This document shows, one piece after another, positions 1-50,809 of a stretch of 50,809 nucleotides of DNA (the stretch's first letter is position 1; each line of letters opens with the position of its first letter). The DNA is from Psammoneis japonica (lineage: Eukaryota), in NCBI GenBank assembly GCA_008632985.1, contig QPGO01000156.1, positions 124,001-174,809 of the forward strand, given 5' to 3'. The notes under the pieces were generated by a model. The model was not told the origin of the DNA, made no database searches, and saw nothing but the letters and a program-made list of their open reading frames with translations. The translations under genes were made by a program, and so were the position numbers.

Positions 1-28
1 GTCCAAGAAGGAGGGATTTCATACCGAG

Positions 29-2503
29 TTAGGCATCGACCCACTCGCAATGCATCATCCTTTTTCCTTTCAGATGACGGCTTGCGCAAGATGAATTATA
101 CCCCAACAAAAATCCCCACGTACCAAAGCCACCAATGTTGTAGCTCAGGCATCGACTCTCGCTGAGCAAATAAAGATCCACAAAAATCGAGTAGTATTCA
201 GAAGGCTGCCGTGTTGTGCCGTTGTTTGCTCTGTCGATATGTAGAGGCTCATCATCATGGAGTAAACCCACAATGGGCTTTGAAATTAGCTTGGCATATT
301 CTTGAACAATTTCAACCGCGTGTTTTGAATCAGAAGCAAAGTAGATAGGACCGCCCGGACGCAAACGGGAAGCGCAGTTGACGGCATTAATGGCAAACTC
401 GGCAGTTTCTTTCTCTGAGCGTTCTGCTCGGGCATACAAGGCACGGAGATGAGCTGCTGCATACTCACCCGGCTTTAACCCCAGGCTTGCCATGCTTTCT
501 GAAATGAGTTTCGCCACGGGTGGTGCGGGTGTAAAGATGGAATGGAACATTTCGTGGTAAAACCTGTCATGCGTTGTACTCGTCCACTCCTCGAATTGAG
601 CAGCTCCTCCTGAAATGCTTTGTATTCGCAGTCGTACTATTGTATCGTCGATCTCATTCAGTCTTCTATGAGCGAAATCAAGATCGTATAACTTTGTATG
701 GTCTTCTAGCTCTGACTCCATCCATGAAGGAAGTGACCAGTTCAGTCCTCCGACAGGGGGGACCAAGAATTCCTCCAGTCTACATGGCTTGTTCCAATAC
801 ATGAGCAAGATTCTCCTTGTTCTGAATGCAAGGTAGAGTATGGCCGGCAAGGGCTTTAGTCGATCCGCTGTACCACCGCACTTGTCGTCCTCCAGTGTGC
901 ACACCATAATGAGAAACCGATTAGATTCCCAATTTGCTTTTGTCAGCTGTTCCCGCTGTTCGGTATGCCATTGAAAGTAGTCCTCCAACCACGATGGCAG
1001 TGTCGAAGTTCCATTTCGCATGGGAATCAGCTTGACCTCCCTTTCTTTGAACCGCTTATCCTCCATGGTAGTGCCGACCCCTTCATCCCTGACGAGAGCA
1101 TCAATTGGCGGTTCAAACTTCGCGGGTTTGTATTCAGAGTAAGGTCGTGTTTCACCATCCTTCCAGTCAAAATTGATCAGCGTATGCCTGTTATTTGGTC
1201 GAACATAGCGCGTTCCACAAGACCAATTGCTACTTATCATCAGGCCCCAGTTACCAAATCCACCCTCATTATATGACACACAATTCCCAAGCCCAATCAG
1301 ATACAAGTCTCTAAACGTTGAATAATATTCTGAGGGGTGCCGATCTTTCCAGTTATCGGCCTTGTCCAAATGAAGTGGATTCTCATCATCGTGTACAGAT
1401 ACGATTTTCGTGGACTTGTTCGCTCCGTATTCTTCAGCAAACTTTACAGCGTCCTTGGAATCGGTCGCAAAGTAAATCGGACTGCCAGGGTTGAGACCGG
1501 ACGCGCAGTTCAGAGCTGTTGACGCCATGGCATGGATTTCGTGAAGCGGTCGACGCTTCCTTCCATACAAGGCCCGCAAATGTGCTGCCGCGTATTGCCT
1601 AGGATTTAAACCCATGGTCTTCAAACTTTCTTGGATCATCACTGCAACGGGTGGGACTGGAGTGAAGAAAACTCTCCACAAATCGTGGTAAACCGCCCAA
1701 AATGTTGTTTCGTTTGTCCGTTCGTCAAACCAGGTTGCACCAGCACTATAAGACTGATAGCGAGACAATGCAACGGACGCTTTTGATCGACTTAGGCTTT
1801 CTAGTAATGGCATACTCGGTGCAAAAGGTTTTCGCGGGAGTTGGGATTCAAGCCAGTCCGGAACACGCCAATCCAGACCACCTTGCGGCGGAAGTAAGAA
1901 CTCTTCTAGTTTGCATGGTTTCTCCCAACGAATCAAGAGAATGCGATTTGTGTGATTCGCTAGCAAAGTCATAGTAGGTATCGGTTTGATTCGGTCTGCG
2001 GTCCCCCCGCAATGACTGTCGTCCTCCAGGCACTGCATGATTAGGAATCGTTTCGTCTCCCAGTTGTCCGGGTTTAGCTCCATCATTTGCTCTCGATGCC
2101 ATTGAAGATAATCTTTCATCCACTGTGGAATTGTATTTGATTCATCCCATAAGTTGACAGAGGTTATCTTAGGAATTCTGTAAAGAAAATCAACGTGATT
2201 ATTTCGAGAGGAAGCTTTCTGGTTTTGCTTTGTCAAAACAGGAGGTTTGCCCGTGATAAAATTCTGTAGACTTTTCGAAATCATTTCAGAGTTTGAGTTC
2301 TGCGGAGAGTTACCATAGTACATCATGTGCAGTCCTACAATCAGAGTCAGCTGCATCATCATCAACCTCATCAAAATCAATTTTCGATGGTGTATACAAG
2401 GTTGAGGTTTAGCTCGATTGACCTCTGCATTCCTTCTCGGCGGGTGCTTGTAATTTTTTTCATCTTTTCTCGCTTGCTCAGCTCGACTATTGACGGGATC
2501 CAT
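29..2503 (-). CDS. Type II membrane protein with two tandem fucosyltransferase-like (GT-B) domains, paralog A
   Basis: 824-aa intact ORF with an N-terminal hydrophobic anchor. It has two internal repeats, each with CGGTADR, AAHLR, IYFA(T/S)DS and DLYL..GGFG, resembling motifs I-III of alpha-1,2/1,6/O-fucosyltransferases. Normal TpA/CpG content. Confidence 0.8.
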   Translation of the reverse strand: MDPVNSRAEQARKDEKNYKHPPRRNAEVNRAKPQPCIHHRKLILMRLMMMQLTLIVGLHMMYYGNSPQNSNSEMISKSLQNFITGKPPVLTKQNQKASSRNNHVDFLYRIPKITSVNLWDESNTIPQWMKDYLQWHREQMMELNPDNWETKRFLIMQCLEDDSHCGGTADRIKPIPTMTLLANHTNRILLIRWEKPCKLEEFLLPPQGGLDWRVPDWLESQLPRKPFAPSMPLLESLSRSKASVALSRYQSYSAGATWFDERTNETTFWAVYHDLWRVFFTPVPPVAVMIQESLKTMGLNPRQYAAAHLRALYGRKRRPLHEIHAMASTALNCASGLNPGSPIYFATDSKDAVKFAEEYGANKSTKIVSVHDDENPLHLDKADNWKDRHPSEYYSTFRDLYLIGLGNCVSYNEGGFGNWGLMISSNWSCGTRYVRPNNRHTLINFDWKDGETRPYSEYKPAKFEPPIDALVRDEGVGTTMEDKRFKEREVKLIPMRNGTSTLPSWLEDYFQWHTEQREQLTKANWESNRFLIMVCTLEDDKCGGTADRLKPLPAILYLAFRTRRILLMYWNKPCRLEEFLVPPVGGLNWSLPSWMESELEDHTKLYDLDFAHRRLNEIDDTIVRLRIQSISGGAAQFEEWTSTTHDRFYHEMFHSIFTPAPPVAKLISESMASLGLKPGEYAAAHLRALYARAERSEKETAEFAINAVNCASRLRPGGPIYFASDSKHAVEIVQEYAKLISKPIVGLLHDDEPLHIDRANNGTTRQPSEYYSIFVDLYLLSESRCLSYNIGGFGTWGFLLGYNSSCASRHLKGKRMMHCEWVDA

Positions 2504-2789
2504 TCTCTACCGTAGGGCCCTCTACTCTAGAGAGTAGTCTAGACTTCGTCAGGGGCGATGAGGGTTGTTACTTACAGTTTGGTTCTCCATTCTCCACACG
2601 GTTATTGTTGCTCGATCGTCGCAAAATCGTCGCCTCGCACAATCGCCAATTTGAATTTCTCTTTTTTATGAACGTAGAAACATATCCACATCCACGTGCC
2701 TTTGAACATTTTATATATTCAAATTTGGGGGTCACACTTTGTTGGTGCTTCTCCACAGAAACCTCAGGCAACAAAAAAAGAGAGACAGC

Positions 2790-4280
2790 ATGATGAATGT
2801 GCTTGTCATCGATTCTCTCTAGAGGTGCATCGAACACGTCGCTCACACATCTCTTTGCTGCTCACCCCTCTGGCCAGTGCAGCAGCCAGAGAGTCAAGGG
2901 ACAAAGCGATCTGCAAGAGACTCTTCAAAAACACATGCACCGGGAGTTGCCAGAGTTTTGCCATTTTTTCTTTGACATTGTGGCCCGCCGCTGCTTTGGG
3001 TGCACCCGTTTTGTGTTGTGCTGGCATTTTGGACAGGCTGTTGCTGCTTGTCAGCTCTGCCCCCCCTCCCCTGCACACCATCCATGGGGGTGCGCAGCCT
3101 GCCAGTGCGACAAAAACGCTCGTCGGCTCATTTGGTGGTCATGGCTTGCTCTTTCTCCCCCCAACAGATTTGTTGAAACTGCTGTGTGCCACCCCTCCTG
3201 ATTGCTGCAGAGCAGAAAGGGAGGGCACACTTTGCTTTGCTTTGCTTTGCTTTGCTGAGGTGCATGCAGGGTGCATGTGCCAGCCCCCTTCATCACACAC
3301 CTTGTTGTGCTTCTCCCACCTTCAGGCAGTCACCCATCAGCCCGCCACATTCACACACAATGTCTGCATGTGATCTGGCATTCTGCCTCTCCCTTTGGCA
3401 CCCTGGGCACCACCTTTTCTCCATCATTTGTTGTGTGTGTGTCAGAGTGCACTTTTGTCATCATCATTGTGAGGAGTTTGAGAGCGAGTTTTGCTTGCAG
3501 CCCATGCCGCCTCCTCCCTTTGTGGTTTTCTGGCCAGAGCTTTAACTCCAGGTTCCCTTTGCATTTGTTGCCCCCAGCTTGAGATCTGGTGCTTCTGGCT
3601 TGTGGTGCCACAAAACCAGCCAGAGAGCCAGTCCAAGAATGCACCATCAAATGTGCCACACCAGAGAACAACAGAGTCAAGAGTGATGGAGGGCAATCAA
3701 CCCATCTGTTGCAGAAAAATTTTCCCACCAGCCATCTCAAATGTTGCTCTCAAGCAACTGTTGTGCAAAACCCCCTTTTTCTTGGTTTGCTTGCCACTTG
3801 TTGCCTTTGAAAGTGTGCTTCCTGACGAGTGCAGCACAATTCAAAAATGATGCTGAATGCTGTCACCCAGTGCAGAAAACCCACAGCCAGCATTCCCAAG
3901 TTGTCCATGGCTTCATTTTGTCATTTTGTTCCTCCTTCTCCTCCTCTGACACTTCATCTGGGCTTGTTGTTTTTTTGGTGACAGCCACATTGCTGGTGGT
4001 TGCTTTTTGTTCAACTTGCCCTTCCTCCAGTGCCATTCTTTCTTGCCTTTGCTGCACCAGATGTCAAAGTTGTTTGAAACACTCTGCTCCTTTGCCCCCC
4101 CCCCCCCGAGTCACACTGCTTTTGCTGGGTTGGTGGTGCAGCTGTTGGCTGTGGTTCCACCGCAGACGAGATGGATCTGCTGACTTTTTGGACGACTGGC
4201 AAGGCATGCTGTTGCTGCAAACATGTTTAGATTCTGTGACACTGACACTCCAGAATGTTTGCATGTCAGAGCAATTGAAA
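2790..4280. other. Hypermutated degenerate block of unknown origin
   Basis: Almost no TA or CG dinucleotides and TG/CA-rich. Only spurious Cys/His-rich, Tyr-free ORFs. Boundaries approximate. Confidence 0.6.
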
Positions 4281-4289
4281 GCTGTCGCA

Positions 4290-6477
4290 ATTTTGGAGCC
4301 TGTGTGGTTGCATGGGCTGTTCCAACATGATGAATTGCACCCCAGCATGAGTCGCCAACCCAAAAGTCACCAGAGTTGTGGCTTAAATGTTGACTCTCTC
4401 ACAAGTGACAAAGGTCGGCAAAGATTGCACAATCCTCTGACATGCATCGTCTGGTGGCGTTGGTTGCTCTGGCAATGTGAGCAGTTTCATTTTCATGGAC
4501 CAGACCCACAACAGTCCTTGATTGGTCTTTTGCATGTTTCTGAACAACTCGGACTGCACATTTTGAGCACAATGCAAAGTGGGTGGGTGATGCTGGATTG
4601 AGAGGAGCAATTGACCAAGTTCATTGCAAGCTCGGGCGTTTCTTTCTCTAACCCGTCCATGCCCATGTCGCAGGAGGTGCGCTGCTGCATGCTTTCCTGG
4701 CTTCAATCCCGGATCCTCAATGTTTTTCGATGTTGCCTTTGCCAAGGAGGGCAACCGCATGAAGATTGTGAGTGGAACATTTCACTGGGAAGGCCATCTT
4801 GTGTTGTGCTGATCCACTGTTCTCAGCATGTGGCACTGCCATCATTGTGTTGGACTCGCAGATGCACAATTGTTGTGTCATCAAAGCCCTCCAGCGCTCT
4901 GTCGATTCGGCGGAACTCCGTGAGTCATCGTTCAGTTTGGATTCCATCCAAGAAGACAGTGTCTGAGCAAATCCACCAGGAGGAGGGGCGAACAATTCTT
5001 GCAACTGATGAGGCTTGTCCCAGAGTAAATGAGAGGTGCGTGGGTCGTAAAGGCTTAAGTTGATCGGCCGAGAATGTCAATCGGTGGTTCAAACTTCGTG
5101 GGCTTACATTCAGAGGCAAGTCGTGCTTTGCCATCCGTCCAATCAAAACTGATCAACGCATGTTTGTCATTCGGTTGAACGCATCGCGTCCCACAAGACC
5201 AATTGCCACTCATCAACAGGCCCCAATTGCCAAATCCACCCTCATTGTGCGACACACAATTCCCCAGCCCAATCAGATGCAAGTCTCTAAACATTGAGCA
5301 AAACTCTGAGGGATGCCGATCTTTCCAGTTGTTGGCCTTTTCCAAATGTAAAGGATTCTCGTCATCATGAATGGACGCGATTTTTGTGGACTTGTTTGCT
5401 CCGTACTCTGCAGCGAACTTTGCAGCGTCTTTGGAATCGGTCGCAAAGAAAATCGGACTGCCAGGGTTAAGACTGGACGCGCAGTTCAGAGCTGTTGATG
5501 CCATGGCGTGGATTCGGTGAAGAGGCCGACTCTGTGTTTGACAGAAGACCCGCAAATGTGCAGATGTGCACTGTCCGGGATTTAAATCCATGGTCTTCAA
5601 ACTTTCTTGCATCATCATTGCAATGGGTGGGACTGGAGCAAAGACGACTCATCACAAATCATGGCAAATCGCCCAAAATGTTGTTTCGTTGGCACGCTCG
5701 TCAAACCATGGTGCACCAGCATGACAAGACTGATGACGCGACAATGCGACAAACATTTCTGATCGACTGAGCCTCTCGAGTGCTCGCATTTCCCGTGCGA
5801 AGGGCTTTCGTGGGAGTTGGGGTCCAAGCCAGTCCGGAATGTGCCAATCCAGTCCGCCCTGCAGTGGAAGTAAGAAATTCTCCAGCTCACACGGTCACTC
5901 CCATCGAATCAGTAGAATGCGCTTTGTGCAGATAATTTGCCAACATTGTCATGGCAGGTGTTGGTTTGATTCGGTCTGCAGTCCCCCCACAGCGACGGTC
6001 GTCCTCCAGACACTGCATGATTGGGAATTGTTTTGTCTTCCAGTTGTCCTGGTTTGGCTCCATCATTTGCCCTTGATGCCACTGAAGACAATCTTTCATC
6101 CACTGTGGAATTGTGGTTGATTCATCCCATGAGTTGATGGGTTCTTTTTCATGAGTTCTGCAAAGAAAATCAATGTGTTTCTTTCCAGAAGTGGCTGTCT
6201 GATTTGGTTTTGGCAAAGTTGGTGGCTTGCCAATGACAAAATTTTGTGCTCTCTCTGAAATGATTTCAGAGTTTGAGTTCTCCGGAGAGTTCCTACAGCA
6301 CATCATGTGCAGTCCAAAAATCAAAGGCAGCTGCAATGTTGCCAACCGCACGAGAATCATTTTGGGATGGCGCATGCAAGGTTGAGCTCGATTGACCTCT
6401 GCATTCTCTCTCGGCAGTTGTTTGTGATCCTCTTCATGTCTTGTCGTTCTTTCAGCTCGACTGCAGACGGGAGCCAT
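4290..6477 (-). pseudogene. Hypermutated pseudogene of the tandem fucosyltransferase-like family
   Basis: Fragments MAPVCSRAE.., CGGTADRIKP, IFFATDSKDA, DLHLIGLGNCVSHNEGGFG and PGKHAAAHL align to 29..2503 and 9423..11909. It has frameshifts, an internal deletion near 5070 and many Tyr->Cys/His changes. Confidence 0.9.
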
Positions 6478-6949
6478 TCTTTGGCCTTCTTCAGCAATGC
6501 TCTTGCTGTGTTGTCGATGGCCGAGGTTGTTTCATGGCTGCAGCAGGACGGAAAGCTGGGAGCATCGTCAGAAGGCAATGGATTCTAATCAATGATGACA
6601 TTCCATCTTTGTGCCCTGTGGGCATTCAGTTTGGTGCTTGGGGATCGTACGAGATCAGCTTGGTCGTGGTTCAGTGCAAAGGAGGTGTGTCTTTTCTGCG
6701 CAGTTCTACGTGAATCCCGTGTGGACAGACCGTGACTCCAATGCGCTGCTGCATGTGCTGCACGGCACTGTGCATGCCGGCACTGTTGCTGCACAAGCAG
6801 GGCCCACCGGTGTGACAGAGCCCTCTCTACTCTAGAGAGATGACGAAGCAAAATGTCCGTACACTCGCGGCCCACCCTTTTTCTCTCCATCCCCAAGCGC
6901 ACTCCACGCAACCCTTCCACCACACATTGTCTCCTGACCCACCTCTTCC

Positions 6950-8950
6950 AACACCACAGACCCTCTGATCACTGACAAGCACGCCACTGCCTGCGCAGCC
7001 TTTTCTGTGTTGCTTTTGTGGAGTGCATGTGTTTTGGTTTTGGCGACCCCTTGTGAAACGGAGTTCACATTGTGCGCATCAAAATTCCTGCAAAAAATCT
7101 TTTGCAGCACAAAGCAGGTCCACTTTGCCATGAAGAGCTGCGCCACCGCGCTGTGTTGCTCAAAAAATGGGGACAGCAGATTGTTCATTCTTGGGCTTGA
7201 AAGATCAGCCCCCGCTCAGTTTGTTTTGCACTCAAAGTGTCTCTTGCCATCACCACACAACAATGATTTCCGCACTTGCGTGTCCATCACTTGCGTGTCC
7301 ATCAAGGCTGCCGGCGAGGCAAGCCAAGGGTTGCACCATGCTCAAAAGATAAGCACCACAAGCAAAAGCAGAGCAAATGTCACAAAAAGTGGAAATTGCA
7401 AGATTGGGTTTCACTCTGCAATTTTGGGTTTCTCCAAACAAGTTCTGAATGATGGCCCAAAGCATTTGCACTGCTCCCACAGAGCAGGGGGCTTTCAGAA
7501 AATCCAATTGTGGCACAACAAATTGTCTGGACACAACCAACATTGACGTCTCATGTGCCAACATCATCTGTTGACTGTGCTTGCAATTTTAGACATCCAA
7601 CCAATTTTGTGTGATTGATCTGACCTTCGCACACATCCACAATTGTCGCATGATTGACATGTGCAATGACACACAACCACAATTTCTTCCACTTGACAAT
7701 GTGCTGCAGGGTGGCAAAATTGTGAGTTCACAGGTTTGACACTTGCAGAGGTGATTTTGGGCACATTTCATTTGTGCTCCAATGTGCACACACAGTTTCA
7801 GCCTGAGGAAAGCCCTGTTTGACAATGTCCACATGTTTCACGTTCAAGACAGCAACTCCACACCAGCAAAGAAAAAGCCAATCTTCTGAACACACACAAG
7901 TCAACCCACAGAACCCAAACTCCCTGCTTTGCTGCCTCCTCTTCTCAAGAAGCACACCACCACATCTGCTCCATGTGGCATCAACTGGCACACTGCACTT
8001 GTGCTGTCACAACACAAAAAAATGCACGTGCTGAAGCAACTTGGGCAAACAAAACATGTTGCTCCATGCAGAGTTCTGTGAGTGTTGCTCAATTGTGCAT
8101 GTGAAGGTGTTCTTCTGCTGCATGTCTGCTGGCATGAACATTTTTGTCATTCCATTGGTTTGAAAGTGCTTTTTGCGCAAGGCAAGCACAAACGACAAGC
8201 TGCTGTCAAGTTTGTGGTGTCCAATCCCCAACAATGTGCAGCTGTTTGCACCAGAAGTTTTGTCAATTTTTGTTCACTCATGAGGGGAGCAAAGAATTTT
8301 GCTCTTGACAAAATCAAAAAATGACCCTCTTTGTGTTGTGTGCAGTGCACAACCAAAAAAGCAGCAAACAAATGAGAAATGATGACCCCATCTAGCACCC
8401 ATTTTGGTGCACCACTGCAGCAAGTTTCATTGCCATCAAAAAACACACACAAATGAAAGAGACACATTTTTGTTTTGTGGCCTCATTCCCAAGTTGGCAG
8501 CTTCATGAAATGTGTTTGTGCTGTGCACTAAAACACCCAGTTTTTGCACTCACAGAGTTGGTGGAACACATGCTGCATTGTGAGTTTGGCCACTTGTGCC
8601 TCCCTTGCAGATGCAGCACCAGGAGGTTTGCTCCCCCCCCTCCCCTGCTAACTCGCCATTCACAGGGCAGCCATGGTGAGGCATGTCATGAGGTTTCCTT
8701 GGTAATTTTTCCAGCAGAGTTGACCTTGCCACCTCCACCCTTTTATCCTTTTCCTCCTTGTCATCATCAGAATCATTTTCAGTTTGGCAAAAGTTGGCAA
8801 CACCCAGCTCTGCTCCTTTTTTGTTTGTCTTCTTGCACATGTTGTGTGTGCTCGCCAAGCGACTCATTGGCTTGAAATTTTCATTCTTGAGAGTCATCGC
8901 AGCAGCTGGGGTGGGGCTGACAAGGGTGACAGAAAGCGCTGACAAAATCA
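6950..8950. other. Hypermutated degenerate block, probably an old TE
   Basis: TA- and CG-depleted, with an abrupt return to normal composition near 8965. No recognisable domain. Confidence 0.55.
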
Positions 8951-8954
8951 AAAG

Positions 8955-9288
8955 ATGATGAAATGATTACAGATCAGTTGGGAGTTGCAGATTCGGGCAT
9001 CGAAGCATCGCCACGTTTGTTGTTGTGCGCAATTCGATGACAGACTTGTACAGTCGAATTTGGTGCGTTTGTGAGCTAATATACGCAAGCAATCTAGGAT
9101 TGATACCGGAACATACGTTTGTTACGGGTCCTGATTGCTTTGCTGGTTTGTGCACGAGATGCATTGACGCTGAGGCCACAAGAATTGAAGATAAGGCCAA
9201 GATCCTGCAAGTTTTGCTTAATTTTCATAGTTACCAGGAAATCGACGATTTCATTGATCAGTTTCGAGCCCAGGAAGCACCTGACTAG
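8955..9288 (+). pseudogene. 5'-truncated, frameshifted remnant of a 'RLWCVYE'-motif (HET/TIR-like) family gene
   Basis: Reads ITDQLG..EASP, then after a frame change FVVVRN..DLYSRIWCVCEL..CIDAEAT..DKAKIL. The 5' part is replaced by the degenerate block. Confidence 0.4.
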
Positions 9289-9422
9289 TATGGCAATCTT
9301 CGCGGGAGGTATGAAAAAAAGTTGCGGATTTCAGGTTGGATTACTTTCCGCCGGCCACGTGAAGAATACCGGCATTCCAATGCGGACACCTGGGAGCAAT
9401 CGAAAGAAATCAGGATTTGACA

Positions 9423-11909
9423 TTAGGTTGGCCGGTCCAGCCACTTGCAGGGCCTCGAACGCATTATCGAGCCTGTCGTCGTATGAGACATGCCACAGGA
9501 TGAATTGTACCCCAACAGAAGACCCCACGTGCCAAAGCCACCAATGTTGTGACTGAGACATCGACTCTCTCCGAGGAGATACAGGTCGACGAAGATCGAA
9601 TAGTATTCTGATGGATGTCGACTAGTAGCATTGATTGCTCTGTCAATGTGAAGCGGTTCCTCGTCGTGGATCAGGCCCACAATTTTCCTCGACTTTTCTT
9701 TTGCATACTTTTGAACGACTTGGACTGCATATTTAGAGTCCGATGCAAAGTAGATAGGTGCGCCTGGACGCAATTGAGAAGCGCAATTGACCGCATTGAT
9801 GGCAAGTTCAGACGTTTCTTTTTCTGGCCGACTCTTTCGTCCATAGGTTGCACGGAGGTGCGCTGCTGCGTACTCTCCAGGCTTCAGTCCCAGATCCTTC
9901 ATGTTTTTTGATATCACCTTTGCCAAGGAGGGCGACGGGGTAAAGATGGAGTGAAACATTTCATGATAAAAGCCATCGTGTGTTGTGTTGGTCCACGTTT
10001 CATAGTACGTAGAGCCACCACCGGTGCTTTGGACTCGCAGACGCACAATTGTATCATCAAAGCCATCCAACACTCTATCGATCCGGCGGAGATCCATAAG
10101 CTTCTTCTCATCTTTTAGTTTGGATTCCATCCATGAAGGCAATGTCCAATTAAGCCCTCCAGGAGGAGGGACCAAGAATTCTTCTAACCGACAAGGCTTG
10201 TCCCAATAAATGAGGAGGATTCTGTTGGTTCGGTTCGCCAGGTAGAGGATGGCTGGTAAAGGCTTGAGTCGATCTGCCGTACCACCACACTTGTCATCCT
10301 CAAGTGTGCACACCATGATGAGAAACTTTTTAGACCTCCAATTTGTTTCTGACAAGTCCTCACGCTCGATTGCGTGCCATCGAAAGTACTCCTCCAGCCA
10401 CGTTGGTAGAGTAGAGGACGTCGTTCGTCTGGAGTACAGTTTGACCGCTTTGCTTTTGTTCTCGTTTTTCTTCAGAACAATTCCCATCGGCTGTTCAAAC
10501 TTCACGGGCTTGTACGCATAACTCGGTTTCGGCTCACCGTCAGTCCAATCGCACCCAATAAGCGAGTGCCGTGCGTCACCCGTAACATATCGCATTCCGC
10601 AGGATGAATTGCTACTCATCATCAAGCCCCAGTTCCCAAACCCGCCCACATTGTAGGATACACAATTGCTAAAACCAATAAGGTACAAGTCTCGAAATGT
10701 GGCATAATATTCTGACGGATGGCGATCCCTCCAGTTCTCCGCTTTCTCCAGATGTAGCGGACTCTCGTCGTCGTGTAAACTGACGATTTTTCTCTTATTT
10801 GCAGTGGCAAACGCCTGAGTGAATTTTACGGCATCGCTCGAATCCGTAGCAAAGTAGATTGGACTGCCAGGGCTGAGCTTGGACGCGCAGTTGAGCGCAT
10901 TGATTGCCATTTTCTGAATATCATCAAGGGGTCGAAACTTTATCCCATACAAGGCACGCAAATGCGCCGCAGCGTACTGCCCAGGATTCAAGCCGAGTGA
11001 CTTCATGTTGTGTTGAATCATTGCTCCAATGGGTGGGACGGGAGAAAAAAAGACTCTCCACAAGTCATGGTAGACTGCAACAAAGGTTGTTTCGTTCGTA
11101 CGCTCGTCAAACCATGTTGAACCAGCATTATAAGCCTGATAGCGCATCAATGCCACTGCTGAGTTTGATTCGGCAAGTCTCATGCCTAGTGGAATACCCG
11201 GTGCATAAGGTCTACGAGGCAGTTGAGGTTCAAGCCATGCAGGAACCCGCCAGTCAACGCCACCTATCGGTGGTAGTAAGAAATTCTCAAGCTTACACGG
11301 TCGTTCCCATCGAATCAGGAGAATACGATTAGTGTAATTTGCCAACATCGTCATGGTTGGTATGGGTTTGAGTCTGTCAGCAGTACCTCCACAGTGCCCA
11401 TCTTCCTCTAAGCATTGCATGATTAAAAATCGTTTCTTTTTCCAGTTCTTATCGCTGAGTTCTGCCATTTGTTCTCTATGCCATTTCAGGTAATCCTTCA
11501 TCCACTGAGGAATCGTTGTTGAGTTATCCCACAAGTTAACCGATTTGTTTTCCCATTTTGTATACAAAATTGAAGTGTCTGCATTATCAAACGCTGTTAT
11601 ACGTTTCGACTTTTGCACAAGTGATTGCCCAGCTTGAAAGCTCTGTAAGCGATCCGCAACCATTTGTGACTGTGACGGGTAAAACGAACTCAAGCTGTGC
11701 ACCGCGTGCATTCCAATAATTATACCCAACTGCACAACCATCAGGAAGATTAGAAACAGTTTGCAGCATCCCATTCGACGCTGCGTCTCATTCTTGTAGA
11801 CTCCGTTCATGCTGCCGACGTTCCCAAGCCCGTTTGTGTTTGCACCGCTGTTTTTCCCCCTCGGTATTATCTTTGTCTCTAACGATTTTGATGATTTCAG
11901 CCACTTCAT
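9423..11909 (-). CDS. Type II membrane protein with two tandem fucosyltransferase-like domains, paralog B
   Basis: 828-aa intact ORF, colinear with 29..2503 and with the same duplicated motifs. Confidence 0.8.
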   Translation of the reverse strand: MKWLKSSKSLETKIIPRGKNSGANTNGLGNVGSMNGVYKNETQRRMGCCKLFLIFLMVVQLGIIIGMHAVHSLSSFYPSQSQMVADRLQSFQAGQSLVQKSKRITAFDNADTSILYTKWENKSVNLWDNSTTIPQWMKDYLKWHREQMAELSDKNWKKKRFLIMQCLEEDGHCGGTADRLKPIPTMTMLANYTNRILLIRWERPCKLENFLLPPIGGVDWRVPAWLEPQLPRRPYAPGIPLGMRLAESNSAVALMRYQAYNAGSTWFDERTNETTFVAVYHDLWRVFFSPVPPIGAMIQHNMKSLGLNPGQYAAAHLRALYGIKFRPLDDIQKMAINALNCASKLSPGSPIYFATDSSDAVKFTQAFATANKRKIVSLHDDESPLHLEKAENWRDRHPSEYYATFRDLYLIGFSNCVSYNVGGFGNWGLMMSSNSSCGMRYVTGDARHSLIGCDWTDGEPKPSYAYKPVKFEQPMGIVLKKNENKSKAVKLYSRRTTSSTLPTWLEEYFRWHAIEREDLSETNWRSKKFLIMVCTLEDDKCGGTADRLKPLPAILYLANRTNRILLIYWDKPCRLEEFLVPPPGGLNWTLPSWMESKLKDEKKLMDLRRIDRVLDGFDDTIVRLRVQSTGGGSTYYETWTNTTHDGFYHEMFHSIFTPSPSLAKVISKNMKDLGLKPGEYAAAHLRATYGRKSRPEKETSELAINAVNCASQLRPGAPIYFASDSKYAVQVVQKYAKEKSRKIVGLIHDEEPLHIDRAINATSRHPSEYYSIFVDLYLLGESRCLSHNIGGFGTWGLLLGYNSSCGMSHTTTGSIMRSRPCKWLDRPT

Positions 11910-12429
11910 ATTTACTCCTTTGAAGAAACGTGCTCTTGCTCTTTGGGCGCGGGTTGGTTTGTGGTTGTCTTCTCTACCGGTGGATGCCGTTGCTCACTAC
12001 GACGGCAATAGTCATTGTCGCCGAAATAATCTCGAATGAGAAATTTGGAAGGCGTTCGCCAAGCGAGCGAGTGACAGACGGTGAACAATCGAACTGATCA
12101 ATTCGCGTGCGCTCAATCCATCGTTGCGCGCGTTCAACGGATTGAGGTCCAGATTAGAATTCTTGTAGGTTCCTACATACGAAGCTTTCCTGTAGTTTCT
12201 GTACTGGAGCTTTTCGTATTCAACGCACCCGTCAAATTTCGAAAATTTGCTTCCAACGCCGTTTCAGTTCCAAAACGCTGACATGAAATTCAAAAGAACA
12301 ATCCACAAAGTAGACAAAGTGGCTGCTACAAAGCTCAGTTAAACCACTATACCATCCTCATCCTTCATTCATATCCTTTAGAAACGGAGAAAGTGTCGAA
12401 ATATCTCGAAAGTACCTTACCCTACCGCC

Positions 12430-14121
12430 ATGCTTCGTTCTGTCGTTCCAGAAGAAAATGAGTTGATGACGTTGTGTAAAAGCAAGGCCTGGAAATCTGC
12501 AATCGCTCGAGCAGAGTCACATCCATCAGAAGCAGAGATATCAGACATTGTTTCAAGCGGTTTTGGGTCTACAGTCCTTGCGACGGCTGTGCGATGCGGT
12601 GCACCCAAGCGTGTGCTTCAAGCCCTCGTCAAGGCCAACGTCCATCAAGTGGGAATTGCAAACTCCCGACGGGGCACCGTCCTGCACGAAGCTCTTTCTC
12701 ACCGCTGCAATGTAGATGTCTTGCAGTACTTGCTTCAAAGTTTGATTCAATACGAACGAACACATAATCGAAAAAAGCTCAATGTGTTCAAGGTGCGCGA
12801 CGATTTGGGCCGAACTGTTCTGCATCATCTAGTTCATCACAACTTGCGAGAAGCTCTTCTTGAAGATAATGGTAGGACGTCGGCCAATTTTTCCATGTTT
12901 CGTACACTGGTACTTGCGTGTCCGGATGCGATTGGAAAAATGGATGCCGACGGATACACTCCTCTCATGCTTTTGCTCAGCGTTATTCATCGCGACGAGG
13001 GAGTCGAAGCCCAGCTGTTTCGAATGGTCCAACTCTTGGTGGCGGCGTATCCTCCTTGTGCTTCTATTTCCCGTAAATCAAACACACAACAGCGACACGT
13101 CTGTCATCCCGATTGTTGTTGTAATGATGAAAAGACTTGCACCCTTGTCGGTGATGGAGCACCCAATCCACTCTCGACAGCCCTATTGTATGGGCGAAAG
13201 CAGGACATAATCAATGTTCTGCTACATGCTAATGACAAGGTTGGTGCCAATGCATGCATGTCCATTATCAGCCAACACCATGAAGTGCCACTTCACGTGG
13301 CTGTTACTATGCGAGCACCACCATCGACCCTTTCTCGATTAATTGAGCACGGCAGTGGCGCGGTTCATGTCTCGGATAAGCACGGCCTGGCACCTTTGGA
13401 CTGGTTGTGGATTCGCTTTGTGGTGGATGTGTGTTCCACTCAGCCTCCACTATCTCCAGTCATGGTGTCGAAACGGCGGTACGTCTCCAATCAATTTCTG
13501 GAATGGCACCGACGCGTCACGGAACAATTGAAAGACCGGGAGTCGCTCGATAAGATTGGCACAGTCTTACGAGACCAATTGTGGCAACGGGCAAGTCAGC
13601 TTATCAAGGCTGCAGTTCAAGATGACATGCCTACTCTACACACCGCGTGCTCGGTCACATGTCCTCTTGCCTTGGTGAGACTAGCTTTGGAAGAATGTCT
13701 CCAAAAACAGTTCATTACTCGAGACAGTCGCGGTCGACTGCCTTTGCACTACGCAGCCGAACGTCTTTCATACAAGGCACAAGTCCCACTTGGCGTACAG
13801 AAACGTCTCTGCAGTGTTCAAGAAGAAGAATCTCCCGCTGACTTGTTGTTGGAACGTTTCCCAGAGGCGACTCGCGTGGTGGATAACCAGCACCAGTTGC
13901 CTCTTCATATTGCTATTGATTGTTCCAAACAACGAGACGTAAACAATGACAGCGTCGTTTGCAGCCTCTTGTCCAAATACCCTGATGCGCTGGAACGTCG
14001 AGATGGCAAGACAAAGCTGTTTCCTTTTCTTCAAGCAGCGGCTGGCAATGGTGCTCACACGAGCACTATTTACACCCTGCTTCGCGACCACCCTACACTG
14101 GTTAATTCTGGATTACAATAG
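12430..14121 (+). CDS. Ankyrin-repeat-like protein
   Basis: 563-aa ORF with repeated ankyrin-like motifs GTVLHEA, GRTVLHHL, GYTPLMLL, VPLHVAV, GRLPLHYAA, LPLHIAI, and C-terminal LFPFLQAA. Confidence 0.85.
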   Translation: MLRSVVPEENELMTLCKSKAWKSAIARAESHPSEAEISDIVSSGFGSTVLATAVRCGAPKRVLQALVKANVHQVGIANSRRGTVLHEALSHRCNVDVLQYLLQSLIQYERTHNRKKLNVFKVRDDLGRTVLHHLVHHNLREALLEDNGRTSANFSMFRTLVLACPDAIGKMDADGYTPLMLLLSVIHRDEGVEAQLFRMVQLLVAAYPPCASISRKSNTQQRHVCHPDCCCNDEKTCTLVGDGAPNPLSTALLYGRKQDIINVLLHANDKVGANACMSIISQHHEVPLHVAVTMRAPPSTLSRLIEHGSGAVHVSDKHGLAPLDWLWIRFVVDVCSTQPPLSPVMVSKRRYVSNQFLEWHRRVTEQLKDRESLDKIGTVLRDQLWQRASQLIKAAVQDDMPTLHTACSVTCPLALVRLALEECLQKQFITRDSRGRLPLHYAAERLSYKAQVPLGVQKRLCSVQEEESPADLLLERFPEATRVVDNQHQLPLHIAIDCSKQRDVNNDSVVCSLLSKYPDALERRDGKTKLFPFLQAAAGNGAHTSTIYTLLRDHPTLVNSGLQ

Positions 14122-14198
14122 ACAGTCTATTGCTTAGTAGTCTTTTGTCAAATTTTCCGAGGATAGTCGCAGAGCGAGAATACTATTTGTTGGGTGGT

Positions 14199-14819
14199 TC
14201 AATTTCCATTCATGTCGGCATCGCTGTCACTCGCATTATCGCTATCGGTGTTGTACGAGTTTCGGCCAACTTCACACCCTGGAGCCAGATTACGGATTGG
14301 ACGATGACAGAAGCAACCAGGACATTCACAGTAGGTACACACTGTCTCTGTGCATAAGAAAGCAATCAATCCTTTGCCAACGGTTTGAAAACAAACATCG
14401 CAATAACATTCCGAACCCACCGCCACCGTCACTTTCTCGAGGTTATGACCGTCCGGACATTTTGGCGTATGTTCTTCAAGCAAATGTTCCTGCAGAAGCC
14501 TTCTTTTATCTTGCCATTCGCAGCCAATAAATTCAAAAAAGCAGGGAATCTCGAGCTCTGTGCATTTTCTCTCGTGTTCGGCGCCCACCTTATGAGCCCG
14601 GAGGCAGTCCGCGCACGTAATTTCAAGCTCATTGGCGAGCCTCTGCATTGGCTGGTTTGCTCGAAACGAAAACTGCAGGCTTCGGCACTGGGGACAAGCG
14701 GAAATGTCTTTTCCGTCGACGCATTCTTTGCAAGCCAAGGCTCCGCAGCAAGAAGTGCTTTGGCAATCCTTCACGATCTCGTGACAAATGAGGCACTGAA
14801 AATCTTCTGCTCCTGGCAT
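14199..14819 (-). CDS. RING finger + TRAF/SIAH-type zinc finger + Cys-rich domain protein (putative E3 ligase)
   Basis: CLICHE..CCGALACKEC..CPQCR RING; C.F..IGCEW..LQEHL zinc finger; CPDGH..CDVC..C..C..CPGC. The 5' end may extend further. Confidence 0.75.
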   Translation of the reverse strand: MPGAEDFQCLICHEIVKDCQSTSCCGALACKECVDGKDISACPQCRSLQFSFRANQPMQRLANELEITCADCLRAHKVGAEHERKCTELEIPCFFEFIGCEWQDKRRLLQEHLLEEHTPKCPDGHNLEKVTVAVGSECYCDVCFQTVGKGLIAFLCTETVCTYCECPGCFCHRPIRNLAPGCEVGRNSYNTDSDNASDSDADMNGN

Positions 14820-15139
14820 TTTCTGTGAGGTTCGGACGACACGTTATGGAAACAAGAGTAGCAAAGCGTAGTGTCCTTTGGGTAACCCTGGCGGCGGTGT
14901 GAAGGTTGAGAGTGGTGGCCGTCAACTGCGACAGCCTGGGGCGTCGTGTCATGGCAGCGCAAATGCAGGATCGGATTTGAATTCTCAGATCGATCCTACA
15001 ACAGACGGACCACAGCACGCCCACCAAGTGCCGGTAAGTGGCAATGCCTGCAGGGCCCCACTCCACTAGCTAGAGTAGAGAGTGGCATCCGGCAAAGGCA
15101 GTGATTGGCGACTTAGCCCTCTGCTCTAGCAGCAGTGTA

Positions 15140-16759
15140 TTTGCAATGCGCCCACAGCTAGCTGGAGGGCCCCAAGCTTTAACTGCAATGGACCTGCACT
15201 GCTGCCAACTGCAAACAGAATTGGGTGGATCCTCTCAACCCACTCAGCAAGAAGCTTGGTGTCTTGTCAACAACATCTTCCCCATGCATGTGGCACTGCC
15301 AAGACCCAAAATCATCATTGAAGACCAGAGTGCAAAGATTGCAGTCCCTTTTGCTGGGCGCCACACCATGTGCCTGACAATCCACAACAAACCAGGCATC
15401 TGCCACTGCTTCCTTGCATTTGCCAAGAAGAACAACACGATGGGGAGATGTTCCTTCCAGCCTTTTCCATCACAAAGCAGCTCCAAAGCCCCCTTCCCTC
15501 CACTCTTGATGCACAAATCCAGCTCTCCAGTGTCAATTTTGCCAACAACCATCACCTCAGTGCCAAGCTCTGGAATGATTCAATGCCATGCATGCAGCAG
15601 AGATGCAACTGCATTGTCATGGAAAACAAAAGCTGCTGGAATGCAGCCTCTTTCGGACTTTGCAATGCACCATCCTTTGTTGGGCTTGCCACTTGGAGTC
15701 GACAAGCCAAAATGTTTTCAGCAGCTCAAACAATTGGATTGTCTGACAATTTGAGGAACATCTGTGCTGGATGAGGCTTGGGAGAATGTCTTGTTTTGCA
15801 GCAGAATCTCTGCAACGGGACTTGTGAATCGGGCCAATTCTGTCAAGATCCCAGCATTGACCAGCTCAGTGACAATGTCACCAGGTTGGCTCAGACCCTC
15901 AATGATTCTGAGCAGAGATGAGATTTTTTTGTCCAAGATGAAAGGAAAAAACAGCAACAACGGCAGCAGCAACAACAACAACAACACAACATCATCTGAG
16001 GAAAATGCAAAGACATGGTCATGAATGGCAAGAATGCCAACAACGGCACAAAGATGCTTTGACACAAATCAGAGCAGTTGTTGTGACCTTTCTCTCTTGC
16101 ACAATTTCTGCCACATTTTCAACAGCAACATCACACCCAGGCGCACTTCTTTTGCAGCACCATCATGCCGCTTTTCTTTCAAAAAGTTGACAAGAATCTT
16201 GCAGATGAGCACAGCTTGCTGTGTGTTGGGAGCCATCACAAGTGAGTGCCACTTTCACACACCAACACTGTCCAAAACATGTCTTCTGACAACAACATTT
16301 TTCTGGTGAAATTTCTCTTTTCAGATGCGCAGCTGACAGGGACACACCAAAAATTCACCACCTTCACCATGTCAGCACTGACCAGCAAGGCAAGCACTTG
16401 GCATTCTCTGGGAACACCCTGCTGAGCTTTTTCCTTTGTTTTGGTTGGCTGCTGCAGCAGCATCAGCAGTTGGAGCAAGCTCTTTCTTTGGGGTGTTTCT
16501 CACCATGCCTTTCTTGATGGCAGCAGAGGTGGTGCACCTGGCTCTGACAGTCAAGCACCTCACTTCAAACAACCCCTCACACAAAGCAGAGGTGCAATCT
16601 CATGGAGTGCAGCAGACATTTGCCACACGACATTTGAGGAGCCAAGTGTGAGCATCTGCAGGAGCTTTGGAGAAGGTGGCCACCAATCCATGCAACTTCA
16701 GTTGTTGCAGCAGTGTCTCACAAGAAGTGTGGCTTGTCTCAAACAGCAATGCTGGTGGA
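15140..16759. other. Hypermutated degenerate block (left part of the host sequence of the LTR insertion)
   Basis: TA- and CG-depleted. The target-site duplication shows it continues at 20813. Confidence 0.55.
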
Positions 16760-16764
16760 ATGTG

Positions 16765-17040
16765 TGACAGAAACTGAAGGCAAATGGCAAGAATTCAAAC
16801 AACAACTCCTCACTGCTGTCTAAACAGCAGATGAGTCTCCGCTCAGAGACCGTTGCAGGAGCCGAAAGACGTGCAAGTCGGTGTGATCGGGCTACTGTTG
16901 TTATTCTTGTGAGCCTTGTGGCTCGAAAGCAAACTGCATCGCGCGCGAACGCGCGGAACTAAAGCACACAAAACTGTGCGCGGTAAACTAAACAGCGCGC
17001 GATGTTTCGCGCGCACCTAAATCCTGTTCAAATCCTGTCA
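16765..17040 (-). repeat. 3' LTR
   Basis: Matches 20532..20807 with 15 substitutions by manual alignment. Confidence 0.95.
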
Positions 17041-17106
17041 CTCCCCAGTTTGCTTGAGGAGCCACAGAAACAGATTCGACTTCGGATTGACTAAAGAACT
17101 TTGGGG

Positions 17107-19575
17107 TCAAAGCACCAAAACATGAGGAGACAAGAAAGGATCAAGATCCAAGAGCAACGTTGCATTCTCCAAGTGGGTCATCTTGAGATGAGCTGCGTCT
17201 CCCCAATTGCAGATGCCGTTGTGCTTTTCAAAGCTCAAGGCACACTTGGGATCTTGTGGGATTCCACATCCGCACTTGCAATGGAAGGAGCAAAGCTTGG
17301 TCTGGTTGACAATGTTGAACGGCGGGGCAACATTGCAGGTGGCATGGCATTTGCACGACTCGGGGAACAGAGCAAGCATGAGTTCAAAGGCACAAGCGGT
17401 GGACTTGTGTTCCACCAATCCGATTGCAAGCTCAGCTGCATCTCCTGAGAGACTGATCCAATTGGAGAAACGAGTCTCAAGGTGCAAGCCTTCGGGGATC
17501 GGATTGGAGCAAGACATCTTGTGGTGCAAGGCTGCAGGTGTCTGATTGGGGCAACCAGTCCCGTGCTGCAAGACTTCTGGGATCCAAAAGGACTTGCCAG
17601 TCTTGTGACACGAGTCTTCGGGGATCCAATCAGGAGGCCAAGTCTTGAGGTGCGAGACTTGGGGGATCCAATCAGGAGGCCGAGTCTCGTGACGCAAGAC
17701 TTGAGGGATCCAATCCGGAGGCCGAGTCTTGAGGCATGAGACGTGGAGGATCCAATTGGGAGGCCCGGTCTTGAGGCACGAGACGTGGAGAGTCCAGTTG
17801 GGAGGCCTGGTCTCAAGGCACGAGACTTGGGGCATCCGATCAGGAGGCCCAGTCTCGATGTACGACACTTGGGGCATCCAATCAGGAGGCCCAGTCTCGA
17901 GGCACGAGACTTGAGGCATCCAATCAGGAGGCCCAGTCTCGAGGTGCGAGACTTGGGACATCCAATCAGGAGACCTGGTCTCGAGGTACGAGACTTGGGG
18001 CATCCAATCAGGAGGCCTGGTCTCGAGGTACGAGACTTGCGGCATCCAATCAGGAGGCCTGGTCTCGAGGTACGAGACTTGAGGCATCCAATCAGGAGGC
18101 CCAGTCTCGAGGTGCGAGACTTGGGGCATCCAATCAGGAGGCCCAGTCTCGAGGTACGAGACTTGGGGCATCCAACCAGGAGGCCCAGTCTCGAGGTACG
18201 AGACTTGAGGCATCCAATCAGGAGGCCTAGTCTCGAGGTACGAGACTTGAGGCATCCAGTCAGGAGACCTGGTCTCGAGGTGCGAGACTTGGGGCATCCA
18301 ATCAGGAGGCCTGGTCTCGAGGTACGAGACTTGGGGCATCCAATCAGGAGGCCTAGTCTCGAGGTACGAGACTTGGGGCACAGGAGGCCTAGTCTCGAGG
18401 TGCGAGACTTGGGACATCCAATCAGGAGACCTGGTCTCGAGGTACGAGACTTGGGGCATCCAATCAGGAGGCCCAGTCTCGAGGCACGAGACTTGCGGCA
18501 TCCAATCAGGAGGCCCAGTCTCGAGGTACGAGACTTGGGGCATCCAATCAGGAGGCCCAGTCTCGAGGTACGAGACTTGGGGCATCCAATCAGGAGGCCC
18601 AGTCTCGAGGTGCGAGACTTGAGGCATCCAATCAGGAGGCCTGGTCTCGAGGTACGAGACTTGAGGCATCCAATCAGGAGGCCCAGTCTCGAGGTACGAG
18701 ACTTGAGGCATCCAATCAGGAGGCCTGGTCTCATGGTGTGATGCTTGGAGGATCCGAAGACAACGAAGCTGCTTGGATGTCCTGAACTCCCCATCTGATG
18801 AACCGGTTGAACTGTTGTGAACAGATTCAATGACGGGAAAAGGAGGCTCCCCATCAGGAGATGCGAGAAGCAAGTTGTCACCTCCATCACTTCCCAAACG
18901 AAGACTGTGAAGGGTGACAGCGACAGAAGTCGACACGTGGAGGTTGGCAGCACGTGGTTTGCGGGGTGCAAAGACTGCAGCTTTGGAAGCCATGGGTGGA
19001 GTGTCCCAACTGGTCTCAAAGTGCGGGCCTGTGCAAGGGCTGCAATCCTGCACTGGGCCGAGGTTGCTTGCAGGCGGGTTGGTCAAGACATGCGGGGCAC
19101 GACTGACACCACTTCTAGGAGACACCTGAGTGGCGGCACAGTGCAAGGCTGGTGTCAAAATGGCACTGGGTTCATCTGGTTTGGATGGCAAGGGACTCGG
19201 CACAGGTGCGGAGGGTGCTGCGCCAGTGGCTAGAGAGGTCAAGTAGTCCGGACCAAGGCGGCAGTTGCGAAATTCCTCGGGTGTGAGCAACTGGGGTTCA
19301 TTGGTCACATCATCACCGTTGCAAACTTTGACAAAGTAGAAGCTGATCAAAGCTGCTAGGAGGTTTCTGTGGGTCCGTGGCAAAGGCACTACATTGGCGC
19401 CGTCTCTGCAAGTGAGGGCGTCAATTTGGGTGGGTAAGAACGTGAACAATTCCTCGCACGATTCAATCCCGTTGATGGACAGGGCAGAACGAAGAGGGCT
19501 GTCATCGTCTTGATTGAGCACAGTGCCCAGAATGCATTTGAAGCTTTCGGTTTGTTGCTGTCGCGTGAGAACCAT
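17107..19575 (-). CDS. Gag-like N-terminus fused to ~31 14-aa repeats and a short pol remnant (probably defective)
   Basis: N-terminus FKCILGTVLNQDDDSPLRSAL..GI resembles CoDi gag starts. (ETxPPDWMPQVSYL)n follows. C-terminal KCGCGIPQD..AL.F...NG...WGDA resembles the Copia integrase-RT linker. Confidence 0.5.
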   Translation of the reverse strand: MVLTRQQQTESFKCILGTVLNQDDDSPLRSALSINGIESCEELFTFLPTQIDALTCRDGANVVPLPRTHRNLLAALISFYFVKVCNGDDVTNEPQLLTPEEFRNCRLGPDYLTSLATGAAPSAPVPSPLPSKPDEPSAILTPALHCAATQVSPRSGVSRAPHVLTNPPASNLGPVQDCSPCTGPHFETSWDTPPMASKAAVFAPRKPRAANLHVSTSVAVTLHSLRLGSDGGDNLLLASPDGEPPFPVIESVHNSSTGSSDGEFRTSKQLRCLRILQASHHETRPPDWMPQVSYLETGPPDWMPQVSYLETRPPDWMPQVSHLETGPPDWMPQVSYLETGPPDWMPQVSYLETGPPDWMPQVSCLETGPPDWMPQVSYLETRSPDWMSQVSHLETRPPVPQVSYLETRPPDWMPQVSYLETRPPDWMPQVSHLETRSPDWMPQVSYLETRPPDWMPQVSYLETGPPGWMPQVSYLETGPPDWMPQVSHLETGPPDWMPQVSYLETRPPDWMPQVSYLETRPPDWMPQVSYLETRSPDWMSQVSHLETGPPDWMPQVSCLETGPPDWMPQVSYIETGPPDRMPQVSCLETRPPNWTLHVSCLKTGPPNWILHVSCLKTRPPDWIPQVLRHETRPPDWIPQVSHLKTWPPDWIPEDSCHKTGKSFWIPEVLQHGTGCPNQTPAALHHKMSCSNPIPEGLHLETRFSNWISLSGDAAELAIGLVEHKSTACAFELMLALFPESCKCHATCNVAPPFNIVNQTKLCSFHCKCGCGIPQDPKCALSFEKHNGICNWGDAAHLKMTHLENATLLLDLDPFLSPHVLVL
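17450..18732. repeat. 42-bp tandem array
   Basis: Unit GAGGTACGAGACTTGGGGCATCCAATCAGGAGGCCYRGTCTC. 22 near-identical units span 17815-18732 (one is 36 bp), and ~9 progressively degenerate units lie to the left. Confidence 0.95.
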
Positions 19576-20531
19576 GACGGAGGACGGTGCAGTGGAAACA
19601 AAAGACAGGAACCAATCTAGAGCGTGATCTTGACTCGGAGTTTTGACTTGGAACTTGGCTTGAAAAAGACTTGACTTGAGCTAGACTTGACTTGAAATCT
19701 TGGACTGTCTTAAAATCAGAAGTCGCCGGGTTGTGCCATCCCGTTCGTTGTCAAGTGCCAAACTTCCCATCCGGTCCGTAGAGTTGTGCTGGCACGTCCG
19801 AACCCACAGCCAGTGGCGCTTTGGGTTGCTTGCAAGCGGAGTGGCGGGTTGCAAACCCCTGCAGGCAAGCTGACTGGAGGTGGACAAGACCCCTGAACCA
19901 TTCCCATTTTGTGTCGGTTGGATTTCCCGATCAGGCTGGCCAGTTGACGCAGGCGTTGGGCGCTGTGGATGAACGAACAAACGCGGGAAAACACCCTCGC
20001 CCCAACGCAGGCTGCAATCACGGCTGCTTGCTCTCACAGTCGTCCTCGTGGACCCAGTGGAACTGCAGAGCACCGGCAGTCCGGGGCAGATCAGGTGCAA
20101 TGGACTCGGTGTGCTTGCAGAGTGGCAGCAAAACTGCAGTCCGAAGAGTGGGTGCAGGTTCTTGGCCGTGAAGATGTGCACATGTGTGTGTGTCTTCAGC
20201 GACAAAGATCCTTGAACATGCAGGGTTCTTGACCGTCAACCGATGAACAGGTGTGTCAAGTGATGAGGATCAAGGACAGACTAGGATGTGACTGTTGAAT
20301 GCATGTCTTCAGCGATCAAAGGTGGCACAATCAATCCAGATGTCCAGCAGCAAGGAGACTTGACGGTGACGTTAACTTCCTGCCGATGCCCTGGCATTGA
20401 ATGCACGCAGACTTGCCAATGCATGTAGAACACACACGGAGGTCCACGTGGAATTGAAGTGGCGTCGTTGGCAAATCAACGGCGACGATGGCGGTTGCTC
20501 AATGGGTTGACAATGAGCAAGACTGTTGATC

Positions 20532-20807
20532 TGACAGAAATTGAAGGCAAATGGCAAGAATTCAAACAACAACTCCTTGCTGCTGTCTAAACAGCAGATG
20601 AGTCTCCGCTCAGAGACCGTTGCAGGAGCCGAAAGACGTGTAAGTCGGCACAATCGGGCTACTGTCATTGTTCTTGTGAGCCTTGTGGCTCGAAAGCAAA
20701 CTACATCGCGCGCGAACGCGCGGAACTAAAGCACACAAAACTGTGCGCGGTAAACTAAACAGCGCGCGACATTTCGCGCGCACCCAAATCCTGTTCAAAT
20801 CCTGTCA
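20532..20807 (-). repeat. 5' LTR
   Basis: Direct repeat of 16765..17040, followed by TSD ATGTG. Confidence 0.95.
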
Positions 20808-20812
20808 ATGTG

Positions 20813-22100
20813 GCTCCAGCACAAAATCTGCCAAAGTTTTCAAGATGCTGTGCAGCTCAGTGACAGCAGCTGTGCAAGAGTGGCTGTGGTGTGGTGCTGC
20901 TGTGGGTGATGGACAATCAAGGTCAACTGCAGAGCATCATGTGGGTGCCACCACCCACGTGCAATGATGCTGCAAAACAACATGCCAAATGACAGAGGAC
21001 AGTGACAGGCAACAGGAGTGTTGTTCAAAGATTTTCAGCTGTGCAGAGCTTTGTTTGGCTTCTCACTTGTTGTCTGAATTGGTCATCTCACTGTGACAGA
21101 CCACCATCTTGCATGGATGAATGCCAGACAAAGTGGGGTGTGCAAAAACAATTTTCCCACCCAAGCCACACAACCCCTGAAAAATCCTGAGGAAATCATG
21201 CCAACTTGTTGGTGTGCTTTTCACTTTGTCGTGTTTTTCATTTGTTGAGTTCTGTTGCATCTGTTCATTGAGTTCTGTTGCATCCCTTCCTTTCCATGTG
21301 TTTTCTGTGTCAAGTTGGTGCAACGATTTCATGCCCCTTGCCGGAAAATGCCACAATGATTGGCACTGAAAGCAAACTTTGCTCAGAAGCAGATGGCATC
21401 ACAACAAACATGCTTTGCAGATTGCACCGTCTGATTGTCTTTGCAGTGAAGTGTCAAATTGCATGGGAGAAGCATGGTGGATTCTTCTGTGCACCCCATT
21501 TTTCAGGTTTTTCAATTCTGTCATCTTGGGCCAAGCACAGATTTAAAGAGCCTGTGCAGAGCAAAGGGGAGCAGCAGATGGAGGCACGGAAGCAGCTGCA
21601 TCGATGGCAGAATGGAGTGGGTGCCAGGAGCAGGATGTGGGTTGCTTGGTTGAAGGATGTGGCAAGGAAGAGGCAGGAAGAGAAGAGATGAATCGAAGGG
21701 CATGCAGAGAAAGGTGAAGGGCAATGTTGCAGCCAAGCACTTTGGTGGCCCGTTGAGAAGGAGAAGCGGTGCGGAAGGTGTTGCCGAAGCACTCAGCAGA
21801 CAGTCGACACCATGCACCATCAGCAGATGGGAGAAGAGCAGAGGGAGATGACAAGGCACAAAGGAAGGCAGAGTGGGAAGCATCAGAATGGCGAAGATCG
21901 GAAGAGGATGACCAGGGAGGCTTGGGCTGAGAACGGGCGGATGAATGCGCCGAGCGAAAAAGGAGGCGATGAGCAAAGAATCTGAGGCCACCAAGGTGAT
22001 TGACGCGGCAAAAGGAAGAAGAAAGATGCCATCACTGTTGAGCAAAGCAACAATGAGGGATCCATTGGTGGAGGGGGGGGGGGGGGGCAAGGAACTTCAA
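20813..22100. other. Hypermutated degenerate block (right part of the host sequence), ending in a purine-rich tract and a G15 run
   Basis: TA-depleted throughout. CG reappears after ~21750. G run at 22073-22087. Confidence 0.55.
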
Positions 22101-22489
22101 ACTCGCGCTCGAGTGGTGTGCCCCAGTTAAGACAGGAGGAGAAGAAGGGGTGGGCAGACCAGGAGGAGGGCGAGAGGGAGCTTGGGGTGTGGTGACGTCA
22201 ACTGCGACGTGGCGATGGCGGGAGGGAGCGGAAAGGGAGGCAGGAGGAGAGACAGAAATGCCGACATCGGCGGGGCGTAGGAGTGGGCGAGAAGGCAGTA
22301 AATTCGTCGGCTGAAGGTGCACGTCTTCACGTGCAAAACGGCGCCGGGCGACAAGGAACCCCGTCAGTCGTGTCACGAATGCAATCATTCCTCATTCCTT
22401 ACTTAGTCTACCCTGAAACGTGCATCAAGCGTTCGGTCCCGAGTCCCGACGGCCTTGGTTGGCGGCTTCTCAAAAAAGTCAAGCACAAC

Positions 22490-23236
22490 ATGATCACGTC
22501 AACCGAACAAATGAAGAACCTGAGCAGTCAGCAGAAAGACCCAACGGCAGATCATCCACGAGAAGCCGCAGCAGAGGCACTTGGCGATCGATTGGGCGGT
22601 GCTCGCCCAGTCTACCTGACTGACAATGGTCGATCGTGGTACATTCTCGTCAAAAGGTACAAACCGACTCCAGACAGAGAGACATTCTTGGCCGAATGGG
22701 ACTTGCATCCAGAAGACTTTCATGCGCTCCAACTCTTTGGAAAAACGGTCTATGAAAGTCGATGGTCACAGTCGTGGGGAATGAGTTACGCCTACTCTGG
22801 AAGCGTATCGCCTGCAAGAGACTACAAGAAAGACGCCAAGGGGAAAATGGTACAGAGTCTCATCAACGAAGTGAATGAGCTTGCGTCGGGAATATATCCT
22901 CACAAAGCTCCATACAATGGATGTCTACAGAATTGGTACCTGCCAGAGCATAAGATTGGCCTACATTCAGACGACGAAACAGCAATGAAGGTTGGCTTCC
23001 CTGTTTTCAGCCTCAGCTGGGGAGGCCCCCGTCGCTTCATCTTTCGGGAGAAAGGCAATCGCAGAAATATGCATGAAATCCTTCTTGAGGATGGCGATCT
23101 GCTTGTCATGGGCGGCACATGCCAACAGACGCACAAGCATGAGGTTCCCAAAGTCAGAGTTACAATGGACCCACTCGCGGCAGAAAGGATTAATTGGACC
23201 ATCCGTGCATTTATAGAAGATGGTAGCCATGTCTAA
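22490..23236 (+). CDS. AlkB-family 2OG-Fe(II) dioxygenase (ALKBH2/3-like)
   Basis: YAYSG, YNGCLQNWY, HSDDE (HxD), SLSWGGPRRF, LEDGDLLVMGG, HKHEVPK and RINWTIR. ATG at 22490 assumed; the frame is open from 22283. Confidence 0.88.
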   Translation: MITSTEQMKNLSSQQKDPTADHPREAAAEALGDRLGGARPVYLTDNGRSWYILVKRYKPTPDRETFLAEWDLHPEDFHALQLFGKTVYESRWSQSWGMSYAYSGSVSPARDYKKDAKGKMVQSLINEVNELASGIYPHKAPYNGCLQNWYLPEHKIGLHSDDETAMKVGFPVFSLSWGGPRRFIFREKGNRRNMHEILLEDGDLLVMGGTCQQTHKHEVPKVRVTMDPLAAERINWTIRAFIEDGSHV

Positions 23237-23362
23237 ACGAAGAATTATTGGCGATAAGGTAGATCTATGTTGCTTGACGCGGTATAGTAATCGCCGTTGT
23301 AGATGGACAGTGCATCCGATTATTTTTGCTTGTTGCTTGAATAGTTGCAGTTGATGCTTTCC

Positions 23363-23916
23363 TCAACAATGATGTTGACCTGCATGACAGCCAGGCGCAA
23401 CATCACGAAGTGCACGATGGCACAAGCATCCAGGACCCTGAGAATAATTGCAGTCTCGACAGAGACAAGCAACACCTCCAGGAGACACTAGTCCCTTGCA
23501 AACATCGCAAAACCAGGCCCGTCGTTTAGTCACTATTGCGGCCGTTTGGACATTTCGGTGAATGTTTCTCCACTTGGTGCATATCTGGAGCCTTTCTGGG
23601 ACCCTTCCATTCACACGCAACAAAATTAAATAGCAGGAAACAGGTTCTGGTGGTTCGCTCCGTGCTTATGAATTCGTCGGCAAGCATCACAGGTTACATC
23701 CAAATCATTGGTGAGCCTCTACATTGGTTTGTTGTGTCGGAAGCAACAGCTCGGATTTCGACGCTGCATACACGCCGTGAGAGCTTGATCTTGTACTCAT
23801 GCACGGCATAAGTCAAGTCGCGATGGTTCTAATTGCGACTGGCTCCATTAATTGGCACGTCGCATCCAACTTGCCACCGGCAGCTACTAGGAAACCGCCA
23901 TTGGGCAATTCGCAAA
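23363..23916 (-). pseudogene. Chimeric remnant: WD40-gene fragment joined to a decayed RING/TRAF-gene copy
   Basis: 23834-23916 matches 33133-33211 of the UBL-WD40 gene. 23363-23800 resembles 14199..14819 (CDVC..CLCRDC..PGCLCHRALRDVAPGC). Confidence 0.7.
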
Positions 23917-24175
23917 GTGCAGCTAACAGCGCCAAGAATAAGCAACAGAACTACAGCATTTCGAGTCTAAGCTCTCTTTGGTATTTCTTATGTACTGTAC
24001 AGCATTTCTTATGCGACCGATAGTGGGCTGTCAAGAAAGAGATTTTCTCTTGCATTGCCTTATACAATCGTTGTGTGGATATTCTGCGTATGGGGTTCGT
24101 CCAAAGCTTTCGCAAAGCAACAGAATTTTCAATTTCTTATCACTGCGGTTCGTCGCGCGTTGTAGGGACTTGTTC

Positions 24176-25937
24176 CTATTCTTCCTGCGACTTATGGCAG
24201 CCAGCAATTGCATCGTCTTTAATGTCAAGTGAGCTCTCCTGAAACGTCTCTTCTGAAGCAAGTTCACAACATGGCTCTTCTTCTTTCTGGCTTCCACAAG
24301 CAGTTGTGCCTTTCCTGTCTACAGCATTCTGTTTATTATCACCTTTTTCGACGTCAGTAAGTGAGGAGCTCTTTCGAAATTTCTCCCCAAAAACAAGAAT
24401 AGTGGAAAGTCTCGGCATTGAAGACGTCGATGTTTCTAATGAGTCAGATCGATAGAACATTCCGAAAACAGAGCTGGGAATAGCTGCATCCACATTTCTT
24501 TGGTCCTGTGCACAGCGGCACGTGATAAAGTCCCTTGTCACACGGCGGACTTCAGGTTTCGTTAGTGCCATTGACACTGACGCGAGTGTCTGCAAACAAG
24601 ATAAGTACCTGAAACGGAAGGAAACAATAGGTGAAATATCTGACACTATACAACCGCTCATAATTACCTCTGGGTATAAGCAGAATGCATGGTGATCGCG
24701 TTTTACAAACAACGTACCAAGGGATGTAATGCAAAGGCAGCCCGTCCCAACTGACATTTCCTGCTTCGACGACGATTACAATGCCGCTAGGAAGATTGAA
24801 GAGATAAAATGTAACGACGATTCTCAGAAAGTATAGTGCCATCACTCTTGTCCGTCTAGAAATTGAGAGCAATTTGTCCAGCCAAATACGGACACAGATG
24901 TATCCCACGTATAGAAAAGGAATCGCCGCAATTGCAACCCACAGAAGCCCGAGAATCTTTTGAAAGTCTTCGCGAAACCTTAGGCGATCAAAGATGACAA
25001 CGGAAGCAATCCCTATCAGGGATGACAAGAAATAGACAATTGCTGTTTCCATGCACACACGTCTAATGGAGGGTGGGGCGACTCGTCTCGCATTCTTTGT
25101 CGCGCGGAGAATCCGATATACTTGAAAGGCCACAACCGAATTAAGCCAAAAATTTGATGCAGCGTAGAAGTAGCCAATCAAAACCAAAAGGTTCGGTGGT
25201 GTGTGCTTTCCGCTGATGGCTCTCGATCCTAGTGCAACGCCTAAGGCAGCGTGAGCGGCATCTGGAATTGTCAAGGCAACAAGGTATAGATTGAACGGGT
25301 TTCTCCTCGCTTTTCGAGTCACTAGAATTGCCAACATGAGAACAAGAGCGAAGCATAAAGCCAGACACCCGAGAAACACCCTCATCGCTTCTGCTGTGTA
25401 AAGATTCCTCCGGAGTGGGGGAGTGCCGCTGTCTGTCTTGCAGCACACGTAGTTGTAAAACCAACGAGAGTAATGTCGAAACCTGGCAGTGGTATGTCGG
25501 GGAAAGCGATAGTCGTCACCACCACACGTCATGGGTTCATAGGGGGCGTCTGCCAAGCAATCTGTCCCACCTCGGCCATTAGGACTCGTGCATACTTGGT
25601 CCGTACATTCTTCCTGGGGAAGAGAGGAGTCTATGGATTCTGGAAGACAACATGCATACCATCCGTACGTGATGTTTGACACGGGTTCGTAGAGTGAGGC
25701 CATACTTGAAAGATCTTTGACTTCATAGCCGTCTACACACGATGGTTGCTTCCACATGAAGGATCAATCAATTGTGGCCCAGCAGTCTGTTCCTGGGGAA
25801 AAGCCGGGGCTGCGGCACTTGCTGTCGTCACACATCCCGTTAACATCTGTCTCTTGATTGGCCGCCGTGATGCCAACATGAAACCAAGCCAATGATGACA
25901 AGAGGGACAGTTTCAGAGCGATGCGCGTCTTCATCAT
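24176..25937 (-). CDS. GPCR-like multi-pass receptor with signal peptide and Cys-rich ectodomain; in-frame TGA at codon 58 (possible pseudogene)
   Basis: ATG at 25937 gives a signal peptide, with TGA at 25766-25764. Motifs PFNLYLVAL.IPD and NFWLNSVVAFQVY are present. A GT-AG intron at 24717..24609 restores W-YLSCLQTLAS..LTKPEVRR. Confidence 0.7.
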
Positions 25938-26299
25938 GGTCAATCACAAGCATAGCAATTAGCCGTGCTACGGTAATATATTCGGAAGAAGAACGACAGG
26001 GGAGGTAACAAAAAAGGAAAGGAATGCACCATTGTTGAAGCGACGAAAAGATGAGAAGATATGCACCGGACAGACATATAAGACCTTCGATACCTTATAT
26101 ATGAATACAGAGGTCATCAACGACATGTCTTTTCTACACGAAATGCTACGTATGAGTGGAAAGAGCCTCAGTATGCTCGTCGCTCGTGCAACGCACGATT
26201 TCCCGCGTTAATTACTATTGTACTTTGACATCAAATTTCTTCCGTTGAGATGATGAACGTTAAGTGCAGCATGTCGGCGATTTCATTCTCGGGGCGGGT

Positions 26300-29150
26300 G
26301 GTACGACAGTCCTTTGAACACTTCCACTGCGTCACTTCACCGTTGGCCGTGTTGGACGACACCAACAATGGCGACAATGGCGGTTCCGATTCGACGCCCA
26401 CGAAACCTCCGGCTAAGAGAGCAAGAGTGGAGACTCAAGCCCTTACCCTCCACACCAAGAAGGAACAAAAGCCAAAGAGATTGAGCGGGAAGACGTGCTG
26501 CAATTGCACCTTGGGGTCAACCTGCCAAACACGTGGCTGCTCATGCTGCAAACATGATCGACCATGCACCTCTTGCGTCTGCTTCCACAAGTGTAAGAAC
26601 AAGGAAGGGCTCAAAACTTGCGGCATAAGTAACAGGAATTTGGACAAGAAACAACGGAAAACCTTGACCTCCCCGGAAACCAGTCCACTTCAGCCGAAAA
26701 TCTGTCAACTCATCTCCGACACCCCTGATGACACCAACAAACAGAACAAACCCAAGGCCAACACCGAAGCCAACAAAGAAAACACCACGCCCAATAATCA
26801 AGTGAAGGACACTGATGAGGGTAGAGATGGTGAGGAGGTCAACACTGCCTCAAGGGGAAGAGAGCAGCCGGAAGACAAGGAGAGCTCGGAGGGAGCAAAA
26901 ATTCCGTCACATGACGACCCCGATGACACACCCAACGACTTCAATTTGGACGCGGAACGAATCACATTCGAGGCACACGGCGAGACCCATCACCTCAATG
27001 ATGGCTCCCATCTGGATGGTGGAATGTCGGACGACAAAATTTGGCAAGAGCATTGGCGCCGGCTGGTGCCCCATCCATCACAACGATGCGACGTTCCGAA
27101 CGGTTCCATTGGAAAACGGTTCATCAGAACGTCAGCAGAGTTGCCGTGTGGAGTCAAGACGCGAAAGTGGAACTCGGAGAGGTTCAAAGTGTTCCAGGCA
27201 GCAATTTTACAGTGGGGCCGCAACGTAAAACGAGCCAAGGACATTAGAACCCTGCTCACCAGGCGTGTGGATGACTGGGATGCAGACAAGCACAAGATGT
27301 TGGTCCAAGCGACCGAACTGCCACTTGAGAGCAATCTGAAGACCGTTCAGAAGGAGGAGACACCAGAGCAGTGCACCAAGACATTCAATGGAATGGTGCT
27401 GCGAGCCTGTGGACCAGGCCTTCTCCCACTGGTCCACAAGCTGAATGACATCTGTCAAGATGCTTTCACACCATGGCACGCTGACGACTCTGCTGCAGCC
27501 GGGAAATTCAATGTCCTTCGGGAATTTTTCTTGACTCTTCGAGTTGAAGGACCCAAGCATGGTTGCTGCCCTGCCGCTGATGACAAGAACATCCCAGCAG
27601 TCCCAGAACACAACCTGGAACGTGCCAGGGCGTGCTTTGGAGACCTCGGCTTCACTGTCTGCTCAGGCAGCCACTGCCTCGGAGGCTTCGTCGGAGAGAC
27701 GGACGCACGCAACCGATGGCCAGCGGAGAAAGCTGAGTCGTAGACCTCGGTCGTCCAAGGACTCGCAAATGTCGCGATTCATCACCCGCAGACCGCCTGC
27801 GCCGGTCTTCAAAAGTCCCCACAACACCAGTGGCAATGTGTCCAACGTGTGGTGAAGGACTGTGGCAAATCCTTTGCGGAAGTGGAGAACGCGATCCATT
27901 GCCAATTCCTTCCAGCACCAATTGGTGAGACCTTGGCTGACGACGATCCGAGACCAGCCCTGTCTGCCCTCCCAATCAAATTTGCAGGACTGTCCATCCC
28001 TCATCCAACAGAGTCTGCATCCCAAAACTGTGAAGCAAGCACTCTCACGTGCTCTCATGTGATGGACTCACTCTGCGGCCACTCAGATTTCTCTTCAGCA
28101 GTCCACAAGGACACCATGCGCGAAGTGATGTGAGAAGTGGCCAACAGGAAAGCCAAGATGCACGAGGAGAAACTCAAGACAATCCTCCGGACTCTAACTG
28201 ACCTAAAAGCCAGAGCCATCAAGTGCAGCACCAGCACTGGAGCATGGCTGTTGGTGCACCCATCGATCATAAATGGCACGGAACTCTCTTGTCTAGAATT
28301 CCGTGACGCGCTCTACCTGCGACATGGCTGCACTCCCCCCAACCTCCTGGAGCACTGCGATGGATGCGCCTGCAAATTATCCATCGCCCATGCCCTGCAG
28401 TGCAAAAAGGGCGGCCTGGTCATCTCACGACACGATGATGTGCGTGATGACCTCGGTGACCTAATTGGAACGGCCTTCAAGCCCTCCTGCATACGCAACA
28501 AACCCCTCATTAACCCCATTGGTTGCACCTCAGGAAGCCCAGGCTCCTCCAACAACTCCCAAGGCAACACAAACTCCAACATGTCCAAGGATGGCGACCG
28601 CGGAGATCTTTCATCCAAAGGATTTTGGGACAAAAGGACAGACACCATCATGGATGTTTGCATTCCGGACACGGATGCGAAGTCACACCTGTCCAAGACA
28701 CCGGAAGAAGTTCTGGAACAACACGAACAAGAGAAAAAGCGTGAGCACCTCAAGCCCTGTCTTGAGCAATGCTGCCACTTCACTCCCTTCGCAGTGTCAT
28801 GTGACGGACTGTTTGGCAAGGAAGCCAAAGCAGTGCTGTGCAGAATCTCTGCAAAACTGGCTGAGAAATGGCAAAAGCCACATTCAGAGGCATGCGGCTG
28901 TGTTAATGCGAGAATGAGCATCACTTTGGTGCAGGCAACTCACCGCTGCCTCAGGGGATCACGCACCCCTTTGTCTCAGATCAGCTCAAGACGTCCTCAA
29001 TGGGAGGATGGAGCTGGCCTGTCCCTTTGCAAACACCAAGTGACCCCACTTGGGCCAGACACTCATGCGGACCGATTGCCAACATGCCACACACAGAGAC
29101 CATTGACACCACGCCGAGATGACAACAAAAACCCAGCAACACACTGATGA
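26300..29150 (+). mobile_element. CRE-like non-LTR retrotransposon (Cys-rich N-terminus, RT, CCHC finger, restriction-like endonuclease); internally deleted and mutated
   Basis: WHADD (=WYADD) at 27474-27488; EFRDALYLR, CDGC..HALQCKKGG..RHD, RGDL..KGFW, DVCIPDTDA, EKKREH, FTPFAVSCDG..GKEA and HRCLRGSR. Most of the RT core is missing near 27400, and there are stops. Ends approximate. Confidence 0.85.
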
Positions 29151-29249
29151 CGGCGCCAGAATCGATTCGGATCCCACGCGCACAGCCCACGAAAACTGCG
29201 TGCGACAACCACCCCTTGTTTGCATGACTGCATTAACCACACAATGTCC

Positions 29250-32200
29250 ATTTTCTCTTCATTCACTGATGCAAGACCAAGAAAATGATGTGTTGAAATT
29301 CAGAGCAATTTGACAGTGGGGGAAGAAAGCAGTGTGCCCCCCAGCAGGATGCAGAAAAAAGTTTGAAAGACGCCACTGCCGACCACCCACAATGTTGGTG
29401 GAAAACAGCACCTCCATCTCCAAGGCCACAACAAAGGAAGCAACCATGGCAGCCACTCAAGTCACAACAATTTCCAGCAGGCTCAAAAGCTTTGGGCCGT
29501 TTCAGATTTGCTTGACTTGGGGGCTCAGCAGCGCTGCCCAATGCTGTGAATAAAAAGCTGCTGTTTGGCAGGCATCCTCCTCTCCTCCAGTGCAAAGCAA
29601 AAGCTGCCTTTTGCACAGTTCAAGAAACACAAGAAACCAATGGCTTGGTCTCCTCAGCAGTGCTTTGAGAGGGTGTGTGGCACAAAAAAGGTTGGCGATC
29701 ATCTTTTGCCTTTTCCCACCACAAGATCGGCTTGCTCATGGGAGCGGCAATGCAGCACTCTCCTGGTGGAGCAGCAGCAGCCCTCTCTCTGGAGAGTTCC
29801 CCCATGAGGCCATGCGCTGCACCAACTCTGCTGCAAATGATGGGCAACAGCATGCTTGCCTGGGCTCTCCATCAATTTTTCATAACTGGCTCCACACTTC
29901 ATCTGCTGCCTCTCTTTTTTTTACATGGCCAGATGCTGAAAGTTTCAGGATCTGAGAGATTTGTCTAAAATGAGCAGTTGACACAAAAGAACTGGTGTCA
30001 TGCAGAAGATTGGGCCAGAAAGGCTGCTGCAAGCACTGGCAGACACAGACATCATCTTTGTTGGCAAAATGGCAGGCAAAACAAAAATGCAGGTGGGACA
30101 ACATGCACACAACAAAAAGCCTCTGCTGGGAAGGTGCACAGCAGCAGAGACGGGTGCCTTCTTTGGGAACTGCAGCAAGTGTGTCTGACAAATGCCAACA
30201 TCACAAGTGCCCCCAAGACCTGCTGCATTGTCATTGAAAGCATGCAACAAATGTTGTGATTGCAAGCTGGCTGATGCTTGGCATTTTAATCCAGCCAGGG
30301 CACCACAACAAATCCATCAGTGTGCAAAGAATTTTTTTGACCAAAGCTTGTTCAGTGGTGGGGGCACAAGTGGAAGGCTCCCAAGTGGGAGCTGTTCACT
30401 CACACAAAACAGGAAAGAATGACAATTGCCATGCCACAAAACCAGCAATTGACCATGCAAGATCAAGGTGATTGACCACCACAAGCCAGAGCACCACAAC
30501 AAATCCATCAACGTGCCATGCAATTTTTTGACTGAAGCTTGTTCAGCGGTGGGGGCAAGCAGAAGGCTCCCAAATGGGAGCTCTTTGGTGGTGCAAACAC
30601 AGGAAAGAACAACCATGCCATGTCACAAAACCGGCAATTGACCATTGATCACCAGAAACAAGCTGTGCCATGACAAAGCACAAACAATGTTTGGCAAGCA
30701 GGTGGGTGAAAAGTTGCCTGTGCAAGGCCACAATTGAGTCACAACATGAGGTGCACACAACCATTGGTGCCATTTGTCACAACCACCAAACCTGCCCCCA
30801 GGAAACCAAGTCATGCAATGCTGCACCAACCTCTCTTTGCAGCAATGGCAGAAAAAACTCTGCATGTTGCTTGCTGCAGCAAAAAACATCTGCCTTGGCC
30901 AAAGCACAGCATGATGCTTTTGATGAAAAATCAGGGCCAGCCAAGTCCAGTTCAGTCATTTGCCTCTCTTGCTTTGTGAAACAAAAAAACTCAGGAGCAG
31001 ATGCCTGAGCCAGCTGCAAGGTCATCAGCAGCAAGCAATGCTGTTGATGCTGGCACTGATGATTGTGTGTGTGTGTCAGTGCTTTGAAGATGACACTGCA
31101 TTGTTTGCACTCACAGACCAACGTGCTTCATTTTCTCATTTGAAAGGTTGTTTCCAGAGGGCTGGAACAACATTGCACAGCATCAACTTTTCTTCTCCAC
31201 CAGGCTGCTTTTGCAAAACTGCTGGCATGGGCAACAAGCTCTTTGCAACACTGTCGCTTTTGAACAGCACACAAATGCACGAATTGTGAGGCACAATCTG
31301 AAAAGGCACACTGACTCCATCATGTTACAATCAAAATTGCTGAAAGACACAAATTGCCAAAATTTAAATCAGGAGCACATGGCAGGCATGCTCAAAACTG
31401 TCACAATGTTGATGTTTGCTTTGCAGCGGGAGAGGTGCAAAAAATTCTGAGTTGCTTCCACTGCAGCTGTTCACATGCAACACATGCCTTGTGCGTTGAT
31501 GATCCAGGGGGCTTCCTCCTGGAGTGTGCCCATTGGGCAGAGAGGTTGAGGAAGGAGATTGCCTCAGTTGCTGTTCTCCATCTCTGCAGTGCATGGGTTC
31601 TGCTTTCAATTTTGTGAGTGCTGACACCATCTGTCTGTGTCTCACCAAACAGCATTGCTGACAAAAGACAGACAACACACAAAAAATGGGCTTGCAAGGA
31701 ATGTGAGTTTCATCAAAACAACTCCAATGCCCGGTCAATCACAGTGTGCTCACAGGGGTGCCTTCTTTGAATTATGGCAAGCCTGACAAGTGCCAAAATG
31801 TCACAAGTGTCTCCAAGGCTCCATTGCATCATTTCACTTGGAAAGCACACACTTTGCAGAATGTTGCAACAGAAACATGAGAAAACCAATGATCGACCAT
31901 GTGAGATGAGCAGCATCCACCCCTTCTAAGCTGCAATGCAAAGCACAAAAAAGCAACAATCTTCAGCAAGCAGGCAAACAAATCAAAATACAAAAATGCA
32001 GAAAGAACTTGCCACAGCAACATTGTGGCCTGTCATTTAGATGTCACATGTGCTGTGCCACAATTGAGCTGCAACATTGGACATGCTGCTGCTTGCATCA
32101 TGCTTTTTCAGCCAAAAACCCACAGGAAACCAAACCATGCATCACAACAACCATTTTGCAACAATGACAAAAAAAGACTCCACGGTGGTTGCCATGGCAA

Positions 32201-32780
32201 AGAGCACCAGCCACAGCAACAGCTCAAGTGCAGCACAAGAACACTTTCAATGAAAAGTTGGGGCCAGTTGAGTCTCTGACACTTGGGCTGGCTGTGAGGG
32301 GCCAAGTGAGCAACCTTGTTGATGCAGACACCAATTGTGAGTGTGTGAATGCTTTGCCAGTGACATTGCATGATTGACACTCACAGACCAATGAGTTTCA
32401 TTTTCTCATCTGAAAGGTCATTTCCAGGGCCAGAACATGGCACAGCCTCTGCTTTTCTCCCTTGCAAGGCTGCTTTTGCAAATTTGCCAATGCTCCTCCT
32501 GGACTTTGTCATTTTCTTGGCAAGGCTCACATGTCCAATTTGCACCATGCATTCATGATCTGGGGGGCTTCCTGGAGTGTGCCCAGTTGGCAGAGGTCAA
32601 GGAAGGGGATCGTCTCTGTCGCTGTTCTGTTGCTGTTCTCCATCCGTGCATGGGTTCTGCTTGCTTTTGTGAACACCAACGCTGTCCATCTGTCCCACCA
32701 AACAGCATCGCTGACAAAAGAGAGCAGGTGGCAGAGGCAACCTGACAAAAGAGAGCAGGTGGCAGAGGCAACCTGCAAGA
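29250..32780. repeat. Hypermutated block with internal direct duplications
   Basis: A ~190-bp tandem pair (30300-30455 / 30491-30645) and a longer degenerate duplication (~30800-31670 vs ~32125-32725). TA and CG are nearly absent. Confidence 0.7.
32711..32772 (+). repeat. Perfect 31-bp tandem duplication
   Basis: CTGACAAAAGAGAGCAGGTGGCAGAGGCAAC x2. Confidence 0.95.
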
Positions 32781-32972
32781 TGAACACTCGAATACGGCAG
32801 GCGCCAATAAAGAAGAACCTCATTTCAAAATATATTTGAAGTGATCGCAAATCGCGGCTAGAACTCGAAAGAAAGGAGGAACGTGCTAACCGCCTTCGTA
32901 CACTAGACTGCCGACGGAGGAAGAACATCCCTACTTTAGCAAATTTATCTACTTGTAGTCCTACTGTGCTGG

Positions 32973-34742
32973 TTACAGAAACACCTTAACAACATTATAT
33001 CTGGCAGCCGCAACGGCAAAATGACTCGAGCCGGGTTTGATATCCCGCAATACTTGCAATCCTAAAATGTAGCCCATGTCGGGTAATGTCCTTGAGGATT
33101 CGCATGCTGCTACTTCATCAGACCGTCCTATCTGCGACTGGCTCCATAATCGACACGTCGCATCCAACTTGCCACCGGCAGTCAGCAAGTCACCATTGGG
33201 CAATTCGCAAATGCTCGTAACAACGTCTTGATGTCCATTCAGTGTTACATCAAACCTAGGGGGGCTTGACAATGACTGTACCTTCAAAATGTGAACAGCT
33301 TGAGATTCTTGAATTTCCAGTTCCGTCACCGCGAGGCTCGGTGATGATATCGTCGACAAAGGTTGCGTCGAGACGGCTATCCGACCGTCCTTCAAAGGCT
33401 CTATGCACGTGATAGAACAACCCTGTCCATTCGATGGTACCAAGTGAATAAGAGAATTCCGACGAACGTCCAATTCTATTCCCGTAGCCTGGATGCGCCA
33501 CGTCTGCAAATAGCCAGCACTGTCGCCAGCAATCAAGAATGACACTCCTTCTTCCTCTTCCACGGGAAGTGTCGCAAGACACGTAAGCGCTCCAGTACCT
33601 TCCTCACCTTGTAAAAGCCGCGATTGTAATTGCTGTTCTGATCGACCTCCGATGGAATACCAAATTTGAATTGTCCGCGATGCTCGTCGTAGTGTTTCTT
33701 GTAGGGCTTGCTCTTGTGCTTCGGCCACCGCTCGTCGCTGACGTTCGGATTCGTTTTGTGGAGCTATTCGAAATTGATGCGGATTGTGTTGATGTGTGAT
33801 TTGAAACCGAGCTGCAATGCCCGTACCGTCTTTTCCAAGTTCCAATTGAACCAAATCCATAGGCGCCGTAGCTCCAGGCACCAGTGAAGCTCGAAATGCC
33901 AATACTTCCTCGGCCTCGTCGTTCCAGAATCGAATCATGCCTCGACCGGCAGTGACAAAGGATGAGTTCTTGTTACCGCTACTACTAGACAAGCCAATGA
34001 CACTATCCACTCCGCCATCCATGAAACCTTGATGAATCACATCGAATTGTTGAATCCCATGTTTCCAAAGTTGAACGTGTCCGTCGTCCAATACGCTCAC
34101 CAAGGTGCCATCGTCGACCAATACCGCCATATCATTTACGTAGGCACGCCGTAATTCCAATCCCATTGTCATGGCTAGTTCTCCGAGAAAATTGGTAGCT
34201 TTCGGTTCTTCGTCCTCGTGCTTGTGGTCAGAATCCTGCTGTTGTTCTTGCTGCTTAGTTAGCAACGATTCGATTTGGCGTTGAGGCAATCCAGTAACCA
34301 TGTGATTGAGCTTGTGGAGTTCCGTCTTATTGTCGTCCCGTTGATGAGGTGGAAATTGAATGGCTGGAATCATTCCCGTGGCTGTTTTCATGGCAGCTTG
34401 CAACTCGGCAAGTTCGGCAGCCTTGATTTGTTCCGGAGTCAAATCTTCGGCAAACAGAGTCTTTTCATGTGGTTCTTGCAAGGTTTCGGCCGATCCAATC
34501 AAGGAGACCGTCAATGAAGGAGCACCCTTGTTGAAAAGAGACGAAAAATCAAAATCGTCACGAAGAGGTCCCTTCCATCCTCCTTTCTTCGACAAGAGCT
34601 TTTGTCGATGTGTTGGAACTCCCGTCAAGGATTGCACTTGTTCTTTGAATTCAGTTGCAGACTCGGTCGGGGACAGAGTCAGTTGAAAGGTCTTTTTGGA
34701 CCATCTGAGCGTCACGGGAATGCTGACCGCTGTGCTTTCCAT
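32973..34742 (-). CDS. Ubiquitin-like domain (USP14/Ubp6-type) + WD40-repeat protein
   Basis: N-terminal VTLRWSKK..FKEQVQSLTGVP..RQKLL..LIGSAE..EKTLFAED. WD-like segments DDGHVQLW, AGRGMIRFW, GDSAGYLQTW and GHQDVVTSICELPNGDLLTAGGKLDATCRLW. Confidence 0.8.
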   Translation of the reverse strand: MESTAVSIPVTLRWSKKTFQLTLSPTESATEFKEQVQSLTGVPTHRQKLLSKKGGWKGPLRDDFDFSSLFNKGAPSLTVSLIGSAETLQEPHEKTLFAEDLTPEQIKAAELAELQAAMKTATGMIPAIQFPPHQRDDNKTELHKLNHMVTGLPQRQIESLLTKQQEQQQDSDHKHEDEEPKATNFLGELAMTMGLELRRAYVNDMAVLVDDGTLVSVLDDGHVQLWKHGIQQFDVIHQGFMDGGVDSVIGLSSSSGNKNSSFVTAGRGMIRFWNDEAEEVLAFRASLVPGATAPMDLVQLELGKDGTGIAARFQITHQHNPHQFRIAPQNESERQRRAVAEAQEQALQETLRRASRTIQIWYSIGGRSEQQLQSRLLQGEEGTGALTCLATLPVEEEEGVSFLIAGDSAGYLQTWRIQATGIELDVRRNSLIHLVPSNGQGCSITCIEPLKDGRIAVSTQPLSTISSPSLAVTELEIQESQAVHILKVQSLSSPPRFDVTLNGHQDVVTSICELPNGDLLTAGGKLDATCRLWSQSQIGRSDEVAACESSRTLPDMGYILGLQVLRDIKPGSSHFAVAAARYNVVKVFL

Positions 34743-35124
34743 CGTCGTGTCAATGAGAGAGCAGAGGCGTTGTAATAAATGATGGTTTTGTTGCTCATCG
34801 CATCAACGTTTGGAACACTTTCGAAAACCATCGAACATCGCGCGAAAGAGCCCCCCTCAAACCTCAACCAACAGCGTCAAATAGAGGCGAGTACATGCAG
34901 TAATTTGTTGGTAGAGCTTTTTCGCATGGACAAAACCAGGGCTCATACAAAGACTATTTACACTTCTCGAACACCCTACACTGGTCAGCTCCTGAATGCA
35001 CAAATAATAGTGACACAGTCTATTCTTAAATTGTTCTTGAACTGAGCACTCAGCCGTCTTGGAACTGCAGCAACAAGGAGATGGTTGTGGAGATGGAAAA
35101 CTTCTTGGATCATTCAAGTTCCAT

Positions 35125-35742
35125 TCAATGGTCCCGTAAAGAAACTGTCATCAGCGACATTCGCGTGGCGACCAACTTACTGGCATGTGCATCCTGGAAA
35201 AGAATTGCGTTTCTCACAACGACAGATGCAATGAGAACATTCCAAGCACAAGTGGCGACACTCCGTGCAGGAGAAACAACACGAGCCGTCACTTGTCGCA
35301 GAGGACAAATGCTGCAAAATTTTTGAGGATCCTTCTCATCCTGTTTCTTCTCAACCTGCACCTCGAGGTTGTGACCGTCTGGGCATTTTGGCGCATGCTT
35401 TTCTGCCTGGTGCTGTTGAAGCATCTTTCTCTTGCCGTTCCACTGGCAGCCAAGAAAGACAAAAAAGCAGGGAATCTCCATCTCTGCACATGAGCTCGTG
35501 TGATTCTCCCTTGCGTTGTGCGTCTGTTTGCATTGGTCACACACTGTTTCAAGCTCATTGGCAAGCCTTTGCATTGGCTCATTTTCTTGAAACGAAAACT
35601 GGCGGCTTCGGCACTGGGGACAAGCAAAGTCTTTTCCATCGACGCATCCTTTGCAAGCCACGACTCCGCAGCAAGTCGAGCTGTGGCAATCCTTGACAAT
35701 CTCATGACAAATGAGGCACTAAAAATCTTCTGCTCCCGGCAT
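35125..35742 (-). pseudogene. Pseudogene paralog of the RING/TRAF gene at 14199..14819
   Basis: Starts MPGAEDF then TAG (CAG in the intact copy). The rest aligns (ACPQCRS, PMQRLANELE, PCFF..GCQW, PKCPDGHNLE). TpA-depleted. Confidence 0.85.
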
Positions 35743-36657
35743 CTTCCTGGCAAGGAGCACAACTCTCGTCGCACAACAAATTTTGTGAGCCGATTGCGAG
35801 AAGTCGTGCAACTCTGCAGAAAAACCGTGTGAGCACGGGAAAACTTGAAGGTGGAGGAAGTCGTGGGGGACTCCTCGCAAGAGATGCCACTTGTGCGGCA
35901 CTCATTGTTCTGTTCCTGCGCACCAGTTTGCACGAAAACCCCACGAAGGCAGTTCAAAAAAAGTGTTGACCATTGCGAACCCCGCAAGAAAGAAAATTGG
36001 ATTGAAAGGAAAATGTTTTTGCCGTTGCCTTTCCGGGATTGGCAACTAGAGTGAAGAAGCAATCCCATCTATGAACATTTGCACTAGGTCATGTGGATCG
36101 CCCGGGGACCGGGGAAGTTTCTTACATGCATGTGCACGCAGTGCGCCAGTGCACTGAACGAAACGCAGGAGGCAGTGCGGGTTGCTCGGAGATGTTTTCG
36201 GAGCACGCAGCCCTGTGAACCTTTGGCGAACCATCTCTTCTCAGACTTAATTCGAGGGAAAGCCACTGAATAGAGCTAAAACCTTTGCTGAAATATGATG
36301 ATGGCGTTAATGGTCTCATCTCCTCCTTGTTTATCGTTCGATCCAGATAAGATGTGCGTGATGTGATCTGTTCGACATACGAATAGCACACGATGCCAAC
36401 CCCAATAAACCTTCTGCTGTCACGTACCCCGCAGTACAAAGCTACGAAATTTCCAAACTGCTGTACAATTCTACGCAGACTGTACCAAGTTGGATCGAGA
36501 ACGGGATCTTTCGAGGCGAAGGCAGACAACTCCAAACTCTGATCGATCGCTGGCGCTGGCTCAGTATAAAGACGACCAGATCGCTGCCGCTGCTATTGAC
36601 CCTATCGTTTCTTATCCCCACCATAAGTTCCCATAAGTTGTCTTATACGTTCTTACA

Positions 36658-39600
36658 ATGTCTAATCAGTCGCAGCAAACGTCCATCAATGCGCTTTTGA
36701 AAAAGACAGAGCACTATGATAAGGACGAACGGTACATGGCCACGTCTGATTTATGCGAGGTGCTCAAACGCCACGCTGCCGCCAGTGCGCAGCAACAACG
36801 CGGCTCCTCCTCCGAGTACACCATGGACTCTCCCACGGAACGACGCATCTGTACCGCAGTCTTGAGGCTGCTTCACGACAAGTCCAACGATGTGCAGGCA
36901 ATCGCCGTCAAGACACTCGGTGTGTTGCTCACCACGGTTCACGAGAATCAAGTCTTGGAGATTGCCGACAGTCTGGCGGATCAAGTGTTGGACGCGTCCA
37001 AGTCGGAGCTGCGGGATGTGTACGCCATTGGCTTGCGGACGCTATGCAAGACGGTACCACCCACCATGGGAGACCGCGTGTCTCACAAGCTCGTGTCGCG
37101 GCTCTTGCAGGGCATTCAAGACAATCAAGATTCGTCTGCAGACGCGGAAACGAAGAAGGCATCCGAAGATATTGTCTTGGCGTGTTTGGATGTTCTGACG
37201 GATCTTTTATCAAGGTTTGGTGCCACGGCGCTGTCGCTTACCAAACAGCACGAGCGTATTCTCAACATTTGCCTGGTGCAGTTGGGATCCGAGTCTCATG
37301 TGATTCGTAAACGCGCCGGCAACACGATTGGATGTCTGTCGGTGGTACTGAGCGATGTTCTCTTGTATCGCATGGTGGAATCTCTTTTGAGTCAGATTGA
37401 CATGGCCCAAGGTGTGGGCAAGAGCGGTCGGCGCAAGACGAGGCTCGCGCACAAGCAGCAGCAACAAGCTCAGGCGGCTCAAGCCAAGGTGGCAGACACG
37501 CGTGCTCTGATTCGAACCATGTGTACCGTATCAGGAGCTGTCGGTCACCGGTTGGGACAAGAGCAGATTGATCGGATTGTTCCAATCTTTTTGCGATTCT
37601 GTGACGCTGATGATGCCGTAACGGGTGATGATTCGGATGATGAAATGGTGGAGGATGATGTGGAGGATGAAGCCGCCATGGCGCTAGCCAACGAGCTCCG
37701 TGAGAGTTGCTTTACTGGATTCGAATCGTTTGTATCTCGGTGTCCCACGCAGGTGAAACCGCATTTGGATCAAATCATCCAAGCCGCACTCGCGTACATG
37801 AGTTATGATCCGAATTACTCGTATGGAAACGATGACGACGAGCTGGAGGCGGAGGATGAATACGAAGACGAGGAGGACGAATACGAAGATGACGAGGATG
37901 ATTTGGATGATGATGATGATGACGACGATGATGATAGCTGGAAGGTACGCAGAAGCGCTATTCGGGCCGTGGCGGCCGTCGTTGAAGCCACCAAGCACGA
38001 CGCGTCCACCATGTGGGTCAAGGAATACGACGTTCGGAAGGGCAAGTCGTCGACTGTTGCCAATGCTCTAGTGGCTCGTTTCAAAGAACGCGAGGAGAAT
38101 TGCCGAGTGGATGTCATTGACTGCTTTACCCGTCTCTTGTCCGTGACAGTCGCTGCCGCGGCTGACGGTGTGATTGTCTTTAGCTCTCCCGACGACATGG
38201 ACACCGAATCAGGACCTGTCGTGATTGACTTGGGCTCCAAATACCGACCGTCCTTGGTCAAGGCGTGCGAGAAGCTCCTCAATGTCAAAAAGGGCAATGA
38301 ACGCTCCAAGTCGTCCGCTCTCTCTCTTCTTTCCACTCTGTGCCAGGCACCTGGAGGCGTGGGAGGCCAAGCCGAAATCAACTCTGTGTTTCAACACATC
38401 AAACTCTTCCTTGCCATGGGCCGTACCGACGGAGATGGCCATTTGCATCGAGAATCTGGAAGCAAGTCGTTGAAACTCGATGCTCTCTGTTTGGTGCGCA
38501 TGATGCTCTCTTGTGACAATCATGACCCTGTCCATATCAAGAATGGTATCCGCGACATTCTTCTGGAGGAACTGTGTCTATCCGTGACGGAACAGTGGTA
38601 TAAGGTTATCGCTGAAACGCTTCGTGTGCTCGCTGAAGTTCCTCGTTTCTTTGTAAGTGGTAGTAGCAACGAGGATGCAAAAGCGGTTGACATGCAAACG
38701 GTGGCGTCGAAACTCTACACGGCCATTGAGCCCTTGCTTGCCGCTCATGACGTTGATCAGGAAATCAAGGAGTGCGCTTTGGTGGCGTGTGCTTCCCTCT
38801 TGTCCAACATGCACTCCAGTCTTACACCGGATCAACAGAAGCGGCTGCTCTCACTTGTTCTTGAGAGGCTTAAGAACGAAACGACGCGCATTGCTGGTAT
38901 CAAGACCTTGTCTACGGTGGCGGCTGCTTCGAGCAGTGACAGTATGGAAGATGATCATATTGATTTGTCCCCCATTTTGGGAGATGCAATTACAGCTATG
39001 GCGTCCTTTTTGAAACAGCAGAATCGTAGCTTGAAACAGAGTGCTCTTGAAGCTCTCGATACGGTTGTCACCCATCATGGATCCGAAGATCCCGCCTTGG
39101 CCGATGGCCAAATGTTTGCAACGGTGCTTCATGATCTTGCGTATCTGATTGTCGACTCGGACCTGCATCTCAGTCATTTGAGCCTGTGAGTGTAACTTTT
39201 TCATGTGCTTTTGCCACTGCATACCTTTCGTCTTCTCTCTTACCGGTTGCTTCTCTTTGTTCTCTTGGTAGCCGTGTATCGATTTCCATCCTGAAGGTTT
39301 GCCCAGCCTGTGGACCTGCTGCCAAAGAGCACGTTTTGCCTCCTGCGCTTGCTCTGTCGACATCTCCGTTGCTGCAGGATCTGGCTTTGGAATCCGTGCT
39401 GGCCGTTTTGGAGCAGATGGTCGTTAGCAGTGCTATCGAATTCTCAGAATTACTAAGTTTGCTTCAGAGTCGACTGACTTCGGAAGAGTCTCTTGGAAAG
39501 CACGCTCTTGCCAACCTGGCAAAATGCATTGCGGTCATCTCCGTTGCAACAACACCAGCCAACAGGGACGGTGTTATTGGAGATATTCTGACGTCCGTTG

Positions 39601-40937
39601 AAGGAGGAGGTGATGATCATCAAAAGCAGCTTTCACTTCTCGTTTCGGGTGATATTGGCCGTGCTGTGGATCTCAGTGCCGACCCTCAGGTTGCAAAGCG
39701 GTTGCTCGCGGCTTATGTGGGTTCTTTTGACGACGGTTCTGAAGAGGTGAAGCATGCAGCTGCGTATGCCTTGGGTCGTGCGGCTTTTGGTGCCCATTCC
39801 GTGTTTTTGCCGGCTGTTCTTGATGCTCTCGAGAAGAATACCGAGAAGAAGCAATACCTTCTCTTGTCGTCCCTTCGTGAATTCGTTCAATGTCATCAAC
39901 TTAGTGGCGGAGACGGCATTGCAGCTTTCGTGCCCGAAATCTTACCTCATCTCGTCGCGCACGCCGCAGACAGCGAGGAAGGTGTACGCACAATGGTGGC
40001 CGAGTGCATGGGTTCATTGACTTGTCTTCAGCCAGCACCTTTGCTGCAAAAGTTCCAAGAACTTGTCTCGGCGCATTCAGCTATTGCAGCCGAAGGAGGT
40101 CACGTCGTCGAGGGAGACGAAACTTCGAAAAAGAATGCGCTGATCTGTTGGACTACAGCCACGTCAATCAAATTGGCGATTGCTGGCAAGGCCGATGCGG
40201 CTCAACTCGCAACTTACATGCCTTCGTTCTTGAATCTCCTCAACCAAGAAGTTCTTACGGTCCGAAACGCTGCTCTATTGATGCTGTATTCAGCTGTCCA
40301 CCACATGCCGCAACTTGTGGCAGGCTTGATGAAGGACGTTATGCCATCACTTTACGAGGTCGCCGAGTTGAAGCTCAAGAGAAAGGTGGACCTTGGACCT
40401 TTCACTCATACAGTAGATGATGCGTTGCCGCTACGCAAGGCTGCATTGAGTATCTTTGCCACTTGCTTAGAGAAGCTTCCTGCGAGCTTGGACATTGCGG
40501 CGTTTATGCCGATACTCGCCAAGGCCCTGGGAGACGTGGAAGACATTCAGCTCCAAGCGCATCAGATTGTGATATCCATGTCTTCACGCCAACCCACTTA
40601 TCTCGTGGCGGCGATCGAATCTTTTGTCGACCCTCTTGAGAAGACCATCAACAAAAAGACGGGGCAAAAGCAGGGTACCGAGCTCGAACGGGCTAACGAG
40701 TGGATCAAGAGTGCGTTGCGAGCTATGTTCGCTTTGAGTCACACAGACGGCTCGATGAAGTACGTTTTAGCAGCGAAGATGGCTACGACTGACTTTTCCA
40801 GCGTTTGTTGCTCACCTTTGCTTCCCTTTGCATCTCTTTTCTTGCACAGTTGCGCCAAGTTTGCAGATTTTGTAGACAGGACCACAAAGAACACCAAATT
40901 CGCTTCCATGATAGCGCAACTCGAGGATGAACGCTGA
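36658..40937 (+). CDS. CAND1: Cullin-associated NEDD8-dissociated protein 1 (HEAT repeats)
   Basis: DKDERYMATSDL, YDPNY, DDDSWKVRRSA, RFKEREENCRVD, DQEIKECA, RLKNETTR, EEGVRTMVAECMG and VDLGPFTHTVDDALPLRKAA. GT-AG introns at 39186..39271 and 40760..40849. Confidence 0.95.
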
Positions 40938-41335
40938 GCGAGCAATGATGTTGAATGGGGTGAAGATAGTTGAAAATGTGTGCATTGTCGCGCGCATAGA
41001 GCAGTTCTAACTTTTTACATAGGGTCAAGTAGAGATGGCAATAATTCTTCGAATTAGGTTCGTTTCAAAGAGATTGATGGAGCCGCACCTCACCATTCCA
41101 AAATGTAGTTTTCACTGGAGTTTGTGGAAGACAACCTTTTTCTAATCCATGCATGTGGAGCGTTGTTTACTAGTTTAGTTGCATCCTCGCCAAGGAGATG
41201 ACAGGATAAAAAGAAAGCCGTATCTGTGAAGCGACCTAAGTATTGCTAAATGAAATATCTCCGTCGGCTCACTAGTCGAACTGAACAACCTAACGGTAAA
41301 ACGAGGAACGAGAAGCGCAAGTCCCAACGACTTGC

Positions 41336-43115
41336 TTAGTGATAGAGATCGGAAACTCCGCTCTCGACCGCCCCGTTTTTCAATTTGTGAACAAACTGCT
41401 CCGGTATAGGAAGCTCCTTCCACTCCCCACCCTTGTCGGGGAAACTCACTGCAGCATTAAAAATGCCAAGCGTGAGGAATGAAAGATGAAACAGGCGAGA
41501 ATTGCGATGACGATCTTCAGATAACAGAAACTCACCATTGGTTTCAGTACTCTGGCAGGTTACGAAACTAGTCACATCCAATGTTTCCTCGTTCAGATAC
41601 ACGAGGCACCCATCCGTTTTGTCAATGGAAAATGTCGGGCAGATTCCTGTTGTCTGAACCTGAATCTTCTTGCAATTCACGAGCTCACATCCCGAAATCA
41701 CATTATCAAACACTGCAGCGCATTTCTGGCACGTATCAATAATGACTGACTTGCACTTTCCACCCTTGACATGGACGGTGATATCGTTGCAGTTGTACAC
41801 GTAGACTTGTTGCTTTGGATCCGTCACTTCCACTACGATAGGAGCACCGTGGGACGTGGCCTTGGTTTGGTTTTCCACCACCCATTTGTGTCCGCGTTCT
41901 TGATACTCGCAAATGGGCAAGCCCGGCAATTTCGTTTTTTCATCCTTTTTCTTTTGTGCGAGCGGGGGTGGTGGTGCCCCCTTGACAACTTCAGCTTGGC
42001 CAGATGCTTTGTATTCTTTTCTCCACGTTTGTTGCTCTCGGCTCACGTGCTTCAGCCCGGTTGCTGCGGAGCTACCGTCCTTTGTTTGTTTCTTGGCCAA
42101 CTCATCCATAATACTCGACAAACCGCCTGTTCCACCACTGACAGAGCCCAGGTGCCGTACAGACTGCCCCCTTCGTGGAGATCTCAATGGAGACCCAACT
42201 CCATCGCGCCTCGGAAGTGGAGAGGTGGGCGGTGTCCTTGGATGGGAAGCTCCAATCTCTGCCGCGGCATGAGCAGAAGCCACGGCTTCGGCGAGCGGAA
42301 CACCCTGCGGGTTCCAAGACAGCCCCGTCTTGTGGTGCTCTGTAATATACGACACCAAATCGTTCATGGTGGCACGTGCCGCATCACAAAAGGCAATCTG
42401 CTGTTCGTCTTTGCCCTTGAACTCCTTCCGGATCTTATTTGCCCAGAAATCACTACTACCCGATGCCTCCTTGACAAAAGCAGCAGGCGTCTGCGGCGGA
42501 GGACGAATCAATATCCAGGACAAAGCTCCCAACATTTCCATGATTGCTTTGAGATGAAAGTCGAATTTACGGTCCAGCTTGAGTTTGCGAATGTCTCCCA
42601 TTGTGGTTTGGAGACCTCCCAGATGAGGCTGCAACTCCTGAACGGGATCCTTTGGCATCTTTGACAGCGAAGCAAGAACCACAATTGTTCGGACTCCTTC
42701 CCATGCTTTTTTAATAAGCTCTCCCAAGTTTTCCAAACCACCCAGAGCATCACAAGCTTTGGCTAAGGGGACAACCACCTTATCCACGTGTTCATCATAA
42801 GCCGTCACCGCAGGGGAATCACTGTCTGTAACCATGATGAGAGGAGTAAAAAAGCATATAAGAAACAAAAACACCACCTCTTACACACTTCCGTGCACCA
42901 GAAAAGGGCTGACGGAATTCATAGACACGAATAAGTCGCATAGGGTGTCACTTGCCTACAGGTGAAGGCTCGGCCGCGACTCGAGTGCTGGCAGGTTGCT
43001 TCTTGGGGGAAATTCCGACCTTGCCTTCAAGAGCATCCAATCGGCCCAACACAGAGTCCAATAACTCCTGTAAAGGGAGTAACTCGGTCCTTTCAGTGCT
43101 CTTGGACGACGACAT
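41336..43115 (-). CDS. CAP: Adenylyl cyclase-associated protein (CAP/Srv2)
   Basis: N-terminal RLDALE, FWANKIRKEFK, HHKTGLSWN, GLKHV, KWVVENQ, PTFSIDKTDGC and ELPIPEQF. Exons 43115..42956, 42825..41536 and 41448..41336. Confidence 0.93.
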
Positions 43116-43446
43116 TACAGTCTCACAATGGCCGGCTTGAACGCGTTGCTGTCCTGTTTTTCTGTCTTTGCGCTCAAGCCTTCGGCATTCTCGCGTTGGT
43201 TGCGGCGGAGCGATCCGTTGGGCAGTGCGTGCTAGCGCGCGACTGCAAGACCCAAGACTCAACTTCTTGAAACTCACAACGGACAACGGAACCCAGCGAA
43301 AGACTAAAAGCTTTCGAGCACACACTATATTACTATCTTCATTTCCACGATCTTTCTGTCGTTTCATAAACTAGAAGTGGAAGATCAGAACGTGAAAATG
43401 TCTATTTGCGTAAAGCAATTTTTAGTCTATGGAATGATTTGTCGGT

Positions 43447-44678
43447 CTAAAACTGTGACTTGATGGTTCGGGAATGCTGCATGCAACACCCAGATCGCCC
43501 TCTTGCTACCTTGCTGCACCCGTCGATGGTACACTTGCGTCCTCCACCGTGACGAACACAAAAGGGGGTGTTGGACTGGGCACTTCTGGGGCAGTCGGGA
43601 GACTCGCAGCGGCGTCCTCCTCCGTGAGCAGTGCACTTGCCACTCTTATCAACCGCCAGCTTGGCGCAATCTTTTTCTGTGCAGCGGCGACCACCACCGT
43701 GAGCGGCACAAAAGTTGCGGTCTCTGGCACCCTTGTTGCAGCCCTCTACCGTGCATCGCCGTCCACCGCCGTGAGATATACAAAACCGAGTACGGCCCTG
43801 TGCGCACTTGTTACACCCAGCCTTCTCGCAACGGCGGGGACCCGAGTGGGAAGAGCAGTAGGGTGTTCTTCTTGCAGCCGGTTGACTACACGAATCCATG
43901 CGGCAGATCTTTATCGGTTTGGATGAACACGTTTGATACCTTGCTTGTAGTGCCGTCCGACTGCTTGGGAAGAATGGGTGGTTTAGAATCGGAGCCGACC
44001 ACTTTGCAGAGTGGGATCTGCAAAACAAGCAATAGACAAGAAGAGAGAGAGTGAGTCAGAACCGATCAAAAAAATTCTAAGATTACCAAAAATCACCTAA
44101 CGACTCACATTCTTTTCGAGAGCAGAGACATTGAGTGAAGTTGGTGTGATTGGAGATGGTTCGATCTTATCTTGACATTGGGAGAAAACGCTGGCCATAT
44201 TTTGGAGCCTGGATTGCATTAATATCTGCGCTACTGGATCAAGATTGAATGTATTTGCTCCATATGCTGCGTGTAGAGAAAGCAAGTACTTGATACTTGC
44301 TTCAACATTTGACTGGACGTCTCCGCGAGGCCTTTTCCTCAATGCCGGCATTTGGAGAAGAGTAGACGCTTGCGTTACGTTACGCCCACTTGCATCAACC
44401 AGATCCAGCGTAGACCGTGGTGACTCTTGTATTGGAATAATATCCGGCGTTTCGGCCGGTGGGGATGAAGTAAGACCCAACAAAGAAGACTTCGTCAACA
44501 GTGGTGGTCGGCATGGGAGAGCTTTTTGCAAGAGTGCCTGATTCGCTTCTTGAGCTGTGATAACTGGTGCAAGCTTGCGCTTTTTGAGTGGAGGGGGGCT
44601 GGGGGTCGAACGCTGCATCGTGTGAAGAATCTCGGCAATTTCAACCTCGCATGTTCTAGTACTTGCAGCTTCCGTCAT
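43447..44678 (-). CDS. WRKY19-like Cys/His zinc-finger repeat (C-x4-C...HGGGRRC) protein
   Basis: Repeated C....C.K.A.....C..HGGGRRC units in 43447..43900. Probable upstream exon 44678..44109 with a GTGAGT donor; the acceptor is uncertain. Confidence 0.7.
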
Positions 44679-45129
44679 GATGCAGTTCGATTGATTCTGA
44701 ATTCAACTGTCGCAGGTGATGACTTCTTGTCGATGCGAAATGAGAGATAAACGTGTGGACACACTCGAAACAAATGAATTGGATTGCTTTCGTTGTTGAC
44801 TTTAGCAGTGACTCCTCGTTATAATATGACAGCAAGTGTGAAAATACTGGCAGATTACTCTCCACGCACGAAAAAAGTGAGGCGCCATGCAGGATTGACA
44901 TTGACGTCAGGTCGCGTTGGATGCAAATTCAGGAGGTTTGAAATCATGAGTGCGAGGGGCGATATGCTACCATGGAGTACATGTAGAATAGACATTTATG
45001 TGCCGGAAGAAACAAAATCTAATTCGTTTCTATTCTTCAGACATTCGATAAGAAAAATAGAAAAAATTCAATAGTTGCCTATCAAAAAGCGGGTCACAGA
45101 ATCGGAGAAGGGCAATTGTAATGAAGAAG

Positions 45130-47900
45130 GGGGTGTTTTGACCAATCAGCGTTCAAGAACATGCCACTGCTTCTGCCAACACGTCCGGCAACATCTTCCA
45201 GAAGTTTGTTGCAATTTTTTTCGCGCATCACGCAAGTTGAAGTTCAAAACGCTGACCACATCATGCGGAGGATGGCATGGAGGGACCGAATCCTTTCGAT
45301 CTATGGCGTGGGTCACTTTCGATGGTGGTTGCACCCAACACCTTGTCCTGAAAGGTCATGAGCTGTTGCTTTGTGCTGTTCTGTTGGACCTCCGCATGCT
45401 GCACTGCATTGTTTGTTTTCCGCGCAGTCGCCATTTGTCCTCAGGACGAGGGGGTGTCAACAGATGTGCTCTCCAGCCCAAAGCGGGGCTCTGTGTGACA
45501 TGGGCCCAAAACCTTCTGCACATGAGCTCCACAGTTTGCACTTTGGGTGATGAACACATTTGTCTGCAGCACCCAAACAAGTGCCCCGAAGTTTGTGTGG
45601 CACAGCTGAGCATCTCTCAATGTGCTCAAAGCCGTTTGGAAAATCGTGGTGCGCGCACACAAAAATCTCAGAAGTTGCTGATTGGACAGCCCAATGACTG
45701 CACTGCAAAACAACACAAAGTGGCACCAAAATTGATCAGAAATGTGCACATGGGACGTGCGGCACATGAAAAAAATCTGAGTCATCACAGCCGAGGAGCA
45801 GCACGAGGTCCCGCCCACCAGAGCTTGAGAGCGCATCTCAACAAGAGCAAGATGCTGGCTCTGGTGCCACTGACATGGTGCTTTTGTGGGAAAACAGGAA
45901 ATTCTTCATTTTTGTGTCGTTGCAAATTTTCCAACTGCCATTTTTGTCATGCTGCTCACCATCATGAGAGAGGGCCTGAAATGATCATGAGTCAGGAGCA
46001 ATGAGGTTGGAAAGGTCTGCAAAAAGAGAATTGTCAAAAAGGTCCTGGAGCTGGTGAGCAAAATTGCACACATGTGGATGTCAGGTGATGGTCCTTGTGT
46101 GGCAGGTTGTTGTTTTTGAGTTGATTGACTGTGGAAACCATCTCAAGGGGGGCTCACTTTTGGGCTTTGCAACACAAAGGTCCAAGAAGAGGGAGTCTGT
46201 TAGCTGGCAGACACATCTGGGACACCAACAATCCAGGTGTTGCACCTGCAATCAAGGTTCGAAAAAGGAGCAATGTGCAGGATGACATGAGGAGAAGGAT
46301 GAAAGGTGAGCAAGAGAGTGCGTGCATTCAATGGTCATGGACAGGAGTGTCTGACAATTTAAGTGTGATCTCCATTGTTTTTGTCAACACAGCTGCTGCT
46401 TTGGAGGGGCACTGGTTGAGCATGAAGATTTGGCCAAGGGCAGAGCAGACAAAGACACACAAGCATGGTTCTTGGAAACTGCAGTGCCAACTGTGGTGGG
46501 CAAAGCACACAGCTTGGTAGAAGCACAACCAATTTGCTCCAAGAGTGGCTTGCCATTTCATTGGAGACCTTTGCTCTGCTGGTGCACTTAAACTGCTGTG
46601 ACAAGGTGGTCAACATGGCAGAAAAATTGGAAAATGACAATGACATTGCAAGGCAAAGAAAGCTGATGGCAGAGGATGCTGCACCTGCTGCAAAGTGTGC
46701 TGAAACAGCCAAGGGGGAAATGGCTAAAAGGAACCAAGGATGGAGCAAGGAAGGGATCAAAAAGCACAATGAGCTGCACAAGTGGGTGACAAAAGACTGG
46801 GAGGAGAACAAAGGATTTGGCACATGGTTGAGGAATGGAAGCAAGAGAAGGGAGGAGGATGGATGGGCAGTGTTGATGGGAGAGGACCTGCCCTTGCAGC
46901 CAGTGGCTGCCAGCAATGGCACAGAAGCAATTGCAGCAGTGGAAACAAACCAAGCTGGTGTGTGAACATGAGTTGCAGCAAACAACAACATCCAGAAAAC
47001 AGCAAAAACAAAGAGGCAAACTGCAAGGCAATTAAAAGTCCAAGTTGAGAAACAATGGCAGTCACAACATTTGCTTTTAAAGTGCAACAACGCAAAGACA
47101 AAAAATGTGGAAGGGGATGATGCAGGCAAGGATGGTGGATTGTAAGTGGCAAGAGTGGCAATGAAGGAACAACAAACAGCAAATGTTGAAAAGAGTTGAG
47201 AGCAAAATTGTGGGCAAGAATGTGTGCACTTCAAAGCAGGGTGTTGCTTAGAATCAAGAAGCTCACAAACTCAATTGTTTTTGAACCAACATTCAAAGGA
47301 AAACTTGGCTCACAAGTTCACAAATGTGTGGGATTGACATCAAAAAATGGTCAGATTATGACAGGCGGTCAGACCCAGATTGTTGGGGGCATCCCAGATG
47401 CAACAGCTGACCCAATGAAAACTCTTCTTGCACAGCTTGAAGATGATCATTGGCAATCTGATTGAGGTGCCCTTGGAGCAACAGAGATGCAACATGCAGA
47501 CCATGGATGTGGCTTCACTGTTGTGCACTTTGGGAACAACAAGATTGCACTTTGGGGACAACTTGGTCCTCATCAGCAGCAAGAGTTGCAACTCAACCCA
47601 AGCCAAAAAAACAACCACACAGTTGATGTCGGTGATGAACCCATTGGGAAAGTCAGGCAACTCCCCAACAACAAATGATGCAGATGGGCTGAGTCATCAT
47701 TGTTTGGAAAAACAAACTCTGAAGCACCATCAGTGAGTGGCATGAGAGCATTGTCAAAGAAGAAATGATGCAACTCTCATGCTTGCAGCAAAGGACAATT
47801 GGCTCTCAATGGCCAGTGATTGTGTTGAGCAAAAACTTGTGGGGCAGCTGCAACATTCACAAAAAAACTCCTGTTTCAACCATTTCAACAGGGGAAGTGC
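45130..47900. other. Hypermutated TE-like sequence
   Basis: TA-depleted, and CG is also lost after ~45900. Relic ORF at 46465-46965 (ETFALLV..GWSKEGIKKHNELHKWV); family not assigned. Confidence 0.5.
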
Positions 47901-49480
47901 AGTCAATTTGAACTTTTGTCACTTCTTCCTGTGTTGCATCTCTTTGCTGTTGTCATTTGGCTCTTTATCTCCCAAAAATGCCAATTAAGAAATGGCCAAT
48001 TTGTGTGGCAAGTGCAGTCAGAGGTGGGGCTGGAAACTGGCTGCATTTGCCGCAAAGAATGGGTGCTCATTTGTGAGAATGCTGATGGTGCCATTGGCCA
48101 TGTCAGAGTGGTGTGGCATGCATGTGTCAGAGTGGACAGAGGTGGAGGTGAACACAGTCAGCCAAGCCTGCTGCCATTGCCAGGCCAGTGGCTGTTGCAG
48201 TCAAAGCAGCAAAACCCATGGCACACGTGCAGTTCACAGGAATGTGACAGTTGCATGGTGCAGTTTTTGTGCTGTGACACATGATGCTGCAGCTGCCAAA
48301 CAAGAAATCAAAAGATTTGCTGGACAGCTGCACCACATCAAAATGCACAGGCATCTCAGCCATCTTTGTGGGCAATTTTTTGCAATTGCTGCCAACCCAA
48401 GGGGGCATCCTCTGCTGTTCATTTGCAAAGACTTGTGCAAGAACAATGTCAAAATGGTTGAGTTGGGTCAAAATGGTGATCCAGCATGGGGCAAGATTCT
48501 GCCATGATTTGGAACAATTCAAGGGCTGGCTGGAGATGACATCAAGGAAGTCAACAACAAGAGAGTGGTTGCTTCTTGTCAAGGTGACAGGTGATGCCAC
48601 TGGGCCAAAGGAAAGCAACATTGCCAGTGGTGCAACCTGTTGCCATCATCACCAATCTTTGTCAAAGTGCTCTCAACAATGGCATTTTCAAGAAGGTGCC
48701 AATGGAAGTGCAGCACTCAAAATCTCTTGCACAGCCACCTCCAAATCATGCACCAATTGTGATCCACAGAAGCAGCCTCTCAAGTGTAAAAAAGCTGCAC
48801 CCCAGGCAGGAGCAAGTGTGGGGTGTCAAGACAAGCTGTTCAAGGACATCATGCTTGCAGCCCATCCAGACGCTCATGTCAAGCAGACTGGGAGTGATGA
48901 GTTGGGGTGAATTGCCCACTTCTCAAGCTCTGCCATGGCCCCTGCCCTCTGACAATGAGCCTCAACCCCAATGAGGGTGTGGAGAACAAGGAAGCCAGCA
49001 GTGCTGTTGGCTTTTTTGAGGGAGTTGAGTTGAAAGAGAAAGGTGCTTCTTTGGATGATGTGGAGTTGAGGAGGACCAGTGGTTGTTGGGTGAGGCTGGT
49101 CTGTGTTTTCACAAGCTGAGCCTCTGTTGTCTTGATTTTCCCATGTGACTCCATGGAACAAAGAAACATGTGTTGCTCACTTTCCTGTCCCTTTGATGGG
49201 CAATGTTGACAGAAAAACACCAAGAATCAGCCAGAGGATGCAGATGACCCAGTTCCCAGTTCTGCAAAAGAGTGCAACAACTGCACACAAGCTTGGGGGG
49301 GCCAACAATTGACAATTGAAAAGACCTGGTTGCATCAGCATGTTTTGACTGTAGAGACAAGAACTGGGTTTGCATGGCTCTGTCTAGAGCCACAACAAGA
49401 AGGGGGCTTCATTTGAGCAAGAAGCTTGATGACAGGAAAATGAGGGGCATGTTGCTGGCATTGAATTAGCCCCTTTGTCA
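47900..49480 (+). mobile_element. Degenerate Helitron-like PIF1 helicase relic
   Basis: GISAIFVGNFLQLLP (~48350-48394, cf. motif III GDFxQLPP) and NWVCMALSRATTRRGL (49362-49409, cf. motif VI YVALSRV...GL). Confidence 0.7.
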
Positions 49481-49899
49481 TTTTTTAGGCTGAGAAAGTT
49501 CTCAGGTCCCTGCTGCAGATGACTGCACAAGACAGTGCACTCAAAGATTGTCATTGTCAGAAGACATCAATTTTTAATGGCACAGCAGAAATCTGGGCTT
49601 ACACCACACAATTGCTCTTGTTGCTTGTCAGGCTTGAAAACAAGGGGGTTGAGTTTGTTCACTGTTTTGTGCAAGCCAAAAAGCACAAATTCTAAAAACA
49701 CATCAAGTAAAAAAAACAGATCACCTGGCATGCAGATTCTCAACAAAAAAGGGGCAATGCATTGCACATGTGTCAAGGTGAACAATCAAAAGACAAAGAC
49801 AAATGGTGCACATTTGTTCAATGTCAATGACCTCACAACAAAGAAATGGCAAGTCAACTGGCAACAAGTCAATCATTTTCCAAACAAAAAATGAGCAAG

Positions 49900-50750
49900 G
49901 CAACTCCAAATTTGGGGCATTTCATGTTTGTGCATGAATCAATTTATGTTCAGTCCTGTGGCCTTCAAAAGTCATTGCACTCTGTTTTGCAAAATGCAGT
50001 TTCACACCTGATTTCAACACAAGAGCAACTGGTTTTCCTGTCCAATTGCATGGAGAACCATCAAAAAGAGGTTTGAATCTTGGGAGAAAGTTCAGTTGCT
50101 TCTGCTCCTCTGGGGTTGAATGAGTCACTGCAGCTGTCACATCTTTGAGGTTGGCAGCATGACAGCTGGAGTCAAGGATCTTGTTGATCCTGTGTCATCA
50201 AGACCATTCATGGCACATGAGATTCCCCAGTGTGATTGGCTGTTGGCATGAACACCTCAGCATTGAAGAGTGCATCAGCATTCTTCATTGGTGTGGTCAC
50301 AACTTCCCATTTGATTTCTTCATTCACAAAATCAAGTGTGAGTCCAAGACTGCTCATTGGGTCACATCCCATGATCATGTTGCTCGCAGTGACTCAAAAA
50401 AGCAACAGTGCTGTCCACACACACTGTCTTCTCAATCAACTTGTTTTCATCAAATTTGGGCAATGAGAAGTGCACTGCACATTGACTGTCAGCTGTGAAG
50501 AGTCCACCCTTGGTCTCCCAAGTTTGGGTGGTGGATTTCTTTGTTCTCAACTTCCTCATGAATCTGCGTGAAATTGTGGTTGACAATGTTCTGCTGTTGA
50601 GCAGAACACATGAAGGCTTGTTTTCTCTTTTCCAAGAGAAGCGTTCATGTGAGTGATGACTTCTGGACTGGCGTGTGTCACTTTGACCCTTTTTGGGGGT
50701 TTCTCAATGTCCAGCAATGCACAAGACTGCTTGACAGGAGCCAGTCATTC
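49900..50750 (-). mobile_element. Degenerate Ty3/Gypsy protease and pre-RT relic
   Basis: Minus strand CNMIMGCDPMSSLGLTLDF..EIKWE..TPMK (~50384-50290, cf. YDMIIGRDLM..LG..LDF) and LFDGS..WTGKPV.L.LK.G.K. Confidence 0.65.
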
Positions 50751-50809
50751 TGACAGAAATTGAAGGCAAATGGCAAGAATTCAAACAACAACTCCTTGCT
50801 GCTGTCTAA
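50751..50809 (-). repeat. Third copy of the 276-bp LTR family, cut by the window end
   Basis: Identical to 20532..20590 over 59 bp, with a different flank. Confidence 0.92.

Follow-up and report, generated by a model that had tools for sequence, protein, structure and literature searches.

The closest described system is found in the chlorarachniophyte Bigelowiella natans, where a mutation-accumulation study (Mettrop et al. 2026, bioRxiv 10.64898/2026.01.13.699255) reports A:T-to-G:C change at TpA. According to the sections of that preprint drawn on here, 231 de novo mutations fell in two regions of integrated viral DNA, a 186-kb NCLDV present as a single copy and a virophage; 230 were A > G or T > C, every one of these at TpA. 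The contrast was 1,000-fold, the mutations were documented with Illumina data, 11 of 15 lines were active, ADAT2 was proposed as a candidate, and reverse transcriptase (RT) and DDE domains were enriched in TpA-depleted coding sequences.

Several other systems are comparable in part. Animal deaminases (APOBEC3 on retroviral cDNA, ADAR on dsRNA) edit mobile or viral sequence in a context-dependent manner and leave only transitions. APOBEC3, however, causes C > T (G > A), and ADAR acts on RNA, accepts a 5′ A as well and prefers a 3′ G. Fungal RIP, a process of the RID/DNMT4 type that acts in the premeiotic dikaryon, likewise inactivates repeats through wholesale transitions in a dinucleotide context and leaves decayed islands beside intact genes, but its C > T change at CpA creates TpA, and neither copy of a duplicated sequence is spared. 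RID has DNMT4 relatives in diatoms, whose transposons are CpG-methylated via DNMT5a (PMC9998398). Decay of 5mC fits this methylation and could account for loss of CpG but not of TpA. Dinoflagellates, which like diatoms belong to SAR, make 5-hydroxymethyluracil (5hmU) with TET/JBP homologues; this base is enriched in repeats and in earlier work was found preferentially at TA and TC (PMC11572971). It is treated there as an epigenetic mark, and the portion of that paper used here reports no mutational TpA loss.

We examined one 50,809-bp window (the whole stretch of DNA analysed) from the diatom Psammoneis japonica (GCA_008632985.1, contig QPGO01000156.1, positions 124,001-174,809, forward strand). 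A sequence-only reading had described transposon blocks nearly free of TA among neighbouring genes with normal TA, and had proposed sliding-window TpA and CpG observed/expected (o/e) ratios, which, run within this window, confirmed the blocks. In 1-kb windows, TpA o/e is 0.02-0.19 inside blocks versus 0.39-0.63 in genic stretches. A two-state segmentation (HMM) defines six sharply bordered depleted segments (2717-9048, 15181-17986, 18696-22277, 26631-32792, 35179-36046 and 45120-50809), which total 25,440 of the 50,809 bp and hold 117 TA (o/e 0.07), versus 885 TA (o/e 0.54) in the normal remainder of 25,369 bp. They form the following domains, none of which is assigned a strand:

2717 to 9048: depleted domain 1, with 32 TA, TA o/e 0.08, CG 0.42, TG 1.66 and CA 1.76
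15181 to 22277: depleted domain 2, with TA o/e 0.05 in its first part and 0.12 in its second, and a TA-free gap at 15180-16821
26631 to 32792: depleted domain 3, with 28 TA, TA o/e 0.08 and CG 0.39
35179 to 36046: depleted domain 4, with 1 TA, TA o/e 0.02 and CG 0.75
45120 to 50809: depleted domain 5, with 24 TA, TA o/e 0.06 and CG o/e 0.14, reaching the window end

The TpA signal is far beyond chance: 55 TA-free gaps of at least 150 bp occur in the window, and the longest, 1,641 bp (15180-16821), has a probability of 1.4e-25 if TA occurs as often as in genes (0.035 per position). Overall, 87% of the expected TA in blocks is converted, and up to 98%. Gains of TG and CA (5,341 in the depleted versus 3,775 in the normal half) balance the losses of TA and CG, leaving the summed YpR steps nearly equal (6,070 versus 6,120). 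For an outside control, we took 80 metagenome loci encoding relatives of the window's CAP gene, which gave 737 one-kb windows. Their TpA o/e has a median of 0.69 and a minimum of 0.19, and none of the 737 windows, from gene-rich contigs of diatom-like relatives, is both TA-poor and TG/CA-rich.

CpG is depleted in the same places (612 CG, o/e 0.39, versus 1,460 CG, o/e 0.96, in the normal half), an observation absent from the earlier reading. TA and CG densities switch jointly within 100-200 bp of domain edges; the mutation ceases within 100-200 bp of neighbouring genes, and the promoters and intergenic spacers beside genes have normal TA. Domain 1 shows this switch 100-200 bp from each edge, with a pseudogene lying in decayed, unidentifiable sequence. 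Domain 2 is split by the HMM at a tandem-array stretch (17987-18695) where some TA persists. Domain 3 contains internal duplications in which CA<>TG is the commonest double difference (5, 3 and 5 events), domain 4 a decayed paralogue of 14436-14823 (77% identical), and domain 5 the start of a further LTR copy (50749-50809, 61 bp identical to 20530-20590).

The claim that every transposon block is nearly TA-free held for the depletion, in all six segments, but could be checked only in part for transposon identity: two blocks contain identifiable retroelements, and one contains a pseudogene. The remaining depleted stretches contain no Pfam family at E <= 0.01 (E <= 0.001 for the first 36 ORFs), their sole matches being two sub-threshold hits unrelated to transposons. 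For most of the depleted sequence, an origin from transposons cannot be demonstrated.

The direction of change can be read from a family of three related sequences:

32 to 2506, minus strand: gene A, an 825-codon ORF with no Pfam family, the intact, unmutated comparator, TpA o/e 0.6
4333 to 6480, minus strand: pseudogene P, a copy of gene A that has been hypermutated
9426 to 11993, minus strand: gene B, a paralogue that serves as the outgroup, ~ 67-71% identical to gene A, TpA normal

Pseudogene P is 80.4% identical to gene A (1093-2506), rising to 93.5% when purines and pyrimidines are pooled. Its matches are spread over three frames with frameshifts and in-frame stops. Only 4 of gene A's 57 TA are kept in P, whereas 39 are now CA (21) or TG (18), and among 59 aligned Tyr (overlapping matches counted), 14 are His, 22 Cys and 2 kept. 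Polarised with gene B, A > G on the P lineage affects 42 of 119 adenines after T, versus 20 of 236 after A, 23 of 222 after C and 18 of 222 after G (0.08-0.10 for the last three). By this inequality, the process is not general GC-biased conversion. The gene A lineage lacks a TpA bias (2/17).

A second comparison comes from within domain 2:

16765 to 20807, plus strand: a non-autonomous LTR retrotransposon with 276-bp LTRs and ends TGACAG...CTGTCA
16765 to 17040, plus strand: its 5′ LTR, compared with the 3′ LTR
20532 to 20807, plus strand: its 3′ LTR, compared with the 5′ LTR
17455 to 18757, minus strand: a 42-bp tandem array of ~ 27 units inside the element

The element is flanked by a 5-bp target duplication, ATGTG (16760-16764 and 20808-20812), and a Pfam search of its ORFs found no RT domain. 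Its LTRs differ at 15 bases, all transitions and 14 of them at TA-derived sites, and are 100% identical when purines and pyrimidines are pooled. These differences amount to 10 events, nine of which are TA/TG/CA interconversions (five double CA<>TG, two CA<>TA, two TA<>TG; one other transition). Because these differences at TA-derived sites separate two LTRs of a single integrated element, the changes postdate integration. Both strands are hit about equally. By our own arithmetic, 14 of 28 TA-site lineages changed versus 1 of ~ 496 other base-lineages, a per-base rate of change at TpA roughly 100-fold that of the other substitutions in these LTRs. All 22 CpG are identical between the two LTRs, so TpA loss and CpG decay are separable; TpA change runs ahead of, and independently from, the CpG > TpG/CpA decay that these domains also show and that we attribute to 5mC. 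The earlier verdict that neither RIP nor 5mC decay explains the pattern is borne out. Within the tandem array, two positions of the unit switch among TA, CA and TG, which the ORF 17110-19680 translates as Tyr, His and Cys.

A third comparison uses a coding remnant:

26229 to 27740, plus strand: an internally deleted remnant RT retroelement ORF, whose relatives carry RVT_1

This ORF has no Tyr among 504 residues, versus 0.78-5.9% in the best 150 relatives, and its YADD motif reads HADD. All four conserved Tyr columns are now Cys or His, while conserved Phe (4/4), Trp (3/4) and Cys (6/6) columns are kept. Together with the LTR pair and the comparison of gene A with P, these columns indicate that TA came first and disappeared in place. 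The statement of the sequence-only reading that TA became TG or CA relative to unmutated counterparts holds wherever there is a counterpart, the tandem units included.

The residual TA sites reveal a context preference. ATAT occurs 0 times in depleted versus 56 times in normal sequence, TTAA 20 versus 26 times. In a multiplicative fit in which genic TA contexts substitute for the blocks' ancestral contexts, per-adenine survival is 0.08 before T, 0.22 before C, 0.52 before G and 0.86 before A, i.e., T-A-T > T-A-C > T-A-G >> T-A-A. The effect from gene A to P has the same direction but is weak (0.39, 0.40, 0.35, 0.21). Products on one strand show no imbalance between TG and CA, and patchiness is not above that of genic DNA (chi2/dof 1.3-2.3 versus 1.45-1.9).

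Contigs from a public run offer an additional view; the single sample behind the run is possibly that of the assembly itself, and the platform is not on record. At word depth ~ 63, contigs match the window with 0 differences over 14000-16793 and 2 over 29137-32740. At places where the window has retained TA, other copies in this run read CA or TG, and vice versa; 31 of 40 variant places listed (151 further places exist) are YpR interconversions, and the differences between copies are stable. The stretches 15334-16667 and 29341-32675, among the most depleted, have the contig word depth of the flanking genes at at least 90% likeness. In summed word depth, which does not equal copy number, the retroelement family exceeds the flanks by a factor of hundreds to thousands.

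We consider it probable that the low-TA blocks are islands of silenced transposons and pseudogenes in the nuclear genome of the diatom, shaped by DNA-level, domain-confined hypermutation, in which the A:T pairs of TpA would become G:C, giving TpG or CpA according to the strand hit. The idea of a locus-confined mutator of A:T in TpA, active on both strands and after insertion, is supported. The targeting cue would be a chromatin or methylation domain rather than sequence homology; such targeting fits better because gene A is untouched and stretches at flank depth are depleted. As to chemistry, our leading guess, a tentative one, is that a deaminase of the TadA/ADAT2 type converts adenine in DNA to inosine. 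TadA targets U-A-C-G, from which the observed 3′ preference (T best) differs, and the 3′ preference of ADAR is opposite to that observed. Error-prone repair of the polymerase eta type (WA > WG), one of the mechanisms put forward earlier, is not supported: adenines that follow A show no rise in change, and the LTR pair differs by transitions alone (15 of 15).

The main rival chemistry, which we regard as unlikely, is a modified thymine in R-T-A (5hmU or a more oxidised derivative, the product of a TET/JBP-type dioxygenase) that miscodes as C. Since TpA is palindromic, T > C on one strand is indistinguishable from A > G on the other, and every sequence result fits this chemistry equally; the dinoflagellate mark offers a parallel. 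However, glycosylase processing of 5hmU should add transversions, where the LTR pair has none, and TC o/e is only mildly lowered in blocks (1.03 versus 1.16). Organisms rich in 5hmU copy it faithfully as T, so the near-100-fold miscoding over background would need a further step. To our knowledge, no TET/JBP gene or 5hmU is known for this diatom.

Quite unlikely, in our judgment, is a process with no targeted mutator, in which a TpA-specific lesion or replication error arises throughout the genome, is removed efficiently from transcribed or euchromatic DNA alone and so builds up only in silent domains. It would explain why the edges match gene borders and CpG-decay domains, and genic TpA o/e is lowish (0.54 versus the metagenome median). 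Yet the contrast is very large, both in these LTRs and in B. natans, where activity in a subset of lines looks regulated, and the spacers and promoters by genes retain normal TA.

That duplicated sequence is mutated in a RIP-like, homology-triggered manner, with a different base change, seems improbable to us. The affected retroelement family and gene duplicate P would suit it, but gene A, the 80%-identical partner of P, is unmutated, the two stretches at flank depth are strongly depleted, and the NCLDV target in B. natans is single-copy. The term "repeat-targeted", in the RIP sense, is not supported.

A sequencing or assembly artefact, in which modified TpA and CpG bases are miscalled (e.g., by nanopore) into a TG/CA consensus, is very unlikely. 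In its favour, the domains that lose one palindromic YpR step lose the other too, a miscall on either read strand would also yield random TG or CA, and the supporting run may not be an independent sample. Against this, independently built contigs match the TA-free stretches, the conversion is nearly complete and context-graded with stable between-copy differences, P has frameshifts and stops too, and Illumina data show real TpA > TpG/CpA mutation in B. natans. RNA-level A-to-I hyperediting of retroelement transcripts, fixed by reverse transcription, we find scarcely credible: ADAR favours a 5′ U (B. natans preprint, Discussion) and two blocks hold retroelements, but the LTR changes postdate integration, a tandem DNA duplicate and flank-depth stretches are affected, products are balanced on one strand with ordinary patchiness, and 3′ G is disfavoured.

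By analogy, the process may be of the same kind as in B. natans, with transitions at TpA only, in silent or foreign regions, and the rest normal. The two differ in lineage (Rhizaria versus a stramenopile), evidence (de novo mutations versus a fossil record only) and targets (viral regions versus an LTR element, an RT element, a duplicated gene and DNA without recognisable identity). Depletion is deeper here (o/e 0.02-0.12 versus rho 0.45 for the NCLDV), and the preprint's main text, in which "CpG" occurs 0 times, mentions neither co-located CpG loss nor a T-A-Y context. The literature searched held no diatom report of TpA hypermutation; the process, which had been proposed as new, is not new in kind but appears new for diatoms. 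This mutation type, whose sole prior report is from an unrelated alga, would as side effects erase Tyr codons (to His or Cys) and TAA and TAG stops.

Two-state segmentation of the window yields six depleted segments (2717-9048, 15181-17986, 18696-22277, 26631-32792, 35179-36046 and 45120-50809) that hold 117 TA in 25,440 bp, an observed/expected ratio (o/e) of 0.07, versus 885 TA in the 25,369 bp of normal remainder (o/e 0.54). TpA o/e is 0.02-0.12 in the individual depleted segments and 0.49-0.60 in the normal ones; by 1-kb windows, it is 0.02-0.19 in the blocks versus 0.39-0.63 in genic DNA. There are 55 TA-free gaps of at least 150 bp in the window, and the longest, at 1,641 bp, has P = 1.4e-25 given the genic TA rate. 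These counts confirm the TA depletion described in the sequence-only reading. CpG, absent from that description, is also scarce in the depleted segments (612 CG, o/e 0.39, versus 1,460 and 0.96 in the normal remainder). TG and CA together rise from 3,775 in normal to 5,341 in depleted sequence, a gain of 1,566 that is near the summed deficit of TA (768) and CG (848), and the totals of pyrimidine-purine steps are practically equal (6,070 depleted versus 6,120 normal), which indicates that transitions have turned both TA and CG into TG and CA. Block GC (0.47-0.53) is near that of genes. At the segment edges, near gene ends, TA and CG densities change jointly within 100-200 bp.

As an outside control for composition, we used 80 metagenome loci encoding relatives of the adenylyl-cyclase-associated protein CAP (429,498 bp, 737 one-kb windows), whose contigs are gene-rich and often short, so that they do not prove the process absent elsewhere. 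Their windows have a median TpA o/e of 0.69 and a minimum of 0.19, and 0 of the 737 are both TA-poor and TG/CA-rich. A metagenome scan with protein P0123 returned 0 relatives. The genic TpA o/e of 0.54 in our normal segments lies below the control median; this lowish value could mean that the TpA process has left a slight mark on the whole genome, or could simply be the composition of the species. There is also a strong A-over-T skew (+0.15 to +0.20) at 26000-32000, in the third depleted domain (26631-32792, block 3), and at 46000-48000, within the last (45120-50809), and the third domain has 738 CA versus 568 TG; both features could reflect strand asymmetry of the process or ancestral composition. 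Inside a normal segment, a 227-bp TA-free patch (14618-14845) overlaps the 5' part of an ORF at 14202-14843 that weakly matches zf-TRAF/Sina, and is one copy of a short repeat that recurs at 23535-23766 and 35361-35747.

Between the depleted blocks lie ordinary eukaryotic genes: CAND1/TIP120, CAP, ankyrin, WD40/ubiquitin and AlkB-type oxygenase genes. Among these and neighboring ORFs are the following.

22196-23233 (+): AlkB-type 2OG-Fe(II) oxygenase gene (PF13532, E = 2e-24), starting at the edge of depleted domain 2 (15181-22277)
36637-39186 and 39135-40934 (+): CAND1/TIP120 gene, two overlapping ORFs in different frames, presumably split by a short intron or a frameshift
43450-44055 (-): WRKY19-type zinc-finger ORF with five repeats (PF24906, E = 2e-38), where several ORFs overlap on both strands

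Some 2OG oxygenases modify DNA bases; the AlkB-type gene falls outside the TET/JBP family by Pfam, and its position at the domain edge is probably a coincidence. The matches of the CAP protein are almost exclusively diatom proteins, the top one 76% identical and the others at most 61%, so the host is a diatom without a very close relative in the database.

One public sample, possibly the assembly's own, contains this stretch, in three coded runs stored as contigs; no RNA sample is listed as containing it. Contigs with a word depth of about 63 match TA-free sequence exactly, without any difference over 14000-16793 and with 2 over 29137-32740. A base-calling artefact is therefore an unlikely source of the TA loss. 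Run X2 has no contigs across the depleted blocks and run X3 has contigs on the LTR element only, missing cover being no evidence in either case. In contigs from other copies, 145 of the 182 listed changes relative to the window are transitions. Among the 40 variant places displayed (151 more are undisplayed), 31 are interconversions of TA, CG, TG and CA; at 8 the window has TA where other copies have CA or TG, and 4 double CA<>TG events occur as well. Over the LTRs, summed contig depth exceeds flank depth by a factor of hundreds to thousands, a hint of a large LTR family, though depth is not a copy number.

The direction of change can be read from the following features.

32-2506 (-): gene A, intact
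4333-6480 (-): P, hypermutated pseudogene copy of gene A
9426-11993 (-): gene B, intact paralogue, used as outgroup
16765-20807: LTR retrotransposon with 276-bp LTRs (16765-17040 and 20532-20807), ends TGACAG...CTGTCA and a 5-bp target duplication, ATGTG
17110-19680 (-): 857-codon open frame in the internal part of the LTR element, mostly a 42-bp (14-residue) tandem repeat
26229-27740: ORF of a reverse-transcriptase (RT) element remnant, whose relatives carry RVT_1

Genes A and B and the pseudogene P lie in tandem as the three copies of one 825-856-codon gene, to which no Pfam family could be assigned; protein A matches itself, indicating an internal repeat. P is 80% identical to its intact neighbor A, and 93.5% identical when purines and pyrimidines are pooled. 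Of the 57 TA of gene A, P has kept 4, while 21 read CA and 18 read TG; other dinucleotides are mostly unchanged. Of 73 CG in the same comparison, 30 are TG or CA. Polarized with gene B, A>G changes in the P lineage affect 42 of 119 adenines after T, as compared to 20/236 after A, 23/222 after C and 18/222 after G. Equal rates across 5' contexts, which the sequence-only reading had named as evidence against itself, are thus not what we find. The lineage of gene A, whose TpA o/e is 0.6, has no TpA-linked A>G bias by the same outgroup. P no longer encodes an intact protein: it matches protein A in three frames that contain in-frame stops, and tyrosines of protein A have become His (14) or Cys (22) at 36 of 59 aligned positions and are kept at 2, overlapping matches counted.

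The LTR pair gives a second comparison. The two LTRs differ at 15 bases, all of them transitions (0 transversions) and 14 of them at TA-derived sites, in 10 events: 5 double CA<>TG, 2 CA<>TA, 2 TA<>TG and 1 other transition. With purines and pyrimidines pooled the LTRs are 100% identical, and all 22 CpG are intact in both. Since LTRs are identical at integration, these differences arose after insertion. By our arithmetic, 14 of 28 TA-site lineages changed versus 1 of about 496 other base-lineages, which indirectly suggests a contrast near 100-fold for each base, widely uncertain because its background is a single event. Within the element, two positions of the 42-bp tandem array units vary as TA/CA/TG triads. 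Its long open frame has no known domain and no RT, and the retrotransposon looks non-autonomous.

The RT remnant contains 0 Tyr in 504 residues, as compared to 0.78-5.9% in the best 150 of its 13,944 representative relatives (E <= 0.001); none of those 150 is Tyr-less in the manner of a hypermutated copy, in a list that favors intact ones. In an alignment with 62 relatives, all four conserved Tyr columns are changed (Cys at 3, His at 1) and other conserved residues are kept (Phe 4/4, Trp 3/4, Cys 6/6); the YADD motif of the relatives reads HADD. In the internal duplications of block 3, the commonest double difference is CA<>TG (5, 3 and 5 events), versus 6 such events among 593 differences between the normal genes A and B. 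Five independent comparisons (P, the LTRs, the array, block 3 and the RT ORF) therefore agree that TA was ancestral and was changed to TG or CA in place. The earlier claim of TA becoming TG or CA wherever a counterpart exists holds up in P (39 of 57), in the LTR pair and at the RT tyrosines.

Inside the blocks, Pfam searches of ORFs (36 at E <= 0.001, genes included; 138 at E <= 0.01; plus 9) found no transposon domains, and weak matches to PRC2_EED_ins and LETM1_RBD, under the cut-off, were disregarded. Self-comparison in purine/pyrimidine code revealed no new large relationships between blocks of no assigned identity. The blocks are overlapped by 209 stop-to-stop frames of at least 75 codons, which lack Tyr and abound in His and Cys. 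Such long spurious ORFs are common because TA-free DNA has neither TAA nor TAG, and they can mislead gene callers.

TG and CA are balanced in the blocks, with heterogeneity at 300-1,000 bp no greater than in genes, and a runs test on the 39 TA>TG/CA events in P gave no significant strand-coordinated clusters (z = -1.43); together these indicate that both strands are hit, without long single-strand tracts. Residual TA depends strongly on its flanks: in depleted versus normal sequence, we count 0 versus 56 ATAT, 1 versus 103 ATAG and 2 versus 128 ATAC, versus 30 and 71 CTAA and 20 and 26 TTAA. A model of independent survival of the two adenines fits 10/10 tetranucleotides, with survival by 3' base of 0.08 for T, 0.22 for C, 0.52 for G and 0.86 for A, taking genic contexts as a proxy for the ancestral contexts of the blocks. 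The context effect from gene A to P has the same direction and is weak. Flank dependence of CpG is weak (survival 0.27-0.85) and unlike that of TpA, and with every CpG retained in the LTRs, a single process for both TA and CG is rejected. The last domain (45120-50809), among the most decayed, has a TA o/e of 0.06 and a CG o/e of 0.14. Young LTRs short of TA with their CpG intact and the most decayed blocks short of both point to two processes per domain, of which the TpA one is faster.

We compared this pattern with known processes. Decay driven by 5mC probably accounts for the CpG component (CG o/e 0.39 versus 0.96, and 30/73 CG to TG or CA in P); as the source of the whole composition shift it is rejected, as it is unable to remove TA, which has turned over in the LTRs with 22/22 CpG intact. 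Fungal RIP makes C>T changes at CpA, raises TpA, lowers GC and mutates both duplicates. In contrast, the window has lost TpA, its blocks have roughly the GC of genes, and gene A is intact next to the mutated P. The sequence-only reading was right to deny both causes. Its polymerase-eta candidate fails: the WA>WG signature of that polymerase mutates A after A or T and includes transversions, whereas A>G after A is here at background and the LTR differences include no transversion. The 5' T specificity and the neutral, post-insertion LTR differences also reject GC-biased conversion and selection against UpA in RNA.

One described process does resemble the window. In a 2026 preprint on the rhizarian alga Bigelowiella natans, two integrated viral regions gained 231 de novo mutations, 230 of them A>G or T>C and all at TpA, at a rate of ~6e-7 per site per generation, ~1,000-fold over background, with activity in 11 of 15 lines; its main text makes no mention of diatoms or CpG. 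As in B. natans, the mutations here are near-exclusively A:T>G:C transitions (15/15 LTR differences are transitions, 14 at TA-derived sites), the mutated A follows T (42/119), giving TpG or, on the complement, CpA (18 and 21 in P), and the changes are confined to regions with sharp edges (100-200 bp) and normal adjoining DNA. Literature searches turned up no description of TpA loss or hypermutation for diatoms. The accessible text of a mutation-accumulation study in P. tricornutum describes a GC>AT bias with mutagenic contexts CG/CC/TG and nothing like the TpA process, and the word 'transposable' has 0 occurrences there (PMC6604790). Diatom transposons are CpG-methylated via DNMT5a, and many diatoms have a RID-related DNMT4, according to the portion available of PMC9998398. 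The TET/JBP homologues of dinoflagellates make 5hmU, which is repeat-enriched and was earlier seen preferentially at TA and TC (PMC11572971). The window is an instance of B. natans-type TpA hypermutation, much deeper and now in a diatom: the pattern proposed by the sequence-only reading stands, and its claim of a new kind of process does not. What the window adds is three testable facts, namely that the process acts in place once DNA has inserted, that it is much faster than CpG decay and that it has a T-A-Y context, along with a coupling of the TpA process to CpG decay.

Judged by these comparisons, the TpA transitions occurred after insertion, on both strands, within bounded domains and in graded contexts, with a separate and slower CpG decay. 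The lesion would be enzymatic and its cue silent or methylated chromatin. For the chemistry, our leading, if still tentative, candidate is DNA adenine deamination by a TadA/ADAT2-type enzyme, since inosine miscodes directly and yields transitions only, and since TadA and ADAT2 naturally target A after U. These enzymes have the deaminase core HxE...PCxxC; the adenine that they act on follows U/T, positions 33-34 of tRNA being an example, and the strict 5' T requirement seen here agrees. The TadA target context is U-A-C, to which the 3' preference here (T>C>G>>A) is only a partial fit. Pfam searches of the window ORFs found no deaminase gene. The main rival chemistry, a miscoding modified thymine at TpA, appears improbable to us; because TpA is palindromic, the thymine and adenine routes are inseparable by sequence. 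A heterochromatin repair deficit is a further, unlikely rival. RIP-like triggering by homology would have to accommodate an untouched gene A, the partner of P, and stretches at flank depth that are among the most depleted; both observations argue for chromatin domains, not homology, as what directs TpA mutation. RNA editing, including ADAR-type hyperediting before integration, is contradicted by the LTR pair of one element, whose integrated copies differ, by the TG/CA balance and by the affected DNA duplicate P.

More speculatively, and with more doubt than confidence, TpA-erasing hypermutation may be an old, heterochromatin-coupled genome defence common to the SAR supergroup, with a stramenopile diatom and a rhizarian as members; the 5hmU of dinoflagellates at repeat TA might be related to it. 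In that case, a single enzyme system would recognize silent-chromatin domains, the same ones that bear CpG methylation, and would act on double-stranded DNA by editing R-T-A-Y steps. Transposons, integrated viruses and stray gene copies would be inactivated as Tyr codons and two of the three stop codons disappear from them. Such a defence would parallel fungal RIP, but it would work vegetatively, without regard to homology, and change bases in the opposite direction.

For annotation, stop-poor, TA-free DNA gives many long false ORFs, and decayed transposons evade domain searches. Since diatoms dominate ecologically and genetic tools work in several of them, knockouts and reporters could reveal the enzyme, the chromatin cue and the link to CpG methylation. 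If real, the diatom bears the deepest footprint yet of a mutational process first described in 2026 in a distant alga, and the TpA process would shift from a one-species curiosity toward a widespread eukaryotic means of destroying mobile and foreign DNA.

What the first reader, a model, noticed from the sequence alone, without database searches (positions are those of the whole stretch)
16765..20807. Sister LTRs differ almost only at TpA-derived sites while CpG runs are untouched
The LTRs were identical at insertion. Manual alignment gives 15 differences, 14 of them in YR dinucleotides. Four sites have TA in one LTR and TG/CA in the other (gtgCAag/gtgTAag, tTAtt/tTGtt, acTGca/acTAca, accTAaa/accCAaa). 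Five sites are TG vs CA (e.g. cggTGTGatc/cggCACAatc, consistent with ancestral TATA). CGCGCGCGAACGCGCGG is intact in both. This indicates DNA-level, post-insertion, both-strand mutation rather than RNA editing before reverse transcription. It also means LTR-divergence dating would overestimate age.
Basis: seen in the sequence. Interest (0 to 1): 0.85.

Follow-up and report, generated by a model that had tools for sequence, protein, structure and literature searches.

The report
TpA-erasing hypermutation in a diatom retrotransposon
The two ends of a young jumping gene in what is probably a diatom differ almost only where the DNA step T-A has been rewritten to T-G or C-A, and the same rewriting has stripped nearly every T-A from the gene-free half of this region, a kind of targeted mutation so far reported only in one unrelated alga.

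Summary
The LTRs 16765-17040 and 20532-20807, flanked by the 5-bp duplication ATGTG, differ at 15 of 276 positions. All 15 are transitions. Fourteen lie in TA/TG/CA steps: 5 TG-versus-CA dinucleotides and 4 TA-versus-TG/CA sites. None of the 22 CpGs differs.

The pattern is not special to the LTRs. It recurs in the element's 42-nt tandem array and in other repeats. About half of the window forms sharply bounded compartments with TA observed/expected 0.02-0.34 per kb, mostly under 0.2, and CA+TG up to 2.0. CpG is depleted there too, but later.

An outgroup-polarised paralogue triple gives the direction. Of 39 ancestral TA steps, the copy inside a depleted compartment kept 1; 15 became CA and 15 TG. 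Only 13 of 35 ancestral CpGs decayed to TG/CA, and back-mutation to TA was rare.

RIP-like CpA>TpA and CpG decay are rejected as the main cause.

The closest known case is the TpA>TpG/CpA hypermutation of integrated viruses in Bigelowiella natans (2026 preprint). This looks like a second lineage, acting on retrotransposons. The enzyme is unknown, and the ancestral bases at the LTR sites themselves could not be read directly.

The parts
16760..16764 (.). Target-site duplication ATGTG, left copy
   Evidence: Read directly; identical to 20808-20812.
16765..17040 (.). LTR (left), 276 nt, TGACAG...CTGTCA termini
   Evidence: TA o/e 0.43, CG o/e 1.24.
17041..20531 (-). Internal region of a non-autonomous LTR element. 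The long open frames are on the minus strand and a purine-rich tract abuts 17041, so the minus orientation is inferred.
   Evidence: No Pfam family for its ORFs. TA o/e 0.03-0.15 and CG 0.44-0.68. Summed contig depth up to about 225,000 against about 61 in unique flanks.
17610..18740 (.). 42-nt tandem array (about 27 units) inside the element. Two columns cycle among TA, TG and CA.
   Evidence: Among 23 units, columns 29-30 are CA 11/TG 8/TA 3 and columns 40-41 are TA 14/TG 6/CA 2 (plus 1 degenerate unit each). The higher-order pair 17925-18224 vs 18381-18680 shows 3 flips, 4 TA-vs-YR and 3 other differences.
20532..20807 (.). LTR (right), 276 nt
   Evidence: Contig loose ends at 20532 and 20807 confirm the LTR boundaries across the family (table 7).
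20808..20812 (.). Target-site duplication ATGTG, right copy
50751..50809 (.). Start of a third LTR of the same family, cut by the window end
   Evidence: 59/59 identical to the right LTR and 56/59 to the left LTR.
15001..22000 (.). TpA/CpG-depleted compartment that holds the element. It contains a 1,641-bp stretch without any TA (15180-16821).
3001..9000 (.). Depleted compartment holding pseudogene-like paralogue B (4325-6480)
27001..33000 (.). Depleted compartment, partly repeated (27.5-29.5 kb) and partly single-copy (29137-32740)
   Evidence: One search gives depth 69-102, and one 3,604-nt contig has 2 differences.
45001..50750 (.). Depleted compartment (TA o/e 0.07, CG 0.15) ending at the third LTR
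87..2506 (-). Paralogue A (intact 825-aa frame, normal composition), used as reference for polarity
9495..11900 (-). Paralogue C (intact 856-aa frame, normal composition), used as outgroup

Best explanation
A DNA-level mutational process converts TpA to TpG or CpA, that is A:T>G:C at the A of either strand. It acts in place on particular compartments of this genome (probably a diatom's): transposon copies, tandem repeats, a pseudogene copy and old non-genic DNA. Genes and their immediate surroundings are spared. The process is much faster than CpG decay in the same DNA and far faster than background substitution. A 4-kb non-autonomous LTR element inserted into such a compartment with identical LTRs, and each LTR then lost most of its mutable TpA steps independently. 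Where both LTRs converted the same TA on opposite strands, the result is a TG-versus-CA 'flip'. Where only one converted, the result is TA versus TG/CA. Shown here: the pattern, its direction, its compartment limits and its order relative to CpG loss. Inferred: that the nine LTR sites were TA at insertion, that the process is enzymatic and targeted (a DNA adenine deaminase of the ADAT2/TadA kind is the leading candidate, as proposed for Bigelowiella natans), and that targeting follows silencing or DNA methylation.
For: LTR pattern and statistics.

The same three-state behaviour (TA/TG/CA, no CG) appears at two columns of the tandem array, while the array's other four CA/TG steps and its CpG hardly vary. 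Its higher-order duplicate behaves the same way.

Polarity comes from a paralogue triple with topology ((A,B),C).
- Where A and C both have TA (39 sites), copy B has CA 15, TG 15, TA 1 and other 8.
- Where A and C both have CG (35 sites), B keeps 19, with TG 9 and CA 4.
- TG>TA occurred at 3 of 68 sites.
- A>G at TpA occurred at 21 of 52 sites, against 10/116 at ApA and 7/88 at GpA.

The direction is asymmetric only when one copy lies in a depleted compartment. TA>CA/TG against the reverse is 39:4 for A vs B and 43:2 for C vs B, but 18:15 for A vs C.

Composition: 25.8 kb of depleted compartments hold 169 TA against 839 in 25.0 kb of normal DNA. Per-kb TA o/e is 0.02-0.34 against 0.39-0.63. 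Correlations are r(TA, CA+TG) = -0.86 and r(TA, CG) = +0.83. Boundaries are sharp at 250-bp resolution.

Order of decay: the young element and copy B have lost most TA but keep most CpG. The oldest stretches have lost both.

Family level: abundant-variant contigs carry TA at 18 internal sites where this copy has CA/TG. In the deep run, 433 of 492 variable places are transitions.

Not an assembly error: contigs of the deep run match the window with 0-3 differences over 3.6-5.1 kb pieces, including one unbroken 3,604-nt contig across a depleted single-copy stretch.

Precedent: mutation-accumulation lines of B. natans gained 230 of 231 mutations in two integrated viral regions as A>G/T>C. All of these were on TpA, with the same long-term TpA-low, CpA+TpG-high signature (preprint 10.64898/2026.01.13.699255; abstract, Results and Discussion read).
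Against: - The family's state at the nine variable LTR positions was not obtained, because the table was cut before them. TA at insertion is therefore inferred, not read.
- A homogeneous model fits the LTR counts poorly. Observed counts are 5 TA shared, 4 one-sided and 5 flips; at p=0.6 (MLE p=0.59) my own arithmetic gives about 2.7, 8.2 and 3.1. Site heterogeneity has to be added: the five retained TAs are CTAAA (3), GTAAA and CTACT.
- The two oldest, degenerate array units carry CG at the two variable columns.
- In three short, older duplicate pairs at 30.3-32.7 kb, flips occur together with CG-vs-TG/CA differences but no TA-vs-TG/CA differences. Some flips in old DNA may therefore come from CpG.
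- The sequencing runs come from one sample and may be the assembly's own data, so they are not independent.
- No enzyme, no DNA modification and no de novo event has been observed.
- The model diatom Phaeodactylum showed no TpA effect in mutation accumulation (PMC6604790, passages).
Confidence: 0.75

Rival explanations
1. Methylated-CpG decay. The TG/CA flip sites were CpG at insertion, and each LTR deaminated the 5mC on a different strand. TA sites would be double deaminations.
For: CpG is clearly lost in the depleted compartments (o/e 0.00-0.75). This copy has CA/TG where nearly all family contigs have CG at 19806, 20293, 20405 and 20418. Older duplicates show CG-vs-TG/CA differences alongside flips. 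Two edge units of the array have CG at the variable columns. Diatom transposons are CpG-methylated by DNMT5a (PMC9998398, passages).
Against: It needs all of about 5-10 CpGs to be mutated in both LTRs while 22 other CpGs (44 copies) show no change. TA is the majority state at array columns 40-41 (14 of 23 units) and no regular unit has CG there. In the polarised triple, TA loss (38 of 39) far exceeds CpG loss (16 of 35). The element has lost most TA but kept most CpG.
Confidence: 0.06
2. The differences were imported rather than made in place. Ectopic gene conversion from other copies of this very abundant family, or an intermolecular plus-strand transfer between two co-packaged RNAs, gave the two LTRs different family variants. 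The TpA process would still have shaped the family, but not necessarily after this insertion.
For: The family is extremely abundant and polymorphic at exactly this kind of site (5,745 contigs of the deep run laid; TA shares 0.05-0.94 at 18 sites). The third LTR shares the right LTR's states at positions 10 and 47-48. The deficit of one-sided sites under a simple in-place model (MLE; expected counts are my own arithmetic).
Against: The differences are spread over the whole LTR (positions 10-254), not in one tract. In-place conversion is shown directly for copy B and for single-copy DNA. The element's internal region is TA-depleted to the same degree.
Confidence: 0.1
3. RIP-like cytosine deamination (CpA>TpA on both strands) acts on repeats, perhaps through the RID-related DNMT4 of diatoms. 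TA would then be the derived state.
For: Diatoms carry DNMT4 enzymes related to fungal RID, of unknown function (PMC9998398, passages). Many family sites are CA/TG in this copy and TA in others.
Against: The polarity is opposite: 30 of 39 TA>CA/TG against 3 of 68 TG>TA. Repeats and non-genic DNA are TA-poor (o/e 0.02-0.2) with CA+TG up to 2.0, the reverse of RIP indices. C>T alone cannot produce TG-vs-CA flips from a non-CpG ancestor.
Confidence: 0.02
4. Technical artefact. A modified base at TpA in silenced DNA is misread as TG on one strand and CA on the other, or polishing of repeats introduced the variants.
For: The TA/TG/CA-only network with CG excluded is what strand-specific misreading of TA would give. 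All four runs are from one sample and may be the assembly's source. At some repeated places, no laid contig carries the window's own variant (27322-27323).
Against: Strand-specific misreads would create CA/TG bubbles and break k-mer contigs. Instead, one 3,604-nt contig at about 69x crosses a depleted single-copy stretch with 2 differences, and 3.7-5.1 kb pieces match with 0-3. Conversions in copy B are fixed single states at a single locus. Gene-rich DNA in the same data keeps normal TA.
Confidence: 0.04
5. RNA editing (ADAR-like A>I at UA) of the element's transcript occurred before reverse transcription.
For: A 5' U preference is typical of ADAR, as discussed in the B. natans preprint.
Against: Both LTRs of one insertion are copied from the same template, so pre-insertion editing cannot make them differ. 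The changes are on both strands in equal numbers (15 CA: 15 TG). Non-retrotransposed DNA (array units, pseudogene, single-copy spacer) shows the same pattern.
Confidence: 0.01

Closest known systems
TpA-specific A:T>G:C hypermutation of integrated giant-virus and virophage DNA in the chlorarachniophyte Bigelowiella natans (Mettrop et al., bioRxiv 10.64898/2026.01.13.699255; abstract, Results and Discussion read)
   Same: Almost only A>G/T>C. Only at TpA, giving TpG and CpA according to strand. Confined to particular regions while the rest of the genome is ordinary. The long-term footprint is low TpA with raised CpA+TpG in clustered windows, enriched for reverse-transcriptase and DDE domains. 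Proposed as a RIP-like defence.
   Different: The host is from a different supergroup branch (a stramenopile, probably a diatom, against a rhizarian). The targets seen here are an LTR retrotransposon family, a tandem array, a pseudogene copy and old spacer DNA, not viral inserts. The depletion here is far deeper: TA o/e 0.02-0.1 over about half of a 51-kb window, against 0.45 for the viral region there. It goes together with CpG loss. No de novo events were measured here. Episodic activity and the ADAT2 candidate could not be examined.
Repeat-induced point mutation (RIP) of Neurospora and other fungi
   Same: A DNA-level, both-strand, dinucleotide-specific transition process that ruins repeated or selfish DNA in place, makes sister repeats diverge faster than the clock, and leaves compositionally distinct compartments.
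   Different: The chemistry and direction are opposite. RIP changes C>T at CpA and enriches TpA. Here TpA is destroyed and CpA/TpG enriched. Dependence on sequence duplication is not shown here, because single-copy DNA is also depleted.
Deamination decay of methylated CpG in silenced transposons (CpG methylation kept by DNMT5a in diatoms; PMC9998398, passages read)
   Same: Produces TG and CA from a self-complementary YR step on either strand. Present in the same compartments here (CG o/e down to 0.00-0.15).
   Different: It cannot account for the LTR pair (0 of 22 CpGs differ) or for the loss of TA. It runs at least 6-13 times slower than TA loss in this window, by my estimate.
APOBEC (G>A) and ADAR (A>G) editing of retroelements in animals
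   Same: Deaminase-driven hypermutation of retroelements with a neighbour-base preference. ADAR favours a 5' U.
   Different: Those act on cDNA or RNA before integration and mark one strand. Here the changes are post-integration, on both strands, and also occur in DNA that never passed through RNA.

Membership tests
TpA-targeted A:T>G:C hypermutation (Bigelowiella natans type) | Changes are almost exclusively A>G / T>C | tested here: met
   If the YR sites were TA at insertion, 14 of 15 LTR differences are A>G/T>C. On the polarised lineage B, A>G at TpA is 21 of 52, against A>T 5 and A>C 1.
TpA-targeted A:T>G:C hypermutation (Bigelowiella natans type) | Restricted to TpA, giving TpG and CpA according to strand | tested here: met
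   Of 39 ancestral TA, 15 became CA and 15 TG. A>G at ApA is 9% and at GpA 8%, against 40% at TpA.
TpA-targeted A:T>G:C hypermutation (Bigelowiella natans type) | [quoted passage not shown] | tested here: met
   Five sharply bounded compartments (25.8 kb, 169 TA) against 25.0 kb of normal DNA (839 TA). The A-vs-C comparison is symmetric, 18:15.
TpA-targeted A:T>G:C hypermutation (Bigelowiella natans type) | Long-term footprint: TpA depletion coupled to CpA+TpG enrichment in clustered windows | tested here: met
   r(TA, CA+TG) = -0.86 over 50 one-kb windows. Depleted windows are contiguous.
TpA-targeted A:T>G:C hypermutation (Bigelowiella natans type) | De novo mutations at about 1000-fold the background rate, seen in real time, active only in some lines | not testable with these tools
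   No mutation-accumulation or pedigree data. Only rough ratios from the LTR pair, by my estimate: about 160-fold per base over background, based on a single background difference.
TpA-targeted A:T>G:C hypermutation (Bigelowiella natans type) | Targets are foreign or selfish DNA | tested here: inconclusive
   An LTR element family and a pseudogene copy are hit. However, 0 of 111 ORFs (of 118; 7 array ORFs left out) in depleted compartments match any Pfam family, so the origin of the old depleted DNA is unknown.
Fungal RIP | C>T at CpA, raising TpA and lowering CpA/TpG in repeats | tested here: not met
   The direction and the composition are both opposite.
Methylated-CpG decay as the cause of the LTR differences | Differences sit at CpG, with CG in one copy against TG/CA in the other | tested here: not met
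   0 of 22 CpGs differ between the LTRs and there are no CG-vs-TG/CA sites. CpG decay is present elsewhere in the compartments.
LTR retrotransposon | Direct LTRs with TG...CA ends and a 4-6 bp target-site duplication | tested here: met
   276-nt LTRs, TGACAG...CTGTCA termini, 5-bp ATGTG on both sides.
LTR retrotransposon | Primer-binding site and polypurine tract next to the LTRs | tested here: inconclusive
   A short purine run abuts 17041 on the minus strand. No obvious tRNA-complementary site was seen by eye. No formal search was made.
LTR retrotransposon | gag/pol coding capacity | tested here: not met
   No Pfam family in any internal ORF and no protein relatives. It is therefore treated as a non-autonomous, or heavily mutated, element.

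The most novel reading that the evidence does not exclude
This organism, probably a diatom, runs an active, compartment-targeted DNA-editing defence. The defence deaminates adenine at TpA on both strands of silenced or selfish DNA, works faster than 5mC decay, and erases transposons within the time it takes ordinary sites to diverge by about 0.5%. With Bigelowiella natans this would make two distant SAR lineages, pointing to an old 'mirror-image RIP' that is widespread in marine protists and has so far been overlooked.
Probability: 0.45. Interest if true: 0.88.

Novelty: new member of a known kind. Interest (0 to 1): 0.78.

Why it matters
If it holds, four things follow.
1. A TpA-specific A:T>G:C hypermutation, reported so far in a single 2026 preprint on a chlorarachniophyte, also exists in a stramenopile that is probably a diatom, a major group of ocean primary producers. 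Here it acts on retrotransposons and has reshaped about half of the DNA in this window.
2. LTR-divergence dating in such genomes is wrong by about an order of magnitude unless TA/TG/CA positions are masked.
3. TA-free DNA produces long spurious open reading frames and hides degraded transposons from homology searches. Gene and repeat annotation of such genomes therefore needs compartment-aware handling.
4. The sharp compartments give a direct handle for finding the enzyme and its targeting signal.

Tried and rejected
- A scan of metagenome contigs with a conserved 21-mer of the LTR returned 31 loci. All 31 matched only the 21-mer itself and none was an LTR relative.
- The single read-laying run was placed on 18800-38799. 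Its list of variant positions was cut (40 of 495 shown) and contains no LTR position, so the family states at the nine LTR sites remain unread.
- A protein search with the internal ORF 19681-20235(-) gave no hit.
- Rfam gave no match in the window.
- A strand-run test on CA/TG outcomes in copy B gave no significant clustering: 12 runs in 30, P=0.10; relaxed set of 79, P=0.87. There is thus no evidence for one-strand processive bursts.
- Small inversions or template switching as the source of the TG/CA flips were rejected by eye, because the flanks are not inverted repeats.
- GC-biased gene conversion was rejected. It would favour all W>S changes, whereas the changes here are confined to TpA, and CpG is lost rather than gained.
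- A T:G-mismatch repair bias, as in the very-short-patch explanation of CTAG scarcity in E. coli (recalled, not checked), was considered as a non-deaminase mechanism. It cannot be tested here.
- Notes of earlier scans gave nothing for this genome or sequence.
- In one search the label 'CpA' pooled two classes (A after C, and C before A). That row is not used.

Full report
**1. The observation.** The repeat finder and MAFFT recover two 276-nt direct repeats at 16765-17040 and 20532-20807. Their termini are TGACAG...CTGTCA. Both are flanked by the same 5-bp ATGTG (16760-16764 and 20808-20812), so they are the two LTRs of one insertion.

They differ at 15 of 276 positions without gaps, and all 15 differences are transitions.
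- Five dinucleotides are TG in one LTR and CA in the other (LTR positions 47-48, 118-119, 120-121, 135-136, 239-240).
- Four sites are TA against CA or TG (110, 139, 172, 254).
- One difference (position 10, C/T) lies outside a YR step.
- None of the 22 CpGs differs.

- 14 of 15 differences lie in the 100 positions that belong to TA/TG/CA steps (binomial 6.7e-6).
- There are six adjacent-difference pairs (permutation p about 1e-5).
- Having no difference in the 44 CpG positions is weak on its own (p=0.07).

A third LTR begins at 50751 and runs off the window. Its 59 bases equal the right LTR.

**2. The element and the organism.** The 3.5-kb interior has long open frames on the minus strand but no Pfam family and no protein relatives. 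It carries a 42-nt tandem array of about 27 units. I treat it as a non-autonomous LTR element.

Window genes are those of a eukaryote with few introns: ankyrin, an AlkB-type 2OG oxygenase, a WD40/ubiquitin protein, CAND1 and CAP. All named relatives of the CAP protein among the best 120 hits are diatoms, at 41-49% identity. The best hits are unnamed, at 60-76%. The host is therefore most likely a diatom that has no close named relative in that collection.

No genome is held for the window.

Four runs of one sample hold the stretch. Laying their contigs on 18800-38799 showed the following.
- Unique DNA sits at about 61-69x and matches the window with 0-3 differences over pieces of 3.6-5.1 kb.
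- The element attracts 5,745 contigs of the deep run.
- Summed depth over the element reaches about 225,000, so the family is very abundant. The tool warns that this figure is not a copy number.

**3. The pattern is not an LTR peculiarity.** In the array (23 units counted from 17822, the last one degenerate), columns 29-30 read CA 11, TG 8, TA 3. Columns 40-41 read TA 14, TG 6, CA 2. The other four CA/TG steps and the CpG of the unit hardly vary.

A higher-order duplicate (17925-18224 vs 18381-18680) differs by 3 flips, 4 TA-vs-CA/TG sites and 3 other changes.

Contigs of other repeats show CA>TG at 26451-26452 and 27322-27323, and GTG>ACA at 27146-27148.

Among nine older in-window duplicate pairs, CA/TG is the commonest adjacent double difference (44; the next is AC/GT with 21).

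**4. Compartments.** Dinucleotide observed/expected values are bimodal along the window.

| Compartment | Extent | TA count | TA o/e per kb | CpG o/e | CA+TG o/e |
|---|---|---|---|---|---|
| Depleted: 3001-9000, 15001-22000, 27001-33000, 35001-36000, 45001 to the end | 25.8 kb | 169 | 0.02-0.34 | 0.00-0.84 | 1.17-2.00 |
| Normal: the remainder, which holds the recognisable genes | 25.0 kb | 839 | 0.39-0.63 | 0.75-1.24 | about 1.1-1.4 |

- Boundaries are sharp at 250-bp resolution.
- One stretch of 1,641 bp (15180-16821) has no TA at all.
- Over 50 one-kb windows, r(TA, CA+TG) = -0.86 and r(TA, CG) = +0.83.
- In four non-genic depleted stretches (12.7 kb), TGCA is 4.1-fold over-represented and GTAC is absent.
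- None of 111 ORFs of 90 aa or more in these compartments matches Pfam. Of 118 such ORFs, 7 array ORFs were left out.
- Part of the depleted DNA is single-copy (29137-32740, depth 69-102). One 3,604-nt contig spans it with 2 differences. This argues against a strand-specific misreading artefact, although the runs may be the assembly's own data.

**5. Direction.** Three paralogues of an unknown 825-856-aa frame lie in the window. A (87-2506) and C (9495-11900) have intact frames in normal DNA. B (4325-6480) is broken and sits in a depleted compartment. Identities are A-B 73%, A-C 68% and B-C 67%, giving the topology ((A,B),C).

| State shared by A and C | Sites | State in B |
|---|---|---|
| TA | 39 | CA 15, TG 15, TA 1, other 8 |
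| CG | 35 | CG 19, TG 9, CA 4, other 3 |
| TG | 68 | TA 3 |
| CA | 93 | TA not among the six commonest outcomes |

Per base, A>G at TpA is 21 of 52. It is 10/116 at ApA and 7/88 at GpA. C>T at CpG is 7/42.

The counts of TA>CA/TG against the reverse are 39:4 for A vs B and 43:2 for C vs B, but 18:15 for A vs C. A second normal/depleted pair (14436-14823 vs 35362-35746) gives 4:1 for TA and 11:1 for CG.

So TpA is the source, and TpG/CpA are the products in equal numbers. CpG decays as well, but more slowly.

The same order shows in composition. The young element and copy B have lost most TA while keeping most CpG. The oldest stretches have lost both.

**6. Family level.** Of the 27 best-supported variant places in the element's interior, 18 are CA/TG in this copy and TA elsewhere. 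The TA share in the deep run is 0.05-0.94. At four places this copy has CA/TG where 0.89-1.00 of the family depth has CG, and there is a fifth possible one at 20056. None of the listed places has TA here and CA/TG elsewhere.

These rows largely reflect the contigs of two very small runs. I infer that such contigs carry the family's most abundant variants.

In the deep run, 433 of 492 variable places are transitions.

The table was cut (40 of 495 rows shown) and lists no LTR position.

**7. What the LTR pair means.** The simplest reading is that the nine variable YR sites were TA at insertion. That includes a TATA at positions 118-121, which with its flank would resemble a promoter TATA element (inference only). 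Each LTR then converted them independently.
- A homogeneous model gives p=0.59 per TA per LTR. At p=0.6, by my own arithmetic, it predicts more one-sided sites than seen (observed 5 shared, 4 one-sided, 5 flips; expected about 2.7, 8.2, 3.1).
- Site heterogeneity fits better. The five TAs kept by both LTRs are CTAAA (three times), GTAAA and CTACT.
- In those same four depleted stretches, TAA/TTA survives about three times better than TAT or TAC.
- Outside TA/TG/CA positions the LTRs differ at 1 of 176 sites (0.57%), against 5.4% overall. Naive LTR dating would therefore be about tenfold too old.
- My rough rates put TA loss at about 160 times the background per base. This rests on one background difference, so the range is very wide. 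From, TA loss is at least 6-13 times faster than CpG loss.

**8. Mechanism and rivals.** The process is at DNA level and post-insertional. It is strand-symmetric: 15 CA to 15 TG, with no significant runs. It is limited to compartments.
- RIP-like CpA>TpA is contradicted by the polarity and by the composition.
- CpG decay cannot explain an LTR pair with 22 untouched CpGs.
- RNA editing before reverse transcription cannot make sister LTRs differ, and would mark one strand only.
- Imported family polymorphism, through gene conversion or an intermolecular strand transfer, cannot be excluded for the LTR pair itself. It would still rest on the same underlying process.
- A misreading artefact is unlikely, for the reason given in section 4, but it has not been excluded with independent chemistry.
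- The enzyme is unknown. An adenine deaminase acting on DNA is the leading candidate by analogy. An oxidised or otherwise modified thymine, or a biased mismatch repair, remain possible.

**9. What is known.** A full-text search found one direct precedent: Mettrop et al., bioRxiv 10.64898/2026.01.13.699255. I read the abstract, Results and Discussion.
- In mutation-accumulation lines of Bigelowiella natans, two integrated viral regions mutate at about 6e-7 per site per generation.
- 230 of 231 changes there are A>G/T>C, all at TpA.
- Only some lines show the activity.
- The genome has clustered TpA-low, CpA+TpG-high windows enriched in reverse-transcriptase and DDE domains.
- An ADAT2-like deaminase is proposed.
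- The main text of that paper mentions no diatom, stramenopile or retrotransposon.

Searches pairing 'diatom' with TpA, TpG/CpA, dinucleotide or repeat-induced point mutation found no report of this process in diatoms. The Phaeodactylum mutation-accumulation study reports a GC>AT bias and mutable CG/CC/TG, with no TpA effect (PMC6604790, passages). Diatom DNMT4 is related to fungal RID and of unknown function, and DNMT5a maintains transposon CpG methylation (PMC9998398, passages).

**10. Verdict.** The feature is best filed as a new member of the recently described TpA-hypermutation kind. It sits in a new lineage, acts on new targets (retrotransposons and whole silent compartments) and has a much deeper footprint.

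Still unproven are the states of the LTR sites in the family, real-time mutation, the targeting signal and the enzyme.

Noticed in passing
window 22196-23236 (+): An AlkB-type 2OG-Fe(II) oxygenase gene (PF13532, E=2.2e-24) starts within about 200 bp of the sharp edge of the depleted compartment that holds the element. The position is probably coincidental, but the gene encodes a nucleic-acid base-repair or base-modifying enzyme.
   Followed up: no
window 15180-16821: A 1,641-bp stretch has no TA dinucleotide. Fourteen further TA-free gaps of 542-1,039 bp all lie in depleted compartments, or begin at their edge (2820-3543).
   Followed up: partly
four non-genic depleted stretches: 14900-16759, 20813-22190, 29200-32900, 45000-50750: TGCA is the most over-represented tetranucleotide (4.07-fold). 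GCA/TGC are 2.4-fold over-represented. GTAC is absent and TATA is at 0.02. TAA/TTA survive about three times better than TAT or TAC, which hints at a wider sequence context for the process.
   Followed up: partly
window 29-2506 (-), 4325-6480, 9423-11993 (-): A three-member family of unknown 825-856-aa proteins, with only weak DUF5395/DUF6731 matches below Pfam cut-offs. Two members are intact in normal DNA. One is broken and hypermutated in a depleted compartment.
   Followed up: partly
whole window: Because TA is so rare, stop-free frames abound. There are 57 stop-to-stop frames of 150 aa or more in 51 kb, many overlapping on opposite strands. Gene callers would over-predict in depleted DNA.
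   Followed up: no
window 36637-40937 (+): The CAND1/TIP120 homologue is split into two frames that overlap at 39135-39189. The cause is either a short intron or a frameshift.
   Followed up: no
window 20958 and 21325: The only two base differences between the window and the deep run's contig in the unique right flank are CG>TG and CG>CA at full share. They could be allelic or strain differences, and if so the run is not simply the assembly's consensus.
   Followed up: no
window 26137-29471: A second repeated stretch, with summed depth 370-1,700 against about 61 for unique DNA. It has its own CA/TG flips and no recognisable protein domain.
   Followed up: partly
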